Origin: Candidatus Latescibacterota bacterium
GTDB lineage: Bacteria; Latescibacterota; UBA2968; UBA8231
Reading direction: 5' to 3'
Length of the DNA: 64,000 bases
Assembly (NCBI GenBank): GCA_965204725.1
Contig: OZ242005.1
Coordinates: 1,408,001-1,472,000 of the forward strand
Under the pieces are notes generated by a model. That model was not told the DNA's origin. It saw nothing but the letters and a program-made list of their open reading frames with translations, and searched no databases. How positions within the stretch are numbered: the stretch's first letter is position 1; every line of letters begins with the position of its first letter. Positions 1 through 64,000 of this stretch are shown piece after piece. The position numbers were made by a program, and so were the translations under genes.

Positions 1-792
1 TCCGTGGAGGTCATGGCCTCGCTGCCGAGCGTCATCTTGGGTTTTCTCGCGGGTTTGTGGCTGGCGCCCCTCCTCGAATCGCACTTGTTGGGAACCTTGC
101 TGCTGCTGCCGGCCGTGCCAGCCGCAGTCATGGCCGCGGCTTGGGGGTGGCAATACGCCCCGGCGGCGTGGGTGCGCCGAGTGGCAGAGGTGGGGGAGAT
201 GTACCTGCTCGGTGCGGTGACCCTGCTGGTCGCTGGGGCGGCGTACGCGCTGGGGCCGGTCTTTGAGGAATGGGCCTTTGACGGGCACTTCCTGCGCTGG
301 CTGCGGCAAGACGCGGGCGTAGGCTACGACCAGCGCAACTGCTTGGTGGTGGGCTTTGCCATGGGCTTTGCGGTCATTCCGCTGATCTTCACCATCTGCG
401 AGGACGCGCTCTCCAGCGTACCCGGGCACTTGCGCGCCGGCTCGCTGGCCTTGGGGGCCACGCCTTGGCAGACGGCGATCAAGGTGGTGTTGCCCATGGC
501 CCTGCCGGGCATTTTCTCGGCCGCGATGATCGGCCTTGGCCGCGCCATTGGGGAAACCATGATCGTGCTGATGGCCACCGGCAATACCCCGATCATGGAT
601 TGGAACATTTTTAACGGCATGCGCACCATCTCGGCCAACATCGCCGTAGAGCTACCCGAAGCGCCGCACCAAGGGACGCTCTACCGAGTGCTCTTCCTCA
701 GCGGCCTGCTGCTGTTTACGGTCACCTTCTGCATCAACTCGCTGGCCGAGGTCGTGCGGCAGCGCCTGCGGGACAAGTACAATCGACTGTGA
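1..792 (+). CDS. pstC: Phosphate ABC transporter permease PstC (5'-truncated by window edge)
   Basis: ABC permease EAA-loop region (SLALGATPWQT), RAIGETMIVLMATGN motif; first gene of the pst operon. Confidence 0.9.
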   Translation, partial: SVEVMASLPSVILGFLAGLWLAPLLESHLLGTLLLLPAVPAAVMAAAWGWQYAPAAWVRRVAEVGEMYLLGAVTLLVAGAAYALGPVFEEWAFDGHFLRWLRQDAGVGYDQRNCLVVGFAMGFAVIPLIFTICEDALSSVPGHLRAGSLALGATPWQTAIKVVLPMALPGIFSAAMIGLGRAIGETMIVLMATGNTPIMDWNIFNGMRTISANIAVELPEAPHQGTLYRVLFLSGLLLFTVTFCINSLAEVVRQRLRDKYNRL

Positions 793-2384
793 TGGGCTTT
801 TGGCGGCGGGGCGACCCTTTTATCTGGCTTACGGGCGGCGCGTTGGCCCTGTGCTTGGCGATGATCGCCGGCTTGGTGGGGATCATTGTCTATCACGGTG
901 CCGGCGCGTTCTGGCCGCAGGATCTGACCCTGTTGCGCCTCCAAGACGACCGGCGCGTCTTGGGCAAACTGGTCGATCGCCAGCCCATTCCCGGGGCCGC
1001 AGAGAGCCATCGAGTGCAGCTAAAGGTCGGCAACCGCGATGTGTATGGACAAGACTTCCGCTGGGTGGATGAAGCGGCCATTGCCGAGCGCGAAACGCCG
1101 GCCGAGGCCGTGGTGTTCGAGCGGGTCGAGTGGGGGGATATGCACGGCTTTGTCACGGCCTTGTACGAGGAAGAGCGGGTACTCGCAACAGGAGAGGGGG
1201 TCTGGGACGCCTTGCAGGGGGTGATGGCCCAAGCCAGCGAGTTGGGCGAGCGCATCCACTCCTTAGAGCGCGGACCCATCGGCGAGCTCAGCTACGAAAT
1301 AGAGGACTTGCGCCGGCAAGAGCGGCGCTGGCAACGCGAGCAAAACGACGCGCAACTCGCGGCTAACGAGGTGCGCCGCCAAGCCCTGTGGGCCGAGCAC
1401 GAGGCCCTGTCGGAGCGCTTGGACGAGTTGCGGGCGCAGCACCAGCGCTGGGCGGTGGAGGTCGCGCTGGCGGGCGGCGAGACGCGCCGGGTGGATGTCG
1501 CGGCCATCGTCCGCGCCTATCGCCCCAATTCGATGGGCCTTGGGGCCAAGGTGCAGACCTATCTGTCCAAGGGCTGGGAATTCGTGGCGGGCGAGCCGCG
1601 CGAATCCAACACCGAGGGCGGCATATTCCCGGCGATCTTTGGCACCGTGATGATGGTGATGCTGATGAGCTTGGCGGCCGTGCCCTTTGGGGTCTTGGCG
1701 GCGCTCTACCTGCGCGAGTACGCCCGGCAGGGCTTTTTGGTGCGCCTCGTGCGCATTGCGGTCAACAACTTGGCCGGCGTACCTTCCATTGTCTTTGGCA
1801 TGTTCGGATTGGGCTTTTTCGTGTACGGCATTGGCGGCAGCATTGACCAGCTTTTTTATGCGGACGCCCTGCCGACGCCCACCTATGGCACCGGCGGCAT
1901 TCTCTGGGCCTCCCTGACCCTCGCCCTGCTGACGGTTCCGGTCGTCATCGTTGCCACTGAGGAGGGCTTGGCGGCCGTGCCGCGGGAGATGCGCGAGGGG
2001 GCGCTGGCTTTGGGGGCGACCAAATTTCAGATGATTTGGACCGTGGTGCTGCCCAGCGCGCTGCCGGGCATTCTCACCGGGGTCATCTTGGCCACGGCGC
2101 GCGGGGCCGGCGAGGTCGCGCCGCTGATGATCACCGGCGTAGTCAAGCTGGCGCCGGATTTACCCCTCGATGCGTTCGCGCCGTTTTTTCATCTAGAGCG
2201 CAAGTTCATGCACTTGGGCTTTCACATCTACGACGTGGGCTTTCAGTCGCCCAACGTGGAGGCGGCCCGGCCCATGGTGTACACCACGGCCCTGCTGCTG
2301 TTGGCCATTGTGCTGCTCCTGAACTTGACGGCGATTGTCGTCCGCAACAAACTGCGTAGGAAATACGCCATGTCGGCCTTTTAG
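789..2384 (+). CDS. pstA: Phosphate ABC transporter permease PstA with large periplasmic insertion
   Basis: [31 protein letters not shown] motifs; overlaps pstC stop. Confidence 0.92.
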
Positions 2385-2392
2385 GAGATGCA

Positions 2393-3175
2393 ATGAGCAA
2401 GCCCCCAACCCCGGCGGATGACAACGCCATCGTCGAAGTGGAAAACCTGAGCATGTTCTACGGCGAGACGCAGGCTTTGCACGACATTGACCTGTGCATT
2501 CCCGAGCGCGAGGTGACCGCGTTTATCGGGCCTTCGGGCTGCGGCAAATCAACGCTCTTGCGCTGCCTCAATCGCCTCAACGACCTGATCGAATCCGCGC
2601 GCATTCAAGGCGTGGTGCGGGTCAGCGGCCGCGACATTTACGCGCCCGATTGCGATGTGATCGACTTGCGGCGGCGGGTGGGCATGGTATTTCAAAAGTC
2701 CAATCCCTTCCCCAAGTCCATTTACGAGAACGTGGCCTACGGCCTGCGGATCGCCGGGGAAAACCGCCGCTGGGTGCTCGACGAGGCCGTGGAGAAGAGC
2801 CTGCGGGCGGCCGCGCTGTGGGACGAGGTCGAGGACCGGCTCAAGGACAGCGCCATGGGCCTGTCCGGCGGCCAGCAGCAGCGGCTGTGCATCGCTCGCA
2901 CCTTGGCCGTTGAGCCGGAGGTGATCCTGATGGATGAGCCGTGCTCCGCGCTCGACCCGATTGCCACCGCCCGGATTGAGGAGACCATCACCGAGCTGAA
3001 GTCCGATTACACCATCATCGTCGTCACGCACAATCTGCAACAAGCGGCGCGGATTTCGACCTACACGGCCTTCTACTATCTAGGCTCCTTAATTGAGTTC
3101 AGCCAGACCGAAGACATGTTCACCAATCCCCGCCGCAAGCAGACCGAAGACTACGTAACCGGCCGCTTTGGCTGA
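2393..3175 (+). CDS. pstB: Phosphate ABC transporter ATP-binding protein
   Basis: Walker [31 protein letters not shown]-terminal [10 protein letters not shown]. Confidence 0.97.
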
Positions 3176-3189
3176 GGTGGAAAGACGCC

Positions 3190-3879
3190 ATGGAACGCAA
3201 ATTCGACCACCAATTAGACGAGCTCAAGCAGGACCTATTAAAAATGGGCGGGGCCGTTGAGGAGTCCATTGAGCAGGCCGTGCGCGCCCTCGTGGACCGC
3301 GACGACGCGCTCGTGCAGACCGTGATTGAGGGCGGGAAGAAGATCGACGACTGGGAAATCGGCGTTGAGGAGACCTGCCTGAAGATGGTTGCGACCCAAG
3401 GGCCGATGGCCAGCGACCTGCGGCTGTTGGCCTGCATCCTGAAAATCAACGAAGACCTAGAGCGGATCAACGACGAAGCCGTCAATATCGCCCAGCGCGC
3501 CGCAGTGCTCAACAAGCTGCCGTTGCTCAAGCCCCTGATCGACATACCGCGAATGTCCGAGTTGGCGCAGCGCATGGTCAAGGACGCCCTCGACGCCTTC
3601 GTGCGCCGCGATGTGAAGCTGGCCCGCGCCGTTGGTCAGCGCGACGACGCGCTCGACCTGTTGCGCGACCAGATTTTTCGCGAGTTGCTGACGTACATGC
3701 ACGCGCCGGCGATTGGGCCGGACACCATCGACCGCGGCATCTACCTGATCTTGGTGTCGCGGCACCTCGAAAGGATTGGCGATCACGCCTCCAACATCGC
3801 CGAGAACGTGGTGTTCCTCGTGGAGGGGCGCATCGTGCGGCATCAAAAAGAAGAGTGGTGGGAGGAAAGCGACGCATGA
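3190..3879 (+). CDS. phoU: Phosphate signalling complex protein PhoU
   Basis: QGPMASDLR, DLERIND and HLERIGDHASNIAE repeats; follows pstB. Confidence 0.95.
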   Translation: MERKFDHQLDELKQDLLKMGGAVEESIEQAVRALVDRDDALVQTVIEGGKKIDDWEIGVEETCLKMVATQGPMASDLRLLACILKINEDLERINDEAVNIAQRAAVLNKLPLLKPLIDIPRMSELAQRMVKDALDAFVRRDVKLARAVGQRDDALDLLRDQIFRELLTYMHAPAIGPDTIDRGIYLILVSRHLERIGDHASNIAENVVFLVEGRIVRHQKEEWWEESDA

Positions 3880-4568
3880 ACGACAAAATTCTAGTGGTGG
3901 AGGACGAGCCCGACATCCTCGAATTGGTCGCGTACCATCTAGAACAGTCCGGTTTTGCGGTCGCGCTGGCCGAGGACGGCGAGCAGGCCCTGAGTGCGAT
4001 TGAGCGCGAGCGGGTCGGCCTCGTGGTCTTGGATTTGATGCTGCCGGGCATCAGCGGCTTGGAGGTCTGCCGCCGCCTCAAGCAAACGCCCCGCACCAAG
4101 GACCTCCCGGTCTTGATGCTGACGGCGCGGGCCGAAGAGGTGGACCGCGTCGTTGGGCTGGAACTGGGCGCGGACGATTACTTGGTCAAGCCCTTTTCCC
4201 CCCGCGAGCTGGTCTTGCGCATCCGCGCCATATTGCGCCGCATTGAGGGGAGCGGCGAAGCGGAAGCCGCCCAGATCGCGGCCGGTCCCTTGGTCATTGA
4301 CCTCGTGGGATGTCAGGTGCAACTCGGGCGCGATCCCATTGAGCTGACGGCGACCGAGTTCAAGCTCTTGACGACCCTAGCGCAGCGGCGCGGCCGGGTG
4401 CAGTCGCGGGAGGAGTTGCTCAAGGTGGTGTGGGGCTACGAGTACATTGGGTATCACCGCACGGTGGATACGCACATCCGCCGCCTGCGGGAAAAGCTCG
4501 GGCCGGCCGCCGAGCTGGTCGAAACCGTGCGCGGCATGGGCTATCGCTTTCGCCGAGAGGATCGCTGA
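3876..4568 (+). CDS. phoB: OmpR/PhoB-family response regulator
   Basis: Receiver domain (VEDE, LDLMLP, KPFS) plus winged helix (RTVDTHIRRLREK); ATGA overlap with phoU. Confidence 0.88.
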   Translation: MNDKILVVEDEPDILELVAYHLEQSGFAVALAEDGEQALSAIERERVGLVVLDLMLPGISGLEVCRRLKQTPRTKDLPVLMLTARAEEVDRVVGLELGADDYLVKPFSPRELVLRIRAILRRIEGSGEAEAAQIAAGPLVIDLVGCQVQLGRDPIELTATEFKLLTTLAQRRGRVQSREELLKVVWGYEYIGYHRTVDTHIRRLREKLGPAAELVETVRGMGYRFRREDR

Positions 4569-4569
4569 G

Positions 4570-5883
4570 GTGCGTCTGGGGTGGATGTTGCTCCTGAGCA
4601 ACGCGCTCTGGGCCGCGCTCGTGTGGTGGAGCGACAACCTTGCGTTCGCGCTCGTGCTGACCGCGCTCTGGACTGGCGGCCAAATCTGGTTGTGGGACCG
4701 CGCGGCCCGGCGGCAGGGAACGCGGGTGCGCCAACTCGACGAAGCGGCGCTCGGTGGCCCTGCTTGGGTGGAGGGGTTTCATCCCGAGTTGGCAGGTGCC
4801 TTGGAGGACCTCGCCGAGCGCATTCAACAGCGCGTCCAGCGGCTAGAGCGCGAAAAGAGCCGCTTAGAGGTCATCCTCGAAAGCATTACCGAGGCCATCT
4901 TGGTCGTCGATCGCGACAGCCGGGTGGTGCTGGCCAACAAGGCGCTGGCCAACCTGTTTGGCTTAAACTCGCCGCTAGAGGGGCTGTTGACCGTTGAGGT
5001 CGTGCGGTACGCGGCCATCCAAGATGCGCTGGCTAGGTGTTTGGCCGAAGGGCGAAGCCGAGCAATGGAAGTGGAACTGACCGGCGTCCCGGAGTGCCAT
5101 TTAGACCTGCAAGTCGCGCCCGTCCTCGACGGGAACGAGTGCATCGGTGCGGTGGCGGTCCTCTACGATATTACGCGCCTGCGCCAACTAGAGCGGATGC
5201 GCCGCGACTTTGTAGCCAACGTGTCCCACGAGTTGCGTACGCCGTTGGCGGCCATTAAGGGCTATGCCGAGATTTTATCCGACGGCGCGCTCGACGACCG
5301 GGCGACCGCCCGCCGCTTCACCGGCATCATCGAAAATCACGCCGATCGCCTGACGCACCTGCTCGGCGACTTGCTCGACCTGTCGCGGCTAGAGTCGGAC
5401 CAGTTGGAGGTTGAGCTGGCCCCTTGCCCGCTAAAGCGCTTGGTCGATACGTCCGTTGGTTCGGTCGGCCAAGCGGCCGCGCAAAAGCAAATCGCCCTTC
5501 ACAGCGACATTCCGCCCGCTGTCAAGGTGATCTGCGATGCCAAGTTGATCGAACAAGCCCTCATCAACTTGCTCGACAACGCCATCAAGTACACGCCCGT
5601 CGGCGGGCAAGTCCGCATTGGCACGCGGCCGGTAGAGGGAACGGATCGCCTGACGATTTACGTCAAAGACACCGGCATTGGCATCCCTTCCGAGGACTTG
5701 GGCCGGATTTTCGAGCGTTTCTACCGGGTTGATAAGGGGCGCTCGGGCGTCCTCGGCGGCACGGGCTTGGGATTGTCCATCGTGCGCCATATTGCCGAGG
5801 TCCACGGCGAGCAGGTGAGCGTCCAGAGCACGTTAGGAGAGGGGACGACCTTCAGCTTTGAACTGCAAAGCCGCATTGTTTAA
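4570..5883 (+). CDS. phoR: PhoR-like PAS sensor histidine kinase
   Basis: H-box FVANVSHELRTP, N-box NLLDNAIKY, G-boxes DTGIGI and GGTGLGL; GTG start at 4570 inferred. Confidence 0.88.
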   Translation: MRLGWMLLLSNALWAALVWWSDNLAFALVLTALWTGGQIWLWDRAARRQGTRVRQLDEAALGGPAWVEGFHPELAGALEDLAERIQQRVQRLEREKSRLEVILESITEAILVVDRDSRVVLANKALANLFGLNSPLEGLLTVEVVRYAAIQDALARCLAEGRSRAMEVELTGVPECHLDLQVAPVLDGNECIGAVAVLYDITRLRQLERMRRDFVANVSHELRTPLAAIKGYAEILSDGALDDRATARRFTGIIENHADRLTHLLGDLLDLSRLESDQLEVELAPCPLKRLVDTSVGSVGQAAAQKQIALHSDIPPAVKVICDAKLIEQALINLLDNAIKYTPVGGQVRIGTRPVEGTDRLTIYVKDTGIGIPSEDLGRIFERFYRVDKGRSGVLGGTGLGLSIVRHIAEVHGEQVSVQSTLGEGTTFSFELQSRIV

Positions 5884-6244
5884 GGCCGCGATAGGGTGCT
5901 GGGCGTTGGCCGCGTTGGCGGCTGGCTGTGCTGGCGAGCGCGACGACGCCCAAGCCGCGGCGGGTAAGGCCCTGTTTACTCGCAATGGGTGCGCGGTGTG
6001 CCACGGCCCAGATGGACGCGGCGATGGTCAAGTCGCAGCGACGCTCCGGCCGCCCCCCCGCGATTTCCGCGATCCGGCCGCCTACAAAAATGGCCACAGC
6101 GCGGCGGCCATTGCCCGGACGATTGAGAAGGGAGTGCCCGGTACGGCCATGCCGGGCTATCCGCATCTCGCGGCCGAGGACCGCACGCAGATTGCCGCTT
6201 ACATCCGCTCTTTGGTAAAGAAGGAAGATGAAGACACGCCTTAG
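5858..6244 (+). CDS. Monoheme cytochrome c lipoprotein
   Basis: Lipobox LAAGC, heme motif CAVCH, distal Met in GTAMP. Confidence 0.85.
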   Translation: MNCKAALFKAAIGCWALAALAAGCAGERDDAQAAAGKALFTRNGCAVCHGPDGRGDGQVAATLRPPPRDFRDPAAYKNGHSAAAIARTIEKGVPGTAMPGYPHLAAEDRTQIAAYIRSLVKKEDEDTP

Positions 6245-7322
6245 CTTTTTGCTCACAGTCGCACTCGTCCCGCTGTTTGTTGCCGCTCCCAACCCCGTTC
6301 GCGCCCACAAGCTCAATACCAGCTACACGAATTTGATCGCCGAGGACGCCGCGCTCAAAGTGCGGGTGCGCCTCGACGATTTCGACCTCCTGAAAATCGG
6401 TATTGATCAAGACGGGGACAGCCTGCTGTTCTACGAAGAGTTGGAGGCCGGCCTCGACGACGCATTCGCCTTTGTCGAAGGACATATTCGGCTGAAGGCG
6501 GATGGCCAGCCGCTCTCCTTGGTGCGCGGCAGCGGGGACATCACCCCGGACAACAAGGGGAACATGTTTGCCAACCTGTACTTCAGTGCCGAGTTAGAGG
6601 CCCCGGTCGGCGCGTTGGAGGTGTGGATTGGCTGGCCGGAGCGCTTTGGGGACGCGCACAAAAACTTGGCCCGAATCTCGTTGCCCGGGCAGCCGCTGGT
6701 CCAAGCCGTGTTCTCGGCCGAGTCGCCGCAGCAGACCTTTGCCGGGCAGCAATCGCTGTGGGAGCAGCTATTCGAGTTTGCGGCCCTCGGGGTGGAGCAC
6801 ATTTTCCTCGGCTACGACCACGTCCTGTTTCTGCTGGCGCTGATTGTGGTCGGCGGTCGGCTGCTCAGTCTGGTCAAGGTCGTCACAGCCTTTACCGTGG
6901 CCCACAGCATCACCCTCTGCTTGGCGGCCCTTGAAATCGTCCGCCTGCCGAGCGAGTGGATCGAGGCGGGCATCGCCTTGAGCATCGTGTACGTCGCGGC
7001 GGAAAATTTCTGGCTCAAGCGCCCGGATCACCGCTGGACGATCACCTTTGCTTTTGGGCTGGTCCACGGGTTTGGCTTCGCCAATGTGCTGCGCGAGTTG
7101 GGGCTGCCGACGCACGGGCTGGTTGCCTCGCTGTTTGCGTTCAACGCCGGCGTGGAAATCGGCCAAATAGGCATCGTCGCGCTCGTCTTTCCGTTGATCG
7201 CTTGGCTGGGCCGACAGTCTTATCAGCGGACAGTTGTTTTGGTGGTGTCGGCCGTGATTGGGCTTTTTGGGGTGGGTTGGTTTGTCGAGCGGGTTTTTGG
7301 GCTGGAGTATATGCCGCTGTGA
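6228..7322 (+). CDS. HupE/UreJ-family membrane protein with periplasmic N-terminal domain
   Basis: Signal peptide then AH; GVEHIFLGYDH, FTVAHSITL, FGLVHGFGFA, FNAGVEIGQ motifs. Confidence 0.85.
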   Translation: MKTRLSFLLTVALVPLFVAAPNPVRAHKLNTSYTNLIAEDAALKVRVRLDDFDLLKIGIDQDGDSLLFYEELEAGLDDAFAFVEGHIRLKADGQPLSLVRGSGDITPDNKGNMFANLYFSAELEAPVGALEVWIGWPERFGDAHKNLARISLPGQPLVQAVFSAESPQQTFAGQQSLWEQLFEFAALGVEHIFLGYDHVLFLLALIVVGGRLLSLVKVVTAFTVAHSITLCLAALEIVRLPSEWIEAGIALSIVYVAAENFWLKRPDHRWTITFAFGLVHGFGFANVLRELGLPTHGLVASLFAFNAGVEIGQIGIVALVFPLIAWLGRQSYQRTVVLVVSAVIGLFGVGWFVERVFGLEYMPL

Positions 7323-7419
7323 GCGCGGGCGGCGTTGACTGGCAGATAGCTTGAGCGGACGGGGTTTAGGCGGTACATTGGGCCTCCCCCGTTCCACATA
7401 CTACCCATATCGAGGCTAT

Positions 7420-7680
7420 ATGAGCAAAACGTGGCAGGTGCAAGAGGCAAAGGCGCGATTTGGCGAATTTCTCGAGGCGAGTCTAAAAGAGGGGCCGCAG
7501 ATCGTGACCAACCGCGGCGTGGAGACGGCTGTGCTCGTCCCCATAGCTCAATGGCGGAGGTTGGAGAAGCGGGCCGAGCCAACCTTGAAGGACTTGATTC
7601 TGGCGTCCGGGGCCAAGACGGAATCCCTTACTCCCCCGCGCCATCGCCACCGCCATCGGGCCACGCGGGTCTTTGAGTAG
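7420..7680 (+). CDS. Phd/YefM-family antitoxin
   Basis: WQVQEAKARFGE...GPQIVTNRG pattern; directly upstream of a vapC start. Confidence 0.85.
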   Translation: MSKTWQVQEAKARFGEFLEASLKEGPQIVTNRGVETAVLVPIAQWRRLEKRAEPTLKDLILASGAKTESLTPPRHRHRHRATRVFE

Positions 7681-7685
7681 GCTTC

Positions 7686-7971
7686 GTGTATCTCCTCGAC
7701 ACCAACGTCGTCTCGGAGTTGCGCCGTCCTAGGCCGCATGGAGCCGTGTTGCGTTGGATCAAAAACCTACCTGCTGATCAGCTTTTTCTCTCTGCCGTCA
7801 CACGACCGTTGACCGCTCCGACCAGAACGCTGATTGACATTCACAAGTCTTTGATCTCTTGGCTTGGCCAACATTCAACTGGCTGTCCTTTGCAGGGTTC
7901 AAAAGAAATTTGGGTTTATATGTCCATACATCTGTTCACCCGAAGAACTCGGCGGAGGATCAGATGATTGA
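7686..7971 (+). pseudogene. Broken PIN/VapC toxin: N-terminus of one VapC plus C-terminus of a second PIN protein in another frame
   Basis: MYLLDTNVVSELRRPRP...LFLSAVT, then similarity is lost; 7861-7971 reads LAN...GFICPYICSPEEL, a typical PIN C-terminus. Confidence 0.65.
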
Positions 7972-8134
7972 AGATCCGATTGTTGAGGAAATTCGCCAGC
8001 ACCGCAAGGCTCATGCTGCCGAACATAGAAATGACCTTGAGCGCATTGTTCACGCACTTCGCAAGCGGGAACGGAAATCGGATCGCCCGCTGTTGAATCC
8101 GGGGCCAAAGAAGCGACAATACCCGTTGGGATAG
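7964..8134 (+). CDS. Small hypothetical protein of the kind found beside PIN toxins
   Basis: MIEDPIVEEIRQHR...NDLERI; overlaps the end of the PIN remnant. Confidence 0.6.
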   Translation: MIEDPIVEEIRQHRKAHAAEHRNDLERIVHALRKRERKSDRPLLNPGPKKRQYPLG

Positions 8135-8165
8135 GCCAGATTGGTTTTGGAAAGGGGAAGTCGCT

Positions 8166-8372
8166 CTACTCCGGCTTGGCCTTAGCTACTAACGCCCCCC
8201 GCGACCCCTCAATGAGACCCTCAATACGAGCCACCCGCTCGCCAAGTTCCGCAATATCCGAGCTCAGGTTCCACGAAAACGCAAGAATAGCCAATAGACC
8301 TGCTAGATTGAGCCACCCCAATCCCACCTGAAGACCTTGAGGGGGCTGGGTATCAGCATGAGAGGACTCCAT
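8166..8372 (-). CDS. Small membrane-anchored coiled-coil protein
   Basis: GGAGG RBS, one hydrophobic helix followed by ELGERVARIEG. Confidence 0.6.
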   Translation of the reverse strand: MESSHADTQPPQGLQVGLGWLNLAGLLAILAFSWNLSSDIAELGERVARIEGLIEGSRGALVAKAKPE

Positions 8373-8399
8373 TTTTGACCTCCATTTTGTTTGGTACAG

Positions 8400-8427
8400 A
8401 GTATATGCGGCCAAGGCTGAGTGTCAA
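8400..8427 (-). promoter_or_regulatory. Sigma-70-type promoter
   Basis: TTGACA-N16-TATACT on the minus strand upstream of the 8372 start. Confidence 0.6.
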
Positions 8428-8464
8428 AAACCCAGCGAGCGATTGGCCCTTTTCCGGTTAGCGA

Positions 8465-9595
8465 CTAGAAATCCGCGAATGCGCCGTCCTCGGGGTGGCG
8501 GCGCATCGTCCGCTGTCGCCACGGGCCGCGGTGAGTAGCCGCCTCTAACCCCGCTGGTTCGATCTCTACGCCCAATCCCGGACCGCGCGGCAATTCCACA
8601 AATCCATCCTTCATTTGCAACGGGGCGGTGAAAAACCCTTCGCCGCCACCGCCGCCGTATTCCATGATGAGAAAGTTAGGCGTGCCGGCCATCGCGTGGA
8701 CGGAGGCGACGATGCCGAGGGGGTCGGCGGCGTTGTGGGGCGCGACCGCGATCTCGTGGACTTCGACTAAGGCGGCAATTTTCTTCATTTCGAGCAGGCC
8801 GCCGCAGTGGCGGATATCGGGCTGGATGATGGCCGCGGCCTTGCGCTCGCACAATTCGCGGAAGCCCCAGCGGGTCGCGCACCGCTCGCCAGTGGCGATG
8901 GGAATGGAGGTCGAGCGCGTCAGCTCCAGCAGCGGGCCGATATTGTCGGTGGAACGGGTCGGCTCCTCCACGAAGAGCGGCCTTAGCGGCTCAAGTTCGC
9001 GCAGGAGCACCTTGGCCAGCGCCGGGCTGGTGGCGCGGTGGAAGTCGATGGCGAGGTCAATGCCCGGGCCGATGGCTTCGCGCATGGCCGCAATCCGGGA
9101 CACGACCCGCTCGATCCCGGCTGGGGTCTCGATGGGGCGCACCGGCTCGGGGAAGGGAGTGGTTTTGAGGGCGGTAAAGCCTTCGGCGACGCGCTGGCGA
9201 GCGGCTTGCGCGGCTTGCTCTGGGGTCGCGCCGCCGGCCGCTCCATAGACTCGGATGCGCTCGCGTACCGCTCCGCCCAATAGCTGCCACACGGGTAGGC
9301 CCGCGGTTTTGCCCAACAGATCCAGACAGGCCATTTCAATGCCGCTGAGGGCCGCCAACAGGATCGGCATCTGCCGGGAATAGCTGGAGCGGTAGAGGGT
9401 CTGCCAGTGGTCTTCGATTTGCAGGGGATCGCGGCCGATCAGGTAATCGCCCATGTCGAGGATGGCCCGCTCCACCGTGCGTCCGTGTTCGTAGTTCATG
9501 GGCGCGCCCAAGCCCGTGAGACCGGCGTCGGTCTCGACTTGGAGCAAGAGGCCGCGATTGTTGAGCGGCGTAACGTCGAAGCGGGTTATTTTCAT
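8465..9595 (-). CDS. Mandelate racemase/enolase-superfamily acid-sugar dehydratase (galactonate dehydratase-like)
   Basis: IDFH, FVEEP, IATGER, QPDIRHCGG, APHN motifs. Confidence 0.85.
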   Translation of the reverse strand: MKITRFDVTPLNNRGLLLQVETDAGLTGLGAPMNYEHGRTVERAILDMGDYLIGRDPLQIEDHWQTLYRSSYSRQMPILLAALSGIEMACLDLLGKTAGLPVWQLLGGAVRERIRVYGAAGGATPEQAAQAARQRVAEGFTALKTTPFPEPVRPIETPAGIERVVSRIAAMREAIGPGIDLAIDFHRATSPALAKVLLRELEPLRPLFVEEPTRSTDNIGPLLELTRSTSIPIATGERCATRWGFRELCERKAAAIIQPDIRHCGGLLEMKKIAALVEVHEIAVAPHNAADPLGIVASVHAMAGTPNFLIMEYGGGGGEGFFTAPLQMKDGFVELPRGPGLGVEIEPAGLEAATHRGPWRQRTMRRHPEDGAFADF

Positions 9596-10575
9596 TGCAG
9601 CCACGCCTTGACCCGGGGATGGTCGAGGACCGCTGGGTTGAGGATGTGTTCGGGCGGGCGGGCGGTGATGGCGGCCTCGACTTGCTCAATACTCTTGGCG
9701 TCGAGGCGCATGGTGGATTCGACCGTAATGCCGGCGTTGTGGTTGGTGCAGACAATGCGCGGGTGGCCCTTGTGGATGGCGCGGGTGTCGTTGACTGGAT
9801 CGTCCACCACGTAATAATAGAGCTTTTCTTCCTCAATGGCTCGGTGGACGTCCGCGTCGCTGACGAGATTGCCCCGCGAGGGATTGATCAGGGAGGCGTG
9901 GGGCTGCATTAGGCTGAGCAGGTCGTAATGGACGATGGTCGCGTCGCCCGAGACGTGGAGCGAGACCGTGTCGCACTCGCGAAAGAGTGCTTGGGGAGAG
10001 TCGGCGACTTCGGCCCCGTATTGGGCGGCGATGTCGGCGATGTCGGGGCGGGTGTCATAGACGAGCAGGCGTCCCTCAGTGCCCAAAAGGGGCACGGCGC
10101 GTTGGGCCACCTCTTGGCCGATGCGCCCGCAGCCGTACAGGCCGAGGGTGGTGTGTTGGGCCTCATAGGTGCGGATGATGGAGAAGTCGCCCCGATGGGA
10201 GCAATGATTGAGGGTATAGACCCGCTTGAGGGTGGCCATCCACTGGGCAATGGCGTATTCGGCGACCGCGTCGGTATGGACCGGCGTCACCGTGATGATC
10301 ACTCCGTGCCGCGTGGCTGCTGGGACATTGACCTTGTCGAAGCCGACGCCCCAGCGGGCGACGATGCGTAAATTTTCAGCGGCCGCGTAAAATTCGTCCG
10401 TATAGACTGATGAGCTCGCGATAGAGGCGATCAGATCGGGGGCGTGTTCAGCGGTGAGCACGGCTGGCTCCGGGATGAGGGTGCCCAGCGAGCGGAGGTG
10501 TTCGAGGCCCTGTTCGCGCTCACGGGAGGCGAATTCGGCGTTTTGGAACTGGGCGGTCAGCATGATGTTCGGCAT
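9592..10575 (-). CDS. D-isomer-specific 2-hydroxyacid dehydrogenase family protein
   Basis: RWGVGFDKV, GLYGCGRIG Rossmann motif, INPSRG. Confidence 0.85.
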   Translation of the reverse strand: MPNIMLTAQFQNAEFASREREQGLEHLRSLGTLIPEPAVLTAEHAPDLIASIASSSVYTDEFYAAAENLRIVARWGVGFDKVNVPAATRHGVIITVTPVHTDAVAEYAIAQWMATLKRVYTLNHCSHRGDFSIIRTYEAQHTTLGLYGCGRIGQEVAQRAVPLLGTEGRLLVYDTRPDIADIAAQYGAEVADSPQALFRECDTVSLHVSGDATIVHYDLLSLMQPHASLINPSRGNLVSDADVHRAIEEEKLYYYVVDDPVNDTRAIHKGHPRIVCTNHNAGITVESTMRLDAKSIEQVEAAITARPPEHILNPAVLDHPRVKAWLQ

Positions 10576-10598
10576 GGATATTCCTTTTTGATTTTTGA

Positions 10599-11459
10599 TT
10601 AAGGGAGTTCGGCGGCGGCTGGAATTGAATCCATGGCCCCCGGGCGGGTGACGCACAAGGCCGCGGCCTGCACCGCCCGGGCCATGGCCGCTCGGGCCGT
10701 CATGTCGGCGGTCAGGCCCTGAAGAAAATAGCCGATGAAGGTGTCGCCTGCACCGGTCGTATCGATGGCTGCGACGGGCGGGGCTGGCAGGTGGAACTCC
10801 TCGGTTGGGGAGCGATACTGAGCACCAGCGGCCCCCAGCGTGAGCGCGATATGGGCGTGGGGACAGCGCACGGCCAGTGCCGCAAGCGTGGATGCGCCGG
10901 CAAGGCCAGCCGCCTCGATTTCATTGACGATGAGCAAATCGACCTGTTTGAGGGGATACGCGCAGACCGCTGGGCCAAAGGGCGCGGGGTTTAAGCATAT
11001 CGTCAGGCCCCGCTCGGCGGCCGCGGTGAGGATGTAGGCAACGTCGTTTATCTCGTTCTGCAAGAGGAGCAGGTCCCCGCGGCCAAAATGGCCTAGCGTG
11101 GCGTCTATGGCCTCCCGGTCTATTTGGGCATTGGCCCCGGCAAACAGGACGATGCTGTTTTGGCCTTGGCGGTCAACTTGGATAATGGCCTGCCCGGTCG
11201 GTGCGTCGCCGACGCGGATGTGCTGTACATCCACGCCTAGCCCGGCCAATTTATCGACCACCCATTGCCCGTCTGGCCCAACTTGGCCGGCGTGAAAGAC
11301 GCTCGCACCAGCCCGGGCCAGAGCCGCGGATTGATTGGCCCCTTTGCCCCCGGCAAAGACTTGGTGCGCCGAGCTGGCGATGGTCTCGCCCGGGCGGGCG
11401 ATATGCTCAACTTGGTACACGAGGTCGATGTTGAGCGAGCCGAAGTTGAGGATGTTCAT
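10599..11459 (-). CDS. rbsK: Ribokinase (PfkB family)
   Basis: GSLNIDL, GGKGANQ, NEIEA, DTTGAGDTF motifs. Confidence 0.85.
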   Translation of the reverse strand: MNILNFGSLNIDLVYQVEHIARPGETIASSAHQVFAGGKGANQSAALARAGASVFHAGQVGPDGQWVVDKLAGLGVDVQHIRVGDAPTGQAIIQVDRQGQNSIVLFAGANAQIDREAIDATLGHFGRGDLLLLQNEINDVAYILTAAAERGLTICLNPAPFGPAVCAYPLKQVDLLIVNEIEAAGLAGASTLAALAVRCPHAHIALTLGAAGAQYRSPTEEFHLPAPPVAAIDTTGAGDTFIGYFLQGLTADMTARAAMARAVQAAALCVTRPGAMDSIPAAAELP

Positions 11460-12478
11460 TGCGTTTGATAGAGCGCCTCTAAGTCCCGCAGCATGAACTC
11501 CATTTGCTCAGGACCTGTTTGACAGGTGCTGAACGATTGGACCGCGGCGTTGGCAATAGCGACCGACTGCTGTTCCTTGTCGATGCCGATGTAGCCCCTT
11601 CCTTCGCTCAGGGCGGCCAAGGCCGTCGTGCCGCTGCCCACAAAGCAATCGAGAACGGTGTCGCTTGGATCAGTAAACAGCTTGATCGCTCGCCGCGGCA
11701 ACTCGATGGGGAACTTGGAATCGTGATCTGAATTGCTGCGGACAGAGGGGATTTCCCAGACTCCTCTCGAACCCCAATCCACCCATTCTTTTTTTGTCAG
11801 CCGCGATCTATCTACTTTCGTTATACCCGGTTTCCAAAAGATGTACAGGTATTCGGACTCATCTACCGAGCGGTACGATATGGTGTGCCAGCGCGAGTTT
11901 TCCCAAGCGGCGTCTTTTACCCATAAGCGCCGATCGTATAAATAAAAGCCGGCGTCTGTTGCGGATTTTTCTATCAAGCCGCCCACTAGATAAACCCTTG
12001 TTTGGAGTTGGTACTTTCCGCCGCGAATGTTGTTGCCGTTGAGCCGCCGATCAATCGTTTGTTCGCTGCATCCAAAGTGCGCTGCGAGTTGGTATCGGTT
12101 CCAATCGGGATGCTGCTGTTTAGCTTCGAGAATGTTCTCTTTTGTCAGTGCGATTTTTCTGCGCGAAATGTTTTCTGCCATGATTTTCGGCATACTCTCG
12201 TCTTTGAAACACAGTATATCGGCGATGTTTATCACCAAAAAGCCGCCCGGCTTAATGATGGGAAAGTGTAGTTTGATCACCGTGTGCAAAAGTTTTTGCC
12301 AATCGTCAAAAGACAAGTCTCGTTCATATTCTTTGCCGACGTAGTAGGGCGGCGACCATATACTCAGGGCGATGGAGTCTCGCTCGATTTTCTTTAGAAG
12401 CTGCCGCGAGTCGCCGTGGTATATCTTGTTGGGGACGAGTGCATCAAGCACCCTTACGACTGCCATGATCCTGTACAC
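11456..12478 (-). CDS. Site-specific amino-methyltransferase (beta class, probably N4-cytosine)
   Basis: Catalytic SPPY precedes SAM-binding DCFVGSGTT; low GC; adjacent to a restriction endonuclease. Confidence 0.9.
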   Translation of the reverse strand: MYRIMAVVRVLDALVPNKIYHGDSRQLLKKIERDSIALSIWSPPYYVGKEYERDLSFDDWQKLLHTVIKLHFPIIKPGGFLVINIADILCFKDESMPKIMAENISRRKIALTKENILEAKQQHPDWNRYQLAAHFGCSEQTIDRRLNGNNIRGGKYQLQTRVYLVGGLIEKSATDAGFYLYDRRLWVKDAAWENSRWHTISYRSVDESEYLYIFWKPGITKVDRSRLTKKEWVDWGSRGVWEIPSVRSNSDHDSKFPIELPRRAIKLFTDPSDTVLDCFVGSGTTALAALSEGRGYIGIDKEQQSVAIANAAVQSFSTCQTGPEQMEFMLRDLEALYQTQ

Positions 12479-13170
12479 TCCTTTTTTATTGGGTCATAAA
12501 TAAGTTTTTGAACTCGCCACGAAGCCTTGTCCTTTAATTTGTCAAAGCCCACTCGTACCCTAAAATCTTCGCCTAGTTGCGGTGCATTTCTACCCGCTAG
12601 CCAGAACCCATCGTCAACTGTTGGATTGTACGTTGCTTGCAATTTTCCGTTCGGAATAGCTGAGATAGTAACTTCGCTCAAGTGATGAGTACCGTTATCA
12701 TCAGAGTACATAAAATGAATGAGGCATGTCGTTGTCAGGTAATTCTTGCCTCCATATTTGGATATTTCTGGCAAAAATCCTTTTTCATCAACATTGACGC
12801 CAGACCGATGCTGTCTTACGCGCATGGAAGTCTGAGACATTTGGATCGTTGCAGTGCGATTTTCCTTCTCTGCTTTTGAGTCAATAAACAATGCTTGCCT
12901 AACGGTTTGGTCGGGTAAAATTACATATCTTGCCTTCTTGTAGTCAACCGTCCCGTACACTCTCTCTTGCACATTAAATCCCGCAAGCCGATCGAGTAGT
13001 TCTCGCGTTATGTCTTCGGCAATATCTTTAACGCGATCAGGCGATTTGAGGAATATCTCACGCGCTTCGATGCCAAAATCATAAACGGCTTGGAATATCC
13101 AGCGCAACGTGAGCCTTTCGATTTCCTCGATTTCCTCCAAGGATAGGGTGTTCGGATCCTTTTCTGTCAT
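12454..13170 (-). CDS. SfiI-family type II restriction endonuclease
   Basis: LSLEEIEEIE, AEDIT, DYKK, DSKAE, TTCLIHFMY, YNP, RVRVGFDKLK...WRVQ match the SfiI pattern as recalled; no database search was run. Confidence 0.8.
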   Translation of the reverse strand: MTEKDPNTLSLEEIEEIERLTLRWIFQAVYDFGIEAREIFLKSPDRVKDIAEDITRELLDRLAGFNVQERVYGTVDYKKARYVILPDQTVRQALFIDSKAEKENRTATIQMSQTSMRVRQHRSGVNVDEKGFLPEISKYGGKNYLTTTCLIHFMYSDDNGTHHLSEVTISAIPNGKLQATYNPTVDDGFWLAGRNAPQLGEDFRVRVGFDKLKDKASWRVQKLIYDPIKKECTGSWQS

Positions 13171-13205
13171 GTTTTTTATAACGGGAACGGGATAGGATGG
13201 TAACG

Positions 13206-13946
13206 CTAGGTGGTCGCTTTGTGGTAGGCGGCTTGCGCTGTGGTTTCTAAAAATCGCATGTCGTTGCTGAGGTCAATAAACTGGAAGCCCTCGGCGACGC
13301 GCCGTTTGACTTCGGCGGGGTCCTTGACCGGGATGCCGCTCGGTTTGTCGGCACTGGCGCAGCTGGCGCGAAAAGCCTGCAAGGCGGCCTCGTGGTCGGG
13401 ATGGCCGGCGGCGACGCCCATGGACATGGCTAAGTCGCCCGGCCCGAGAAAGCCGATATCGACGCCTTCGACGCCGGCGATGGCCTCGGCGTTTTCAATG
13501 CCCTCCATATCCTCGATCTGCGGAATGCAGAGGACGGCGTCGTCAAAGCGCTGGCGATAGTCCGGGGCCAATGTGACGCAGCGGCCCGTGCCGACCGACC
13601 GGGTGCCACGCGGTGGATAGCGCACGGCTTGGGCCAGCTTTTTGGCTTGCTCTGGGGTGCTGACGTGTGGAAAGACCAAGCCCCACGCCCCGGCGTCGAG
13701 CAGGCGGGCGGCCGTAGTTGGATCGTGATCCCAAGCGCGGGCCAAGGGCAGGGTGCCCCGGGCCTCAATGGCGCGGAAGGTGTGGGCGATGTGCCCGAGG
13801 TCAAAAGCCGAGTGCTCGGCATCGACCACCAGCCATTTGAAGCCAGCCGCTGCCATGACTTCGGCTGCCAGCGGCGAGGTTAGGTTGAGCCAAGAGCCGA
13901 TGGAAGGCTGCCCGGCGGCGAGTTGTACTTTGATGGGATTTTGCAT
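13206..13946 (-). CDS. HpcH/HpaI aldolase family protein
   Basis: VDAEHS, LDAGAWG, QIE, FLGPGDL motifs. Confidence 0.9.
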   Translation of the reverse strand: MQNPIKVQLAAGQPSIGSWLNLTSPLAAEVMAAAGFKWLVVDAEHSAFDLGHIAHTFRAIEARGTLPLARAWDHDPTTAARLLDAGAWGLVFPHVSTPEQAKKLAQAVRYPPRGTRSVGTGRCVTLAPDYRQRFDDAVLCIPQIEDMEGIENAEAIAGVEGVDIGFLGPGDLAMSMGVAAGHPDHEAALQAFRASCASADKPSGIPVKDPAEVKRRVAEGFQFIDLSNDMRFLETTAQAAYHKATT

Positions 13947-14006
13947 GGAATACCTAGCCTGTGGATGCAATTGCGTTTGAGGTCTAAGGGACGGCCGCGA
14001 GGGCCT

Positions 14007-14315
14007 TCATCGCAGCCCTGTCTGCCTCGCTGCTAACCACCGCTTCAAGGACGCTTGGCTTTCCCCGGAGGGCCTACCCGCTAGCAAGCCCTCTATGCTG
14101 ATGTCTTCGTCTAGGTCGGGCCAGTGGATTCCTTGGCCCACCCCAATAAGCCGCCAGTTACGTCTTTCTGCGGGCGTCGCATGCACGAGCCTAGGATACC
14201 AAGCCAACGGAACGGAGATGGTCCGCCCGTCGGAAAGATCCGCCATTAGGGCGTCGTCGGTAACTTCCACGCGCTCAGCTTCCGACACCTTCAAGTCAAC
14301 GGTCAAAATATCCAT
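14007..14315 (-). CDS. DUF2442 protein (putative antitoxin)
   Basis: LSDGRTISVPLAWYPRL...GIHWPDLDEDIS. Confidence 0.85.
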   Translation of the reverse strand: MDILTVDLKVSEAERVEVTDDALMADLSDGRTISVPLAWYPRLVHATPAERRNWRLIGVGQGIHWPDLDEDISIEGLLAGRPSGESQASLKRWLAARQTGLR

Positions 14316-14532
14316 CCCATGCCTCCATAAGGATCGTTTGATTTTCCTCAATTATCCTTGCAAGCTGACGTATCTCTGAGCGCGCCAGCCCTCCGCTTCT
14401 TTGTAGCCTCACCGGGTCCAGCCAGAACTTGGCGACTCGGTCGTCGCGTTCTACATGCACGTGCTGAGGTTCGGTGCGATCACTTGCATAGAAGAAGAAG
14501 CGATACGGCCCTTCTCTCAACACCGTCGGCAT
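14296..14532 (-). CDS. DUF4160 protein (putative toxin)
   Basis: MPTVLREGPYRFFFY...EPQHVHV...AKFWL; canonical partner of DUF2442. Confidence 0.85.
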   Translation of the reverse strand: MPTVLREGPYRFFFYASDRTEPQHVHVERDDRVAKFWLDPVRLQRSGGLARSEIRQLARIIEENQTILMEAWDGYFDR

Positions 14533-14562
14533 TGGTTCTCCAATGATGTTCCTGCTAAGGGC

Positions 14563-15699
14563 CTAGCCAGCGGCAATTAGCTCGTCAACTTGCGCTTTGA
14601 GCACGCCGAGGACCGCGTCGTATGGGAACCGGCCGATGAGCTGGGGGCCGCGCTTGAGGTTGACGAAGTTGGGGGCGCACCAAAGCCCTAGGTCGGCGTC
14701 GTCGGTCTCGCCCGGGCCGTTGACCCGGCAGCCCATGACGGCGATGGTGATCTGGTGATCGCGGGCGTACTCGGTTAGCTCGCGCACTTGGTGCGCTAGG
14801 TCGATGAAGGCTTCGTTTTCCACCCGCGAGCAGGAGGGGCAGGAGATGATGTTCAGCCCGGTCGGAAGCGACTTGGGGACTGAGCGGAAGCGGCCCGAGT
14901 ATATGTCGTCGAGGATCTGCCGCCCGACTTTGACCTCTTCGCCCTTGTCGTCAAACGGCAAGGTCAGGGAGACGCGAATGGTGTCGCCAATGCCGGCGCT
15001 GATGAGCTGTTCAAAGGCAATGCGGGTCTTGATCACGCCTGCGGGGGGCATCCCGGCCTCGGTGACGCCGAGGTGCAGCGGCACCTCGGGCCGTTCTTGG
15101 GCAAAGCGGGTGTTGGCGGCAACGACCTTGGCCGGATCGGAGTCCTTGAGCGAGACGCAGTAGCGGTGAAAGCCCAACCCGTCGAGCCGCTCGCAGTGCT
15201 CCAAAGCCGAGGCAATCATGGGCGAGATGGAGTCGCCCGCTGGAAAGCGCTCGGCTTGGGCCGGATCGACCGAGCCGCAGTTGACGCCCACGCGCAGGGC
15301 GCAATCGTGCTTGGCGGCCTCGTCCGCAATAAAGGCTATTTTGTCGGCGACCGGCTTGTCCCTTTCGTGGTGATAGAGGTGCCCGGGATTGTAGCGTATT
15401 TTCTCCACGTGCGGGGCCACGCTGCGGACCAACCGATAGTTTTCTTGCAGGTCCACAGACAGCGGCACGTCAACAGTCGGGGCGATTTGGGCGAGGGCCT
15501 CCACATCTTTTTTGCTATCGACGGCAATGCGGATGACGTCCGCCCCGGCCTCGGCTAAGAGCCGCAGTTGGCGGATGGTGGCCTCTAGGTCTTGGGTGCG
15601 GGTAGCGGCCATGCTTTGCACGGCAATGGGGTGGCCACCGCCAATGGTCGTGCGGCCGATTTGAACCGCGCGGGTGGGATTTCTCGGCATGGGGTTCAT
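14563..15699 (-). CDS. ispG: 4-hydroxy-3-methylbut-2-en-1-yl diphosphate synthase
   Basis: [55 protein letters not shown]. Confidence 0.95.
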
Positions 15700-15862
15700 G
15701 TCCCAAAAGTTAAATGCGAGGCCCTGTTTGTCAAAGGAAGAAGGCGTACCGGTGTGTTTTCTCTTGCTGAAAACGCCCCTGTTTGTGTACTTGTATATGT
15801 TGCAGTGATTCAGTAGCCTAAGGAGCTTTTGCCGTGAAGGTTTGGGTGGGAAGTGCGAGCCG

Positions 15863-17023
15863 ATGATCGTGCCCTCTACTAAAGTGCCCCAGACAAGGCC
15901 CTGTATCCCCGAAGAGGACGTGGCCGCGCTGCTGGAGGACTTTACCCAAATCCTCCGTAGCGGACGCCTGACGATGGGGCCGTACTTGGAGCGGTTTGAG
16001 CAGGAGTTTGCCGCATATACGGGCGCGGAACACGCCGTGGGCATGAACTCGGGGACCGCGCCGTTGGAGGTGGCTTTGCGCTATTGGGGGATTGAAGGGC
16101 AGGAGGTCGTGGTGCCGACGAATACGTTTATTGCCTCGTCCAACGCCGCGCTGTTGGCCGGAGGACGGCCCGTCCTGTGCGACATCGATCCGCAGACCCT
16201 GTCGAGCGGCCTGCCGCAGATTGAGGCTCAGGTCGGCAAAAAGACGCGGGCCGTAGTCGTGGTCCACATCGCGGGTCTAATCGCGCCCGACATCGAGGCC
16301 ATTCGCTCGTTTTGCCACACCCGCGGGCTGTTGCTGCTCGAAGACGCGGCCCACGCCCACGGCGCGACGGCCGACGGCCGGTCGGCCGGGAATTGGGGGG
16401 ATGCGGCGGGCTTTTCCTTTTTTCCGACCAAGCCGCTGACGACCGGCGAGGGAGGCGTGTTGAGCACCAACGACCGCGATTTGGCAGACTTTGCGCGGAG
16501 CTTCCGCACGCACGGGGTGAGCGCACAGGGCCGCTCGTTGGAGCGCTTGGGCCACAACTACCGCTTGCCCGAGCTGAGCGCGGCGCTCGGCTTGCGGCAA
16601 CTGGCGCGGCTAGCCGCACACACGGCCGAGCGCAACCGTCTCGCCGCTCGCTATCGGCGCGTGCTCGCCCGCTTGGGATGCGAGGGGGTGCTCCTGCCGG
16701 AATTTGCCGGCCGAGTCCACGCGTACTACAAGTTTCCCGTGCGCTTGCCGGCCGGAAAAAGACGCGAATGGGTGGTCGCCAAGTTGCGCGAGCGCGGGAT
16801 TGAAGTGGGCAGCGTGTACTGGCCGCCGTGCCACCTAACGCCGTTTTACCAGCGGGAGTTGGGCTATGGCCCCGGGGATTTCCCCGTGGCCGAGGCCGTG
16901 CTCGCCGAGGTGGTAACCCTGCCGATGTTTCCGGGCTTGAGTGCCGAGGCCGTGGAAAGGGTGGGCCGCAGCTTGGCCGAGGTATTGGCCGAGGCCGAAG
17001 GAGATTGTCGTGCCGGCAAATAA
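15863..17023 (+). CDS. DegT/DnrJ/EryC1/StrS sugar aminotransferase
   Basis: [29 protein letters not shown] (PLP lysine). Confidence 0.92.
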
Positions 17024-17642
17024 CCGAATTTTGGTCCTCGCACCGCACACGGACGACGGCGAGCTCGGCTGTGGAGGGACGATTAGCCGGATGGTGGAGG
17101 AGGGAAGCGAGGTGTACTACGCGGCCTTTTCCACGGCGGCCGAGTCGGTGCCGCCGCCCTTTCCGCCCGACATTCTCAAGAAGGAGGTGCGAGAGGGAAC
17201 AAAGGCGCTGGGGATTCCCGCGTCGAACCTGCTGACCTATCAGTACGCGGTGCGTCACTTGCCCCACATGCGCCAAGAAATCCTCGAAGAGTTGGTGCGG
17301 ATGAAAAGAGAAATTGACCCCGCAACCGTGTTCTTGCCCAGTGCCCAAGACCTGCACCAAGATCACCAGACCATTCACATCGAGGGCCTGCGCGCCTTTA
17401 AGACGGTCACAGTGCTCGGCTACGAGCTGCCGTGGAACAACTTGAGCTTTGACTACCGACATTTTTGCGTGCTCACCCGCGCCCACGTCCAGACCAAAAT
17501 CGCCGCGCTGCGCTGCTACCAGTCGCAACAGCATCGCCCGTACACCCAAGAGGATTTTATCTGGAGCTGGGCGCGAAGTAGGGGGGGGCAGATCATGGTG
17601 GAGTACGCCGAGGCGTTTGACGTGCTCAGGTGGGTGCGCTGA
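17010..17642 (+). CDS. PIG-L/LmbE-family deacetylase
   Basis: APHTDDGELGCGG and HQDH metal-binding motifs. Confidence 0.88.
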   Translation: MPANNRILVLAPHTDDGELGCGGTISRMVEEGSEVYYAAFSTAAESVPPPFPPDILKKEVREGTKALGIPASNLLTYQYAVRHLPHMRQEILEELVRMKREIDPATVFLPSAQDLHQDHQTIHIEGLRAFKTVTVLGYELPWNNLSFDYRHFCVLTRAHVQTKIAALRCYQSQQHRPYTQEDFIWSWARSRGGQIMVEYAEAFDVLRWVR

Positions 17643-18337
17643 TGAGCCGAGTGTTGGCGGCGCACCAGCCCAACTTTCTGCCTTGGCTAGGCTTGTTTCA
17701 CAAGGTGGGGCAAGCCGACGTGTGGGTCTGGGCCGACGACGTGCAGTACAGCCGCGGCAGCCTGACCAACCGCAACCGCATCCGCACGGCCTCGGGCTGG
17801 CAATGGCTGACTGTGCCCGTGCGGACGCGGGGCCGGGGCCGGCAGCGGATATGCGATGTCCAGACCCAGTCCGATGGCGATTGGCGGCGCAAGCACTGCC
17901 AATCCCTGCGCTGGCACTACGGCCACGCGCCCTTTTTCGACGAGTATGCCCCAGCCATAGAGGCCCTATACGCGGATGCGTGGCCCCAGTTGATCGACTT
18001 AAACGCGGCCCTGCTGCGCCACCTGTTGCCGCTCTTGGAGGTGGAGGTCGAAGTCCGCTTTAGCTCGCAGATGGACCTGCCGCATGAGCGGACTGCGCGC
18101 TTAGTGGATATGGCCAAGGCGTGCGACTGTCAGGTGTACTTGGCGGGGAGCGGGGCCTCGAAGGCGTACTTGGACGTGGAGGCGTTTGCTGCGGCCGGTA
18201 TTGAATGCCGCTTTACCCACTTTGAACACCCGGTGTACCCCCAGTGTCACGCGGGTTTTGTCGCCGAAATGTCGGTGTTGGACCTGCTTTTTAACTGCGG
18301 CCCGCAAAGCCGGGAGGTGCTTTTTGGCTGCGCCTGA
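17642..18337 (+). CDS. WbqC-family protein
   Basis: HQPNFLPW, DDVQY, NRNRI, WLTVP, SVLDLLFNCG. Confidence 0.9.
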   Translation: MSRVLAAHQPNFLPWLGLFHKVGQADVWVWADDVQYSRGSLTNRNRIRTASGWQWLTVPVRTRGRGRQRICDVQTQSDGDWRRKHCQSLRWHYGHAPFFDEYAPAIEALYADAWPQLIDLNAALLRHLLPLLEVEVEVRFSSQMDLPHERTARLVDMAKACDCQVYLAGSGASKAYLDVEAFAAAGIECRFTHFEHPVYPQCHAGFVAEMSVLDLLFNCGPQSREVLFGCA

Positions 18338-19483
18338 GGTGTACCACCTGACGAATGTCCACAACCCGTTTGACGCGCGGATTTTTTACAAGCAAGCGCA
18401 GACCTTAGCGCGGGCGGGATACGCGGTGACGGTGGTGGGGCCGGGGGCGGAGGCGCGGTGTGGAGAGTGGGCCGGGGTGCGCGTACAGACCTTGCCGGTA
18501 GCCCGAAGGGGCAGCCAGCGGTTTTTGAACCTGTGGCGTTTGTTGCGCGTCGGGCTGAGGGCGGACGCTGATTACTTCCACTTCCACGACCCCGAGCTGT
18601 TGCCCGTGGGCGCGGTGCTCAGGCTCTGCGGCCGCCGGGTCATCTACGACGTACACGAGCACTTCCCGCTGGTGGTCATGGTGCGGCCGTGGGTGCCCTC
18701 GTGGCTGCGGCGGCCCTTCTCGCGCTTGGTTGATTGGGGAGAACGCTTGCTCGCTCGCTATTTTGTCACGGCCGTGGTCGGAGTGGTTGAGGAGCAAGGC
18801 GATCGCTTTGCCAGCCGCCCTTTTGCCGTGGTCAAAAACTTCCCGCGCTTGGAGTGGTTTTCCCCCGGCTGCCGCGAGTTAGGGCCTTGTGCGCTGGTCC
18901 ACATTGGCTCGCTATCCGAAGACCGGGCGGGTTGTTCTTGCTCGAAATTATGCGCGAGTTAGCCGACACCCATCCGCAGGTCCGCCTCTTGAGCATCGGC
19001 GAGTTTCACTCGCAGGAGCTGCGGGCGCGATTTGAGGCTCGCCTGCGCGCATGGGGGCTGGAAGAGCAAATACACTACAGTGAAAAGCGCGTACCGTACG
19101 ACGAGTTGGGGGCGGCGATCGCCGCATGCCAGATCGGCTTGGTGCCGGGGCAGGTCTCGCCCAAAAATCTGGCCTCCTTCGTGCCGACCAAGCTCTTTGA
19201 GTACTTCGCCTGCGGTCTGCCCGTAGTCGCCAGTGATTTGCCTTCCATCCGCCGGTTTCGCGCGGTCGCCGATTGGGGCCTGCTCGCCGACCCGCACGAC
19301 CCGGCCGCCCATGCCCGCGCCATCGGGTGCTTACTCGACGACCCCGGGGCTGCACGGGCCAAGGGGGCGCAGGCGCGGCGAGCGGCAGAAGAGCATTTTA
19401 ATTGGGGAGCCGAAGCCGAAAAACTGTTGGCACTTTACGAGCGGATTGCACCGCGGAAAGGGGTCGGGAAATGCGTTGGTTAG
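18324..19483 (+). pseudogene. GT4 glycosyltransferase split by a 1-nt frameshift near 18924-18931
   Basis: N-half (DARIFYK, HFHDPEL, YDVHE) and C-half (PTKLFEY...GLPVVASDLP, FNW) lie in different frames; one extra G restores EDRGGLFLLE. Confidence 0.75.
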
Positions 19484-20292
19484 CGTTAGCAATGGGCCTG
19501 TTGGCCCTGTGTTGGGCTGGCGAGGGCTGGGCCGGGGCTTGGAGTCAGCCCCGGGGCGGCTACTACGCCAAGCTATCGGGAATACACTACTCGACCGCCG
19601 AGGTCTTCAACGACATGGGCCGCCGCGCCCCCATGGGCATGGACGACAACCAGTTCCGCGCCCGCCAAGTCCTCGCCTACTTTGAATACGGGTTGCGCGC
19701 ACGGTTGACGCTGACGGGCCAAGTTGGCGCGGGGCGGCTCGTGTCTGAAGATCGCTTTGTCGAGCGCATCACTTGGGGGCTGGGCGACGTGCATCTCGGC
19801 GCGAAATACCAGCTCACCGAGGGCCGGCTGGTGCTGGCGCCGCAGGTCGAGGTCGCGTTTCCGAGCGGGTACGACCGCGAATACGACCCGGCCCTTGGCA
19901 CCGGTTATTCCGAATTGGGAACGCGGCTCTTGGCGGGGCTGTCCCTCTATCCGCTGCCGCTCTACGCGGGGGCCGAGGTGGGGTACAAGCTGCGCGGCGG
20001 TCCGTTTTCCAACCAAGGGTCCTATTTTGTCGAGCTAGGAGCCACGCCGCGTCCGTGGCTGTTCGCCAAGGGCTTTGTCGCCCGGGTGTACACCCTCAGC
20101 GCGGGCAATGCGGGCAGTGGGCTGGTCGGAGTCGCACAGGTCTCGGAGGGCGATTGGGCCGAAGTGGGCGGCAATGCGGCCGTGCGAGTGGTTGGCCCGC
20201 TGTGGATCGACTTGTTGTGGAAGGTGGTTTTTCGGGGAGAAAACATCGGGGCCGGGTCGTCGTGGGGCTTGGGGTTGGCCCTCATTCGCTAA
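19471..20292 (+). CDS. Exported protein, probable outer-membrane beta-barrel
   Basis: Signal peptide ending GWA-GAW, alternating aromatic beta pattern (YFEYGL, GDVHLGAKY). Confidence 0.6.
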   Translation: MRWLALAMGLLALCWAGEGWAGAWSQPRGGYYAKLSGIHYSTAEVFNDMGRRAPMGMDDNQFRARQVLAYFEYGLRARLTLTGQVGAGRLVSEDRFVERITWGLGDVHLGAKYQLTEGRLVLAPQVEVAFPSGYDREYDPALGTGYSELGTRLLAGLSLYPLPLYAGAEVGYKLRGGPFSNQGSYFVELGATPRPWLFAKGFVARVYTLSAGNAGSGLVGVAQVSEGDWAEVGGNAAVRVVGPLWIDLLWKVVFRGENIGAGSSWGLGLALIR

Positions 20293-20302
20293 AGGAGTTG
20301 TC

Positions 20303-21451
20303 ATGGACAAATCAACGAGACGTCAGTTTCTCAAGTCGAGCGGGGCTGTTATCGCCACGGCGATCTTTCCCGCTTGGGGTTGCGACGGCAACGAGGTGCG
20401 CTTCAAGAGCATGCCCACCGGGCCGGACATGGACCTAGGCATGGATCTGGAGGAGATGCCCGCGGAAGAGGCCCTGCCGCTGCCGCCGATTACCTCTAAT
20501 GCGCGGCACTACCTCCAGTCGATTAAAGGGACCAACTACGATCCGCGCTTGGGGGCCGATAGCTGGCGCTTGGCGGTGAATGGGTTGGTGGATCAGCCCC
20601 ACGCCGGCTGGACGTACGCGGATATTATTGCGCTGCCCATGCGCCGGCAGGTCTTGACCATGCAGTGCATTGGCAACTGGATCGGCGGGCCGTTGGTGGG
20701 CAATGCCGAGTGGGGCGGTACGCCGCTTGCCGAGGTCCTCGATCGCGCCGGGATCAAGAGCGAGGCGATCCGGGTCAAGTTTTACAGCGTCGATGGCTAT
20801 ACCACCTCGATTCCGCTGGATCGTGCGCTCCGCGACGAGGTGATTCTCGCTTGGGAAATGAACGGCGAGCCGCTGCCCTCCAAGCACGGGTTTCCCCTGC
20901 GCTTGATAAACCCCGGGCACTACGGGCAGAAGATGCCCAAGTGGATCACCCGCATTGAGCTGATTGACGAAGTCCATCTCGGCTATTGGGAGAGCAAGCC
21001 CGAGAACAAGCCCTTCAAGTGGTCGGACGCGGCCGTGGCGACCGTGAACTCGCGGATTGACGCGCCTCTCTCGGTGTGGGACGATGTGAAAGACCCGGCC
21101 AATGGCGGCGTTTCCGTCGTGCTGCAAACCCTGCGCGGGGCCCAAGGTCGCCCCTTTGTCATTCACGGGATCGCCATGGCTGGCGAGCGCACGGTCGAAA
21201 AGGTTGAGGTCAGCACCAATGGCGGGCGGTCTTGGGTCGAGGCGCAGATTACCACGCAGCGCTTGCCCAACATTTGGGTCACTTGGGCCTACGAATGGAA
21301 ATTGCCCGCCACGGGCGAGTACCAAATCGTCGCGCGAGCAACCGATAGCGCGGGGGACGTGCAGCCGGAAGAGGATGCCGGTGCCGACCTGTACGATGGC
21401 CGCACGGGCTGGCACCGCGTGCGGGTGAAGGTTGCGAGCAGAGCAGGGTAA
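20303..21451 (+). CDS. Tat-exported sulfite oxidase-family molybdopterin oxidoreductase (lipoprotein)
   Basis: TRRQFLK Tat motif, AWGC lipobox, Mo ligand MQCIGN, MNGEPLPSKHGFPLR, Ig-like dimerisation domain. Confidence 0.88.
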   Translation: MDKSTRRQFLKSSGAVIATAIFPAWGCDGNEVRFKSMPTGPDMDLGMDLEEMPAEEALPLPPITSNARHYLQSIKGTNYDPRLGADSWRLAVNGLVDQPHAGWTYADIIALPMRRQVLTMQCIGNWIGGPLVGNAEWGGTPLAEVLDRAGIKSEAIRVKFYSVDGYTTSIPLDRALRDEVILAWEMNGEPLPSKHGFPLRLINPGHYGQKMPKWITRIELIDEVHLGYWESKPENKPFKWSDAAVATVNSRIDAPLSVWDDVKDPANGGVSVVLQTLRGAQGRPFVIHGIAMAGERTVEKVEVSTNGGRSWVEAQITTQRLPNIWVTWAYEWKLPATGEYQIVARATDSAGDVQPEEDAGADLYDGRTGWHRVRVKVASRAG

Positions 21452-21460
21452 GCGGCGCGT

Positions 21461-21748
21461 CTAGGCTGGGGGGAACCAGTCCTGTATCTTGCGGCAGATC
21501 GTGTGCGCTTGGGCCGGGCTTGACAGCTCGAACTTGCTGCGTTGCAGAAAGGTCCCGTCGCGCTTCTGATAGCGGCGAATGGATATTTTGTGCGGGCCGT
21601 ACTCGCCGGTTTTGCGGTCGAGGTCTTGGTAGAGGTACATGATCGTCGTCCAAGCCCCCTTGCTGAGCACTTCCTTGGCTACTTCCCGGCGCAAGACTTT
21701 GCCGTTTTCCTCGTAGTGGATGGTGAGTTCGTCAATCGTTTCGGCCAT
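21461..21748 (-). CDS. Conserved small hypothetical protein
   Basis: Clean 95-aa ORF (LSKGAWTTIMYLYQD...RRYQKR). Confidence 0.7.
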   Translation of the reverse strand: MAETIDELTIHYEENGKVLRREVAKEVLSKGAWTTIMYLYQDLDRKTGEYGPHKISIRRYQKRDGTFLQRSKFELSSPAQAHTICRKIQDWFPPA

Positions 21749-21809
21749 TGTTGATCTTCTGAGTTTTGGATTGAAGGTTGGCGTACTGCGCGGTGCTGTT
21801 GTCTATTAT

Positions 21810-21866
21810 ATGGAATATGGAATAACGGGCAAGAGCGGCCTAGTTACTGGAGCATCCTCCGGTCGA
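21810..21866 (+). pseudogene. N-terminal remnant of an SDR oxidoreductase
   Basis: MEYGITGKSGLVTGASSG is a classic SDR start, cut off next to the toxin gene. Confidence 0.5.
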
Positions 21867-21894
21867 GCGTACCCCTTGAGTCCAAGAGATCACG

Positions 21895-22239
21895 TCAATA
21901 CTCGATAATCGCCGCGATTGCGCTAACGATTGAACGCATATCCGTTTCAGAGATACTGCCCACTTTTTCACTGATCCGCCGCGTATCAACTCCACGCAGT
22001 TGTAATATATCAGCCACAGATGGCTTAGTCAGTCCATTGGTGTGATCGGGCACCAGCTTGACGAGCCAAATTTTATGCTCAAAATGATGTTTCCACTCGG
22101 TCAGTGGAGCGACCAACCGAATTGGCAATGTGCCGACCCAATCGGAGTTAATAACAACGGCGGGACGGGTCTTGCGAATTTCTGTGCCGCGAGTTGGGTC
22201 GAGATTCACTTGCCATATTTCGCCGCGTTTAATGCACAT
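21895..22239 (-). CDS. PemK/MazF-family endoribonuclease toxin
   Basis: KRGEIWQVNLDPTRGTEIRKTRPAVVI, NGLTKPS...QLR. Confidence 0.92.
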   Translation of the reverse strand: MCIKRGEIWQVNLDPTRGTEIRKTRPAVVINSDWVGTLPIRLVAPLTEWKHHFEHKIWLVKLVPDHTNGLTKPSVADILQLRGVDTRRISEKVGSISETDMRSIVSAIAAIIEY

Positions 22240-23272
22240 CTATGAAATCCCCTGCCTGCCATTCCGTTTGCTCGTCCCTCGTCCTTTCGTAGTAGCTCTT
22301 TAGCTGTTCTGCTTGCTGGGCCAAAATTTGGCGACGCTCCTCAAGTGAGAGCTGCATAAAATCCACTTGCGATAGCGTTTCTTGGTCTTTGTCGCCGCGA
22401 TCTTGCGAAAGGCGATCGCTTGAGTCCCCTTTGAGGCTATCCATAACGCGAGCGATTTCCCTTGGACAATAACTGTCTATCAATGGTTTTGTGTCGCCGA
22501 ACATCCACTGACGAAAGTCAGACATTTCTTTTTTATCTTTAGAGGCAATCGCATCCGCGAATGCCAACGAAATCAAGTAGTCTAAGTCGTGTTTTGTGTT
22601 CATCAAGTTTTCCGTAGATGCTTCGTGTATATTTCTACCTCGATACTGACTGTAGCAGTACATGACAAGGAACGATTTGCTAAGATGCCATATAGCCCAA
22701 GTTTCATCTACGTCATTAACGTTTATTATGGAGCAAATTCTACTTGGATCGTTGACGAAGTCGTAGAAAAATTGTACGACTTCTTTATCACAGATTTGTT
22801 TTCCTCGAATCTTTTCTTTTTCTTTCTCAGTAAATAGTTCTATATCTGTGAGATCCTTAAACGTTTCAATTATACGATAGTCTTCTCTGTTTCGCTTAGC
22901 TTGATCAATTATCTTTTTTGAATCGGAAGGTTTCCACTGTGGATCATTTGCTAGCATTTTTTTCAGGCATTCGGTCGTTTTATCATCTAAAGGATCGCCA
23001 CACGGACATTTCTTAGTAAGCTCGAATCTCCACATCTCGGATACATGTTTCCAGACCTCGATATAATCCCGGTGCTCCGCCAACTTGACCTTTGATTCGG
23101 ACCATTTGCGGGAATCATCAGTGCTGCTAAAAAGCTCGTAAGTTAAAGTGTCGATTAGCACGATACGACCGCCTTGTTCACGCATGGTACGCAATGGCGC
23201 ACCATCTCTGCTCATGCCGCGAATGTAGCTGGCATCAATGATAATGCGTGGATTTTTCGCTTGTTCGTTCAT
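22229..23272 (-). CDS. Low-GC hypothetical protein, PIN-like N-terminus and antitoxin-like C-terminal tail
   Basis: RIIIDASYI start and D-x-DY...DAIASKD; C-tail FMQLSLEERRQILAQQAE...YY; overlaps the toxin start. Confidence 0.6.
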   Translation of the reverse strand: MNEQAKNPRIIIDASYIRGMSRDGAPLRTMREQGGRIVLIDTLTYELFSSTDDSRKWSESKVKLAEHRDYIEVWKHVSEMWRFELTKKCPCGDPLDDKTTECLKKMLANDPQWKPSDSKKIIDQAKRNREDYRIIETFKDLTDIELFTEKEKEKIRGKQICDKEVVQFFYDFVNDPSRICSIINVNDVDETWAIWHLSKSFLVMYCYSQYRGRNIHEASTENLMNTKHDLDYLISLAFADAIASKDKKEMSDFRQWMFGDTKPLIDSYCPREIARVMDSLKGDSSDRLSQDRGDKDQETLSQVDFMQLSLEERRQILAQQAEQLKSYYERTRDEQTEWQAGDFIDVH

Positions 23273-23499
23273 TTTCTTCCTTTCAGAATCAGTTGATCCA
23301 ATGGGTTGGGTTTAATCGATAAGGATAAATGATCAGCAGGACCTCTCAATAAGTACCTGATACGCAAGCCTACCGGACTGTCCCGGCCCCCATTGGTCAA
23401 AAGGCACTGTATTCATTAGCTTTTCCTCTGCGATTAAACGGATTGACGAGTAAAAAATGTATGCTAAATGAAGCTAAAAAACAACGTCAAGAGCCTCTT

Positions 23500-26400
23500 A
23501 TGAAGCTGGACATTCAGGACAAATTTCTACAGCGCGATGGCCGGGTCTTTCTCACGGGCGTGGAGGCGATTGTGCGCCTCGTGCGCGAAAAGCAGGAGCG
23601 CGACCAAGCCACCGGCCACGTCAACCAGACCTATTTCACCGGCTATGAGGGGTCGCCGCTGGGAGGGCTAGACCTGAAGCTGGTCGCTCAGTTCGACGCG
23701 CTCAACGAGCTGGGGCGCACAGTGCATCAGTTCGGCATCAACGAGAAAACCGCGGCCTCGGCCGTATTGGGCAGCCAGTTTGCGGCGAGCGGGGACGTGG
23801 ATGCCTTTTGGTATGGCAAAGCACACGGCACGATGTGGATTCCCGACGAAGTGTGGTTGGCCAACCTCAGCGGCACCAGTGCCCGCGGCGCGATGGTCCT
23901 GCTATCGGGAGAAGATCACCGCTCCAAAAGCTCGGTCTCACCTGGGGCCAGCGATTGGGTGTTGCGCAGCAGCATGGTGCCGATTTTCTATCCGGCCAGC
24001 ATTGAGGACGTCATTCGCTTAGGGCTGCACGCGGTTGCTTTGTCGCGTCACGCCGGCGTGGTAACCGCGCTCAAGCTAGCGACGCCGGTGTGCGATGGCG
24101 CGAGCACGGTGGACTTGGAGCGCGTGCGGCCAGACATCGCATTGCCCGAGCGCGCGTTTGCCAAGCGGTTCAACCAGATCGTCATGGCTACGGGCGCGTT
24201 GCCCATGCAGCAGCAACTCGTGGAGGAAAAGTGGCCGCTGGTGGAAGCCTATATCCGCGCCAACGACCTCAACCGCATCGTGGATGCGGACGCCGGCGGC
24301 GGAGTCGGCATTGTGGCCGTGGGCAAGAGCTACGCGGATGTCCGGCAGGCCCTTTCCTACTTGGGGTTGCGTGTGCCGGTGTTGCACCTCGCGGTGAGCT
24401 ACCCGCTCGACGGCGAAATCGTGCGCACCTTCGCCCAAGATCTACGGCGCATCTACGTGGTTGAGGAGCCTGGCCCGTTTGTCGAAGAGGGCGTCAAAGC
24501 CGCGCTGTGGGGCGCGGGTGTGGAGGCGGTGTACGGCCAGTGGGACGAGGACGGGCAGCCGCTGATTCCGGCGCACGGCGAGGTCGATCCAGAGGAATTG
24601 GCACTCAAGCTCGGGCCTCGTCTGTCGGCGGATCCCGAGCGTCACGCCGCGCTGCAGCGCGTACTCGACCGCACCTATCCAGCCGTGCCCCGCGTCACGC
24701 CCATGTCCTGCGGCGGCTGTCCGTACAACAGCTTCCGCGACTTGCGCGAAAAGCCCGGGGGAGCCATTGGCTGCTCCTCCATCCGGGCGATTGAATCCTA
24801 CGACTCCGGCGTTCTCTACATCCCCACGATGGGGGCGGGCGGTGCCATTTACAGCGGATGGGCCCCCTTCAACGGCAACCAGCACATCTATCAATACTTG
24901 GGCGACGGGAGCTACTTCCACAGCGGCCGCGGCGCGATCCAAAGCTGCGTTCAAGGCGAGGTGAACATCACCTTCCTGCTGCTTTTTAATGGGGCGGTCG
25001 CGCTCACCGGCGGGCAGACGCCCGGCGGGCAGCGGCCGGTGTCGGATGTCGTACAGGAGCTATTGGGGTTGGGGGTCGTGAAGGTGGGAATCGTCAGCGA
25101 GGACCCGGGGCGCTACCGCCACTTGGATGGGGAGCGGATTGAGGTGTTCGGCTTGGAGCGCCACGCCCAAGCCCTAGCGCAGTTTAAGGCAATCGCCGGG
25201 ACGACCGTGCTCATTCTCGACAAGGAATGCGCTACCGAGAAGGGCCGGCGTCGCCGCCGCGCGGGGTTGACGCCCGACGAATACGTGCTCATTGACGAGG
25301 CCATTTGCGAGGGCTGCGGCGACTGTTATGCCCAGTCCGAAGGGTGCGCCGCGCTCTACAGCGTGGCGACTGAGTTTGGCGACAAGACTCAGGTGCGGCA
25401 GGCCCAGTGCGCCCAAGACGGGCTGTGCATTGACGGCGAGTGCCCGTCCTTTGCCGTGGTCAAGCCAGCTAAGGGCACGCGCTTGCGCCGCCGGCGGCCG
25501 GAGCCTTTGGGCGAGCTGCCCGAGCCGCCCGTGTGCCCGCTGGACCGGCCGTACGCGATCTTCGCCATGGGGCGAGGCGGAACGGGGGTGGTGACGATTT
25601 CTCATCTCATTGCGTACGCGGCCATGATGGAGGGCCAGTACGTGTATTTGTCCAACAATACTGGCTTGGCGCAAAAGGGCGGGCCGGTCGAAGCACCGAT
25701 TGTGATAAGTGCCGCCGAGCAGCCCGTGTTCAACCGCCTCTTTCCCGGGGAGGTCGATCTGTACTTGGGGTTTGACTTGCTGCGGGCGGCCGAGCCGGAC
25801 AACCTCAAATACGCCGCGACCCAGCGCACCCGCGCCTTGGTCAGCACCGCTGAAATCGCCAATGCGGCCATGAATCGCAACCCGCGCACCCAACCCTTTC
25901 CCGACGCGGCCCAACTGCGCGCCCTGATCGACCGCTGCACGAGCAAGGACAACATCTACCTCGATACCTACTGGCTGGCCGAGCGGCTTTTCTCGGATAC
26001 AATTTTCGCCAACATGCTCCTGTTGGGGGCTGCGTATCAGGCCGGGGGGTTGCCCTTACAGGCGGCCTCCATTGAGCAGGCCATCGCCCTAAACGCGCAG
26101 GCTGTGGAAAACAACGTGCAGGCTTTTCGCTGGGGGCGGTTGGCCGTGGCCGATCCGGCGCGCGTGGAGCGGGCGTTGGGTGCTCAGCAAGGGTCCGCAG
26201 TGCAAGAGTTGGCCGCAGTGCGGGAGCGGCTGGCGCGGGATGTGGCCGCTCGGGCGCTGCTTGACGAGGGGTTGGCGGCGTTGGCGGGTTTGAATGCGGA
26301 GGGGCAGCAGGAGCTGGGGGTGCGGCTGGCCGAGCTGTGCGCGTATCAGGACGTCGCGTATGCCGAGGGCTACTTGCGGTTTGTGCGCCAAGTGTGGGAA

Positions 26401-26922
26401 GCCGATCGGGGCCTGTCGCACGGCTTGCAGCTCACGCGGGCCGTGGTGCGCGGCCTGTACAAGCTGATGGCGTATAAGGACGAATACGAGGTCGCGCGGT
26501 TGGCGACGCGCAACGGCAGCGAAGAGCGAATGCGCGCCCTGTTCGACGGGGAGGTGGAAGTCGTCCGGCAACTGCATCCGCCCACGCTGCGGCGTTTGCT
26601 CAAGGGCAAGATCGGCTTCGGCAAGGGCCTGCGTCCGGTGCTGGTGCTGCTGAGCCGGCTCAAGGGGTTGCGCGCTACGCGCTTGGACCCGTTCGGGTAC
26701 ACGGCGACCCGTCGCTTGGAACGCGCCTTGGTGGGTTGGTACTGCGGGTTGATTGAAGAGGTCTTACCGGCATTGGCCGAAGAAGGCTATGGGCTGGCCG
26801 TGGAAATCGCCGAATTGCCGGATGGCATTCGCGGGTACGAGCAGGTAAAAGAGGCGTCGGCGGCCCAAGCCAAGCAGCGAGCCGAGCGCTTGTTGACAAA
26901 GTTGCGTGCCCAACGCGCTTAG
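23500..26922 (+). CDS. Fused indolepyruvate:ferredoxin oxidoreductase family protein
   Basis: GYEGSPLGG, CGGCP, TPP motif GDGSYFHSG, ferredoxin CEGCGDC...CIDGECPS, GLAQKGG, KLMAYKDEYEVAR. Confidence 0.92.
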   Translation: MKLDIQDKFLQRDGRVFLTGVEAIVRLVREKQERDQATGHVNQTYFTGYEGSPLGGLDLKLVAQFDALNELGRTVHQFGINEKTAASAVLGSQFAASGDVDAFWYGKAHGTMWIPDEVWLANLSGTSARGAMVLLSGEDHRSKSSVSPGASDWVLRSSMVPIFYPASIEDVIRLGLHAVALSRHAGVVTALKLATPVCDGASTVDLERVRPDIALPERAFAKRFNQIVMATGALPMQQQLVEEKWPLVEAYIRANDLNRIVDADAGGGVGIVAVGKSYADVRQALSYLGLRVPVLHLAVSYPLDGEIVRTFAQDLRRIYVVEEPGPFVEEGVKAALWGAGVEAVYGQWDEDGQPLIPAHGEVDPEELALKLGPRLSADPERHAALQRVLDRTYPAVPRVTPMSCGGCPYNSFRDLREKPGGAIGCSSIRAIESYDSGVLYIPTMGAGGAIYSGWAPFNGNQHIYQYLGDGSYFHSGRGAIQSCVQGEVNITFLLLFNGAVALTGGQTPGGQRPVSDVVQELLGLGVVKVGIVSEDPGRYRHLDGERIEVFGLERHAQALAQFKAIAGTTVLILDKECATEKGRRRRRAGLTPDEYVLIDEAICEGCGDCYAQSEGCAALYSVATEFGDKTQVRQAQCAQDGLCIDGECPSFAVVKPAKGTRLRRRRPEPLGELPEPPVCPLDRPYAIFAMGRGGTGVVTISHLIAYAAMMEGQYVYLSNNTGLAQKGGPVEAPIVISAAEQPVFNRLFPGEVDLYLGFDLLRAAEPDNLKYAATQRTRALVSTAEIANAAMNRNPRTQPFPDAAQLRALIDRCTSKDNIYLDTYWLAERLFSDTIFANMLLLGAAYQAGGLPLQAASIEQAIALNAQAVENNVQAFRWGRLAVADPARVERALGAQQGSAVQELAAVRERLARDVAARALLDEGLAALAGLNAEGQQELGVRLAELCAYQDVAYAEGYLRFVRQVWEADRGLSHGLQLTRAVVRGLYKLMAYKDEYEVARLATRNGSEERMRALFDGEVEVVRQLHPPTLRRLLKGKIGFGKGLRPVLVLLSRLKGLRATRLDPFGYTATRRLERALVGWYCGLIEEVLPALAEEGYGLAVEIAELPDGIRGYEQVKEASAAQAKQRAERLLTKLRAQRA

Positions 26923-26968
26923 AAAGAAGAGAGGGTCAGCCGGGCTCGACGGGTTTGGCCACCCCGGC

Positions 26969-27661
26969 TTACGTGCCTTCTTCGGGTTCAATTACCTCAA
27001 TACCCGACTGACGCAGGGCTTGCGCCCGATAGCTATAGATACTCGCCGTAGCGAGAATGACCCGCGCCGGGGCTATCCCGGTCGCCTCGGTGTATAGCTG
27101 ACGCTTGCGCTCCAGACGCTCTTGGATCGTGGCCCCCACACTGGCGGCGATTTCGACGAGAATATGCTGGTGATCGACAATGACCACGTCAAATTGTTCG
27201 CCCTCCAGTTCGCGCTCCTCGACCGTGGCCCCAAAGGATTCCTCTAACAGGGCCGCCATGGTGCGCCGGAAGACGCTTTCGTTGCGGATGCCCCAACGCG
27301 CCCCCAGCCGATCAATGGCGCGAAAGACTTCATCAAACCGCTGCTCCATCCCCTCGAACCGCTGCTCCATCCCCTCGAACCGCTGATTCACCTCCTCAAA
27401 CCGCTGCTCCACCGCGTCGCGAAACGCATCTATACGTGCATCTATTTGCTCAAAGCGTCGATCTACTTGCTCAAAGCGTTGGTCCATCTCGGCCCGCAAT
27501 TCCTGCAACTCCTGCAGCACCATGGCGACCTCTTCGCGGCGGGCAAACGCCCCCAAGAAGCCTTGGTAAATCAGCGGCTCGAGGTCGGGGCGGCGGTCCA
27601 GCAGGTCGGGTAGTTGCCGGTTGAACAGATCAATCAGTTCTTCATCGCTAAAGGTTTTCAT
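26969..27661 (-). CDS. Coiled-coil protein with C-terminal PD-(D/E)XK-like domain (DUF3782-like)
   Basis: Heptad repeats (EQRFEGM), LGARWGIRNESVFR, FDVVI...LVEI. Confidence 0.7.
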   Translation of the reverse strand: MKTFSDEELIDLFNRQLPDLLDRRPDLEPLIYQGFLGAFARREEVAMVLQELQELRAEMDQRFEQVDRRFEQIDARIDAFRDAVEQRFEEVNQRFEGMEQRFEGMEQRFDEVFRAIDRLGARWGIRNESVFRRTMAALLEESFGATVEERELEGEQFDVVIVDHQHILVEIAASVGATIQERLERKRQLYTEATGIAPARVILATASIYSYRAQALRQSGIEVIEPEEGT

Positions 27662-27844
27662 CGCTCTCGCGCCTTTTTTAAGCCCAAATCAGTTGAGGGG
27701 ATGTCGCAATCCCCTAGGTCCGAGATTCGCAAGGCTGCAAGATCTTGTCAAGAGTTGCGCTTGGGTTCGGCCTCGCGGGTGCGAGCAGGTGGCGAGCAAG
27801 CGGGCCGAGTGCTTGTTGACAAGCTGCGGTTCCGAGCTATCTGC

Positions 27845-28681
27845 TTAAAAATTGAGCAAAACCGGCTGGCGCGTCCTCAGTGCTTGCCGCAGACCGCCGA
27901 GCAGGGCTTGGCTGCGGTCGTCTGAGTGCTCGCTCGGGGGATTCTCTTGCTCGCAAAAGTCGCGCAACCACGCGAGTTCGTCCGGGGGGGCTGTGGCGTC
28001 GGGCACGACGTGGGTTCCCTTGGGGCTGGCTAGCGTAATCCCGCTGTGCGCAGCACTGGCTGCGATTACGCCGCCTTGGCCCAGCAAGGTCAGTTCGGCG
28101 AGCGCAGGCTGAGGAGCGACGACTAGCTGGAGTGCCGCGCCGCTGGGCGTGGTGCCCGTCAGCACTACTTGGTAGGCGCGGCCATGGCGGTTGGCACAAA
28201 GATGTACTTGGGCAGGAGTCGCGCTCAGCAGGTCGCTGGCAAAGGCGAGCTGACGACAAGCGGCCCACCAAGCCGGCAGCAATCCCGGCTCTTGGACGCC
28301 GGCCACGAGGCGCAAATAGACCGGCTCGGCAAACAAAGGATCGCGTCGCTGCTGCAGTGCCTTGGCAAACAGGGGCGACCCGCGATGGACGCCGCCGCTG
28401 GCAATGGGCCGATCGGCCTTGGGCACTGGCCCGGCGCAGAGGACGGCGATGTCGGCTTGGAGGCAGGTGCGGACATCGTTGTGGAGGTCGGCATAGGGCG
28501 AGAGGAAAGCGCAGACCCGGGGGTTGGTCGCTTGGAGTAGGGTCGGCAAGTCGCTAAAAAAAGGCAGGGCGGTGCTGGTTTGCCGCCGCACTGGATAGTA
28601 CAGGCTCTCGACTGGCAGGACGGCGGCGAGTTGGCCGACGAGGGGGTCGAGGGCGGGATGGGCACTGAGGGCGATGGTCAT
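27845..28681 (-). CDS. Hypothetical protein, possibly degenerate oxidoreductase-like
   Basis: ORF coupled (ATGA) to the upstream Gfo/Idh/MocA gene. Confidence 0.5.
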   Translation of the reverse strand: MTIALSAHPALDPLVGQLAAVLPVESLYYPVRRQTSTALPFFSDLPTLLQATNPRVCAFLSPYADLHNDVRTCLQADIAVLCAGPVPKADRPIASGGVHRGSPLFAKALQQRRDPLFAEPVYLRLVAGVQEPGLLPAWWAACRQLAFASDLLSATPAQVHLCANRHGRAYQVVLTGTTPSGAALQLVVAPQPALAELTLLGQGGVIAASAAHSGITLASPKGTHVVPDATAPPDELAWLRDFCEQENPPSEHSDDRSQALLGGLRQALRTRQPVLLNF

Positions 28682-29814
28682 AGCTCTTGCTCCAGCGGCA
28701 GGTTAATGGCCGCGTTGCACTCGATGGCGCGGTAGCCAGCGAGGATGATTTCCATCAAATCCCGCGCTTGGCGCACGCCGTAGCGCGGCGGGCGGTCGGC
28801 GTCGATAGCGGCGATCAAATCGTCGAGCCCGGCGGCTAGGCCGGCTACGTCCTCGGATAGGGCGGCCGTTGGGACGGGCGGCCCGCCGTGCCACTGCATG
28901 GGATCTTGGGGAGCGGGCCGATAGTCGTAGCCGGTGCTATAGGCGCGCAGATAGGCGTCTAGTGCCGGCCTTTTGCCGTCGATGGTGGCGCTCTGGCGGG
29001 TGCCGATTAGGTACGCCCGCGCCGGTCCGCCTTGGGGATGGGAGGCCGTGCCAATGCGCCCGCCGCTCAAGGTGGCCACGCGCCCGGCGGCATCGGTCAT
29101 AGTCAGAGTGCCAAAGTCGTCGCAGCCATGGGCGGCATGTTCGGGGAAGAAGAAGGCTCCGGCGTGGCCGACGACGTGGCGGATTGGGCCGAGGCATTCT
29201 TGGATTAGGCCGACAGCATACGCTCCCACCGTGAGCAACTCTCTTTTGATGTCTGGGTATTTCCACCGGCCGTTGGGGGTGACAAAGGCGCGGCGTTGGG
29301 TTATGGGGCGCGGCCAGCCCTTGCCGAACATCACATCGACGTGGACGCCGAGCAGGGTGCCCAAGTCGCTGCTCGCGAGGACTTGGCGGGTGTGCTGGGC
29401 GAGGGTGCCGTAGGCGTAACCGGGGATAATCGCCCGGACGCCGGTGCGCTCGACCGCGGCGGCAGACGCCTCGGACTCGGCGAGGGTGGCCCCGGGGAAC
29501 TTGTCGATCCACAAGTGCTTGCCGGCCTCGGCGGCGCGGATGATGAGTGCGGACCGCCGCTCGATCTCGCAGCCGACGCTGACGATGTGGACGGCCGGGT
29601 CGTTGATGGACTCGTTGAGCCGCTCTGAGTACGGTACGTCGAGTTGGCTCGCCCATTGCTGGTTGTAGCGGCGCAAGTCTGGGTCGAGGTCGGGGTAATC
29701 GGTGACGCCGATGATGCGCAGGCGGGGATGGGCCTGATACAGGGGGACGAAGTGCTGCTGGTGGCTGTGTTTGCTAAAGCTGACCAGTAGGATGCCGTAC
29801 CTCTCAGCGGACAT
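28678..29814 (-). CDS. Gfo/Idh/MocA-family oxidoreductase
   Basis: AAEAGKHLWIDK motif and Rossmann-like N-terminus. Confidence 0.8.
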   Translation of the reverse strand: MSAERYGILLVSFSKHSHQQHFVPLYQAHPRLRIIGVTDYPDLDPDLRRYNQQWASQLDVPYSERLNESINDPAVHIVSVGCEIERRSALIIRAAEAGKHLWIDKFPGATLAESEASAAAVERTGVRAIIPGYAYGTLAQHTRQVLASSDLGTLLGVHVDVMFGKGWPRPITQRRAFVTPNGRWKYPDIKRELLTVGAYAVGLIQECLGPIRHVVGHAGAFFFPEHAAHGCDDFGTLTMTDAAGRVATLSGGRIGTASHPQGGPARAYLIGTRQSATIDGKRPALDAYLRAYSTGYDYRPAPQDPMQWHGGPPVPTAALSEDVAGLAAGLDDLIAAIDADRPPRYGVRQARDLMEIILAGYRAIECNAAINLPLEQEL

Positions 29815-29924
29815 GATTTCCTCGTTGTCTCTTGGGGCCTAGGCGTGGTAATGCAGACGGACATAGTATAACAGCCCGGCGGATGATCGCCAAAAGAGCG
29901 GCTTAGGGGGTTCGGCTTGTTCAC

Positions 29925-29954
29925 TTGACAGCAATCGTCCTCCGCGCCTATTCT
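29925..29954 (+). promoter_or_regulatory. Sigma-70-type promoter
   Basis: TTGACA-N18-TATTCT followed by AGGAGG RBS and ATG at 29979. Confidence 0.5.
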
Positions 29955-29978
29955 AGCGTTCCACACAAGGAGGAAATA

Positions 29979-30995
29979 ATGGTCCACATCGGCATTGTTG
30001 GAATCGGCTTTATGGGCATGACCCACTACAAGGCGATGGCCCAAGTTAAAGGGGGCCAAGTCGCGGCCTTGGTCTCTGGCGACCCCAAAAAGCGCGCTGG
30101 GGATTGGCGCGATATTCAGGGCAATTTTGGCGACAGCGGCGGGGTGCAGGACTTGTCGGGAGTGCGGTGCTACGAAACGTTGGACGAGCTGCTCGCCGAT
30201 GGAGAAATCGACTTGGTGGATATCTGCCTGCCGACCGCGATGCACGTCGAGACCAGCATCCTCGCCCTCGCCGCGGGCAAGCACGTGCTGCTGGAAAAAC
30301 CCATTGCCGTAGCCTTGGACGACGCCGACCGAATTGTGGCCGCGGCCCAACAACACCAGCGGCAGTTTATGGTGGCCCACGTCCTGCGGTACTTTCCAGA
30401 ATTCCGGCTCATCAAACAGCTCGTCGCCGACGCCGAGCACGGCCCGGTGCTCGCCGCCCACTTCAAGCGGATCATCTCGCGCCCGGCGTGGTGGGCACCC
30501 GCCGACTTGCAGCGGACCGGCGGCCCCGCGATCGACCTCCACATCCACGACGCGGACTTCGTGCAGTTTTTGTTCGGGATGCCCACTGCGGTCAGTGCGC
30601 AAGGGTACGTCGGTCGCGGCGGGACGGTCGAGTACATCAACACGCACTACCAATACGACGGCCCCATGGCGATCAGCGCCGAAGGCGGCTGGTTGGCGCA
30701 ATCGGGCTGTCCCTTTGAGCACGGCTATGACGTGTACTTTGAGGAGGCCACGCTCAAGTACAACTCGTCTTGGGGCCAGCCGCCGCAACTATTGACCAAG
30801 GACGGCGAGGTCAGTACGCCGCCTCTGCCGGGCGAGGACGGCTTCGTCGGCGAGCTGCAGGAAGCGGTGGATGCGATCGCGCACGGCAGGGCCTCGCAGG
30901 AACTGAGCGGTCAGAGTGCGCGGAACTCCCTGCTGTTGTGCCTGAAGGAGATCGAGTCGGTTGAGCAGGGGCAGAAGGTGGCGATAGAGCTTTAG
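29979..30995 (+). CDS. Gfo/Idh/MocA-family oxidoreductase
   Basis: GIVGIGFMG, AGKHVLLEKP, DLHIHD. Confidence 0.9.
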   Translation: MVHIGIVGIGFMGMTHYKAMAQVKGGQVAALVSGDPKKRAGDWRDIQGNFGDSGGVQDLSGVRCYETLDELLADGEIDLVDICLPTAMHVETSILALAAGKHVLLEKPIAVALDDADRIVAAAQQHQRQFMVAHVLRYFPEFRLIKQLVADAEHGPVLAAHFKRIISRPAWWAPADLQRTGGPAIDLHIHDADFVQFLFGMPTAVSAQGYVGRGGTVEYINTHYQYDGPMAISAEGGWLAQSGCPFEHGYDVYFEEATLKYNSSWGQPPQLLTKDGEVSTPPLPGEDGFVGELQEAVDAIAHGRASQELSGQSARNSLLLCLKEIESVEQGQKVAIEL

Positions 30996-31016
30996 ATCGC
31001 CGCCGGGCTAATGCCC

Positions 31017-31832
31017 TTAGAGGACACCGGATTCGACGTAATACAGGGCATAGGCGAGACCGATGCCCACGAGGAGCGCTGCGGTGAGCTTGCCGCGATC
31101 GTGGCTGTGGAAATGGATCTCCGGCAGTAGGTCGCTCAAGGCAATGCACAGGAACGCGCCGGCCGCAAAGGCCAGCGCGTAGCCAACCATGGCCCCTTTT
31201 TCCGGGCCGAGCAATCCCACCCCCCAGAAACTCGCCAGTACCATCACAGGGCACAGCAGGGCAAACCCGACATTGGCCGCCGTGCAGGCGCGCTGGCTGT
31301 GACCGGCGGACTGCATCATGCTGATAATGAAGTACGCATCGAGCGGCTTGTGCAGCAGAATGGCGAGGAACACCCCCAGCCCGGCCAATGCGCTGTCGCT
31401 GTCGTTATGCACACTGGCGCCGAGGGCGATCCCTTCGGTCGCGGTATGTATCCCTAGGCCGAGGGCAATGCCCAACAAGCTCTGCGAATGGACCCCACCG
31501 GGGCCGCGTCGATCGTACAGATCGCTCGCCTCACTGCTCAAGTCGTGCTGATGAAAGTGGAAGATACGCAGCAAAAAAATCATCAGGACCATGCCGAACA
31601 CCATCCACCCCACAGCTTTTTCTACCCGGTCAGGCCCGGAAATGCGCTCAATGCTGTGGGGTAGCAGGTGATACATGGCGATGCCGAGGATGAAGCCGGC
31701 CACGAGACTCATCACGATCTGGGAGCGCGTATGCGTCATGGTGCCCAAAGCCGACAGTTTCCCGCCGAGCAAGGAGGCGGCAAAGATGGCGGCTGAGTAG
31801 GCCGATAAAATTAGTAGATAGTTTGAGTCCAT
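31017..31832 (-). CDS. ZIP-family metal transporter
   Basis: HLLPH, HFHQH loop, HTATEG, LHKPLD, DLLPE. Confidence 0.88.
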   Translation of the reverse strand: MDSNYLLILSAYSAAIFAASLLGGKLSALGTMTHTRSQIVMSLVAGFILGIAMYHLLPHSIERISGPDRVEKAVGWMVFGMVLMIFLLRIFHFHQHDLSSEASDLYDRRGPGGVHSQSLLGIALGLGIHTATEGIALGASVHNDSDSALAGLGVFLAILLHKPLDAYFIISMMQSAGHSQRACTAANVGFALLCPVMVLASFWGVGLLGPEKGAMVGYALAFAAGAFLCIALSDLLPEIHFHSHDRGKLTAALLVGIGLAYALYYVESGVL

Positions 31833-31959
31833 GGTGGCTATGGCAGGCTTTGAACTCCCAGCTGACCGCGCTCGCAGAAGGGGTACGCGCGGCCGTTTTT
31901 GGCTCTGGAGACACAAATGCGGGAAGAAGTAGGGACGCCTAGGGCGAAACGACTGCGGG

Positions 31960-33210
31960 TCAAGGGTCGCTCGTGCTGGATCGGGGACGGATATTGAGCA
32001 ACATGTCCTCGTAGCCGCTTCGCAGGGCACCGGCCCGGAACCGCCAGACGATCAGGGCGATCAGGAGAACAGCGCTGCCCCATTGCAGGAACTGAATAGC
32101 TGGCGAAAGGGAGGCGTCGAGGTTCACGGCAATCGTCAGCCCAGCGGCCAAAAGCAGCGCGTCGATCGCGATGCCGAGGACGACCGTCACCGCGATGACC
32201 GCGGCGACGTAGATGGATGCGAAGCGGGAGCCGAACTGGCTGACGATAATCGCTATTGTGCCGGTGTTGGTGGCCGGCCCGGTCATGAGAAAGATCAGGG
32301 CCGCGCCCGGGCTGACCCCCTTGGCAACCAGTGCGGCCGCGATCGGGGTACTGGCGGATGCACAGATATAGAGGGGAATGCCGATTAGCACCATGACGGG
32401 ATAGGAGAGCCAGCGGGCATACTCGTTTGCCATCAAATCGCTCGGAACCACCAAAAAGAGCACTCCGCCCAGCGCGACCCCCACGAGCAGCGCGAAGAGA
32501 ATATCGTCTGCTATCTCGACAAAGCCATAGCGAAAGACGTGCTTGACCAACTTCTTGAAGTCGAGCCCCGAATTGTCTAGGGGAACGTCGCCCGCAGCCG
32601 GAGTGCGCCACCGGCCGGCTGCTAGGGCCAACTCCTTCAACCAGTTGACCAGCAATACCTTGAGTTGAGCGGGGCTGACGTAGCAATCGTCCCGATTGGA
32701 CATGAGGGATTGGTGCGAGCCATGAGCGTGGTTGCAGTCGTAGCAGGGGTCGCCATCGCTCGCCTTGGTTGCGTCGCGGTCGTCCTTTATGAGGCCCATA
32801 CAGAAAAGCCCGGCGACGACCGCGGTGATAAAGCTGATGATGGGCCGGACTAGGGCGACGACGAAGCCGAAAAAGGCGTTGGTGACCAAAATCGAGTCCG
32901 CACCCGTCTCCGGCGCGGTTATCAGGAAGGACATGCAGGACGAACGGGACGCCCCCTTATTGCGCATCTCGGCGACTACGGGCACGACCGAACAACTACA
33001 CAGCGGCACCGGGACGCCAATAGCCGAGCTCGTGGCTACGGCCTTTAGGCTATCGTCGCGGAGCCAGCGGAGTATGGCTTGGCGGGAGATGAATACGTGG
33101 ATCAGGCCGGAAAGGAACAGCCCCAGCAACAGCATGGGTGCTAACAAGAGGAAGGACGACCAGAGGAAGTCGAAAAAACGGGCTAATATCCCCAAAAATT
33201 CAAAGGGCAC
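31960..33210 (-). CDS. DUF318/SO_0444-type metal permease
   Basis: PLCSCSVVP, YICASASTP, GPATN motifs; Cys/His-rich loop CYDCNHAHGSH; start inferred. Confidence 0.85.
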   Translation of the reverse strand: MPFEFLGILARFFDFLWSSFLLLAPMLLLGLFLSGLIHVFISRQAILRWLRDDSLKAVATSSAIGVPVPLCSCSVVPVVAEMRNKGASRSSCMSFLITAPETGADSILVTNAFFGFVVALVRPIISFITAVVAGLFCMGLIKDDRDATKASDGDPCYDCNHAHGSHQSLMSNRDDCYVSPAQLKVLLVNWLKELALAAGRWRTPAAGDVPLDNSGLDFKKLVKHVFRYGFVEIADDILFALLVGVALGGVLFLVVPSDLMANEYARWLSYPVMVLIGIPLYICASASTPIAAALVAKGVSPGAALIFLMTGPATNTGTIAIIVSQFGSRFASIYVAAVIAVTVVLGIAIDALLLAAGLTIAVNLDASLSPAIQFLQWGSAVLLIALIVWRFRAGALRSGYEDMLLNIRPRSSTSDP

Positions 33211-33378
33211 TCCACAGCCTCCTAAGCATTGGATCGGGAGGTTCGGCAAAAGTCTGGCAGACGATGCTGAACTGCTTTGATTTAAGAAAGTAGGCATTGC
33301 CTAGTAAAGAGCAAGACTCGATGGAGAAAGGCGCAGGCTTGCTTTTTTGCTGTTGACCACTATACTCAATACAAGGTC

Positions 33379-33693
33379 ATGCTAACGCGCAAAACAGACA
33401 TCTCGACGCGCTCGGCGCACTCGCTGGGCCTGCTGGTGCTGACCGTGCTCTTTGCCGCTGTCATCGTCGGCTTGCCCTTCGGCCACCAGCTTTGCCACGA
33501 GAGCCTCGTCGAGCCTGAGGACTGTCCAGCCGGCCTGTTGCAGAGCGGCTTGTCGCTCCTTTTTTGGGGCCTGCCGCTCGTGCTCGTGGCCCTAAACGCC
33601 GCTGCGCTAGGCCCGGCTACTCCGCGCACAGTACCCCTGCCCCTTTTTCACCCGCGCTTTACCTATTTCAACCGCGGTCCGCCCCGGTGCTAG
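33379..33693 (+). CDS. DUF2946-like leader protein ending in RGPP
   Basis: Hydrophobic N-terminus, H-x-x-C-H...DCP, C-terminal FNRGPPRC; first gene of a TonB-receptor operon. Confidence 0.6.
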   Translation: MLTRKTDISTRSAHSLGLLVLTVLFAAVIVGLPFGHQLCHESLVEPEDCPAGLLQSGLSLLFWGLPLVLVALNAAALGPATPRTVPLPLFHPRFTYFNRGPPRC

Positions 33694-33799
33694 TGCATCC
33701 ACGCGCAGTGCGTGGGTGCCCCTCTCCACATCCATATTCATTAAATCCTCGTTCTGCGTACAACGCGCAGTACGGGTTAAACCATTGGAGACTAGCACC

Positions 33800-34354
33800 A
33801 TGCTTAAAAACACATTTGCATTGGGCATCTTTGCCCTTGCGCTCTTTATTGCGGGCTGCGGCGACGACGACAATCCCGTCGATGCCAACGAAGAAGAACA
33901 CGCCGAAGCCTTCGGCCTGATTATTCTCAGCAGCGGCGAGGAGATCGTCCGCTACGAGAACGGCGAGGTCACAGGCGAAATCGAAGTGGGCCACGGCTTG
34001 GAAACGGCCCTGCTGTCCGTGCGCTTTATCGCCGAAGACGGCGACCTCTTCACCCCAGACCCGGCCGATGGCTTCGCCCTTGGCTGGGAAATTGCCGACG
34101 AGAGCATCGCCGAAGTCGAGCATCACGCCGAAGACGGTGCTTGGGCTTTTCACATCGTCGGCTTGGAGGAGGGCCAGACGACCATCGTCCTCAAAATCAA
34201 CCACGGAGGCCACGCCGACTTCGTCTCTAAAGACATCGAAATCCACGTCGAAGAAGGCGGTCCGGGCTCTGAAGCCTCGCACGACGATGAGCACGATGAC
34301 GAGCACGACGATGAGCACGACGATGAGCACGACGATGAGCACGATGACGAGTAG
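33800..34354 (+). CDS. Lipoprotein with His/Asp/Glu-rich tail (putative metal-binding)
   Basis: Lipobox IAGC, HGGHADF, terminal (HDDE)x6. Confidence 0.8.
   Translation: MLKNTFALGIFALALFIAGCGDDDNPVDANEEEHAEAFGLIILSSGEEIVRYENGEVTGEIEVGHGLETALLSVRFIAEDGDLFTPDPADGFALGWEIADESIAEVEHHAEDGAWAFHIVGLEEGQTTIVLKINHGGHADFVSKDIEIHVEEGGPGSEASHDDEHDDEHDDEHDDEHDDEHDDE
34280..34351 (+). repeat. 12-bp tandem repeat encoding HDDE (6 units)
   Basis: CACGAYGAYGAG units in tandem. Confidence 0.9.
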
Positions 34355-34432
34355 GACGTGCGTCTCAACATCCTGCTCATCTCGGTACGCTAATTGTCGA
34401 AGCGCGCACTCGTCGCGGTGCGGAGCTTGTCG

Positions 34433-36638
34433 ATGCGTCCGTTGCCTCGTAGCACTTTTCCTCTCGAGCTTGGCGATAGGCCCCGCCTCTGGCGCCCAGA
34501 CTGGCTCGCTAGCCGGCCGCACAATCAACGCCGAAAGCGGCCAGCCCGTCGGTTGGGCTACCGTCGTTATCGAGGGGCTCGACCGAGCGCGGACTAGCGA
34601 CGCTGAGGGGGCCTTCTTCTTCGCCAACGTACCGCCCGGCGCACACATCCTGCAAAGCCTACACGTCGGCTACCGCGAGGCGCGCTTTAAGGTTGAGGTC
34701 GTCGCCGGCGATACCGCGCATGTCGAACTCGCCCTCGGCTACGAGTCTCTGCATCTAGAGGCTATCGTGGTCGAGGGCGAAGCCGTGCTGATGCCGCTAC
34801 AGGAGCCTGAAGTCGTCTTCAGCGGCAGCAAACTGCGCCAGAATTTGAGCCGCACCATCGCCGAGACCATCGCCGGCGAGCCGGGCATTGCCCAACGCAC
34901 GATGGGGCCCGCGCCCGCGCGTCCGGTGCTGCGCGGGCTAGGCGGCGATCGCTTGCTAATACTCGAAGACAGCGAGCGCACCGGCGATTTGTCCGGTACT
35001 TCCTCGGACCATGCGGTGGCTATCGAGCCGATGACAACCGAGCGCATCGAGATCGTGCGCGGCCCCCGCACCTTGCTCTACGGTTCCAACGCTTTGGGTG
35101 GGGTCGTCAACGTGGTGCGAGGGTACGTGCCCTCCGAGCAGCCCGCTGGCTTAGGCGGCTCGGCGACCTATCAAGGGGAGAGCGTCAACCGAGGTTTGTC
35201 CGGCGGCCTGACCCTCGAACAGGTGCTCGGCCCACTGGCCCTGCGCTTGGACAGCAGTCTGCGCAATGCCGACGATATCGCCACCCCACGCGGGGTGCTC
35301 GCCAATACGGACCTCCGCACGGGCAATACTTCGGCCGGCCTAAGTCTGGTCCAGCCTTGGGGGTATCTGGGTGCGTCCGGCAGTCTGTATATCTCCGATT
35401 ACGGCATTCCCCCCGACCCGGAGGGCGCCCACCCAGACGGCGTATCCATCGATCTCCAACGCCAGCATCTCGTTGGTCGCGGCGAAATTTTCGCCGGGCC
35501 GGCTTGGCTCCAACGCCTAGTGCTGCACCACTCGTTTTCGCGTTATCAGCACGGCGAATTCGAGGCGAGTGGCGACTTGGGCTTAGAGTACGGTGTGCTC
35601 ACGCACAACAGCGGTGCTCTGGCCCACTTAGAGCGCATGGGGCCTTTTGCAAACGGCGAGGTCGGTCTGTGGTACGAGTACCGCAACTATGCCGAGGCCG
35701 GTTTGACCTACACGCCGCCGGCCGAAGAATACGCCGGTGCTTTGTTTGTGTATCAGGAGTGGGCGAGAACACGGTGGGAGGTCAATGGTGCCCTGCGAAT
35801 TGATGCCCGCCGCGTCGAGCCGCGTGCGGAGCGCACCTCGCACAGTGTCGGCCGCATTGAGACGCGCGACTTTGCCGGTATGTCCGCTGGCCTATCCAAC
35901 CACTATCGCCCCAGCCCGACCGTGACGCTGGGCGCGACCTTGATGCGCACCTTTCGCGCCCCTCGCATCGAAGAGCTATTCGCCGAGGGACCACATTTGG
36001 CTGTCTATTCGTACGAGGTGGGCAATGGGGCCCTCGACAGCGAACGCGGCTTGGGACTGGAGCTATTCGCCGACTACCACCACGAAGAGGGCCATTTGCA
36101 CTTGGCCGTCTTCCGCAACGCCATTGACGGGTACATTTTCCCCAAGAACAGCGGCGAGCGCAGTCTGCGGCGCGCCGATCTGTTTCTCTACCGGACTGTG
36201 GGGGAGCGCGTCCTCATGCACGGCGTCGAAGCCAACTTCGCTTGGCATTTGGCGGCCCGGTGGAAGGGGGCTGGTAGCCTCAGCTATGTGCGCGGTCACC
36301 TCATCGACCGCAACGACGAACCCCTGCCGCGTCTGCCGCCCCTGCAAGGGCATCTGAGCCTGACCTGCGAACCCACCGAGGCATTGAGCGCGACCATTGC
36401 GCTGCGCCTCGCTGCACAGCAGAACCGGCTCGGCGAGTTTGAAAAGCCTACGGAGGGCTACGCGGTCTTGGATTTTTCGAGCCAGTACTACGCGCAGTGG
36501 GGGGGGCGTCTGCACACCTTTTCCCTGACCTTAGAAAACGCCACCAACGCGGTGTACCGCAACCACCTCAACCGCGTCAAGGAAATCCTGCCCGAGCCGG
36601 GCCGCAACCTGCGCCTGCTGCACAAGATCTTCTTCTGA
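34433..36638 (+). CDS. TonB-dependent receptor with N-terminal carboxypeptidase-regulatory-like domain (ZnuD-like); start ambiguous
   Basis: Plug motifs RPVLRGL, DHAV, RIEIVRGPRTLLYGSNALGGVVN; C-terminal PGRN...F. Confidence 0.88.
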
Positions 36639-36711
36639 GCTGAAGCATACCGCTTCTGGCGGGTACGGAGGCTCAGGCTAAACGGGGATACGCCCGAAAG
36701 GTACAGCAGCG

Positions 36712-37344
36712 TTACTTGAGCACCGCCACGGCCGCGCCTAAGGCCGTGACGAGGATGCTGGTGCAGGCGATGAGCATGGCCATCAGCCGTGCGTAGCGCG
36801 AATCGAGTTGTTTGGCTAAGTCGTTGATGCGCTCGTCGGTCTGGTCAAAGCGCCGGTTGGTCTCGGTGCGCGCCTCGTCGAATCGTGCGTTGGTCTCGGA
36901 GCGTAGTTCGTCGATGCGTTTATTGGTCTGGTCGAATCGCGTATTCGTCTCGGAGCGTAGTTCGTCGATGCGTTTATTGGTCTGGTCGAATCGCGTGTTC
37001 GTCTCGGTGTGCGCCTCGTCAAAGCGCCCGTTGGTCTCGGTGTACGCTTTGTCAATGCGCCCGCTCATCTCGGTGCGCACCTCGTTGATGCGCTCATTAG
37101 TCTGGTCGAATCGCGTATTCGTCTCGGTACGCGCCTCGTCGATGCGCCCGTTGGTCTGGTCGAATCGCGTATTCATCTCGGTGCGCACCTCGTTGATGCG
37201 CCCGCTCATCTCGGTTCGGAGTTCGTCAATGCGCTCATTGGTCTGGCGCACATCTTGACGCACATCCTGAATATCCTCGCGCAGGAAGCTGAGAGCGAGC
37301 GTGGATTCCGTCGGCTGGACGGGGTGGGGCTGCTGCTCGGCCAT
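36712..37344 (-). CDS. Repetitive coiled-coil protein with C-terminal membrane anchor
   Basis: Repeats of RTETNTRFDQTNxRIDE; hydrophobic C-terminus. Confidence 0.75.
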   Translation of the reverse strand: MAEQQPHPVQPTESTLALSFLREDIQDVRQDVRQTNERIDELRTEMSGRINEVRTEMNTRFDQTNGRIDEARTETNTRFDQTNERINEVRTEMSGRIDKAYTETNGRFDEAHTETNTRFDQTNKRIDELRSETNTRFDQTNKRIDELRSETNARFDEARTETNRRFDQTDERINDLAKQLDSRYARLMAMLIACTSILVTALGAAVAVLK

Positions 37345-37389
37345 GAGAAGGTCCTCTTTGGGTTAAAGGTAAGCACTCGCCCTCTACAA

Positions 37390-37404
37390 GCAAAAAGCAG
37401 GCCA
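37390..37404 (-). promoter_or_regulatory. Possible sigma-54 promoter
   Basis: TGGCCTGCTTTTTGC (GG-N10-GC) about 45 bp upstream of the 37344 start. Confidence 0.4.
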
Positions 37405-37506
37405 TGCCGAGTTGGCTACCCGTTCTCTCCTCTATCAGCAGTGTGCGGTGTGTCTGGGTGGAAACGACGCTGTTTCTCCGAGGCAACACGCCCCTTCAAT
37501 TAGCAC

Positions 37507-37812
37507 TCAACGCCCCGGTTGCCACTCGTTGAGTGTGCGGGCGAAGAGGATATCCGAGCGGGTGACGGCCCCTTCGCTGTGGGTTGTTACGGCGACGGCA
37601 ATGGTGCGCTTGCCGGTATCCAAGGAGAAGTCGGGATGGTGGTTCTGCTCGGTGATGGTGCGGGTCAGGTGGTTGAGGAACGAGGTGATGTCCTTGAAGT
37701 TGGCAAAGACGAAGTCGCACGAGATGATGATGCCGTCGCGACGCCATCCGGCGAGCGTTTGCAATTCGGCATCTACTTGGGCGGCGGTGAGGGTGGTTTT
37801 GTCTTCGGTCAT
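37507..37812 (-). CDS. Pterin-4-alpha-carbinolamine dehydratase
   Basis: EQNHHPD, TTHSEGAVT...D motifs. Confidence 0.88.
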   Translation of the reverse strand: MTEDKTTLTAAQVDAELQTLAGWRRDGIIISCDFVFANFKDITSFLNHLTRTITEQNHHPDFSLDTGKRTIAVAVTTHSEGAVTRSDILFARTLNEWQPGR

Positions 37813-37874
37813 GGCGGATAGGCTCCTCGTTGAGATGGTTGGGATGTGCTGGAATATCCGAATTATATAAAAAG

Positions 37875-37908
37875 AAAGCGGGCGGGATGAAACACCCCGC
37901 CCGCTTTT
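37875..37908. terminator. Rho-independent terminator downstream of groEL
   Basis: AAAGCGGGCGGG...CCCGCCCGCTTT hairpin with flanking A/T tracts. Confidence 0.8.
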
Positions 37909-37928
37909 GCGCGTTGGTCAAGCGTCCC

Positions 37929-39867
<1,939 letters not shown>

Positions 39868-39913
39868 GATTGGCTCCTCCTCTTTGTATGGTTAAAATGG
39901 CTACGGAATGCTA

Positions 39914-39929
39914 TGCAAAGTTCGTGCCA
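39914..39929 (-). promoter_or_regulatory. Sigma-54 (-24/-12) promoter of groES-groEL
   Basis: TGGCACGAACTTTGCA matches TGGCACG-N4-TTGCW exactly; AT-rich upstream region. Confidence 0.75.
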
Positions 39930-40097
39930 AAGGACAAAATTTTTGCTAGTGTTTTGTTTATAAAGAACTTACGACGATCCGCGCCGCGCCGCCGCAAACG
40001 GAAATTTTCCCGTATTGATAATATATCTAAAAAAAATGGGATAAAACATAGGTAAGTGTATTAAAAATAATTTATTGCGGTATTTTCTCTGAATGAC

Positions 40098-40120
40098 AAT
40101 GAGAAGGGTTGATTCTCATT
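40098..40120. promoter_or_regulatory. Palindromic operator-like site
   Basis: AATGAGAA-N7-TTCTCATT inverted repeat in the divergent intergenic region. Confidence 0.45.
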
Positions 40121-40140
40121 ATGAAAGTGGTTGCAGGATA

Positions 40141-40923
40141 ATGAACTGGGATGACCAACGCGTCGTGCTGACTGGGGCCAGTAGCGGCATCGGGCGCGCC
40201 TTGGCCCTCGTGCTGGCCGAGCGCGGGGCGCGCTTGGCATTGGTGGCGCGCCGCGCCGAGGCGCTAGCGGCGTTGGGGACGGCCATTGAAAAAGGGGGCG
40301 GCCGCCAGCCGCTAGTGGTGCCGTGCGACGTAGGCGATCTGACCCAAGTTGATGCGTTGTACGCCGAGGTGGAGGCGCGCTGGGGCGGGGCCGACGTGCT
40401 GATCAACAACGCGGGTCGGGGGTATTACAACTCCTTTGCCGACGCGGAGATACGCGAATGCGCGGCCGTGGTGCAAACGAACCTGCTCGGCGTCATCTAC
40501 TGCACCCGGGCCTTTCTGCCGGGCATGCTGGCGCAAGGGCGGGGTCGGTTGGTCTTCATCTCGAGTGTGGCCGGCGAATTCCCCGTGCCCAAGCACGCCG
40601 TGTACAGCGCGACAAAATTCGCAGTGAGCGGCTTGGCCGAGAGCCTCGACTACGAACTGGCGCCCCAAGGCATTGGCGTCCACCTCGTGGAGCCGGGCTT
40701 GGTGCATACGGAGTTTGCCGCGCGGGCGGGCACGAAGCACTTACCAGTGCAGCAAAAGTTCGCCAAGTCGGCCGAGGAAGTGGGCAAAGCCATCGCCGAT
40801 GCCGTGGCCGCAGACAAGCACAAGAGCGTTCCCGACGCGGCCGCGCATCTACTGATCAAACTGCGCCAGCACCTGCCTCGCTTGACGCGATTCGCTTTTA
40901 AGAGGGTCTGCCGCAGGCTCTAG
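40141..40923 (+). CDS. SDR-family oxidoreductase
   Basis: TGASSGIG, NNAG, YSATK. Confidence 0.92.
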   Translation: MNWDDQRVVLTGASSGIGRALALVLAERGARLALVARRAEALAALGTAIEKGGGRQPLVVPCDVGDLTQVDALYAEVEARWGGADVLINNAGRGYYNSFADAEIRECAAVVQTNLLGVIYCTRAFLPGMLAQGRGRLVFISSVAGEFPVPKHAVYSATKFAVSGLAESLDYELAPQGIGVHLVEPGLVHTEFAARAGTKHLPVQQKFAKSAEEVGKAIADAVAADKHKSVPDAAAHLLIKLRQHLPRLTRFAFKRVCRRL

Positions 40924-40927
40924 CCCG

Positions 40928-41710
40928 TCACTGCGCGGTGTACCCGCCATCGACGACGAGGGTGGCCCCGGTGGTAAAGCCGGATGCTTCCGCGGCAAAG
41001 TAGAGGACGGCCGTGGCCAACTCGGCCGGGTCGCCCCAGCGGGCCATGGGGACCTTGGACTGCATTTCTCGCGCCTTGGCCGGGTCTTGCAGCAAGGGGG
41101 CGTTGAGCGGAGTGCTAAAGGGGCCGGGGCAGATGGCGTTGACGGTGATGCCGTGCGGTGCCCATTCGAGGGCGAGGGTCTTGGTGAGCTGGACTATGCC
41201 GCCCTTGCTCGAGGCATAGGGTGTGCGGTGGGCGATTGAGACCTGCGACACGGTAGATCCGAGGTTGATGACGCGGCCATAGCCGCGCTCGATCATCTGC
41301 GGCCCCACGGCTCGGCAATAGTACATCGGGCCGGTGAGGTTGATGGCGAGGACCGCGTCCCAGTCCTCGTCTCGTAACTCGACGATCGGGCTGCGGATGT
41401 TAATGCCGGCGTTGTTGACTAGAATGTCGATAGGCCCTAAAGCCTTGTTGGTTTGGGCGACCGAGGCTTCCACTTGGGCGCGGTCGGCCGCGTCGGCTTG
41501 GAAGGCGAGCACGCGGCCGTTGGTGTGGCCCCTGATTTGCGCGGCCGCCGCGCGGGCCTCTGCTGCATTGCGACTGGTCAGGGCCACGTCGGCGCCGGCC
41601 CCGGACAGCGCGCCGGCCAGGGCTTGTCCGAGGCCCTTGCTGCCGCCCGTCACCAGAGCCGTGCGCCCCTTGAGGCTGAAGAGGTCGAGCGAGGAGGGCG
41701 GCAGCATCAC
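40928..41710 (-). CDS. SDR-family oxidoreductase (gluconate 5-dehydrogenase-like)
   Basis: TGGSKGLG, NNAG, YASSK, VDGG. Confidence 0.92.
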   Translation of the reverse strand: MMLPPSSLDLFSLKGRTALVTGGSKGLGQALAGALSGAGADVALTSRNAAEARAAAAQIRGHTNGRVLAFQADAADRAQVEASVAQTNKALGPIDILVNNAGINIRSPIVELRDEDWDAVLAINLTGPMYYCRAVGPQMIERGYGRVINLGSTVSQVSIAHRTPYASSKGGIVQLTKTLALEWAPHGITVNAICPGPFSTPLNAPLLQDPAKAREMQSKVPMARWGDPAELATAVLYFAAEASGFTTGATLVVDGGYTAQ

Positions 41711-41973
41711 GGCGGGGACCAGCCTTCGGCTTCGACCATGGACTTGGCGAGGTCGCCCAACTCGGCCACGAGGTCGCCTTGGTCTTGGGCGCGGGCCTTA
41801 TGGGTGATCTGCATGGTGAGGGCGATGAGGCCCAAGCCGAAAATTCGCTGCAAGCTCTGCGGCGAGTCGGGTTCGAGGTCGGGAATCAGCTCGGACAGGC
41901 GGTTGAGCAGGTCGCGGTGCTCAGCGGGAATTTCAATGACTTCCAAGGACATAGCGTTCAAAGAATAACCCAT
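41707..41973 (-). CDS. Small hypothetical protein
   Basis: ORF filling the operon gap and overlapping the SDR start. Confidence 0.5.
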   Translation of the reverse strand: MGYSLNAMSLEVIEIPAEHRDLLNRLSELIPDLEPDSPQSLQRIFGLGLIALTMQITHKARAQDQGDLVAELGDLAKSMVEAEGWSPP

Positions 41974-41997
41974 GCCCCAACCGGGGGCAATGCTCGC

Positions 41998-42843
41998 CTA
42001 GGCTTCGAGGGCGACAAAGGATTCGCCATCTTGGGCAATGCGGCTCCACGGCGCGTCGGGGTCGTGATCCCAAGCCACGATCCACCCTTGGGCCGCGGCC
42101 TCTGCGGCCAAGCGCTGCTTGCGGGTCGCGGTTTGGTAGGGGAGCATGTCGTAGGCCATGTTCCAATAGGGCCGGAGGTGGAGGCGCGTGGGAATCAGAT
42201 CGCCGGGATAGACGAGGGTGGGGCCGCCGGTCGCAAAGCGAAAGCCCTGATGGGCGCGGGTGTGCCCGCCGGTGACAAAGGCCGCCAGCCCGGGGACCAA
42301 TTCGCTGTCGCCGTTGAGGAAGCGCATTTCAACGTGGCGGGCGAGGGCATGCAATTCCTCGGGCCGATAGCTGCTGCGCATGGTGCTGCGGCCGGCTAAG
42401 GCATCGTCCCACTCGCCGCGCTGGACCGCGTGGACGGCGTTGGGAAACAGCGGTGCCCACTCGCCGCCTTGCTCGACGAGGCCGCCAGAGAAGTGGTCAA
42501 AATGCAGGTGGGTAAGCGCGACCAAGGTGATGTCGGTGGGCTGCACACCGGCCGCGGCCAGCGAGCCGCGCAGGGTTGAATGGCCGTCCAACCCCATGCC
42601 ATAGATCGCTCGCTCCCGCGCTGAGTAGCGCTCGCCGAATCCAGTATCGAGGAGGATGCGTTCGCGTGCGGTGTTGATCAGCAAGCAGTTGCAGGCAAGG
42701 CGGATGCGGTTGTGTTCATCCGGGGGGCATGCGCGTTGCCACAGGGCCTTGGGCACCACGCCGAACATGGTCCCCCCGTCGAGGCGAAAGTCGCCGCCGG
42801 GCAGGTGAACGGCCTCGGCCTCGCCTAGGGATACGCGACGCAT
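41998..42843 (-). CDS. MBL-fold metallo-hydrolase (YtnP-like)
   Basis: LDGGTMFGVVPK, THLHFDH, GHTRAH, GDLIP. Confidence 0.9.
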   Translation of the reverse strand: MRRVSLGEAEAVHLPGGDFRLDGGTMFGVVPKALWQRACPPDEHNRIRLACNCLLINTARERILLDTGFGERYSARERAIYGMGLDGHSTLRGSLAAAGVQPTDITLVALTHLHFDHFSGGLVEQGGEWAPLFPNAVHAVQRGEWDDALAGRSTMRSSYRPEELHALARHVEMRFLNGDSELVPGLAAFVTGGHTRAHQGFRFATGGPTLVYPGDLIPTRLHLRPYWNMAYDMLPYQTATRKQRLAAEAAAQGWIVAWDHDPDAPWSRIAQDGESFVALEA

Positions 42844-43832
42844 CAGAGGGCGGCGAGGACTTTGGTGCCTTCCGAGTCGAAGCGGAAAGGCATCTCGCGC
42901 AGACCTTGTTGGGCCATGGCGGCGCGCAGCTTGGTGCGGTGTTCAGTCGGGCAATAGAACATGAGGAAACCCCCGCCGCCGGCCCCTAGCAGCTTGCCGC
43001 CGAGGGCACCGGCCGCGCGGCCGGCCGCGTACCAGCGATCGATGTCCGCAGTGGATATCTGCTGCGCCCGCTGCTTTTTGGCGACCCAGTGCTCGTGGAG
43101 TAATTCGCCGAAGCGTTCGAGCGCGTCCCGTTCGAGGGCCTCCTTGATCTGGTAGCCGATCTGCTTGGTCTGATGCAGGCTGTCTAGGACGCGGTCGTCG
43201 CCTTGTTGGGTGTTTTGGTTTTGTTGCGCGAGGATGTCCGAGCTCTCGCGCCGGATGCCGGTAAAAAAGACCAGCATGTTGGCGGCTAGGGCCTCAGCCG
43301 TGGGTGCGGAGATCGCCAGTGGCGCGACTGCGACGCGCCCGCTGGGGTCGATGTCGAGGCAAGTCAGGCCGCCGAAGACTCCTAAGTAGTGGTCGTGTTT
43401 GCCCGCTGGCTGGGCGGCCCGCACCGTTTCGATGTAGTGGGCTTCCTCGGCTAGTGCTTGGGGCGCGGGCTGTTCGCGCTTATAGGCGTGGAGCGCGGCC
43501 AGCAGCGCCACGGTGAACGCACCCGAAGAGCCTAGGCCGGTGCGGCCCGGCACATCGGACATCGCGCTTATTTCAAGCCCGCCCTCAATCCCGGCGTACA
43601 GCAGGGCCTCGCGCAGCAGGGAGTGTTGGATCTGGCCGGGCGCATCGACCGTTTCGGTCCGTGAGTACTTGACGCGAATGAAGTCTTCCACCTTGAGATC
43701 GTTGACTTGGATATAGACGTATTTGTCAATGCCCGCGCTGAGTATAAAGCCTCCGTAGTTGGCGTAATAGGACGCGAGGTCGGTGCCGCCACCGCCGAGC
43801 GAGATGCGCAGCGGTGCTCTGGTGAGGATCAA
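42843..43832 (-). CDS. GHMP sugar kinase (HddA/heptose-7-phosphate kinase-like)
   Basis: RAPLRISLGGGGTD, GLGSSG, GKLLGAGGGGF. Confidence 0.88.
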   Translation of the reverse strand: MILTRAPLRISLGGGGTDLASYYANYGGFILSAGIDKYVYIQVNDLKVEDFIRVKYSRTETVDAPGQIQHSLLREALLYAGIEGGLEISAMSDVPGRTGLGSSGAFTVALLAALHAYKREQPAPQALAEEAHYIETVRAAQPAGKHDHYLGVFGGLTCLDIDPSGRVAVAPLAISAPTAEALAANMLVFFTGIRRESSDILAQQNQNTQQGDDRVLDSLHQTKQIGYQIKEALERDALERFGELLHEHWVAKKQRAQQISTADIDRWYAAGRAAGALGGKLLGAGGGGFLMFYCPTEHRTKLRAAMAQQGLREMPFRFDSEGTKVLAAL

Positions 43833-43844
43833 ACTAGCCTCGTT

Positions 43845-44564
43845 TCAAGGAAGGGTAAAAGCCGCCGAGTCCACGCACTGACAGGCGTGGCGGTAGCGTT
43901 CTGGCGTATCGGTTGAAAGGATCTGCCCGCGCAGGGGATGCCCGCGCAGGGGGCAGCCGGCCGCGAGCAAGTCGGCGAAGACCTCGCTGAAGTCGCAGGG
44001 GGTGTCGGGCGGGATGTAGTCGAGGATTTCGGGTTGGAGGGCGTAGATTCCGGCGTTGACCCAATAGTCGTCGAATACTTGGTCGGCTTGGGGTTTTTCG
44101 ACGAAGCGGTTGATGCGGTGGTGCGCGTCGAGGCCGACGATGCCCCGCGTGGTCGGGTCGTCCATCCGCACCAGCCCGACGGTGGCGATCGCGCCCTCGC
44201 GCTGGTGGGTTTGCCACAAGTCGCTTAGGTCGAAGTTGGTCAGATTGTCTCCATAGTACATTAAAAAAGGCCCGTCGAAGAAGTCGGCCACGTGCCGGGC
44301 GGCACCCGCAGTGCCGAGCAAGTCGTTCTCCCGCGAATAGGCAATCGACACCCCCCAGGCCCGGCCATCGCCGAAATAGTCGGCAATGACTTGGGGCAAG
44401 TGATGGAGGTTGATGACGAGGTCGTCGAACCCGTGCCGAGTCAACAGGCGCACGACGTATTCGAGCAGGGGTTTGCCGGCAAAGGGGACCATGGGCTTGG
44501 GCATCGCGTCGGTGAGTGGACGCAGCCGCGTGCCGCGCCCCGCGGCTAGGATCATCGCCTTCAC
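43845..44564 (-). CDS. Sugar-phosphate nucleotidyltransferase
   Basis: AMILAAGRGTRLRPLT...PKP, GTAGA, YGDN, EKP. Confidence 0.9.
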   Translation of the reverse strand: MKAMILAAGRGTRLRPLTDAMPKPMVPFAGKPLLEYVVRLLTRHGFDDLVINLHHLPQVIADYFGDGRAWGVSIAYSRENDLLGTAGAARHVADFFDGPFLMYYGDNLTNFDLSDLWQTHQREGAIATVGLVRMDDPTTRGIVGLDAHHRINRFVEKPQADQVFDDYWVNAGIYALQPEILDYIPPDTPCDFSEVFADLLAAGCPLRGHPLRGQILSTDTPERYRHACQCVDSAAFTLP

Positions 44565-45676
44565 GTGCGCGCCCGGCGGAGAACGTTGGCGGCCCGCATG
44601 TTCGCTTGGGCCGCCGCGTAGAAGTCGGCGAGGTCGGGCTGTTTTTGGACCCACTCGATGTATTCGCCAATGGTCTGTTCGAGCGGGGCTTGGGGCCGCC
44701 AGCCGAGGGCTTGCAGGGCCTCGCCGGAGGAAACCGTGTGGCGGGTGTCGCCAAAGCGGTATTCGCCGCTTACGAGCGGTTCGATGGCCCGCCCGGCCAT
44801 GCGCGTTACGAGCTCGGCGTATTCGAGGACGGTGGTGCCGTGCTGCCCGGCGACGTTGAAGGAGCAAAAATCAGCGCGCTCGTCTTGGAGACAGAGGACA
44901 TTGGCGCGGGCCACGTCGCCGACATAGACGTAGTCGCGTAGCGATTGGCCGTCTTCGTAGCAGACGGGCGGTTGGTCGTGCAAGACGCGGAGGGCAAAAA
45001 TTCGGCCGACGCCCGAATAGGCGTTAAAAAAGGAGTTGCGCGGCCCTTGGACGATGGAGTAGCGCATATTGACGGTGGGAATGTCGTATTTGCGGCCGAG
45101 GCTGAAGGAGGTCAGCTCGGCGGCGTATTTGGAGATGCCGTAGGGGGTGTGGGGGTTGGCGGTGTCTTCGGTGATCGGCTGGTGTTCGAGGACCGCGGCG
45201 CAGTGGGGGCAGCGGACCTCCCACTCGGCGCGGGCGAGTTGCGCGTCGGGGCGGGCGTTGGGATAGACGATGCCGTGCTCGCCGCAGCGGTACTTGCCCT
45301 CGCCATAGACGGCTTGCGACGAGGCCAAGACCACTTTCTGCACGGGCAATTTGTGGGCGACGATCAGCTCGTAGAGCAGGGTCGCGCCGACCGTGTTGAC
45401 GTGGTGGAAGGTGGAAAAGTCGGGCATGTAGTCTTGGTAGGCCGCTAGGTGAATGACGCCGTCGATGCCGTCGAGGGCGGCCAGCCAGTCGGCGCGTTGG
45501 CGCACGTCGCCGCGCACCTTTTCTACGCCTGCGGGCAGATAGGCGGGCCAGCCTGCGGGGTGAACCCGCTCTTGGAGGGCGTCGAGGATGCGGACTTGGT
45601 AGCCCGCGGCAACGAGGCGATCTACGGTGTGCGAGCCGATAAAGCCCGCACCCCCTGTGACTAGGATATGGCGCAT
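44561..45676 (-). CDS. NAD-dependent nucleotide-sugar epimerase/dehydratase
   Basis: TGGAGFIGSH, YGISK, RDYVYV. Confidence 0.92.
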   Translation of the reverse strand: MRHILVTGGAGFIGSHTVDRLVAAGYQVRILDALQERVHPAGWPAYLPAGVEKVRGDVRQRADWLAALDGIDGVIHLAAYQDYMPDFSTFHHVNTVGATLLYELIVAHKLPVQKVVLASSQAVYGEGKYRCGEHGIVYPNARPDAQLARAEWEVRCPHCAAVLEHQPITEDTANPHTPYGISKYAAELTSFSLGRKYDIPTVNMRYSIVQGPRNSFFNAYSGVGRIFALRVLHDQPPVCYEDGQSLRDYVYVGDVARANVLCLQDERADFCSFNVAGQHGTTVLEYAELVTRMAGRAIEPLVSGEYRFGDTRHTVSSGEALQALGWRPQAPLEQTIGEYIEWVQKQPDLADFYAAAQANMRAANVLRRART

Positions 45677-45842
45677 GCGTTGGAGGTGGGGATTATTTCG
45701 CGGGGGTTGTTCCTGCCATAGTAAGGACCAAAAAGTATCTTATCGGCCCGGTCGGGGCAAACCGGCCAAAAGGCGGCGGGAAACCCGAACTTGGAGCGCG
45801 GCGAGGGCAGGAATGGAATGATGTGCAGGGGGGCGTCCGGTA

Positions 45843-47811
45843 TCACCGGCCCGGCGAAAGTTCCGCTTCCCAGACGGTGCGGTTTTCTTTGGAAATCCAC
45901 TGGCCGACCCGGATGCGGCTGATGGCGTAGGCGGGGAGATGGGCGGTCGCGATACACTGGTCGCCGCGCCGCCAACCGCGCCGCATGTTCTCCAAGTCGA
46001 AATAGAAGCCGAGGTTGTCAAAACCGTACTCCTTGCGGTAGGCTGGCAGGTCGGCCGGGTCGGTCGGGGTGACGTGCAAAATGAACTTCGCCTGCGTATC
46101 CGCCGGGGCGCACGGCTTTTTGAGATAAGTCAGCTTGCGTCCGTTGCGGTACACGTCCCAGACGGAGTGGACCACCCGCTCGCCAGCCTGTTCGATGAGT
46201 TGCTCTATGTAGCGTTCTTTCCGAGCGCGATGCTTGTCCGCATCGAACGGTTCGGCCGCCGTGGCGCGGAAGACAACGCCGTCGGCCAGTTCGGCCACGG
46301 TTTCCAGCCCGGGCAGGACGCGGGAAACTCCGGAACCAAACGATATGCGCGTCAGTGCTGTCTGTGGTCCACCGAATCCTGTTCTGCGCTAACCGAGAAA
46401 GAGGGGATTTTCCCGAACTTCTTGGGGCGGCGGTCCGGTCGTAAAACCAAGCAATCTGGTACTTTCCTGGGGCGGCGGTCCGGTCATAAAACCAAGCAAG
46501 TTTTATGTTGGTGTAAATCGTGCCAGCGATGGGGTTGTCTCGGATGTAGGACAAGGTCTCGGAATGTTGCCAATAGGCGGCGGCGGCGTTGAACGTCCGG
46601 TCTGTGTGCCCGGCTATCGCTTGGTCGGTAAGAATTCGGTTTCTGTCCGTCGAGAAGCCTAAGTGGGCGAGGGTGGCCAGCAAGACGAGGGATGCCAGCC
46701 CGTAGCGGATGGGCACCATCCAGCCCGCAGACTCCATGGACAGGAACCGGTCTAGCAGAAACACCGCTGCCAGTAGCAGCGGCACGTATATCGGCATCAA
46801 ATAGCGGCTGTCGATGTCATGATCAACCGTGAAGGGCACGACCGCGACCATGAATACGATGTAGATTACGGCGAACACCCCGAATGGGAGAGCCGGCGTG
46901 GCCTCTGGGTCCGGCCGGTGACCGCGAAGGACGGCCGCCGCGCTGGCGAGGATGACCGTGGCGACCGCTGGCCATAGCAGATAAGCAAACCCATCCGGCG
47001 AGTACAAGGGGACGACCCACTTATGGAACACCTCAACGGTTTGGCGCAGCCCATCGGAGAGGGACTGCCCCGAAGGATGCTCTCTGTAGCCTGTTGCTCG
47101 AGTCAGGTTCCCGGTGACCGCCCAATTGTGCGCCAATACCGCCAGCAAGGGCAGGGACGAGACCGCGCCAAAGACAACGGTATGCCTTAGCCGGGCGAGG
47201 GGCAGCAGCAGCAAGACGCCGGTGCCAATCAGGACTACGCCCACATAGCGGGTTATCGCGGCCAGCGCGGTGAAAACCGCCGCCCACCACAGGGGCGCGG
47301 CCGTCTTGCGGTGGAGGAAGGCCGCCAACTGCGTCAAGGCGAGGAGCGTCAACAGGAAGAAGAGGGCCTCGGTCTGGAGGACGGCCCCCCAATGGTTCAA
47401 GGGCACGGAGGTCGCGATGATCGCGGTAGCCGCCAGCGCGAGCAGCCGCGACCGGAGATTTGAGCTCAGCCAGACCCCCGCGACGAGGATGGTCAGCCCA
47501 AAGATAATGGCGTTGACCCACCGACCTGCCTCCAGCGGGTCGATGCCAACCCAACCGAAGGCTGCCAGCAATAGGGGGAACAAGGGCGGGTATAATGTCA
47601 GCGGTTCGCCCGTGAAATCCCGCCAGCCCTCTCCGGCGAGGAAGTTCAGGGCCGTAGAAAGGTAAACGGTGGCGTCCGGGGAGACCACGGCGCCGTAGGT
47701 GGCGGTGCGGACGAGGATGTGCGCGGTGCCCAGCCCGGCGAGGACGACGATGAGCAGGGTGGTGTGGTCGCGCCCGAACCGGGCGATCTTCTCGAATGCG
47801 GAGTGCTTCAT
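45843..47811 (-). pseudogene. Array copy 1 (distal), frameshifted GT-C-like membrane protein
   Basis: Frame break near 46320-46335 separates ORFs 46018-47811 and 45843-46298; internal duplication of AWFYDRTAAP. Confidence 0.75.
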
Positions 47812-47835
47812 TTCAAATCATTTAGGATGGCTATA
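47812..47835 (-). repeat. 24-bp junction element (also at 49807-49830, 51843-51866, 53862-53885, 56201-56224, partial 58744-58753, 61085-61108, 63458-63481)
   Basis: TATAGCVATCCTAMATGANTYGMA immediately after each TGA stop. Confidence 0.9.
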
Positions 47836-49806
47836 TCACCGGCTCGGCGTCAACTCTGCTTCCCAGACGGTGCGGTTCTCTGCGGGAATCCACTGGCCGA
47901 TATAGATGCGGTCGATGGCGTAGGCGGGGAGTGGGACGATTGCGATACATTGGTCGTCGATTTGCTCGCCGCGCCAGTTGAAAAGGAAGTCGAGATTTTC
48001 AGAAATGTACTGTTGGCGGTAGGCTGGCAGGTTCGCCGGGTCGGCGGGGACGACGTGTAGAACGAACTTCGCCCGCACGTCCGCGGGGGCGCACGGCTCT
48101 TTGAGGTAGGTCAGCTTGCGTCCGGTGCGGTACACGCTCCAGCCGGCGTGGACCACTCGCTCGCTGGCCTGTTGGATGAGTTGGTCTATGTAGCGTTGTT
48201 TGCGGGCGCGATGCCTTTTCGCGTCGAAGGGTTCGTACGCCGTGCGGCGGAACACGACGCCGTCGGCCAGTTCGGCCACGGTTTCCACCCCGGGCAAGAG
48301 ACGGAGGTCCGTGTCGTCGTAGCTGAGAAAAGATCGATGATAGAATTTATCAAACCAAACGATATGCGCCCCGGCCTCGATTGTGGGCCACCCCATCTCG
48401 CGCGGAATGCTTAGGTACTTGCCCGGGGCGACGGTCCCATCCGCAAACCAAGCAAGGGATTTCTTGTTGCTGTAAACCCGGCCCTCAACGCGGTTATCCC
48501 GGAGGGAGCGGATGTAATTCAGGGTCTCGGACTGTTGCCAATAGGGGGTGTTGTACATCCAGTCTTGTCCGTGCCCGACGTCCCATACTTTGGCGGTACG
48601 ACGGAGGTTTTCTCCCGTCGAGAAGCCGACGTGGGCGAGGGTGGCGAGCAAGACGAGGGCTGCGAGACTGTAGCGGATGGCACCGATCCAACTCGCCGCG
48701 ATGGATAGGAACCGATCGAGCAAGAACACGGCCGTCAACAGCAGCGGCACGTGTATCGGCAGCAAGTAGCGGGTGTTGATTATCTGCTCAACCGTCAAGG
48801 GCACGACGACGACCATGAATGCGAGGTAGGTCAAGACGAACCCCCCGAATGGGATCGCCGGCCTCAAGCGGAAATAGGCCGGCGCGGCTTTTTGGTCCGG
48901 CCGGAGGGCGCGAAGGATGACCACGGCACTGGCGAGGACGGTCGCCGCGACCGCCAGCCACAGCAGATAGGTAAGTCCAGCCGGCGCGTTGGGGAGGACG
49001 GTCCACTCGTGGAACACATCGACGATCTGGCGTAGCCCGTCGGCTAGGGACTGCCCCGAAGGGCTTACTGGCCCTGTTCTGTCCCCTGTTGCCCGGGCCA
49101 GATTCCCGGTGACCGCCCAGTTGCGCGCCAATACCGCCAGCAAGGGCAGGGACGAGATCACGCCGAAGATGAGGGTCTGCCTTAGCCGGGCAAAGGGCAG
49201 CAGGATGAGGACGCCAGCGGCGATTAGGGCCACGCCCGGATAGCGGGTCAGCGCGGCCAGCGCGGTGAAAACTGCCGCCCACCACAGGGACGCGGTCGTC
49301 CGCCGGTTGAGGAAGGCCGCCAACTGGATCAAGGCGAGGAGCGCAAGCAGGACGAGAAGGGGATCGGTCCTGAGGCGGGGTGCCCAATAGTTCAAGGGCA
49401 GGGAGGCCGCGATGATTGCGGTGGCGGCCAGCACCAGCCACTGCGACCGGAGATTTGAGCGCAGCCAGCACCCGGCGGCGAGGATGATCAGCCCGAAGGC
49501 CGCGGCGTAGATCAATCGACCCGCGACCAGCGGCTCGACGCCGACCCAACCACCGGCCGCCAGCAACAGGGGGAGCAAGGGCGGCCATCCTGTCAGCGGT
49601 TGGCCCGTGAAATCCCGCAAGCCTTCGCCGGCGAGGAAGTTCAGGGCCGTAGAAAGGAAAGCGGTGGCGTCCATGTCGATCTCCGCGCCGTAAGGGGCGG
49701 TGCGGACGAGGATGTGGGCGGTGCCTAGCCCGGCGATAAGGACGATGAGCAGGGTGGTGCGGTCGCGCCCGAACCGGGCGATCTTCTCGAATGCGGAGTG
49801 CTTCAT
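47836..49806 (-). CDS. Array copy 2: GT-C (ArnT/PMT-like) membrane protein, one C-terminal domain
   Basis: D..FLSTALN, WPPL, TDP, ALTRYPG, RYLLP pattern of GT-C folds; many hydrophobic helices. Confidence 0.75.
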   Translation of the reverse strand: MKHSAFEKIARFGRDRTTLLIVLIAGLGTAHILVRTAPYGAEIDMDATAFLSTALNFLAGEGLRDFTGQPLTGWPPLLPLLLAAGGWVGVEPLVAGRLIYAAAFGLIILAAGCWLRSNLRSQWLVLAATAIIAASLPLNYWAPRLRTDPLLVLLALLALIQLAAFLNRRTTASLWWAAVFTALAALTRYPGVALIAAGVLILLPFARLRQTLIFGVISSLPLLAVLARNWAVTGNLARATGDRTGPVSPSGQSLADGLRQIVDVFHEWTVLPNAPAGLTYLLWLAVAATVLASAVVILRALRPDQKAAPAYFRLRPAIPFGGFVLTYLAFMVVVVPLTVEQIINTRYLLPIHVPLLLTAVFLLDRFLSIAASWIGAIRYSLAALVLLATLAHVGFSTGENLRRTAKVWDVGHGQDWMYNTPYWQQSETLNYIRSLRDNRVEGRVYSNKKSLAWFADGTVAPGKYLSIPREMGWPTIEAGAHIVWFDKFYHRSFLSYDDTDLRLLPGVETVAELADGVVFRRTAYEPFDAKRHRARKQRYIDQLIQQASERVVHAGWSVYRTGRKLTYLKEPCAPADVRAKFVLHVVPADPANLPAYRQQYISENLDFLFNWRGEQIDDQCIAIVPLPAYAIDRIYIGQWIPAENRTVWEAELTPSR

Positions 49807-49830
49807 TTCAAATCATTTAGGATTGCTATA

Positions 49831-51852
49831 TCACCGGCTCGGCGTCAACTCCGCTTCCCAGAGGGTGCGGTTGTCTCTGGAAATCCACTGGCCGATATGG
49901 ATGCGGTCGATGGGGTAGGCGGGGAGATGGGCGATAGCGATGCACTGGTCGCCGAGCCGGAAGCCGAGGGATTTATAAAGCAAGTTATAGTGGAAATAGA
50001 AGTCGAGATTCTCCGAACCGTACTGTTGGCGGTGGGCTGGCAGGTCGGCCGGGTCGGCGGGGACGACGTGCAAAACGAACTTGGCCTGCACGTCGGCGGG
50101 GGCGCACGGCTTTTTGCGGTAGATCAGCGTGCGTTCGGTGCGGTACACGGTCCAGCCAGCGCGGACCACTCGCTCGCTGGCCTGTTGGATGAGTTGATCT
50201 ATGTAGCGTTGTTTTCGAGCGCGATGCCTGTCTTCGTCGAAGGGTTCGTACGCGGTGCGGCGGAGTACGAGGCCGTCGGGCAGTTCGGCCACGACTTCCA
50301 CGCCGGGCAAGAGCCGGAAGTCCAAGTCGTCGTAGCGGAAAAATCCTTGATGATAGGGCTCATTAAGGCAAACGATATGCGCCCCGGCCTCGATCTCGGC
50401 CTGCCCCATCTTGTGCGTGATTATTCGGTACGTTCTCAACTTTCTTAGGGCGGCAGTCCGATCCCAAAACCAAGCAAGCTCTCCCCTGTTGCTGTAAATC
50501 GTGCCCTCAATAGGGTTATCCCGGATGTACTTCAGGGTCTCGGAATGTTGCCAGCGGGCGTACCTGTATTGGGTGACATAAGCTTGGGCGGTACGGCGGA
50601 GGTTTGCTCGCGCCGAGCAGCCGACGTGGACGAGGGCGGCCAGCACGACGAGGGACGCCAGCCCGTAGCGGACAGCCGCCATCCAGCCCGCCGCCTCAAT
50701 GCACAGGAACCGGTCCAGCAAAAACACCGCCACCAACAGCAACGGTACATACACCGGCACCAGGTAACGTAAGGGGAACTCACCAACGGGGGACACGAGC
50801 GGCACGATGGTGACGATGAATACGAGGTAGGCTACGGCGAACCCCCCGAATGGGAGCACCGGCCCCAACCCGAAGGAGGGCGACTTGCCGCCCCTGCCGA
50901 AGCCGCGGCCAGCCCAAACGACGACTGCCCCCGCTGCCAGAACGACTAGCCCGGCCACCATCCACAGGAGATAACCCAACCCGTCCGGCGCGTTCGGGGG
51001 AATCGCCCAATCCCGGAATCCATCCGCCATTTGGCTCAGCCAATCGGACAGGGACAGCCCCGACTCTGTTCTCGGCCCGGTCAGGGTCCCGGAGACCGCC
51101 CAGTTGCGCGTCAGCACCCCTGCGAGGGGGATGGATGAGACGGCCCCAAATACGATGGCGTACTTTAACCGGGCGGCCAGCGGCGGGGCGCGATGCACCA
51201 GCAGCACGAGGACGCCGACGCCGACCAGCACCACGCCCGCATAGCGGGTTATTGCGGCTAGCGCGGTGAAAACTGCCGCCCACCACAGGGGCGCGTCCGT
51301 CCGCCGATTGAGGAAGGCCGCCAACTGCATCAAGGCGAGGAGCGTAAACAGGACGAAGAGCGTCTCGGTCAAGAAGCGTGCCGCGAGATCGCTCAGGGGC
51401 CGGGAGGCCGCGATGATCGCGGTGGCGGCCAGCACCAGCCACCGCAACCGGAGATTTGAGCGCAGCCAGCATCCCGCGGCAAGGATGGTCAGCCCGAAGG
51501 CGGTGGCGTTGATCCACCGACCCGCTTCCAGCGGCTCGATGCCGACCCAGCCGAAGGCGACCAGCGACAGGGGGAACAAGGGCGGCCAAGTCGCCATCGG
51601 ACGGTCCGCGAAATCCCGCCAGCCCTCTCCGGCGAGGAAGTTCAGGGCCGTAGAAAGGTAAGCTACGGAGTCCGGGCTGACCGCGGCACCGTAGGTGGCG
51701 GTGCGGACGAGGATGTTCGCGGCGCCCAGCCCAGCGAGGAGGACGATGAGCAGGATGCAGGGGTCGCGCCAGAAGCGGAATTCCCCTCCCCTCGTCTGTG
51801 TGTCATGCTGAGCGTAGCGCAGTCGAAGCATCTCTATAGGCTTTCGAGTCAT
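49831..51852 (-). CDS. Array copy 3: GT-C-like membrane protein, atypical N-terminus
   Basis: Same motifs; start ATG lies within the junction element and reads through a REP-like sequence. Confidence 0.7.
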   Translation of the reverse strand: MTRKPIEMLRLRYAQHDTQTRGGEFRFWRDPCILLIVLLAGLGAANILVRTATYGAAVSPDSVAYLSTALNFLAGEGWRDFADRPMATWPPLFPLSLVAFGWVGIEPLEAGRWINATAFGLTILAAGCWLRSNLRLRWLVLAATAIIAASRPLSDLAARFLTETLFVLFTLLALMQLAAFLNRRTDAPLWWAAVFTALAAITRYAGVVLVGVGVLVLLVHRAPPLAARLKYAIVFGAVSSIPLAGVLTRNWAVSGTLTGPRTESGLSLSDWLSQMADGFRDWAIPPNAPDGLGYLLWMVAGLVVLAAGAVVVWAGRGFGRGGKSPSFGLGPVLPFGGFAVAYLVFIVTIVPLVSPVGEFPLRYLVPVYVPLLLVAVFLLDRFLCIEAAGWMAAVRYGLASLVVLAALVHVGCSARANLRRTAQAYVTQYRYARWQHSETLKYIRDNPIEGTIYSNRGELAWFWDRTAALRKLRTYRIITHKMGQAEIEAGAHIVCLNEPYHQGFFRYDDLDFRLLPGVEVVAELPDGLVLRRTAYEPFDEDRHRARKQRYIDQLIQQASERVVRAGWTVYRTERTLIYRKKPCAPADVQAKFVLHVVPADPADLPAHRQQYGSENLDFYFHYNLLYKSLGFRLGDQCIAIAHLPAYPIDRIHIGQWISRDNRTLWEAELTPSR
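51802..51833. repeat. REP-like element
   Basis: GTCATGCTGAGCGTAGCGCAGTCGAAGCATCT resembles the widespread GTCA-type REP family. Confidence 0.5.
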
Positions 51853-51866
51853 GTAGGATTGCTATA

Positions 51867-53861
51867 TCACCGGCTTGGCGTCAACTCCGCTTTCCAGAGG
51901 GTGCGGTTGTCTCTGGAAATCCACTGGCCGATATGGATGCGGTCGATGGCGTAGGCGGGGAGATGGGCGATAGCGATGCACTGGTCGCCGAGCCGGAAGC
52001 CGAGGGATTTCCAAAGCGAGTTATAGTGGAAATAGAAGTCGAGATTCTCCGAACCGTACTGTTGGCGGTCGGCTGGCAGGTCGGCGGGGTCGGCTGGGAC
52101 GACGTGCAAAACGAACTTGGCCTGCGGGTCGGCGGGGGCGCACGGCTCTTTGCGGTAGATCAGCTTATGTCCGGTGCGGTACACGGTCCAGCCGGCGCGG
52201 CGTACTTGCTCGCTGGCCTGTTGGATGAGTTGATCTATGTAGCGTTGTTTTCGAGTGCGATGCCTGTCTTCGTCGAAGGGTTCGTACGCTGTGCGGCGGA
52301 GTATGAGGCCATCGGGCAGTTCGGCCACGACTTCCACGCCGGGCAAGAGATGGAAGTCCAAATCGTCGTAGCCGAAAAATCCTTGATGATAGGGCTCATT
52401 AAGGCAAACGATATGCGCCCCGGCCTCGATCTCGGCCCGCCCCATCTTGTGCGTGATTATTCGGTACGTTCTCAACTTTCTTAGGGCGGCAGTCCGATCC
52501 CAAAACCAAGCAATCGCGCCCCTGTTGCTGTAAATCGTGCCCTCGATAGGGTTGTCCCGGATATACTTCAGGGTCTCGGAATGTTGGAAGCGGGCGGCAT
52601 TGTTCAACCCGTATTGGTATCCGGTGACATAAGCTTGGGCGGTACGGCGGAGGTTTGCTCGCGCTGAGAAGCATAAGTGAGCGAGGGCGGCCAGCACGAC
52701 GAGGGACGCCAGCCCGTAGCGGACAGCCCCCATCCAGCCCGCCGCCTCGATGGACAGGAGCCGGTCCAGCAAAAACACCCCGGCCAACAGCAACGGCACG
52801 TATATCGGCAGCAGGAAACGGGGGAGGAGGAGGAGCACATTGAGGATCACGAGCGGCACGATGGTGACCATGAATACGAGGTAGGCTACGGCGAACACCC
52901 CGAAGGGGAGCACCGGCCCCAACCCAAACGATGGCGACTTGCCGCCCATGCCGAAGCCGCGGCCAGCCCAAACGACGACTGCCCCCGCTGCCAAAATGAC
53001 TAGCCCAGCCACCATCCACAGGAGATAACCCAACCCGTCCGGCGCGTTGGGGGGAATCGCCCATCCCCGGAATGTATCCGCCACTCGGCTCAGCGCATCG
53101 AACAGGGACGCCCCCGAGTCTGTTCTCGGCCCGGTCAGGAGCCCGGAGACCGCCCAGTTGTGTGTCAGCACCCCTGCGAGGGGGATGGATGAGACGGCCC
53201 CAAATACGAGGGTGTGCTTTAACCGGGTGGTCAGCGGCGGGGCGCGACGCACCAGCAGCACGAGGACGCCGGTGCCGATCAGCACCACGCCCGCATAGCG
53301 GGTTATTGTGGCTAGCGCGGTGAAAACCGCTGCCCACCACAGGGGCGCGTCCGTCCGCCGATTGAGGAAGGCCGCCAACTGCATCAAGGCGAGGAGCGTA
53401 AACAGGACGAAGAGGGGCTCGGTCTTGATGGTTGACGCGAAATCGCTCAGGGGCCGGGAGGCCGCGATGATCGCGGTGGCGGTCAGTGTCAGCCACCGCG
53501 ACCGGAGATTTGAGCGCAGCCAGCATCCCGCGGCAAGGATGGTCAGCCCGAAGGCGGTGGCGTTGATCCACCGACCCGCTTCCAGCGGCTCGATGCCGAC
53601 CCAACCGCCAGCCACCAGCAACAGGGGGAACAAGGGCGGCCAATGCACCGTCGGACGGTCCGCGAAATCCCGCCAGCCCTCTCCGGCGAGGAAGTTCAGG
53701 GCCGTAGAAAGGAAAAATACGGAATCTCCGATGACCGCGGCACCGTAGGTGGCGGTGCGGACGAGGATGTTCGCGGTGCTCAGCCCGGCGATAAGGACGA
53801 TGAGCAGGATGCAGGGGTCGCGCCCGAACCGGGCGATCTTCTCGAATGCGGAGTGCTTCAT
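51867..53861 (-). CDS. Array copy 4: GT-C-like membrane protein, one C-terminal domain
   Basis: Paralog motifs; C-terminal third nearly identical to copy 3. Confidence 0.75.
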   Translation of the reverse strand: MKHSAFEKIARFGRDPCILLIVLIAGLSTANILVRTATYGAAVIGDSVFFLSTALNFLAGEGWRDFADRPTVHWPPLFPLLLVAGGWVGIEPLEAGRWINATAFGLTILAAGCWLRSNLRSRWLTLTATAIIAASRPLSDFASTIKTEPLFVLFTLLALMQLAAFLNRRTDAPLWWAAVFTALATITRYAGVVLIGTGVLVLLVRRAPPLTTRLKHTLVFGAVSSIPLAGVLTHNWAVSGLLTGPRTDSGASLFDALSRVADTFRGWAIPPNAPDGLGYLLWMVAGLVILAAGAVVVWAGRGFGMGGKSPSFGLGPVLPFGVFAVAYLVFMVTIVPLVILNVLLLLPRFLLPIYVPLLLAGVFLLDRLLSIEAAGWMGAVRYGLASLVVLAALAHLCFSARANLRRTAQAYVTGYQYGLNNAARFQHSETLKYIRDNPIEGTIYSNRGAIAWFWDRTAALRKLRTYRIITHKMGRAEIEAGAHIVCLNEPYHQGFFGYDDLDFHLLPGVEVVAELPDGLILRRTAYEPFDEDRHRTRKQRYIDQLIQQASEQVRRAGWTVYRTGHKLIYRKEPCAPADPQAKFVLHVVPADPADLPADRQQYGSENLDFYFHYNSLWKSLGFRLGDQCIAIAHLPAYAIDRIHIGQWISRDNRTLWKAELTPSR

Positions 53862-53885
53862 TTCAAATCATGTAGGATTGCTATA

Positions 53886-56210
53886 TCACCGGCTCGGCGT
53901 CAACTCCGCTTCCCAGAGGGTGCGGTTGTCTGCGGCAATCCACTGGCCGATATAGATGCGGTCGATAGTGTAGGTGGGGAGCGGGATGATTGCCATACAC
54001 TGGTCGTCGATTCGCTCGCCGTACCGGTCGAAATAGAAGTCGCGATTATCGGAATCGTACTGTTGGCGGTCGGCTGGCAGGTCGGCCGGGTCGGTGGGGA
54101 CGACGTGGAAAACGAACTTCGCTTGCGTGTCGGCGGGGGCACACGACTCTTTGTGGTAAATCAGCGTGCGTCCGGTGCGGTACACGTTCCAACCGGCGCG
54201 GACGACCGGATCGTCGGCTTGTTCGATGAGGTGCTCTACGTAGCGTTGCCGCTGGGCGCGATGCCTTTTCACTTCGTCGGGGTCGGCCGGAAACTCCGCT
54301 TTCCAGAGGGTGCGTTCCTCTGCGGGAATCCACTGGCCGACATGAATGCGGCGGATGGCGTAGGTGGGGAGCGGGAGGATCGCCACACACTGGTTGCCGA
54401 GCCAAGAGCCGCGCCAGTCAAAATGGAAGTCGCGATTCTCCGAGCCGTACGGTTGGCGACGGACTGGCAGGTCGGTCGGGTCGATGGGGACGACGTGCAA
54501 GACGAATGTCGCCTGTATGTCGGCGGGGGCACAGGGCTCTTTGAAGTAGATCAGCTTGCGTCCATTGCGGTACACGCCCCAGCCGGCGCGGCCGACCTGA
54601 TCGTCGGCCTGTTGGATGAGTTGCTTTACATAGCGTTCTTGCTGGGCGCGATGCCTTTTCGCATCGGAGGGTGCGGCGGCCGTGCGGCGGAGTACAACGC
54701 CGTCGGCTAGTTCGGCCACGACTTCCATGCCGGGCAGGACGCGGAGGTCCGTGTCGTCGTAGCCGTGCAGGTCGCGTCTATGGTCATAGGACCAAACGAT
54801 ATGCGCCCCGGCCTCGATCTCGGTCCACCACCTCGTGCGCGGGATATGGCGGTGCTTTCCTGGGGCGGCGGTCCAATCCCAAAACCAAGTAAGATGTCTG
54901 CTGTAGTTGGTGTAAATCCTGCCCTCGATCTGATTGTCCCGGAGGTAGTTCAGGGTCTCAAACTGTTCCCAATAGGAGGTGTTGTAAGCGGCGGCATGGC
55001 AGTATCCGGCTATATACGCTCGGGCGGTAAGACGGAGGTTTTTTTGCGCTGAGAATCCGACGTGGACAAGGGTGGCGAGCACGACGAGGGCCGCCAGCCC
55101 GTAGCGGACAGCCATCCTCCAGCCCGCCGCCTTGCTGGACAGGAACCGATCGAGCAGCAACGCGGCCGTCAACAGCAACGGCACGTATATCGGCAGCAGG
55201 TAGCGGCTGTCGATTTGCTTCCCAGCCGTGGAGGGCACGACGGCGACCATGAATGCGATGTAGATCCCGGTGAATGCCCCGAATAGGAGAGCTGGCCCCA
55301 ACCCAAACGATGGCGACTTCCCGTCCGTGCCTACGCCGCGACCAGCCCGAACGACGACCGCCCCGGCTGCCCAAACGACCAGCCCGACCACCAGCCACAG
55401 CAGATAACCAAACCCGTCTGGCGTACTCGGGGGGACGACCCACGCACGGAACACCTCGACGACCTGGTGCAGCCCATCGGAGAAGGACTGCCCCGAATGC
55501 TCTGCTCGGTCCCCTGTTGCCAAGTCTAGGTTCCCGGTGGCCGCCCAATTTCGCGCCAATACCGCCAGCAAGGGCACAGACGAGATCGCGCCAAAGCCGA
55601 GCGTGTGCTTCAGCCGAGCGAGGGGCGCTAGGAACAGGACGCCGGTGCCTATTAGCACCACGCCCGGATAGCGGGTCAGCGCGGCCAAAGCGGTGCAAAC
55701 CGCACTTAGCAGCAGGGGGGCGGTCGTCTTGCGGTTGGGGAAGGCCGCCAACTGCATCAAGGCGAGGAGCGCGAACAGGACGAACAGGGGCTCGGTTATG
55801 CATAGGGCCGCCTCATGGCTCAAGGGCAAGGAAGCTGCGATGATTGCGGTGGTGGCCAGCCCCAGCCACTGTGACCGGAGATTGGAGCGCAACCAGCACC
55901 CGGCGACGAGGATGGTCAGCCCGAAGGCCGCGGCGTTGACCCACCGCCCGGCCGCCAGCAGATCGATGCCGACCCAACCGAAGGCGGCCAGCAACAGGGG
56001 GAACAAGGGCGGCCATAAGGTCAGCGGTTCGCCCTCGAAATCCCGCCAGCCCTCTCCGGCGAGGAAGTTCAGGGCCGTAGAAAGGAAAAATACGGAGTCT
56101 CCGGTGACCCCGGTGCCGTAGGTGGCGGTGCGGGCGAGGATGTGGGCGGTGCCCAGCCCGGCGATAAGAACGACGAGAAGCAGCGCGATGTGATCATGCT
56201 TGCAAGTCAT
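53886..56210 (-). CDS. Array copy 5: GT-C-like membrane protein, two C-terminal domains
   Basis: Paralog motifs; tandem KxPCAPAD...GQWI domains. Confidence 0.75.
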   Translation of the reverse strand: MTCKHDHIALLLVVLIAGLGTAHILARTATYGTGVTGDSVFFLSTALNFLAGEGWRDFEGEPLTLWPPLFPLLLAAFGWVGIDLLAAGRWVNAAAFGLTILVAGCWLRSNLRSQWLGLATTAIIAASLPLSHEAALCITEPLFVLFALLALMQLAAFPNRKTTAPLLLSAVCTALAALTRYPGVVLIGTGVLFLAPLARLKHTLGFGAISSVPLLAVLARNWAATGNLDLATGDRAEHSGQSFSDGLHQVVEVFRAWVVPPSTPDGFGYLLWLVVGLVVWAAGAVVVRAGRGVGTDGKSPSFGLGPALLFGAFTGIYIAFMVAVVPSTAGKQIDSRYLLPIYVPLLLTAALLLDRFLSSKAAGWRMAVRYGLAALVVLATLVHVGFSAQKNLRLTARAYIAGYCHAAAYNTSYWEQFETLNYLRDNQIEGRIYTNYSRHLTWFWDWTAAPGKHRHIPRTRWWTEIEAGAHIVWSYDHRRDLHGYDDTDLRVLPGMEVVAELADGVVLRRTAAAPSDAKRHRAQQERYVKQLIQQADDQVGRAGWGVYRNGRKLIYFKEPCAPADIQATFVLHVVPIDPTDLPVRRQPYGSENRDFHFDWRGSWLGNQCVAILPLPTYAIRRIHVGQWIPAEERTLWKAEFPADPDEVKRHRAQRQRYVEHLIEQADDPVVRAGWNVYRTGRTLIYHKESCAPADTQAKFVFHVVPTDPADLPADRQQYDSDNRDFYFDRYGERIDDQCMAIIPLPTYTIDRIYIGQWIAADNRTLWEAELTPSR

Positions 56211-56224
56211 GTAGGATCGCTATA

Positions 56225-58582
56225 TCACCGGCTCGGCGTCAACACTGCTTCCCAGAGGGTGCGGTCCTCTGCGGGAATCCACTGGCCGATATAGATGCGG
56301 TTGATGGTATAGGCGGGGAGTGGGATGATTGCCATACACTGGTCGTCGATTCGCTCGCCGTACCGGTCGAAATAGAAGTCGCGATTTTCCGAGCCGTACG
56401 GTTGGCGGTCGGCTGGCAGGTCGGCCGGGTCGGCCGGGACGACGTGGAAAACGAACTTCGCCTGCACGTCGGCGGGGGCACACGGCTCTTTGTGGTAAAT
56501 CAGCGTGCGTCCCGTGCGGTACACGTTCCAGCCGGCGCGGCCGACCGGATCGTCGGCCTGTTGGATGAGTTGCTCTACGTAGCGTTGCTGCTGGGCGCGA
56601 TGCCTTTTTACTTCGGCGGGGTTGGCCGGCAACTCCGCTTTCCAGAGGGTGCGTTCCTCTGCGGGAATCCACTGGCCGACATGAATGCGGCGGATGGCAT
56701 AGGTGGGGAGCGGGAGGATCGCCACACACTGGTTGCCGAGCCAAGAGCCGCGCCAGTCGAAATGGAAGTCGCGATTCTCCGAGCCGTACGGTTGGCGACG
56801 GACTGGCAGGTCGGTCGGGTCGATGGGGACGATGTGCAAGACGAATGTCGCCTGTATATCCGCAGGGGCACAGGGCTCTTTGAAGTAGATCAGCTTGCGT
56901 CCATTGCGGTACACGCCCCAGCCGGCGCGGCCGACCTGATCGTCGGCCTGTTGGATGAGTTGCTTTACATAGCGTTCTCGCTGGGCGCGATGCCTTTTCG
57001 GATCGGAGGGTGCGGCGGTCGTGCGGCGGAGTACGACGCCGTCGGCCAGTTCGGCCACGACTTCCACGCCGGGCAGGACGCGGAGGTCCGTGTCGTCGTA
57101 GCCGTGCAGGTCGCGTCTATGGTCATAGGACCAAACGATATGCGCCCCGGCCTCGATCTCGGTCCACCGCATCTTGCTGCGCGGGATATTGCGGTGCTTT
57201 CCTGGGACGGCGGTCCAATCCCAAAACCAAGTAAGAAATTTGTTGTGGTTGGTGTAAATCCTGCCCTCGATCTGATTGTCCCGGAGGTAGTTCAGGGTCT
57301 CGAACTGTTCCCAATAGGCAGCGTTGTAATTGTAGGCAGGGTAGTATCCGGCTACATACGCTTGGGGGGCAAGACGGAGGCTTTTTTGCGCTGAGAATCC
57401 GACGTGGACAAGGGTGGCGAGCACGACGAGGGCCGCCAACCCGTAGCGGACGGCCATCCTCCGGCCCGAATCCTTGCTGGACAGGAACCGGTCGAGCAGC
57501 AACGCGGCCGTCAACAGCAACGGCACGTATATCGGCAGCAGGTAGCGGCTGTCGATTTCCTGCTCAACCGTCAAGGGCACGATGAGGACTAGGAATGCGA
57601 TGTAGGTCACGGTGAACGCCCCGAATGGGAGTGCCGGCTCCAAGCGGAAATAGGTCGGCGCGGCTTTTTGGTCCGGCCGGAGGGCGCGCAGGATGACCGC
57701 GGTGCTGGCGAGGACGACCGCGGCGACCGCCAGCCATATCAGATACGCAAACCCATCCGGCGCATTCGGGGGGACGGGCCACCCGTGGAACACATTGACG
57801 ATCTGGCGTAACCCGTCGGCTAGGGACTGCCCCGAAGGGCTTAGGACCCCTGTTCTGTCCCCTGTTGCCCGGGTCAGGTCCCCGGTGATCGCCCAATTAT
57901 GCGCCAATACCGCCAGCAAGGGCACGGACGAGATCGCGCCAAAGACGAGGGTCTGCCTTAGCCGGGCGGCGGGCAGCAGGATAAGGACCCCAGTGCCAAT
58001 CAGGGCCACGCCCGGATAGCGAGTTATCGCGGCCAGCGCGGTGAAAACCGCCGCCCACCACAGGGGCGGGCCATCTTTTCGGTTGAGGAAGGACGCCAAC
58101 TGGATCAAGGCGAGGAGCGCGAACAGGAAGAACAGGGGCTCGGTTACGCATAGGGCCGCCTCATGGCTCAAGGGCAAGGAAGCCGCGATGATTGCGGTGG
58201 TGGCTAGCACCAGCCACTGTGACCGGAGATTGGAGCGCAGCCAGCAGCCGGCGGCGAGGATGGTCAGCCCGAAGGCCGCGGCGTTGACCCACCGCCCTAC
58301 CTCCAGCAGATCGATGCCGACCCAACCGCCGGCCACCAGCAATAGGGGGAACAAGGGCGGCCATAACGTCAGCGGTTGGCCGGTGAGATCCCGCCAGCCC
58401 TCTCCGGCGAGGAAGTTCAGGGCCGTAGAAAGCGAAGCGATGGAGTCCATGTGGACCGAGGGGCCGTAAGTGGCGGTGCGGACGAGGATGTTCGCGGTGC
58501 CCAGCCCGGCGATAAGGACGATGAGCAGGGTGGTGCGGTCGCGCCAGAACCGGGCGATCCACTCGATGGCGGAGTACTTCAC
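56225..58582 (-). CDS. Array copy 6: GT-C-like membrane protein, two C-terminal domains
   Basis: Paralog motifs; GTG start (VKYSAIEWIAR) aligns with MKHSAFEKIAR of other copies. Confidence 0.75.
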   Translation of the reverse strand: MKYSAIEWIARFWRDRTTLLIVLIAGLGTANILVRTATYGPSVHMDSIASLSTALNFLAGEGWRDLTGQPLTLWPPLFPLLLVAGGWVGIDLLEVGRWVNAAAFGLTILAAGCWLRSNLRSQWLVLATTAIIAASLPLSHEAALCVTEPLFFLFALLALIQLASFLNRKDGPPLWWAAVFTALAAITRYPGVALIGTGVLILLPAARLRQTLVFGAISSVPLLAVLAHNWAITGDLTRATGDRTGVLSPSGQSLADGLRQIVNVFHGWPVPPNAPDGFAYLIWLAVAAVVLASTAVILRALRPDQKAAPTYFRLEPALPFGAFTVTYIAFLVLIVPLTVEQEIDSRYLLPIYVPLLLTAALLLDRFLSSKDSGRRMAVRYGLAALVVLATLVHVGFSAQKSLRLAPQAYVAGYYPAYNYNAAYWEQFETLNYLRDNQIEGRIYTNHNKFLTWFWDWTAVPGKHRNIPRSKMRWTEIEAGAHIVWSYDHRRDLHGYDDTDLRVLPGVEVVAELADGVVLRRTTAAPSDPKRHRAQRERYVKQLIQQADDQVGRAGWGVYRNGRKLIYFKEPCAPADIQATFVLHIVPIDPTDLPVRRQPYGSENRDFHFDWRGSWLGNQCVAILPLPTYAIRRIHVGQWIPAEERTLWKAELPANPAEVKRHRAQQQRYVEQLIQQADDPVGRAGWNVYRTGRTLIYHKEPCAPADVQAKFVFHVVPADPADLPADRQPYGSENRDFYFDRYGERIDDQCMAIIPLPAYTINRIYIGQWIPAEDRTLWEAVLTPSR

Positions 58583-58753
58583 CGTGGACAGGGTAATTCC
58601 CCTCCCTTCCGTAAATTTAGTAAGAAAAACAACCATTTACGTCATTATCCTTTTTCGCGTTCCAAGGCGATCCTACTCGTCGTCTAACAGGTTGGGGCCA
58701 TCAGAATTTATTACGGGCGTATCCCAGTGTCATTCCCGCGAAAGATGGCTATA

Positions 58754-61084
58754 TCACCGGCTCGGCGTCAACACTGCTTCCCAGAGGGTACGGTCCTCTG
58801 CGGCAATCCACTGGCCGATATAGATGCGGTTGATGGCATAGTCGGGGAGCGGGGCGATAGCGATACACTGGTCGTCGATTCGCTCGCCCCATCGGTCGAA
58901 ATAGAAGCCGCGATTATCCGAATCGTACTGTTGGCGGTCGGCTGGCAGGTCGGCCGGGTCGGCCGGGACGACGTGTAGAACGAACTTCGCCTGTATGTCG
59001 GCGGGGGCACACGACGCTTTGCGGTAAATCAGCGTGCGTCCCGTGCGGTACACGTTCCAACCGGCGCGGACGACCGGATCGTCGGCCTGTTGGATGAGTT
59101 GCTCTACGTAGCGTTGCTGCTGGGCGCGATGCCTTTTCACTTCGGCGGGGTTGGCCGGTAACTCCGCTTCCCAGAGGGTGCGTTCCTCTGCGGGAATCCA
59201 CTGGCCGACATGGATGCGGCGGATGGCATAGGTGGGGAGCGGGAGGATCGCCACACACTGGTTGCCGAGCCAAGAGCCGCGCCAGTCAAAATGGAAGTCG
59301 AGATTCTCCGAACCGTACGGTTGGCGACGGACTGGCAGGTCGGTCGGGTCGGTGGGGACGACGTGCAAGACGAATGTCGCTTGTATGTCGGCGGGGGCAC
59401 AGGGCTCTTTGAAGTAGATCAGCTTGCGTCCATTGCGGTACACGCCCCAGCCGGCGCGGCTGACCTGATCGTCGGCCTGTTGGATGAGTTGCTTTACATA
59501 GCGTTCTTGCTGGGCGCGATGCCTTTTCGCATCGGAGGGTGCGGCGGTCGTGCGGCGGAGTACGACGCCGTCGGCCAGTTCGGCCACGACTTCCACGCCG
59601 GGCAGGACGCGGAGGTCCGTGTCGTCGTAGCCGTGCAGGTCGCGTCTATGGTCATAGGACCAAACGATATGCGCCCCGGCCTCGATCTCGGTCCACCGCA
59701 TCTTGCTGCGCGGGATATTGCGGTGCTTTCCTGGGGCGGCGGTCCAATCCCAAAACCAAGTAAGATATGTGTTGTGGTTGGTGTAAATCCTGCCCTCGAT
59801 CTGATTGTCCCGAAGGTAGTTCAGGGTCTCAAACTGTCCCCAATAAGAGGTGTTGTAAGCGGCGGCATGGTGGTATCCGGCTACATAAGCTCGGGCGGTA
59901 AGACGGAGGTTTTTTTGCGCTGAGAATCCGATGTGGACAAGGGTGGCGAGCACGACGAGGGCCGCCAACCCGTAGCGGACGGCCAGCCTCCAGCCCGCCG
60001 CCTTGCTGGACAGGAACCGATCGAGCAGCAACGCGGCCGTCAACAGCACCGGCACGTATATCGGCAGCAGGTAGCGGCTGTGGATTTGCTCAGTAACCGT
60101 GGAGGGCACGACGACTAGTAGAAATGCGAGGTAGATCCCGGTGAATGCCCCGAATAGGAGAGCCGACTTCCCGTCCGTGCCTAGGCCGCGACCCGCCCGA
60201 ACGACGACCGCCCCGGCTGCCCAAACGACCAGCCCGGCCACCGGCCACAGCAGATAACCAAACCCGTCTGGCGTACTCGGGGGGACGATCCACGCACGGA
60301 ACACCTCGACGATCTGGTGCAGCCCATCGGAGAAGGACCGCCCCCAATGGTCTGTTCGGTCCCCTGTTGCCAAGTCTAGGTTCCCGGTGGTCGCCCAGTT
60401 GTACGCCAACACCGCCAGCAAGGGCACAGACGAGATCGCGCCAAAGCCGAGCGTGTGCTTCAGCCGAGCGAGGGGCGCTAGGAACAGGACGCCGGTGCCT
60501 ATTAGCACCACGCCCGGATAGCGGGTCAGCGCGGCCAAAGCGGTGAAAACCGCCGCCCACCACAGGGGTGCGTCCGTCTCGCGGTTGAGGAAGGAAGCCA
60601 ACTGCATCAAGGCGAGGAGCGTGAACAGGAAGAACAGGGGATCGGTCTTGAGTTGGGCCGCCTCATGGCTCAAGGGCAAGGAAGCCGCGATGATTGCGGT
60701 GGCGGCCAGCCCCAGCCACCGCGACCGGAGATTGGAGCGCAGCCAGCACCCGGCGGCGAGGATGGTCAGCCCAAAGGCCGCGGCTTGGATCCACCGCCCT
60801 GCCTCCAGCAGCTCGATGCCGACCCAACCGCCGGCCGCCAGCAATAAGGGGAACAGGGGCGGCCAGCTTGTCGGCGGTCCGCCCGTGAAATCCCGCCAGC
60901 CCTCTCCGGCGAGGAAATTCAGGGCTGTAGAAAGGAAAACGACGGAGTTTTGGTGGACCGAGGGGCCGTAAGTGGCGGTGCGGACGAGGATGTGGGCGGT
61001 GCCCAGCCCGGCGATAAGGGCGATGAGCAGGGTGCAGGGGTCGCGCCCGAACCGGGCGATCTTCTCAAATGCGGAGTGCTTCAT
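58754..61084 (-). CDS. Array copy 7: GT-C-like membrane protein, two C-terminal domains
   Basis: Paralog motifs; putative catalytic Asp replaced by Asn (HQNSV). Confidence 0.75.
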   Translation of the reverse strand: MKHSAFEKIARFGRDPCTLLIALIAGLGTAHILVRTATYGPSVHQNSVVFLSTALNFLAGEGWRDFTGGPPTSWPPLFPLLLAAGGWVGIELLEAGRWIQAAAFGLTILAAGCWLRSNLRSRWLGLAATAIIAASLPLSHEAAQLKTDPLFFLFTLLALMQLASFLNRETDAPLWWAAVFTALAALTRYPGVVLIGTGVLFLAPLARLKHTLGFGAISSVPLLAVLAYNWATTGNLDLATGDRTDHWGRSFSDGLHQIVEVFRAWIVPPSTPDGFGYLLWPVAGLVVWAAGAVVVRAGRGLGTDGKSALLFGAFTGIYLAFLLVVVPSTVTEQIHSRYLLPIYVPVLLTAALLLDRFLSSKAAGWRLAVRYGLAALVVLATLVHIGFSAQKNLRLTARAYVAGYHHAAAYNTSYWGQFETLNYLRDNQIEGRIYTNHNTYLTWFWDWTAAPGKHRNIPRSKMRWTEIEAGAHIVWSYDHRRDLHGYDDTDLRVLPGVEVVAELADGVVLRRTTAAPSDAKRHRAQQERYVKQLIQQADDQVSRAGWGVYRNGRKLIYFKEPCAPADIQATFVLHVVPTDPTDLPVRRQPYGSENLDFHFDWRGSWLGNQCVAILPLPTYAIRRIHVGQWIPAEERTLWEAELPANPAEVKRHRAQQQRYVEQLIQQADDPVVRAGWNVYRTGRTLIYRKASCAPADIQAKFVLHVVPADPADLPADRQQYDSDNRGFYFDRWGERIDDQCIAIAPLPDYAINRIYIGQWIAAEDRTLWEAVLTPSR

Positions 61085-61108
61085 TTCAACTCATGTAGGA
61101 TCGCTATA

Positions 61109-63457
61109 TCACCGGCTCGGCGTCAACTCTGCTTCCCAGAGGGTGCGGTTGTCTGCGGAAATCCACTGGCCGATATAGATGCGGTCGATGGCATAGGCGG
61201 GGAGTGGGATGATTGCCATACACTGGTCGTCGATTCGCTCGCCGTACCGGTCGAAATAGAAGTCGCGATTTTCCGAGCCGTACGGCTGGCGGTCGGCTGG
61301 CAGGTCGGTCGGGTCGGCCGGGACGACGTGGAAAACGAACTTCGCCTGCGTGTCGGCGGGGGCACACGGCTCTTTGTGGTAAATCAGCTTGCGTCCGGTG
61401 CGGTACACGTTCCAACCGGCGCGGACCACCGGATCGTCGGCCTGTTGGATGAGTTGCTCTACGTAGCGTTGCTGCTGGGCGCGATGCCTTTTCACTTCGG
61501 CGGGGTTGGCCGGCAACTCCGCTTTCCATACGGTGCGTTCCTCTGCGGGAATCCACTGGCCGACATGGATGCGGCGGATGGCATAGGTGGGGAGCGGGAG
61601 GATCACCACACACTGGTCGCCGAGCCAAGAGCCGCGCCAGTCAAAATGGAAGTCGAGATTCTCCGAGCCGTACGGTTGGCGACGGACTGGCAGGTCGGTC
61701 GGGTCGATGGGGACGATGTGCAAGATGGACGTCGCCTGTATGTCGGCGGGGGCACAGGGATCTTTGAAGTAGATCAGCTTGCGTCCTTTGCGGTACACGC
61801 CCCAGCCGGCGCGGCCGACCTGATCGTCGGCCTGTTGGATGAGTTGCTTTACATAGCGTTCTCGCTGGGCGCGATGCCTTTTCGCATCGGAGGGTGCGGC
61901 GGTCGTGCGGCGTAACACAACGCCGTCGGCCAGTTCGGCCACGACTTCCACGCCGGGCAGGACGCGGAGGTCCGTGTTGTCGTAGCCGTGCAGGTCGCGT
62001 CTATGGTCATAGGACCAAACGATATGCGATCCGGCCTCGATCTCGGTCCACCACCGCGTGCGCGGGATATGGCGGTGCTTTCCTGGGGTGGCGGTCCAAT
62101 CCCAAAACCAAGTAAGATGTTTGCTGTAGTTGGTGTAAATCCTGCCCTCGATCTGATTGTCCCGGAGGTAGTTCAGGGTCTCGAACTGTTCCCAATAGGA
62201 GGTGTTGTAATTGTAGGCATGGTAGTATCCGGCTACATAAGCTCGGGCGGTAAGACGGAGGTTTCTGTCCGCTGAGAATCCGACGTGGACAAGGGTGGCG
62301 AGCACGACGAGGGCCGCCAACCCGTAGCGGACGGCCAGCCTCCAGCCCGCTGTCTTGCTGGACAGGAACCGGTCGAGCAGCAACGCGGCCGTCAATAGCA
62401 ACGGCACGTATATCGGCAGCAGGTAGCGGCCGTCGATGGTCTGACCAACCGTGAAGGGCACGACCGCGACCATGAATACGGGGTAGATCCCGGTGAACAC
62501 CCCGAATGGGAGAGCCGGCCCCAACCCAAACGCCAGCGACTTCCCGTCCGTGCCTACGCCGCGACCAGCCCGAACGACGACCGCCCCTGCTGCCCAAACG
62601 ACCAGTCCGGCCACCGGCCACAGCAGATAACCAAACCCGTCTGGCGTACTCGGGGGGACGATCCACGCGCGGAACACCTCGACGATCTGGTGCAGCCCAT
62701 CGGAGAAGGACTGCCCCGAACGATTTGTTCGGTCCCCTGTTGCCAAGTCTAGGTTCCTGGTGGCCGCCCAATTTCGCGCCAATACCGCGAGCAAGGGCAC
62801 AGACGAGATCGCGCCAAAGACGAGCGTGTGCTTCAGCCGAGCGAGGGACACTAGGAGCAGGACGCCGGTGCAGATCAAGGCTACGCCCGGATAGCGGGTT
62901 ATCGCGGCCAGCGCGGTGCAAACCGCCGCCCACCACAGGGACGCATTCGTCCGCCGGTTGAGGAAGTCCGCCAACTGCATCAAGGCGAGGAGCGCGAACA
63001 GGACGAACAGGGAATCGGTCCTGCATAGGGCCGCCTCATGGCTCAAGGGCAGGGAGGCTGAGATGGTCGCGGTGGTGGCTAGCACCAGCCACTGTGACCG
63101 GAGATTGGAGCGCAACCAGCACCCGGCGGCGAGGATGGTCAGCCCGAAGGCGGTGGCGTTGACCCACCGCCCTGCCTCCAGCAGATCGATGCCGACCCAA
63201 CCGCCGGCCGCCAGCAATAGGGGGAACAAGGGCGGCCATAAGGTCAGCGGTTCGCCCGTGAAATCCCGCCAACCCTCTCCGGCGAGGAAGTTTAGGGCCG
63301 TAGAAAGCGAAGCGATGGCGTCTATGTGGACCGAGGGGCCGTAAGTGGCGGTGCGGACGAGGATGTTCGCGGTACCCAGCCCGGCGATAAGGACGATGAG
63401 CAGGGTGGTGCGGTCGCGCCCGAACCGGGCGATCTTCTCGGTGGCGGAGTGTTTCAT
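61109..63457 (-). CDS. Array copy 8: GT-C-like membrane protein, two C-terminal domains
   Basis: Paralog motifs. Confidence 0.75.
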   Translation of the reverse strand: MKHSATEKIARFGRDRTTLLIVLIAGLGTANILVRTATYGPSVHIDAIASLSTALNFLAGEGWRDFTGEPLTLWPPLFPLLLAAGGWVGIDLLEAGRWVNATAFGLTILAAGCWLRSNLRSQWLVLATTATISASLPLSHEAALCRTDSLFVLFALLALMQLADFLNRRTNASLWWAAVCTALAAITRYPGVALICTGVLLLVSLARLKHTLVFGAISSVPLLAVLARNWAATRNLDLATGDRTNRSGQSFSDGLHQIVEVFRAWIVPPSTPDGFGYLLWPVAGLVVWAAGAVVVRAGRGVGTDGKSLAFGLGPALPFGVFTGIYPVFMVAVVPFTVGQTIDGRYLLPIYVPLLLTAALLLDRFLSSKTAGWRLAVRYGLAALVVLATLVHVGFSADRNLRLTARAYVAGYYHAYNYNTSYWEQFETLNYLRDNQIEGRIYTNYSKHLTWFWDWTATPGKHRHIPRTRWWTEIEAGSHIVWSYDHRRDLHGYDNTDLRVLPGVEVVAELADGVVLRRTTAAPSDAKRHRAQRERYVKQLIQQADDQVGRAGWGVYRKGRKLIYFKDPCAPADIQATSILHIVPIDPTDLPVRRQPYGSENLDFHFDWRGSWLGDQCVVILPLPTYAIRRIHVGQWIPAEERTVWKAELPANPAEVKRHRAQQQRYVEQLIQQADDPVVRAGWNVYRTGRKLIYHKEPCAPADTQAKFVFHVVPADPTDLPADRQPYGSENRDFYFDRYGERIDDQCMAIIPLPAYAIDRIYIGQWISADNRTLWEAELTPSR

Positions 63458-63481
63458 TTCAAATCATTTAGGATTGCTATA

Positions 63482-64000
63482 TCACCGGCTCGGCGTCAAC
63501 TCCGCTTCCCAGAGGGTGCGGTTCTCTGCGGAAATCCACTGGCCGATATGGATGCGGTCCATGGCGTAGTTGGGGAGACGGACGATCGCCACACATTGGT
63601 CGCCGAGATAGGAGCCGTACCAGTCGAAATGGAAGTCGAGATTTTCAGAACCGTACCGTTGGCGGTCGGCCCGCAGGTTCGCCAAGTCGGTGGGGACGAC
63701 GTGTAGAACGAACTTCGCCTGCACATCGGCAGGGGCACACGGCTCTTTGCGGTAAATCAGCTTGCGTCCCGTGCGGTACACGTTCCAGCCGGCGCGAACC
63801 ACTCGCTCGTCGGCCTGTTGGATGAGTTGCTGCACGTAGCGTTGCTTCCGGGCGCGATGCCTTTTTCCGTCGAAGGGTCCGTACGCTGTGCGGCGGAGTA
63901 CGACGCCATCGGCCAGTTCGGCCACGATTTCCATGCCGGGCAGGGCACAGAGGTCCGTGACGTCGTAGCCGTAAATATCTCGTCTATAAAACTCCCCGAA
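63482..64000 (-). CDS. Array copy 9 (3' part only; continues beyond window)
   Basis: C-terminal domain and WEAELTPSR* end. Confidence 0.75.
   Translation of the reverse strand, partial: FGEFYRRDIYGYDVTDLCALPGMEIVAELADGVVLRRTAYGPFDGKRHRARKQRYVQQLIQQADERVVRAGWNVYRTGRKLIYRKEPCAPADVQAKFVLHVVPTDLANLRADRQRYGSENLDFHFDWYGSYLGDQCVAIVRLPNYAMDRIHIGQWISAENRTLWEAELTPSR

Follow-up and report, generated by a model that had tools for sequence, protein, structure and literature searches.

Layout of the array and its surroundings

The window, meaning the entire 64-kb stretch of Latescibacterota DNA that was analysed, covers the downstream third of an operon-like array in which 23 paralogous genes lie on a single strand over 48 kb. 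Eight full-length paralogs (one of them frameshift-split) and a ninth, truncated by the window end, are present, all on the minus strand. Array gene 1 (45843..47811), the last in transcription order, is the disrupted paralog: an open reading frame (ORF) at 46018-47811 (597 aa) encodes the membrane core, an ORF in another frame (45843-46298) encodes the C-terminal module, and the split is shown by the match of these overlapping ORFs to HMM positions 1-533 and 507-652. Genes 2 (47836..49806, 656 aa), 3 (49831..51852, 673 aa) and 4 (51867..53861, 664 aa) each specify one C-terminal module, and genes 3 and 4 are recent duplicates (85% aa identity, dS 0.095). The module is duplicated in 4 of the 9 window copies, namely genes 5 (53886..56210, 774 aa), 6 (56225..58636, at most 803 aa, with a 117-nt gap upstream), 7 (58754..61084, 776 aa, with Asn at the position of the putative catalytic Asp) and 8 (61109..63457, 782 aa). 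Gene 9 (63482..64000) extends past the window, which includes only the last 172 of its 653 codons, and 14 further paralogs follow it, to C1:1502260.

Other copies in the window are 57-61% identical to gene 1 by alignment, and protein divergence among copies is 13-40%. The 3' end of the genes (..RTLWEAELTPSR, stop), whose near-invariance had been noticed originally, and the spacer that follows it vary hardly at all, both in the alignment and at the junctions. Spacers between array genes in the window are 14-25 nt long, the 117-nt gap being the single exception, and no further long ORF lies between the array ORFs. The original prediction of at least nine head-to-tail paralogs, on one strand, with no intervening gene and running beyond the window, agrees with the ORF list as to arrangement, but it understated the count and gene 1 is broken: a genome-wide profile search finds 23 co-directional genes in 48.4 kb (C1:1453843-1502260), 22 of them intact. 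Genome-wide there are ~52 paralog loci in ~10 clusters, ~2% of the genome, among which three are frameshift-split and two are C-terminally short.

Directly downstream of the array, on the same strand, is a gene for an NAD-dependent sugar epimerase/dehydratase (44561..45676), whose ortholog (94% aa identity) adjoins an array in the congener G146, a second closed genome. It is accompanied, also on the minus strand, by genes for a sugar-phosphate nucleotidyltransferase (43845..44867; NTP_transferase, E 1.5e-39), whose true start is probably internal since the ORF overlaps that of the epimerase, a GHMP-family sugar kinase (42843..43832; HddA-like, under the equivalog cut-off), and a metallo-beta-lactamase-fold hydrolase (41998..42843) that is syntenic with the flank of the G146 array. 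Upstream of the array lie two divergently transcribed genes, one for a GT-C protein of the YfhO family and the other SGNH/AlgX-like, and T9SS-tailed proteins adjoin some of the arrays. No polyprenyl-phosphate sugar synthase or flippase adjoins the array. Gtr-type O-antigen glucosylation (gtrA-gtrB-gtrC) was rejected because the single GtrA-family gene (C1:3000696-3001049) is 1.5 Mb away and the ORFs scanned next to that gene matched no Pfam glycosyltransferase (GT) family. The ArnT/arn lipid A modification system was rejected as well, given the neighbours listed above and the lack of an ArnT profile match.

Fold, domains and family membership

The protein of array gene 2 was modelled with AlphaFold (AF2; pLDDT 91.1, pTM 0.91), and all 40 of the 40 Foldseek matches to the model in the PDB at E <= 1e-3 are GT-C enzymes. 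The top match is ArnT (5f15/5ezm; E 6e-7 to 8e-7, TM 0.54-0.57 on the target); others are ALG, AglB/PglB/STT3, Aft/Emb, Pmt and DPY19. The predicted structure is consequently ArnT-like, in keeping with the GT-C type proposed originally from motifs, and those motifs, WPP(L), T(E/D)P, TRY, RYLLP and an Asp in the first loop, were all found in the copies. Each protein comprises, in this order, an ArnT/PMT-like polytopic core, a periplasmic alpha/beta domain and either one or two beta-sandwich modules of Ig-like type, in each of which a Cys pair is conserved. The C-terminal module is a small FN3/Ig-like sandwich that reaches a Z score of at most 7.9 to any solved structure, and in other genomes it is found on AlgX/SGNH-like and sulfotransferase-like proteins.

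Asp46, which is near-invariant in a 43-sequence alignment, is assigned to the first external loop from the helix order of the model rather than by a topology program. It is retained in 43 of 50 paralogs of the genome (Asp or Glu in 44 of 50), and R188, R346, D364 and the Cys pair are retained in nearly all. Within the array the Asp is absent from 4 of the 23 copies and one copy is disrupted, which suggests that part of the array may be in decay or without catalytic activity.

Sequence profiles give a fainter picture. Among homologs, PMT_2 is matched by 19/43 and PMT by 12/43 at E <= 0.01. In the window, four of the nine copies match PMT_2/PMT at E 0.002-0.009 (gene 4 matches PMT_2 at E 0.009) and five match neither, and the scores fall below the gathering thresholds (16.7-18.8 versus 26.1 bits for PMT_2, PF13231; 17.1 versus 22.7 for PMT, PF02366). 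The HMM search for PMT_2 and GT39/GT83 that had been proposed as a check therefore gave a signal but missed the curated cut-off, which points to PMT_2/PMT (GT39/GT83) as a distant relative rather than a family to which the array proteins belong by the curated rule. In the protein atlas, the neighbours of the family are PMT_2/PMT clusters. A profile search for a solved relative found none (best E 0.049) and returned no ArnT chain at E <= 1. Since curated sequence-family cut-offs are missed, the predicted activity rests on the fold and on motif conservation. By the structural model, the array proteins form a branch of the GT-C superfamily that has no name. Neither Pfam nor NCBIfam names this family, its periplasmic module or the island shared across phyla that is described below, and 646 related protein clusters are found at E <= 1e-30.

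Operon-like organization

Spacers at all 22 array junctions are at most 118 nt long; nine junctions have the same spacer and five consist of a stop/start overlap (GTGA at four, ATGA at one), which implies coupled translation. Each copy has its own start codon and is a full-length gene (frameshifted in gene 1) rather than a promoterless cassette. Promoter-like sites show no excess across the array. Among the terminator-like matches listed, none lies in a coding-strand intergenic spacer: the six on the coding strand are all intragenic, and most of those on the plus strand recur at the same repeat position. Within 48.7 kb there are no homopolymers of 8 or more bases (2.3 expected) and no short tandem repeats. 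Upstream, where 8 of 13 selected ORFs were scanned to a distance of ~10.9 kb, no recombinase, invertase, reverse transcriptase or invertible element was found, nor was a recombinase, invertase or reverse transcriptase domain found among the window ORFs scanned downstream of the array. A single transposase, IS110, turned up, and its position is between two other arrays, not at the main one. Packed or overlapping genes without repeat tracts or a recombinase make one operon likelier than a set of switchable cassettes, and the sequence layout suggests that the copies are co-transcribed and co-expressed. The earlier description of the array as "cassette-like" is thus not supported, and the recombinase that was to be sought beyond position 64000 did not appear in the upstream ORFs scanned.

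Divergence, mosaicism and turnover

Within the array the median dN/dS (NG86) is 0.63 for 231 pairs. At matched dS the family has a dN/dS of 0.58 (651 pairs) versus 0.37 for other paralogs of the same genome (187 pairs), and five flanking orthologs range from 0.14 to 0.41. A dN/dS of ~0.6 fits relaxed constraint equally as well as positive selection, and a single site of 641 passes the Bonferroni threshold in a parsimony count whose single-tree assumption is violated by recombination. Purifying selection is significant at 237 of the 641 sites. The most variable sites (44, 45, 48 and 49) lie on either side of Asp46, and further variable stretches are found at 67-73, 140-146, 300-311 and 340-342 (just before R346) and in the periplasmic stretches; their position beside conserved motifs would place the variable sites at the active-site face. 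The genes are mosaic, the nearest paralog differing between gene quarters in 20 of 22, and dS, with a median of 0.36, falls to its minimum of 0.17-0.20 at the 3' end.

The genes downstream of the array are conserved in G146 (88-94% aa identity), but the array there has only ~6 genes and none is a 1:1 ortholog of a main-array gene. The 22 intact main-array genes fall in a 28-member clade, 26 from this genome and two from G146, and the latter two derive from another locus rather than the syntenic one. Comparison of array content among relatives, as called for originally, thus reveals complete turnover at the syntenic locus of the congener. Together with the copy number (23 of ~52), the dN/dS of ~0.6, the hot spots beside Asp46 and the mosaicism, this turnover bears out the amplification and diversification that had been proposed.

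A sister subtype is shared by metagenome-assembled genomes of ~10 phyla, with 77-91% protein and 80-93% nucleotide identity.

Comparison with known systems

ArnT (GT83), the undecaprenyl-phosphate-L-Ara4N:lipid A transferase, resembles the array proteins in architecture: the GT-C core is polytopic, a periplasmic domain comes after it, and the first loop on the periplasmic side contains an acidic residue. The array proteins differ in their extra Ig-like modules, the lack of profile similarity and the absence of an arn operon context; in addition, ArnT is generally encoded by a single-copy gene, as opposed to 23 in a row here. The mycobacterial arabinosyltransferases EmbC/EmbA/EmbB and AftA/B/D, of GT53 and related families, have the GT-C fold in common with the array proteins (Foldseek E 1e-5 to 2e-4), and no sequence relation to them was detected by profile search. 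In Emb/Aft, periplasmic domains of the carbohydrate-binding type come after the membrane core, at the C-terminus, and, according to the titles of the structure entries, these enzymes act on a growing polysaccharide as homo- or heterodimers. By analogy, they may be the closest guide to how the array proteins work. The embCAB genes, a tandem paralog trio, are the best-known tandem GT-C set; they differ from the array in number (3 versus 23), C-terminal module, phylum and envelope.

Pmt enzymes (Pfam PMT/PMT_2, GT39) provide the only Pfam signal, below gathering, and their structures rank below those of ArnT, ALG, OST and Aft. The best NCBIfam signal is NF047440, the LA_3751/LA_3752 family putative glycosyltransferase of Leptospira (E 4e-11, residues 66-383, array gene 5); membership was rejected at 42 bits against a cut-off of 200, and that family's own function is only putative. 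The locus tags in its name suggest an adjacent paralog pair. With this pair and the embCAB trio, the statement that such genes usually occur singly was too strong. Trypanosomatids also have multi-copy glycosyltransferase arrays, which are reported (PMC5853035) to be large tandem families, linked to the surface coat and independently diversified in related lineages; they consist of eukaryotic, nucleotide-sugar-dependent UDP-glycosyltransferases, non-GT-C and not in operons, which sets them apart from the present array.

Proposed function and alternatives

We consider it moderately probable that the array belongs to a birth-and-death family of lipid-carrier-dependent glycosyltransferases that diversify envelope glycans, encoded in operon-like fashion in a sponge-associated Latescibacterota bacterium. 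As to enzymatic activity, donor, acceptor and ecological role, we infer the following. By analogy with characterised GT-C enzymes, each copy is predicted to use, on the outer side of the inner membrane, a polyprenyl-phosphate carrier as its sugar source. The sugar would be passed to an acceptor in the envelope, which could be a surface protein or a chain of polysaccharide or glycolipid and which the beta-sandwich modules may hold as does the C-terminal carbohydrate-binding domain of EmbC. Evolution of the family is best explained by tandem duplication and gene loss, along with unequal crossing-over or gene conversion. Since amino-acid change is centred on residues flanking the catalytic Asp and on periplasmic loops, the copies most likely differ in which acceptors or donors they use, and their joint expression could generate a complex, fast-evolving surface glycan coat. 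Such decoration may serve in host or phage evasion.

The array is neither a chance arrangement nor a pile-up of strain variants. Concatenation of variants of one gene by the assembler might be suspected since public short-read contigs break within the array, with many spurious joints, but it is extremely unlikely: the protein differences between copies are far beyond strain variation, gene length and module number vary, the 5.38-Mb contig has no N, and the same kind of arrays occurs in the closed G146 genome. In Logan contigs from runs of three other studies, pieces specific to single paralogs match at 99-100% identity, with depths close to those of the single-copy flank (86-123 versus 89 in X1, 19-31 versus 22 in X3, and mostly 71-106 versus 84 in X6, with one piece at 195); this agreement supports the array weakly, given the breaks of short-read contigs within it. 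None of the public runs listed with this stretch was an RNA run. Numerous diverged copies with conserved ends, and the mosaic genes, would also be expected of antigenic-variation cassettes, in which one copy at a time is expressed from a site that receives silent copies by recombination or switching. This reading is very improbable given the start codon and full frame of every copy, the five stop/start overlaps, the lack of repeat tracts and of switching enzymes in the ORFs scanned, and the location of the IS110 element away from the main array; programmed diversification by a shufflon, DGR, silent cassettes or phase-variable repeats was rejected, with no domains of such systems in the flanking ORFs scanned, no repeat tracts and the copies complete.

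Two other explanations, both improbable, have more in their favour. A runaway neutral amplification by unequal crossing-over, with redundant copies drifting toward pseudogenes and no selected specificities, would account for the dN/dS, the frameshift-split and short loci, and the loss of Asp46 in 6-7 of 50 copies; conserved junctions, with dS lowest at the 3' end, favour unequal crossing-over, and further gene families are expanded in the same genome. It fits poorly with frames of 650-800 codons open in 22 of 23 array genes despite a dS of ~0.36, with the sites under purifying selection and the almost invariant motif residues, with variation that is non-uniform and concentrated beside those motifs, and with the ~37 copies that a sister species independently maintains. 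Alternatively, the copies could be PMT-type protein O-glycosyltransferases, each serving a subset of secreted or surface proteins rather than a polysaccharide or lipid, as PMT_2 and PMT being the sole Pfam signals and the T9SS-tailed neighbours would suggest. We regard this as rather unlikely: the best structural match is a lipid A transferase, with Pmt chains ranking 16th or lower, the sugar-nucleotide, YfhO and AlgX-like neighbours typify polysaccharide modification, and the C-terminal module recurs on AlgX/SGNH-like and sulfotransferase-like proteins elsewhere, although protein acceptors would be compatible with all of these observations.

An extension of the envelope-glycan reading, bolder and doubtful, would place the array at the far end of a "glycan code" specific to symbiosis, combining a cross-phylum GT-C island, co-expressed, combinatorial Latescibacterota enzymes and a targeting module. 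Co-resident sponge symbionts of ~10 phyla would exchange a GT-C-centred envelope-glycan island, which the Latescibacterota branch would have expanded into dozens of co-expressed enzymes with differing specificities. Combinatorial products of these enzymes, which may work as heteromers with Asp-less copies among the subunits, might mark the cell as resident rather than food, or outrun phages. The beta-sandwich would then be a new carbohydrate-binding module, directing GT-C, AlgX/SGNH-like and sulfotransferase-like enzymes to the same polymer.

Significance

GT-C enzymes build and decorate the envelope glycans that are seen by hosts, phages and immune systems, and most known bacteria have only a handful of GT-C genes. 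Description of the family, its module and the island would improve the annotation of hundreds of protein clusters. An array that evolves several times faster than its neighbours is an unusually clear natural experiment in the diversification of glycosyltransferase specificity, and it provides a concrete starting point for studying how sponge symbionts that are uncultured shape their surfaces.

Extent and assembly of the array

In window 45843-64000, the minus strand encodes eight long ORFs, 597-803 aa in length, plus a ninth left open at the window end, with no other long ORF in between. The original prediction, which described a cassette-like tandem array of at least nine GT-C-fold membrane glycosyltransferase paralogs, stands in this layout, but the first copy is broken, with its membrane core (46018-47811) and C-terminal domain (45843-46298) in two different frames of the minus strand, and the array extends to 23 genes. 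Searches with the window copies (tblastn and HMM) place its end at C1:1502260, giving 48.4 kb of genes all on the minus strand. Aligned with the first copy, the other window copies show 57-61% identity; identity between copies reaches up to 87%. The motifs expected of the family (first-loop Asp, WPP, T(E/D)P, TRY, and RYLLP) are all present, as is the near-invariant 3' end that had been claimed, which encodes a near-constant C-terminal ending (..RTLWEAELTPSR). In four window copies the last ~130 residues are duplicated. Elsewhere in the genome, family clusters of 7, 3, 1, 8, 3, 2, 2, 1, and 2 genes bring the total to ~52 loci, including three frameshift-split ones and two with a short C-terminus. 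Two dispersed copies, C1:1247277-1249595 and C1:2006966-2009425, are almost identical (tree branches of 0.023 and 0.038) and look like a very recent dispersed duplication; the former is solitary and flanked on both sides by 444-aa periplasmic-binding-protein genes.

A tandem array could also arise if the assembler had concatenated strain variants. This origin is unlikely: the copies differ from each other by 13-40% in protein sequence, the number of C-terminal modules varies from copy to copy, and arrays of the same kind are present in a second closed genome, that of the congener G146. The assembly itself, a 5.38-Mb contig (C1, on which the window occupies positions 1408001-1472000) and a second contig of 51.7 kb, contains no N. 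Paralog-specific pieces among Logan contigs (4 runs from 4 coded studies) are 99-100% identical to the window, at about the depth of the single-copy flank; they add weak support only, because the contigs inside the array are short (200-600 nt, with many joints that resemble repeat artefacts), one run is possibly the source sample, and gene order is not confirmable from them.

Junctions and neighbourhood

Among the 22 junctions of the array, nine share the spacer TATAGC.ATCCTA.ATGA, four have a GTGA stop/start overlap, and one has an ATGA overlap; the other junctions are 13-118 nt long. Within the conserved spacer of 24-25 nt (window 47812-47835 and eight further junctions) lies a two-codon mini-ORF, ATG ATT TGA, which ends two bases ahead of the ATG of the next gene. 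No Shine-Dalgarno-like motif is evident in this spacer, and the mini-ORF may, judging from the sequence, serve as a re-initiation device. Promoter-like sites in the array occur at chance level only, and terminator-like sites on the coding strand are absent from the intergenic spacers, all matches being within genes. Homopolymers of at least 8 bases (2.3 expected) and short tandem repeats are both absent from the 48.7 kb. Among the public runs listed as containing window sequence, none is an RNA run.

Downstream, and on the same strand, are genes for an epimerase/dehydratase, a nucleotidyltransferase, an HddA-like GHMP kinase, and an MBL hydrolase. Upstream, two genes are transcribed divergently: one is SGNH/AlgX-like, and the other belongs to YfhO, a further GT-C family. 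At lower window coordinates, a gene for a TonB-dependent receptor that has a carboxypeptidase-regulatory-like domain (34068-36638, plus strand) and a large gene of the 2-oxoacid:ferredoxin oxidoreductase type (23443-26922, plus strand) are unremarkable and have no connection with the array. A single GtrA gene, the only candidate found for a donor pathway, is far from the array and has uninformative neighbours. The flanks of the other family arrays in this genome are heterogeneous, with one IS110 transposase present between two arrays.

The "cassette-like" part of the original prediction does not fit this organization: stop/start overlaps and tight junctions are found, repeat tracts are not, and the flanking ORFs scanned, including those beyond window position 64000, contain neither a recombinase nor a reverse transcriptase. 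We infer that the array is one long, partly translationally coupled operon within a glycan-modification locus rather than a set of silent cassettes.

Fold, family, and C-terminal module

By sequence, the assignment to known families is faint. Pfam PMT_2 or PMT is matched by four of the nine window copies, in each case below threshold (E 0.002-0.009). The LA_3751/LA_3752 family of NCBIfam is likewise matched below threshold (E 4e-11; 42 bits vs a cut-off of 200). Among 43 aligned homologs, 19 match PMT_2 and 12 match PMT. The GT-C fold itself was borne out by structure prediction. The 656-aa copy (array gene 2, window 47836-49806) was modelled with AlphaFold2 from the 43-homolog alignment, at a pLDDT of 91.1 and a pTM of 0.91. 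In a Foldseek search of the PDB, every one of the 40 matches with E <= 1e-3 is a GT-C enzyme, with ArnT at the top. Searching solved structures with a sequence profile gave nothing relevant, the best match (E 0.049) being a designed helical protein; thus, the family is a distant, unnamed branch of GT-C. Cluster representatives matching it number 5625 at E <= 1e-3, or 646 at the stricter E <= 1e-30; some have up to ten matched stretches, which correspond to module repeats. Its protein clusters have no family name in any source consulted.

The periplasmic part, when modelled on its own, has a pLDDT of 85.8. Its first, alpha/beta subdomain has a weak likeness to the C-terminal globular domain of AglB/STT3 (Z 6.2-6.3), which is suggestive but not decisive. 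The C-terminal module (for example, window 47839-48225 on the minus strand, and equivalents) is a helix followed by an Ig/FN3-like sandwich, ~105-130 aa in all, with two conserved Cys residues. The module was assigned to no known family: its matches are generically Ig/FN3-like, with weak ones to CBM56, CBM9, and starch-binding domains (Foldseek E >= 1e-3, VIA Z <= 7.9). The isolated module and subdomain match nothing meaningful in Pfam at E <= 5, leaving the module with no Pfam family, and its protein atlas neighbours all score below 0.8. Longer proteins that contain it belong almost only to the same GT-C family among the 120 proteins listed. The module is a candidate for a new carbohydrate-binding or targeting module. 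Two genes of the source genome carry it without a recognisable GT-C core: C1:1989025-1991685 (L011:8026-10686 of an extracted locus), which has three modules and heads a plus-strand array at 1.99 Mb, and C1:455515-456408, which has one.

Evolution of the copies

For the 22 intact array genes (231 pairs), Nei-Gojobori medians are 0.22 for dN, 0.36 for dS, and 0.63 for dN/dS (range 0.46-0.92). In a genome-wide control at matched dS (0.25-0.65), the median dN/dS is 0.58 for family paralogs (651 pairs) vs 0.37 for other paralogs (187 pairs from 123 genes), a comparison given with no p-value because the pairs are not independent; 21 of the non-family paralogs have a dN/dS of 0.5 or more. Between five flanking genes and their orthologs in G146, dN/dS is 0.14-0.41 at dS 0.16-0.27. 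Along the gene, dN/dS reaches ~1 or more in the N-terminal tail, immediately either side of the putative catalytic Asp, over residues ~129-158, over residues ~324-353, and in some stretches of the periplasmic domains. The minimum of dS (0.17-0.20) falls in the last 30 codons.

A parsimony count on a 78-sequence tree gives an overall omega of 0.66, with significant purifying selection at 237 of 641 sites and a replacement excess at 43 (p < 0.05), of which site 49 alone passes Bonferroni correction. Few sites in the protein have changed more than 44, 45, 48, and 49, which flank Asp46. Asp46 itself is kept in 43 of 50 paralogs, replaced by Glu in one, and lost in six, the main array accounting for four of these losses; at the other motif positions there is almost no variation. 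The nearest paralog differs between gene quarters in 20 of the 22 array genes, and therefore the copies recombine. The elevated dN/dS, the concentration of change beside Asp46, and the mosaic genes agree with the original prediction of a diversification locus.

Turnover between congeners

With the membrane core as query (E <= 1e-20), matches are present in 8 of 168 genomes of the phylum and in 4 of 30 of the genus, the source genome left out of the latter. G146 has 41 matches, spread over several arrays with 6 genes at most, and a second congener, G140, has 9. The congener loci fetched supplied 36 family ORFs (34 from G146 and 2 from G140). A FastTree phylogeny built from 86 proteins places the 22 intact genes of the main array in a clade of 28, of which 26 are from the source genome and 2 from G146. 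Outside this clade there are several 1:1 cross-species pairs, and the species label switches 14 or more times across the tree (11 when only well-supported branches are counted). The pattern is one of birth and death.

The genes downstream of the main array are syntenic with those beside a G146 array of ~6 genes, the flank proteins being 88-94% identical. None of the genes in that array is a 1:1 ortholog of a copy in the source genome, and the upstream SGNH flank is found elsewhere in G146, adjoining a single family copy; thus, an identical fixed array is not seen, consistent with what had been proposed. "Sponge metagenome" runs contain 21-51% of the sampled words of the window, and one of them, when aligned, yields pieces with 0-4 differences.

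An island with a sister subtype in other phyla

A pattern scan (one genome per species) found relatives at 38-47% identity in MAGs titled Caldilineaceae, Dehalococcoidia, Tepidiformaceae, Nitrospirales, Gammaproteobacteria, Pseudomonadales, Azotimanducaceae, Bryobacterales, Vicinamibacterales, Binatia, Gemmatimonadota, Longimicrobiales, and Entotheonella, a list that resembles sponge microbiomes; no habitat is named in the titles. Five of these MAGs, one from each of five groups, have 2-5 copies each. On MAG chromosomes of about ten phyla or classes by title (extracted loci L054-L091), a sister subtype is present together with several neighbouring genes in common; examples are L055:9998-13108, L060:9875-13018, L066:9935-11638, and L069:9869-12691. 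Besides the GT-C gene, this island encodes Wzy_C, radical-SAM/B12, GINT1_N-like, and methyltransferase proteins. The C-terminal module also occurs on neighbouring AlgX/SGNH-like, arylsulfotransferase-like, and glucose/sorbosone-dehydrogenase-cytochrome c proteins, as well as on proteins of unknown type, and module-bearing proteins often stand in rows beside the GT-C gene (L054:5696-20001, L083:540-16026, L066:6302-9741).

Between phyla, the sister-subtype proteins are 77-91% identical, and the loci have multi-kb DNA blocks in common (up to 4.7 kb at 80-93% nucleotide identity). The GC content of the sister-subtype gene is ~0.64-0.65 in most loci, irrespective of that of the locus (0.57-0.71), and the subtype is absent from the source genome. 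Together, the cross-phylum identity, the constant GC, and this absence point to recent transfer; from its sequence, the island looks like an envelope-glycan island recently transferred between phyla.

An AAA_22/AAA_35 ATPase gene (~530 aa) adjoins two GT-C arrays of the source genome, at C1:1179979-1181396 (L009:125-1720) and C1:4197334-4198816 (L018:4268-5872). At least 14 copies of this ATPase family are present in the genome, at least 12 places being besides these two. The gene has ~70% nucleotide identity to L069:7287-8874, which lies within the island of the Binatia MAG, and its role may be in a mobile element or in defence.

Novelty and proposed mechanism

The enzyme class and small tandem sets are already known. 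In related papers, CAZyme classes are counted only [PMC12993501], GT83 is among the commonest GT families of sponge Chloroflexi [PMC6306507], one sponge shows few HGT events [PMC11410982], and soil archaea have multiple GT39 genes [PMC10640624]. What sets this array apart is its scale, its unnamed subfamily and module, the diversification measured here, and its turnover from one congener to another. In line with the original prediction, which knew of no described system with this layout, a search of the openly accessible literature gave no account of such an array, module, or cross-phylum island.

Each copy would act as a periplasm-facing glycosyltransferase that uses a polyprenyl-phosphate-sugar as its putative donor, and its one or two beta-sandwich modules would bind a presumably polymeric acceptor. 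In the Emb/Aft enzymes, the acceptor is held by C-terminal carbohydrate-binding domains, and the proposed role of the array modules would, by analogy, be similar. Copies that lack the Asp may be decaying or may be non-catalytic partners; the latter is considered because the GT-C enzymes Pmt1-Pmt2 and EmbA-EmbB work as heterodimers, according to structure entry titles. Fast change beside the catalytic Asp and in the periplasmic loops would make the copies differ in specificity. If the copies are co-expressed, the product would be a complex, quickly evolving glycan coat, which may have an ecological role.
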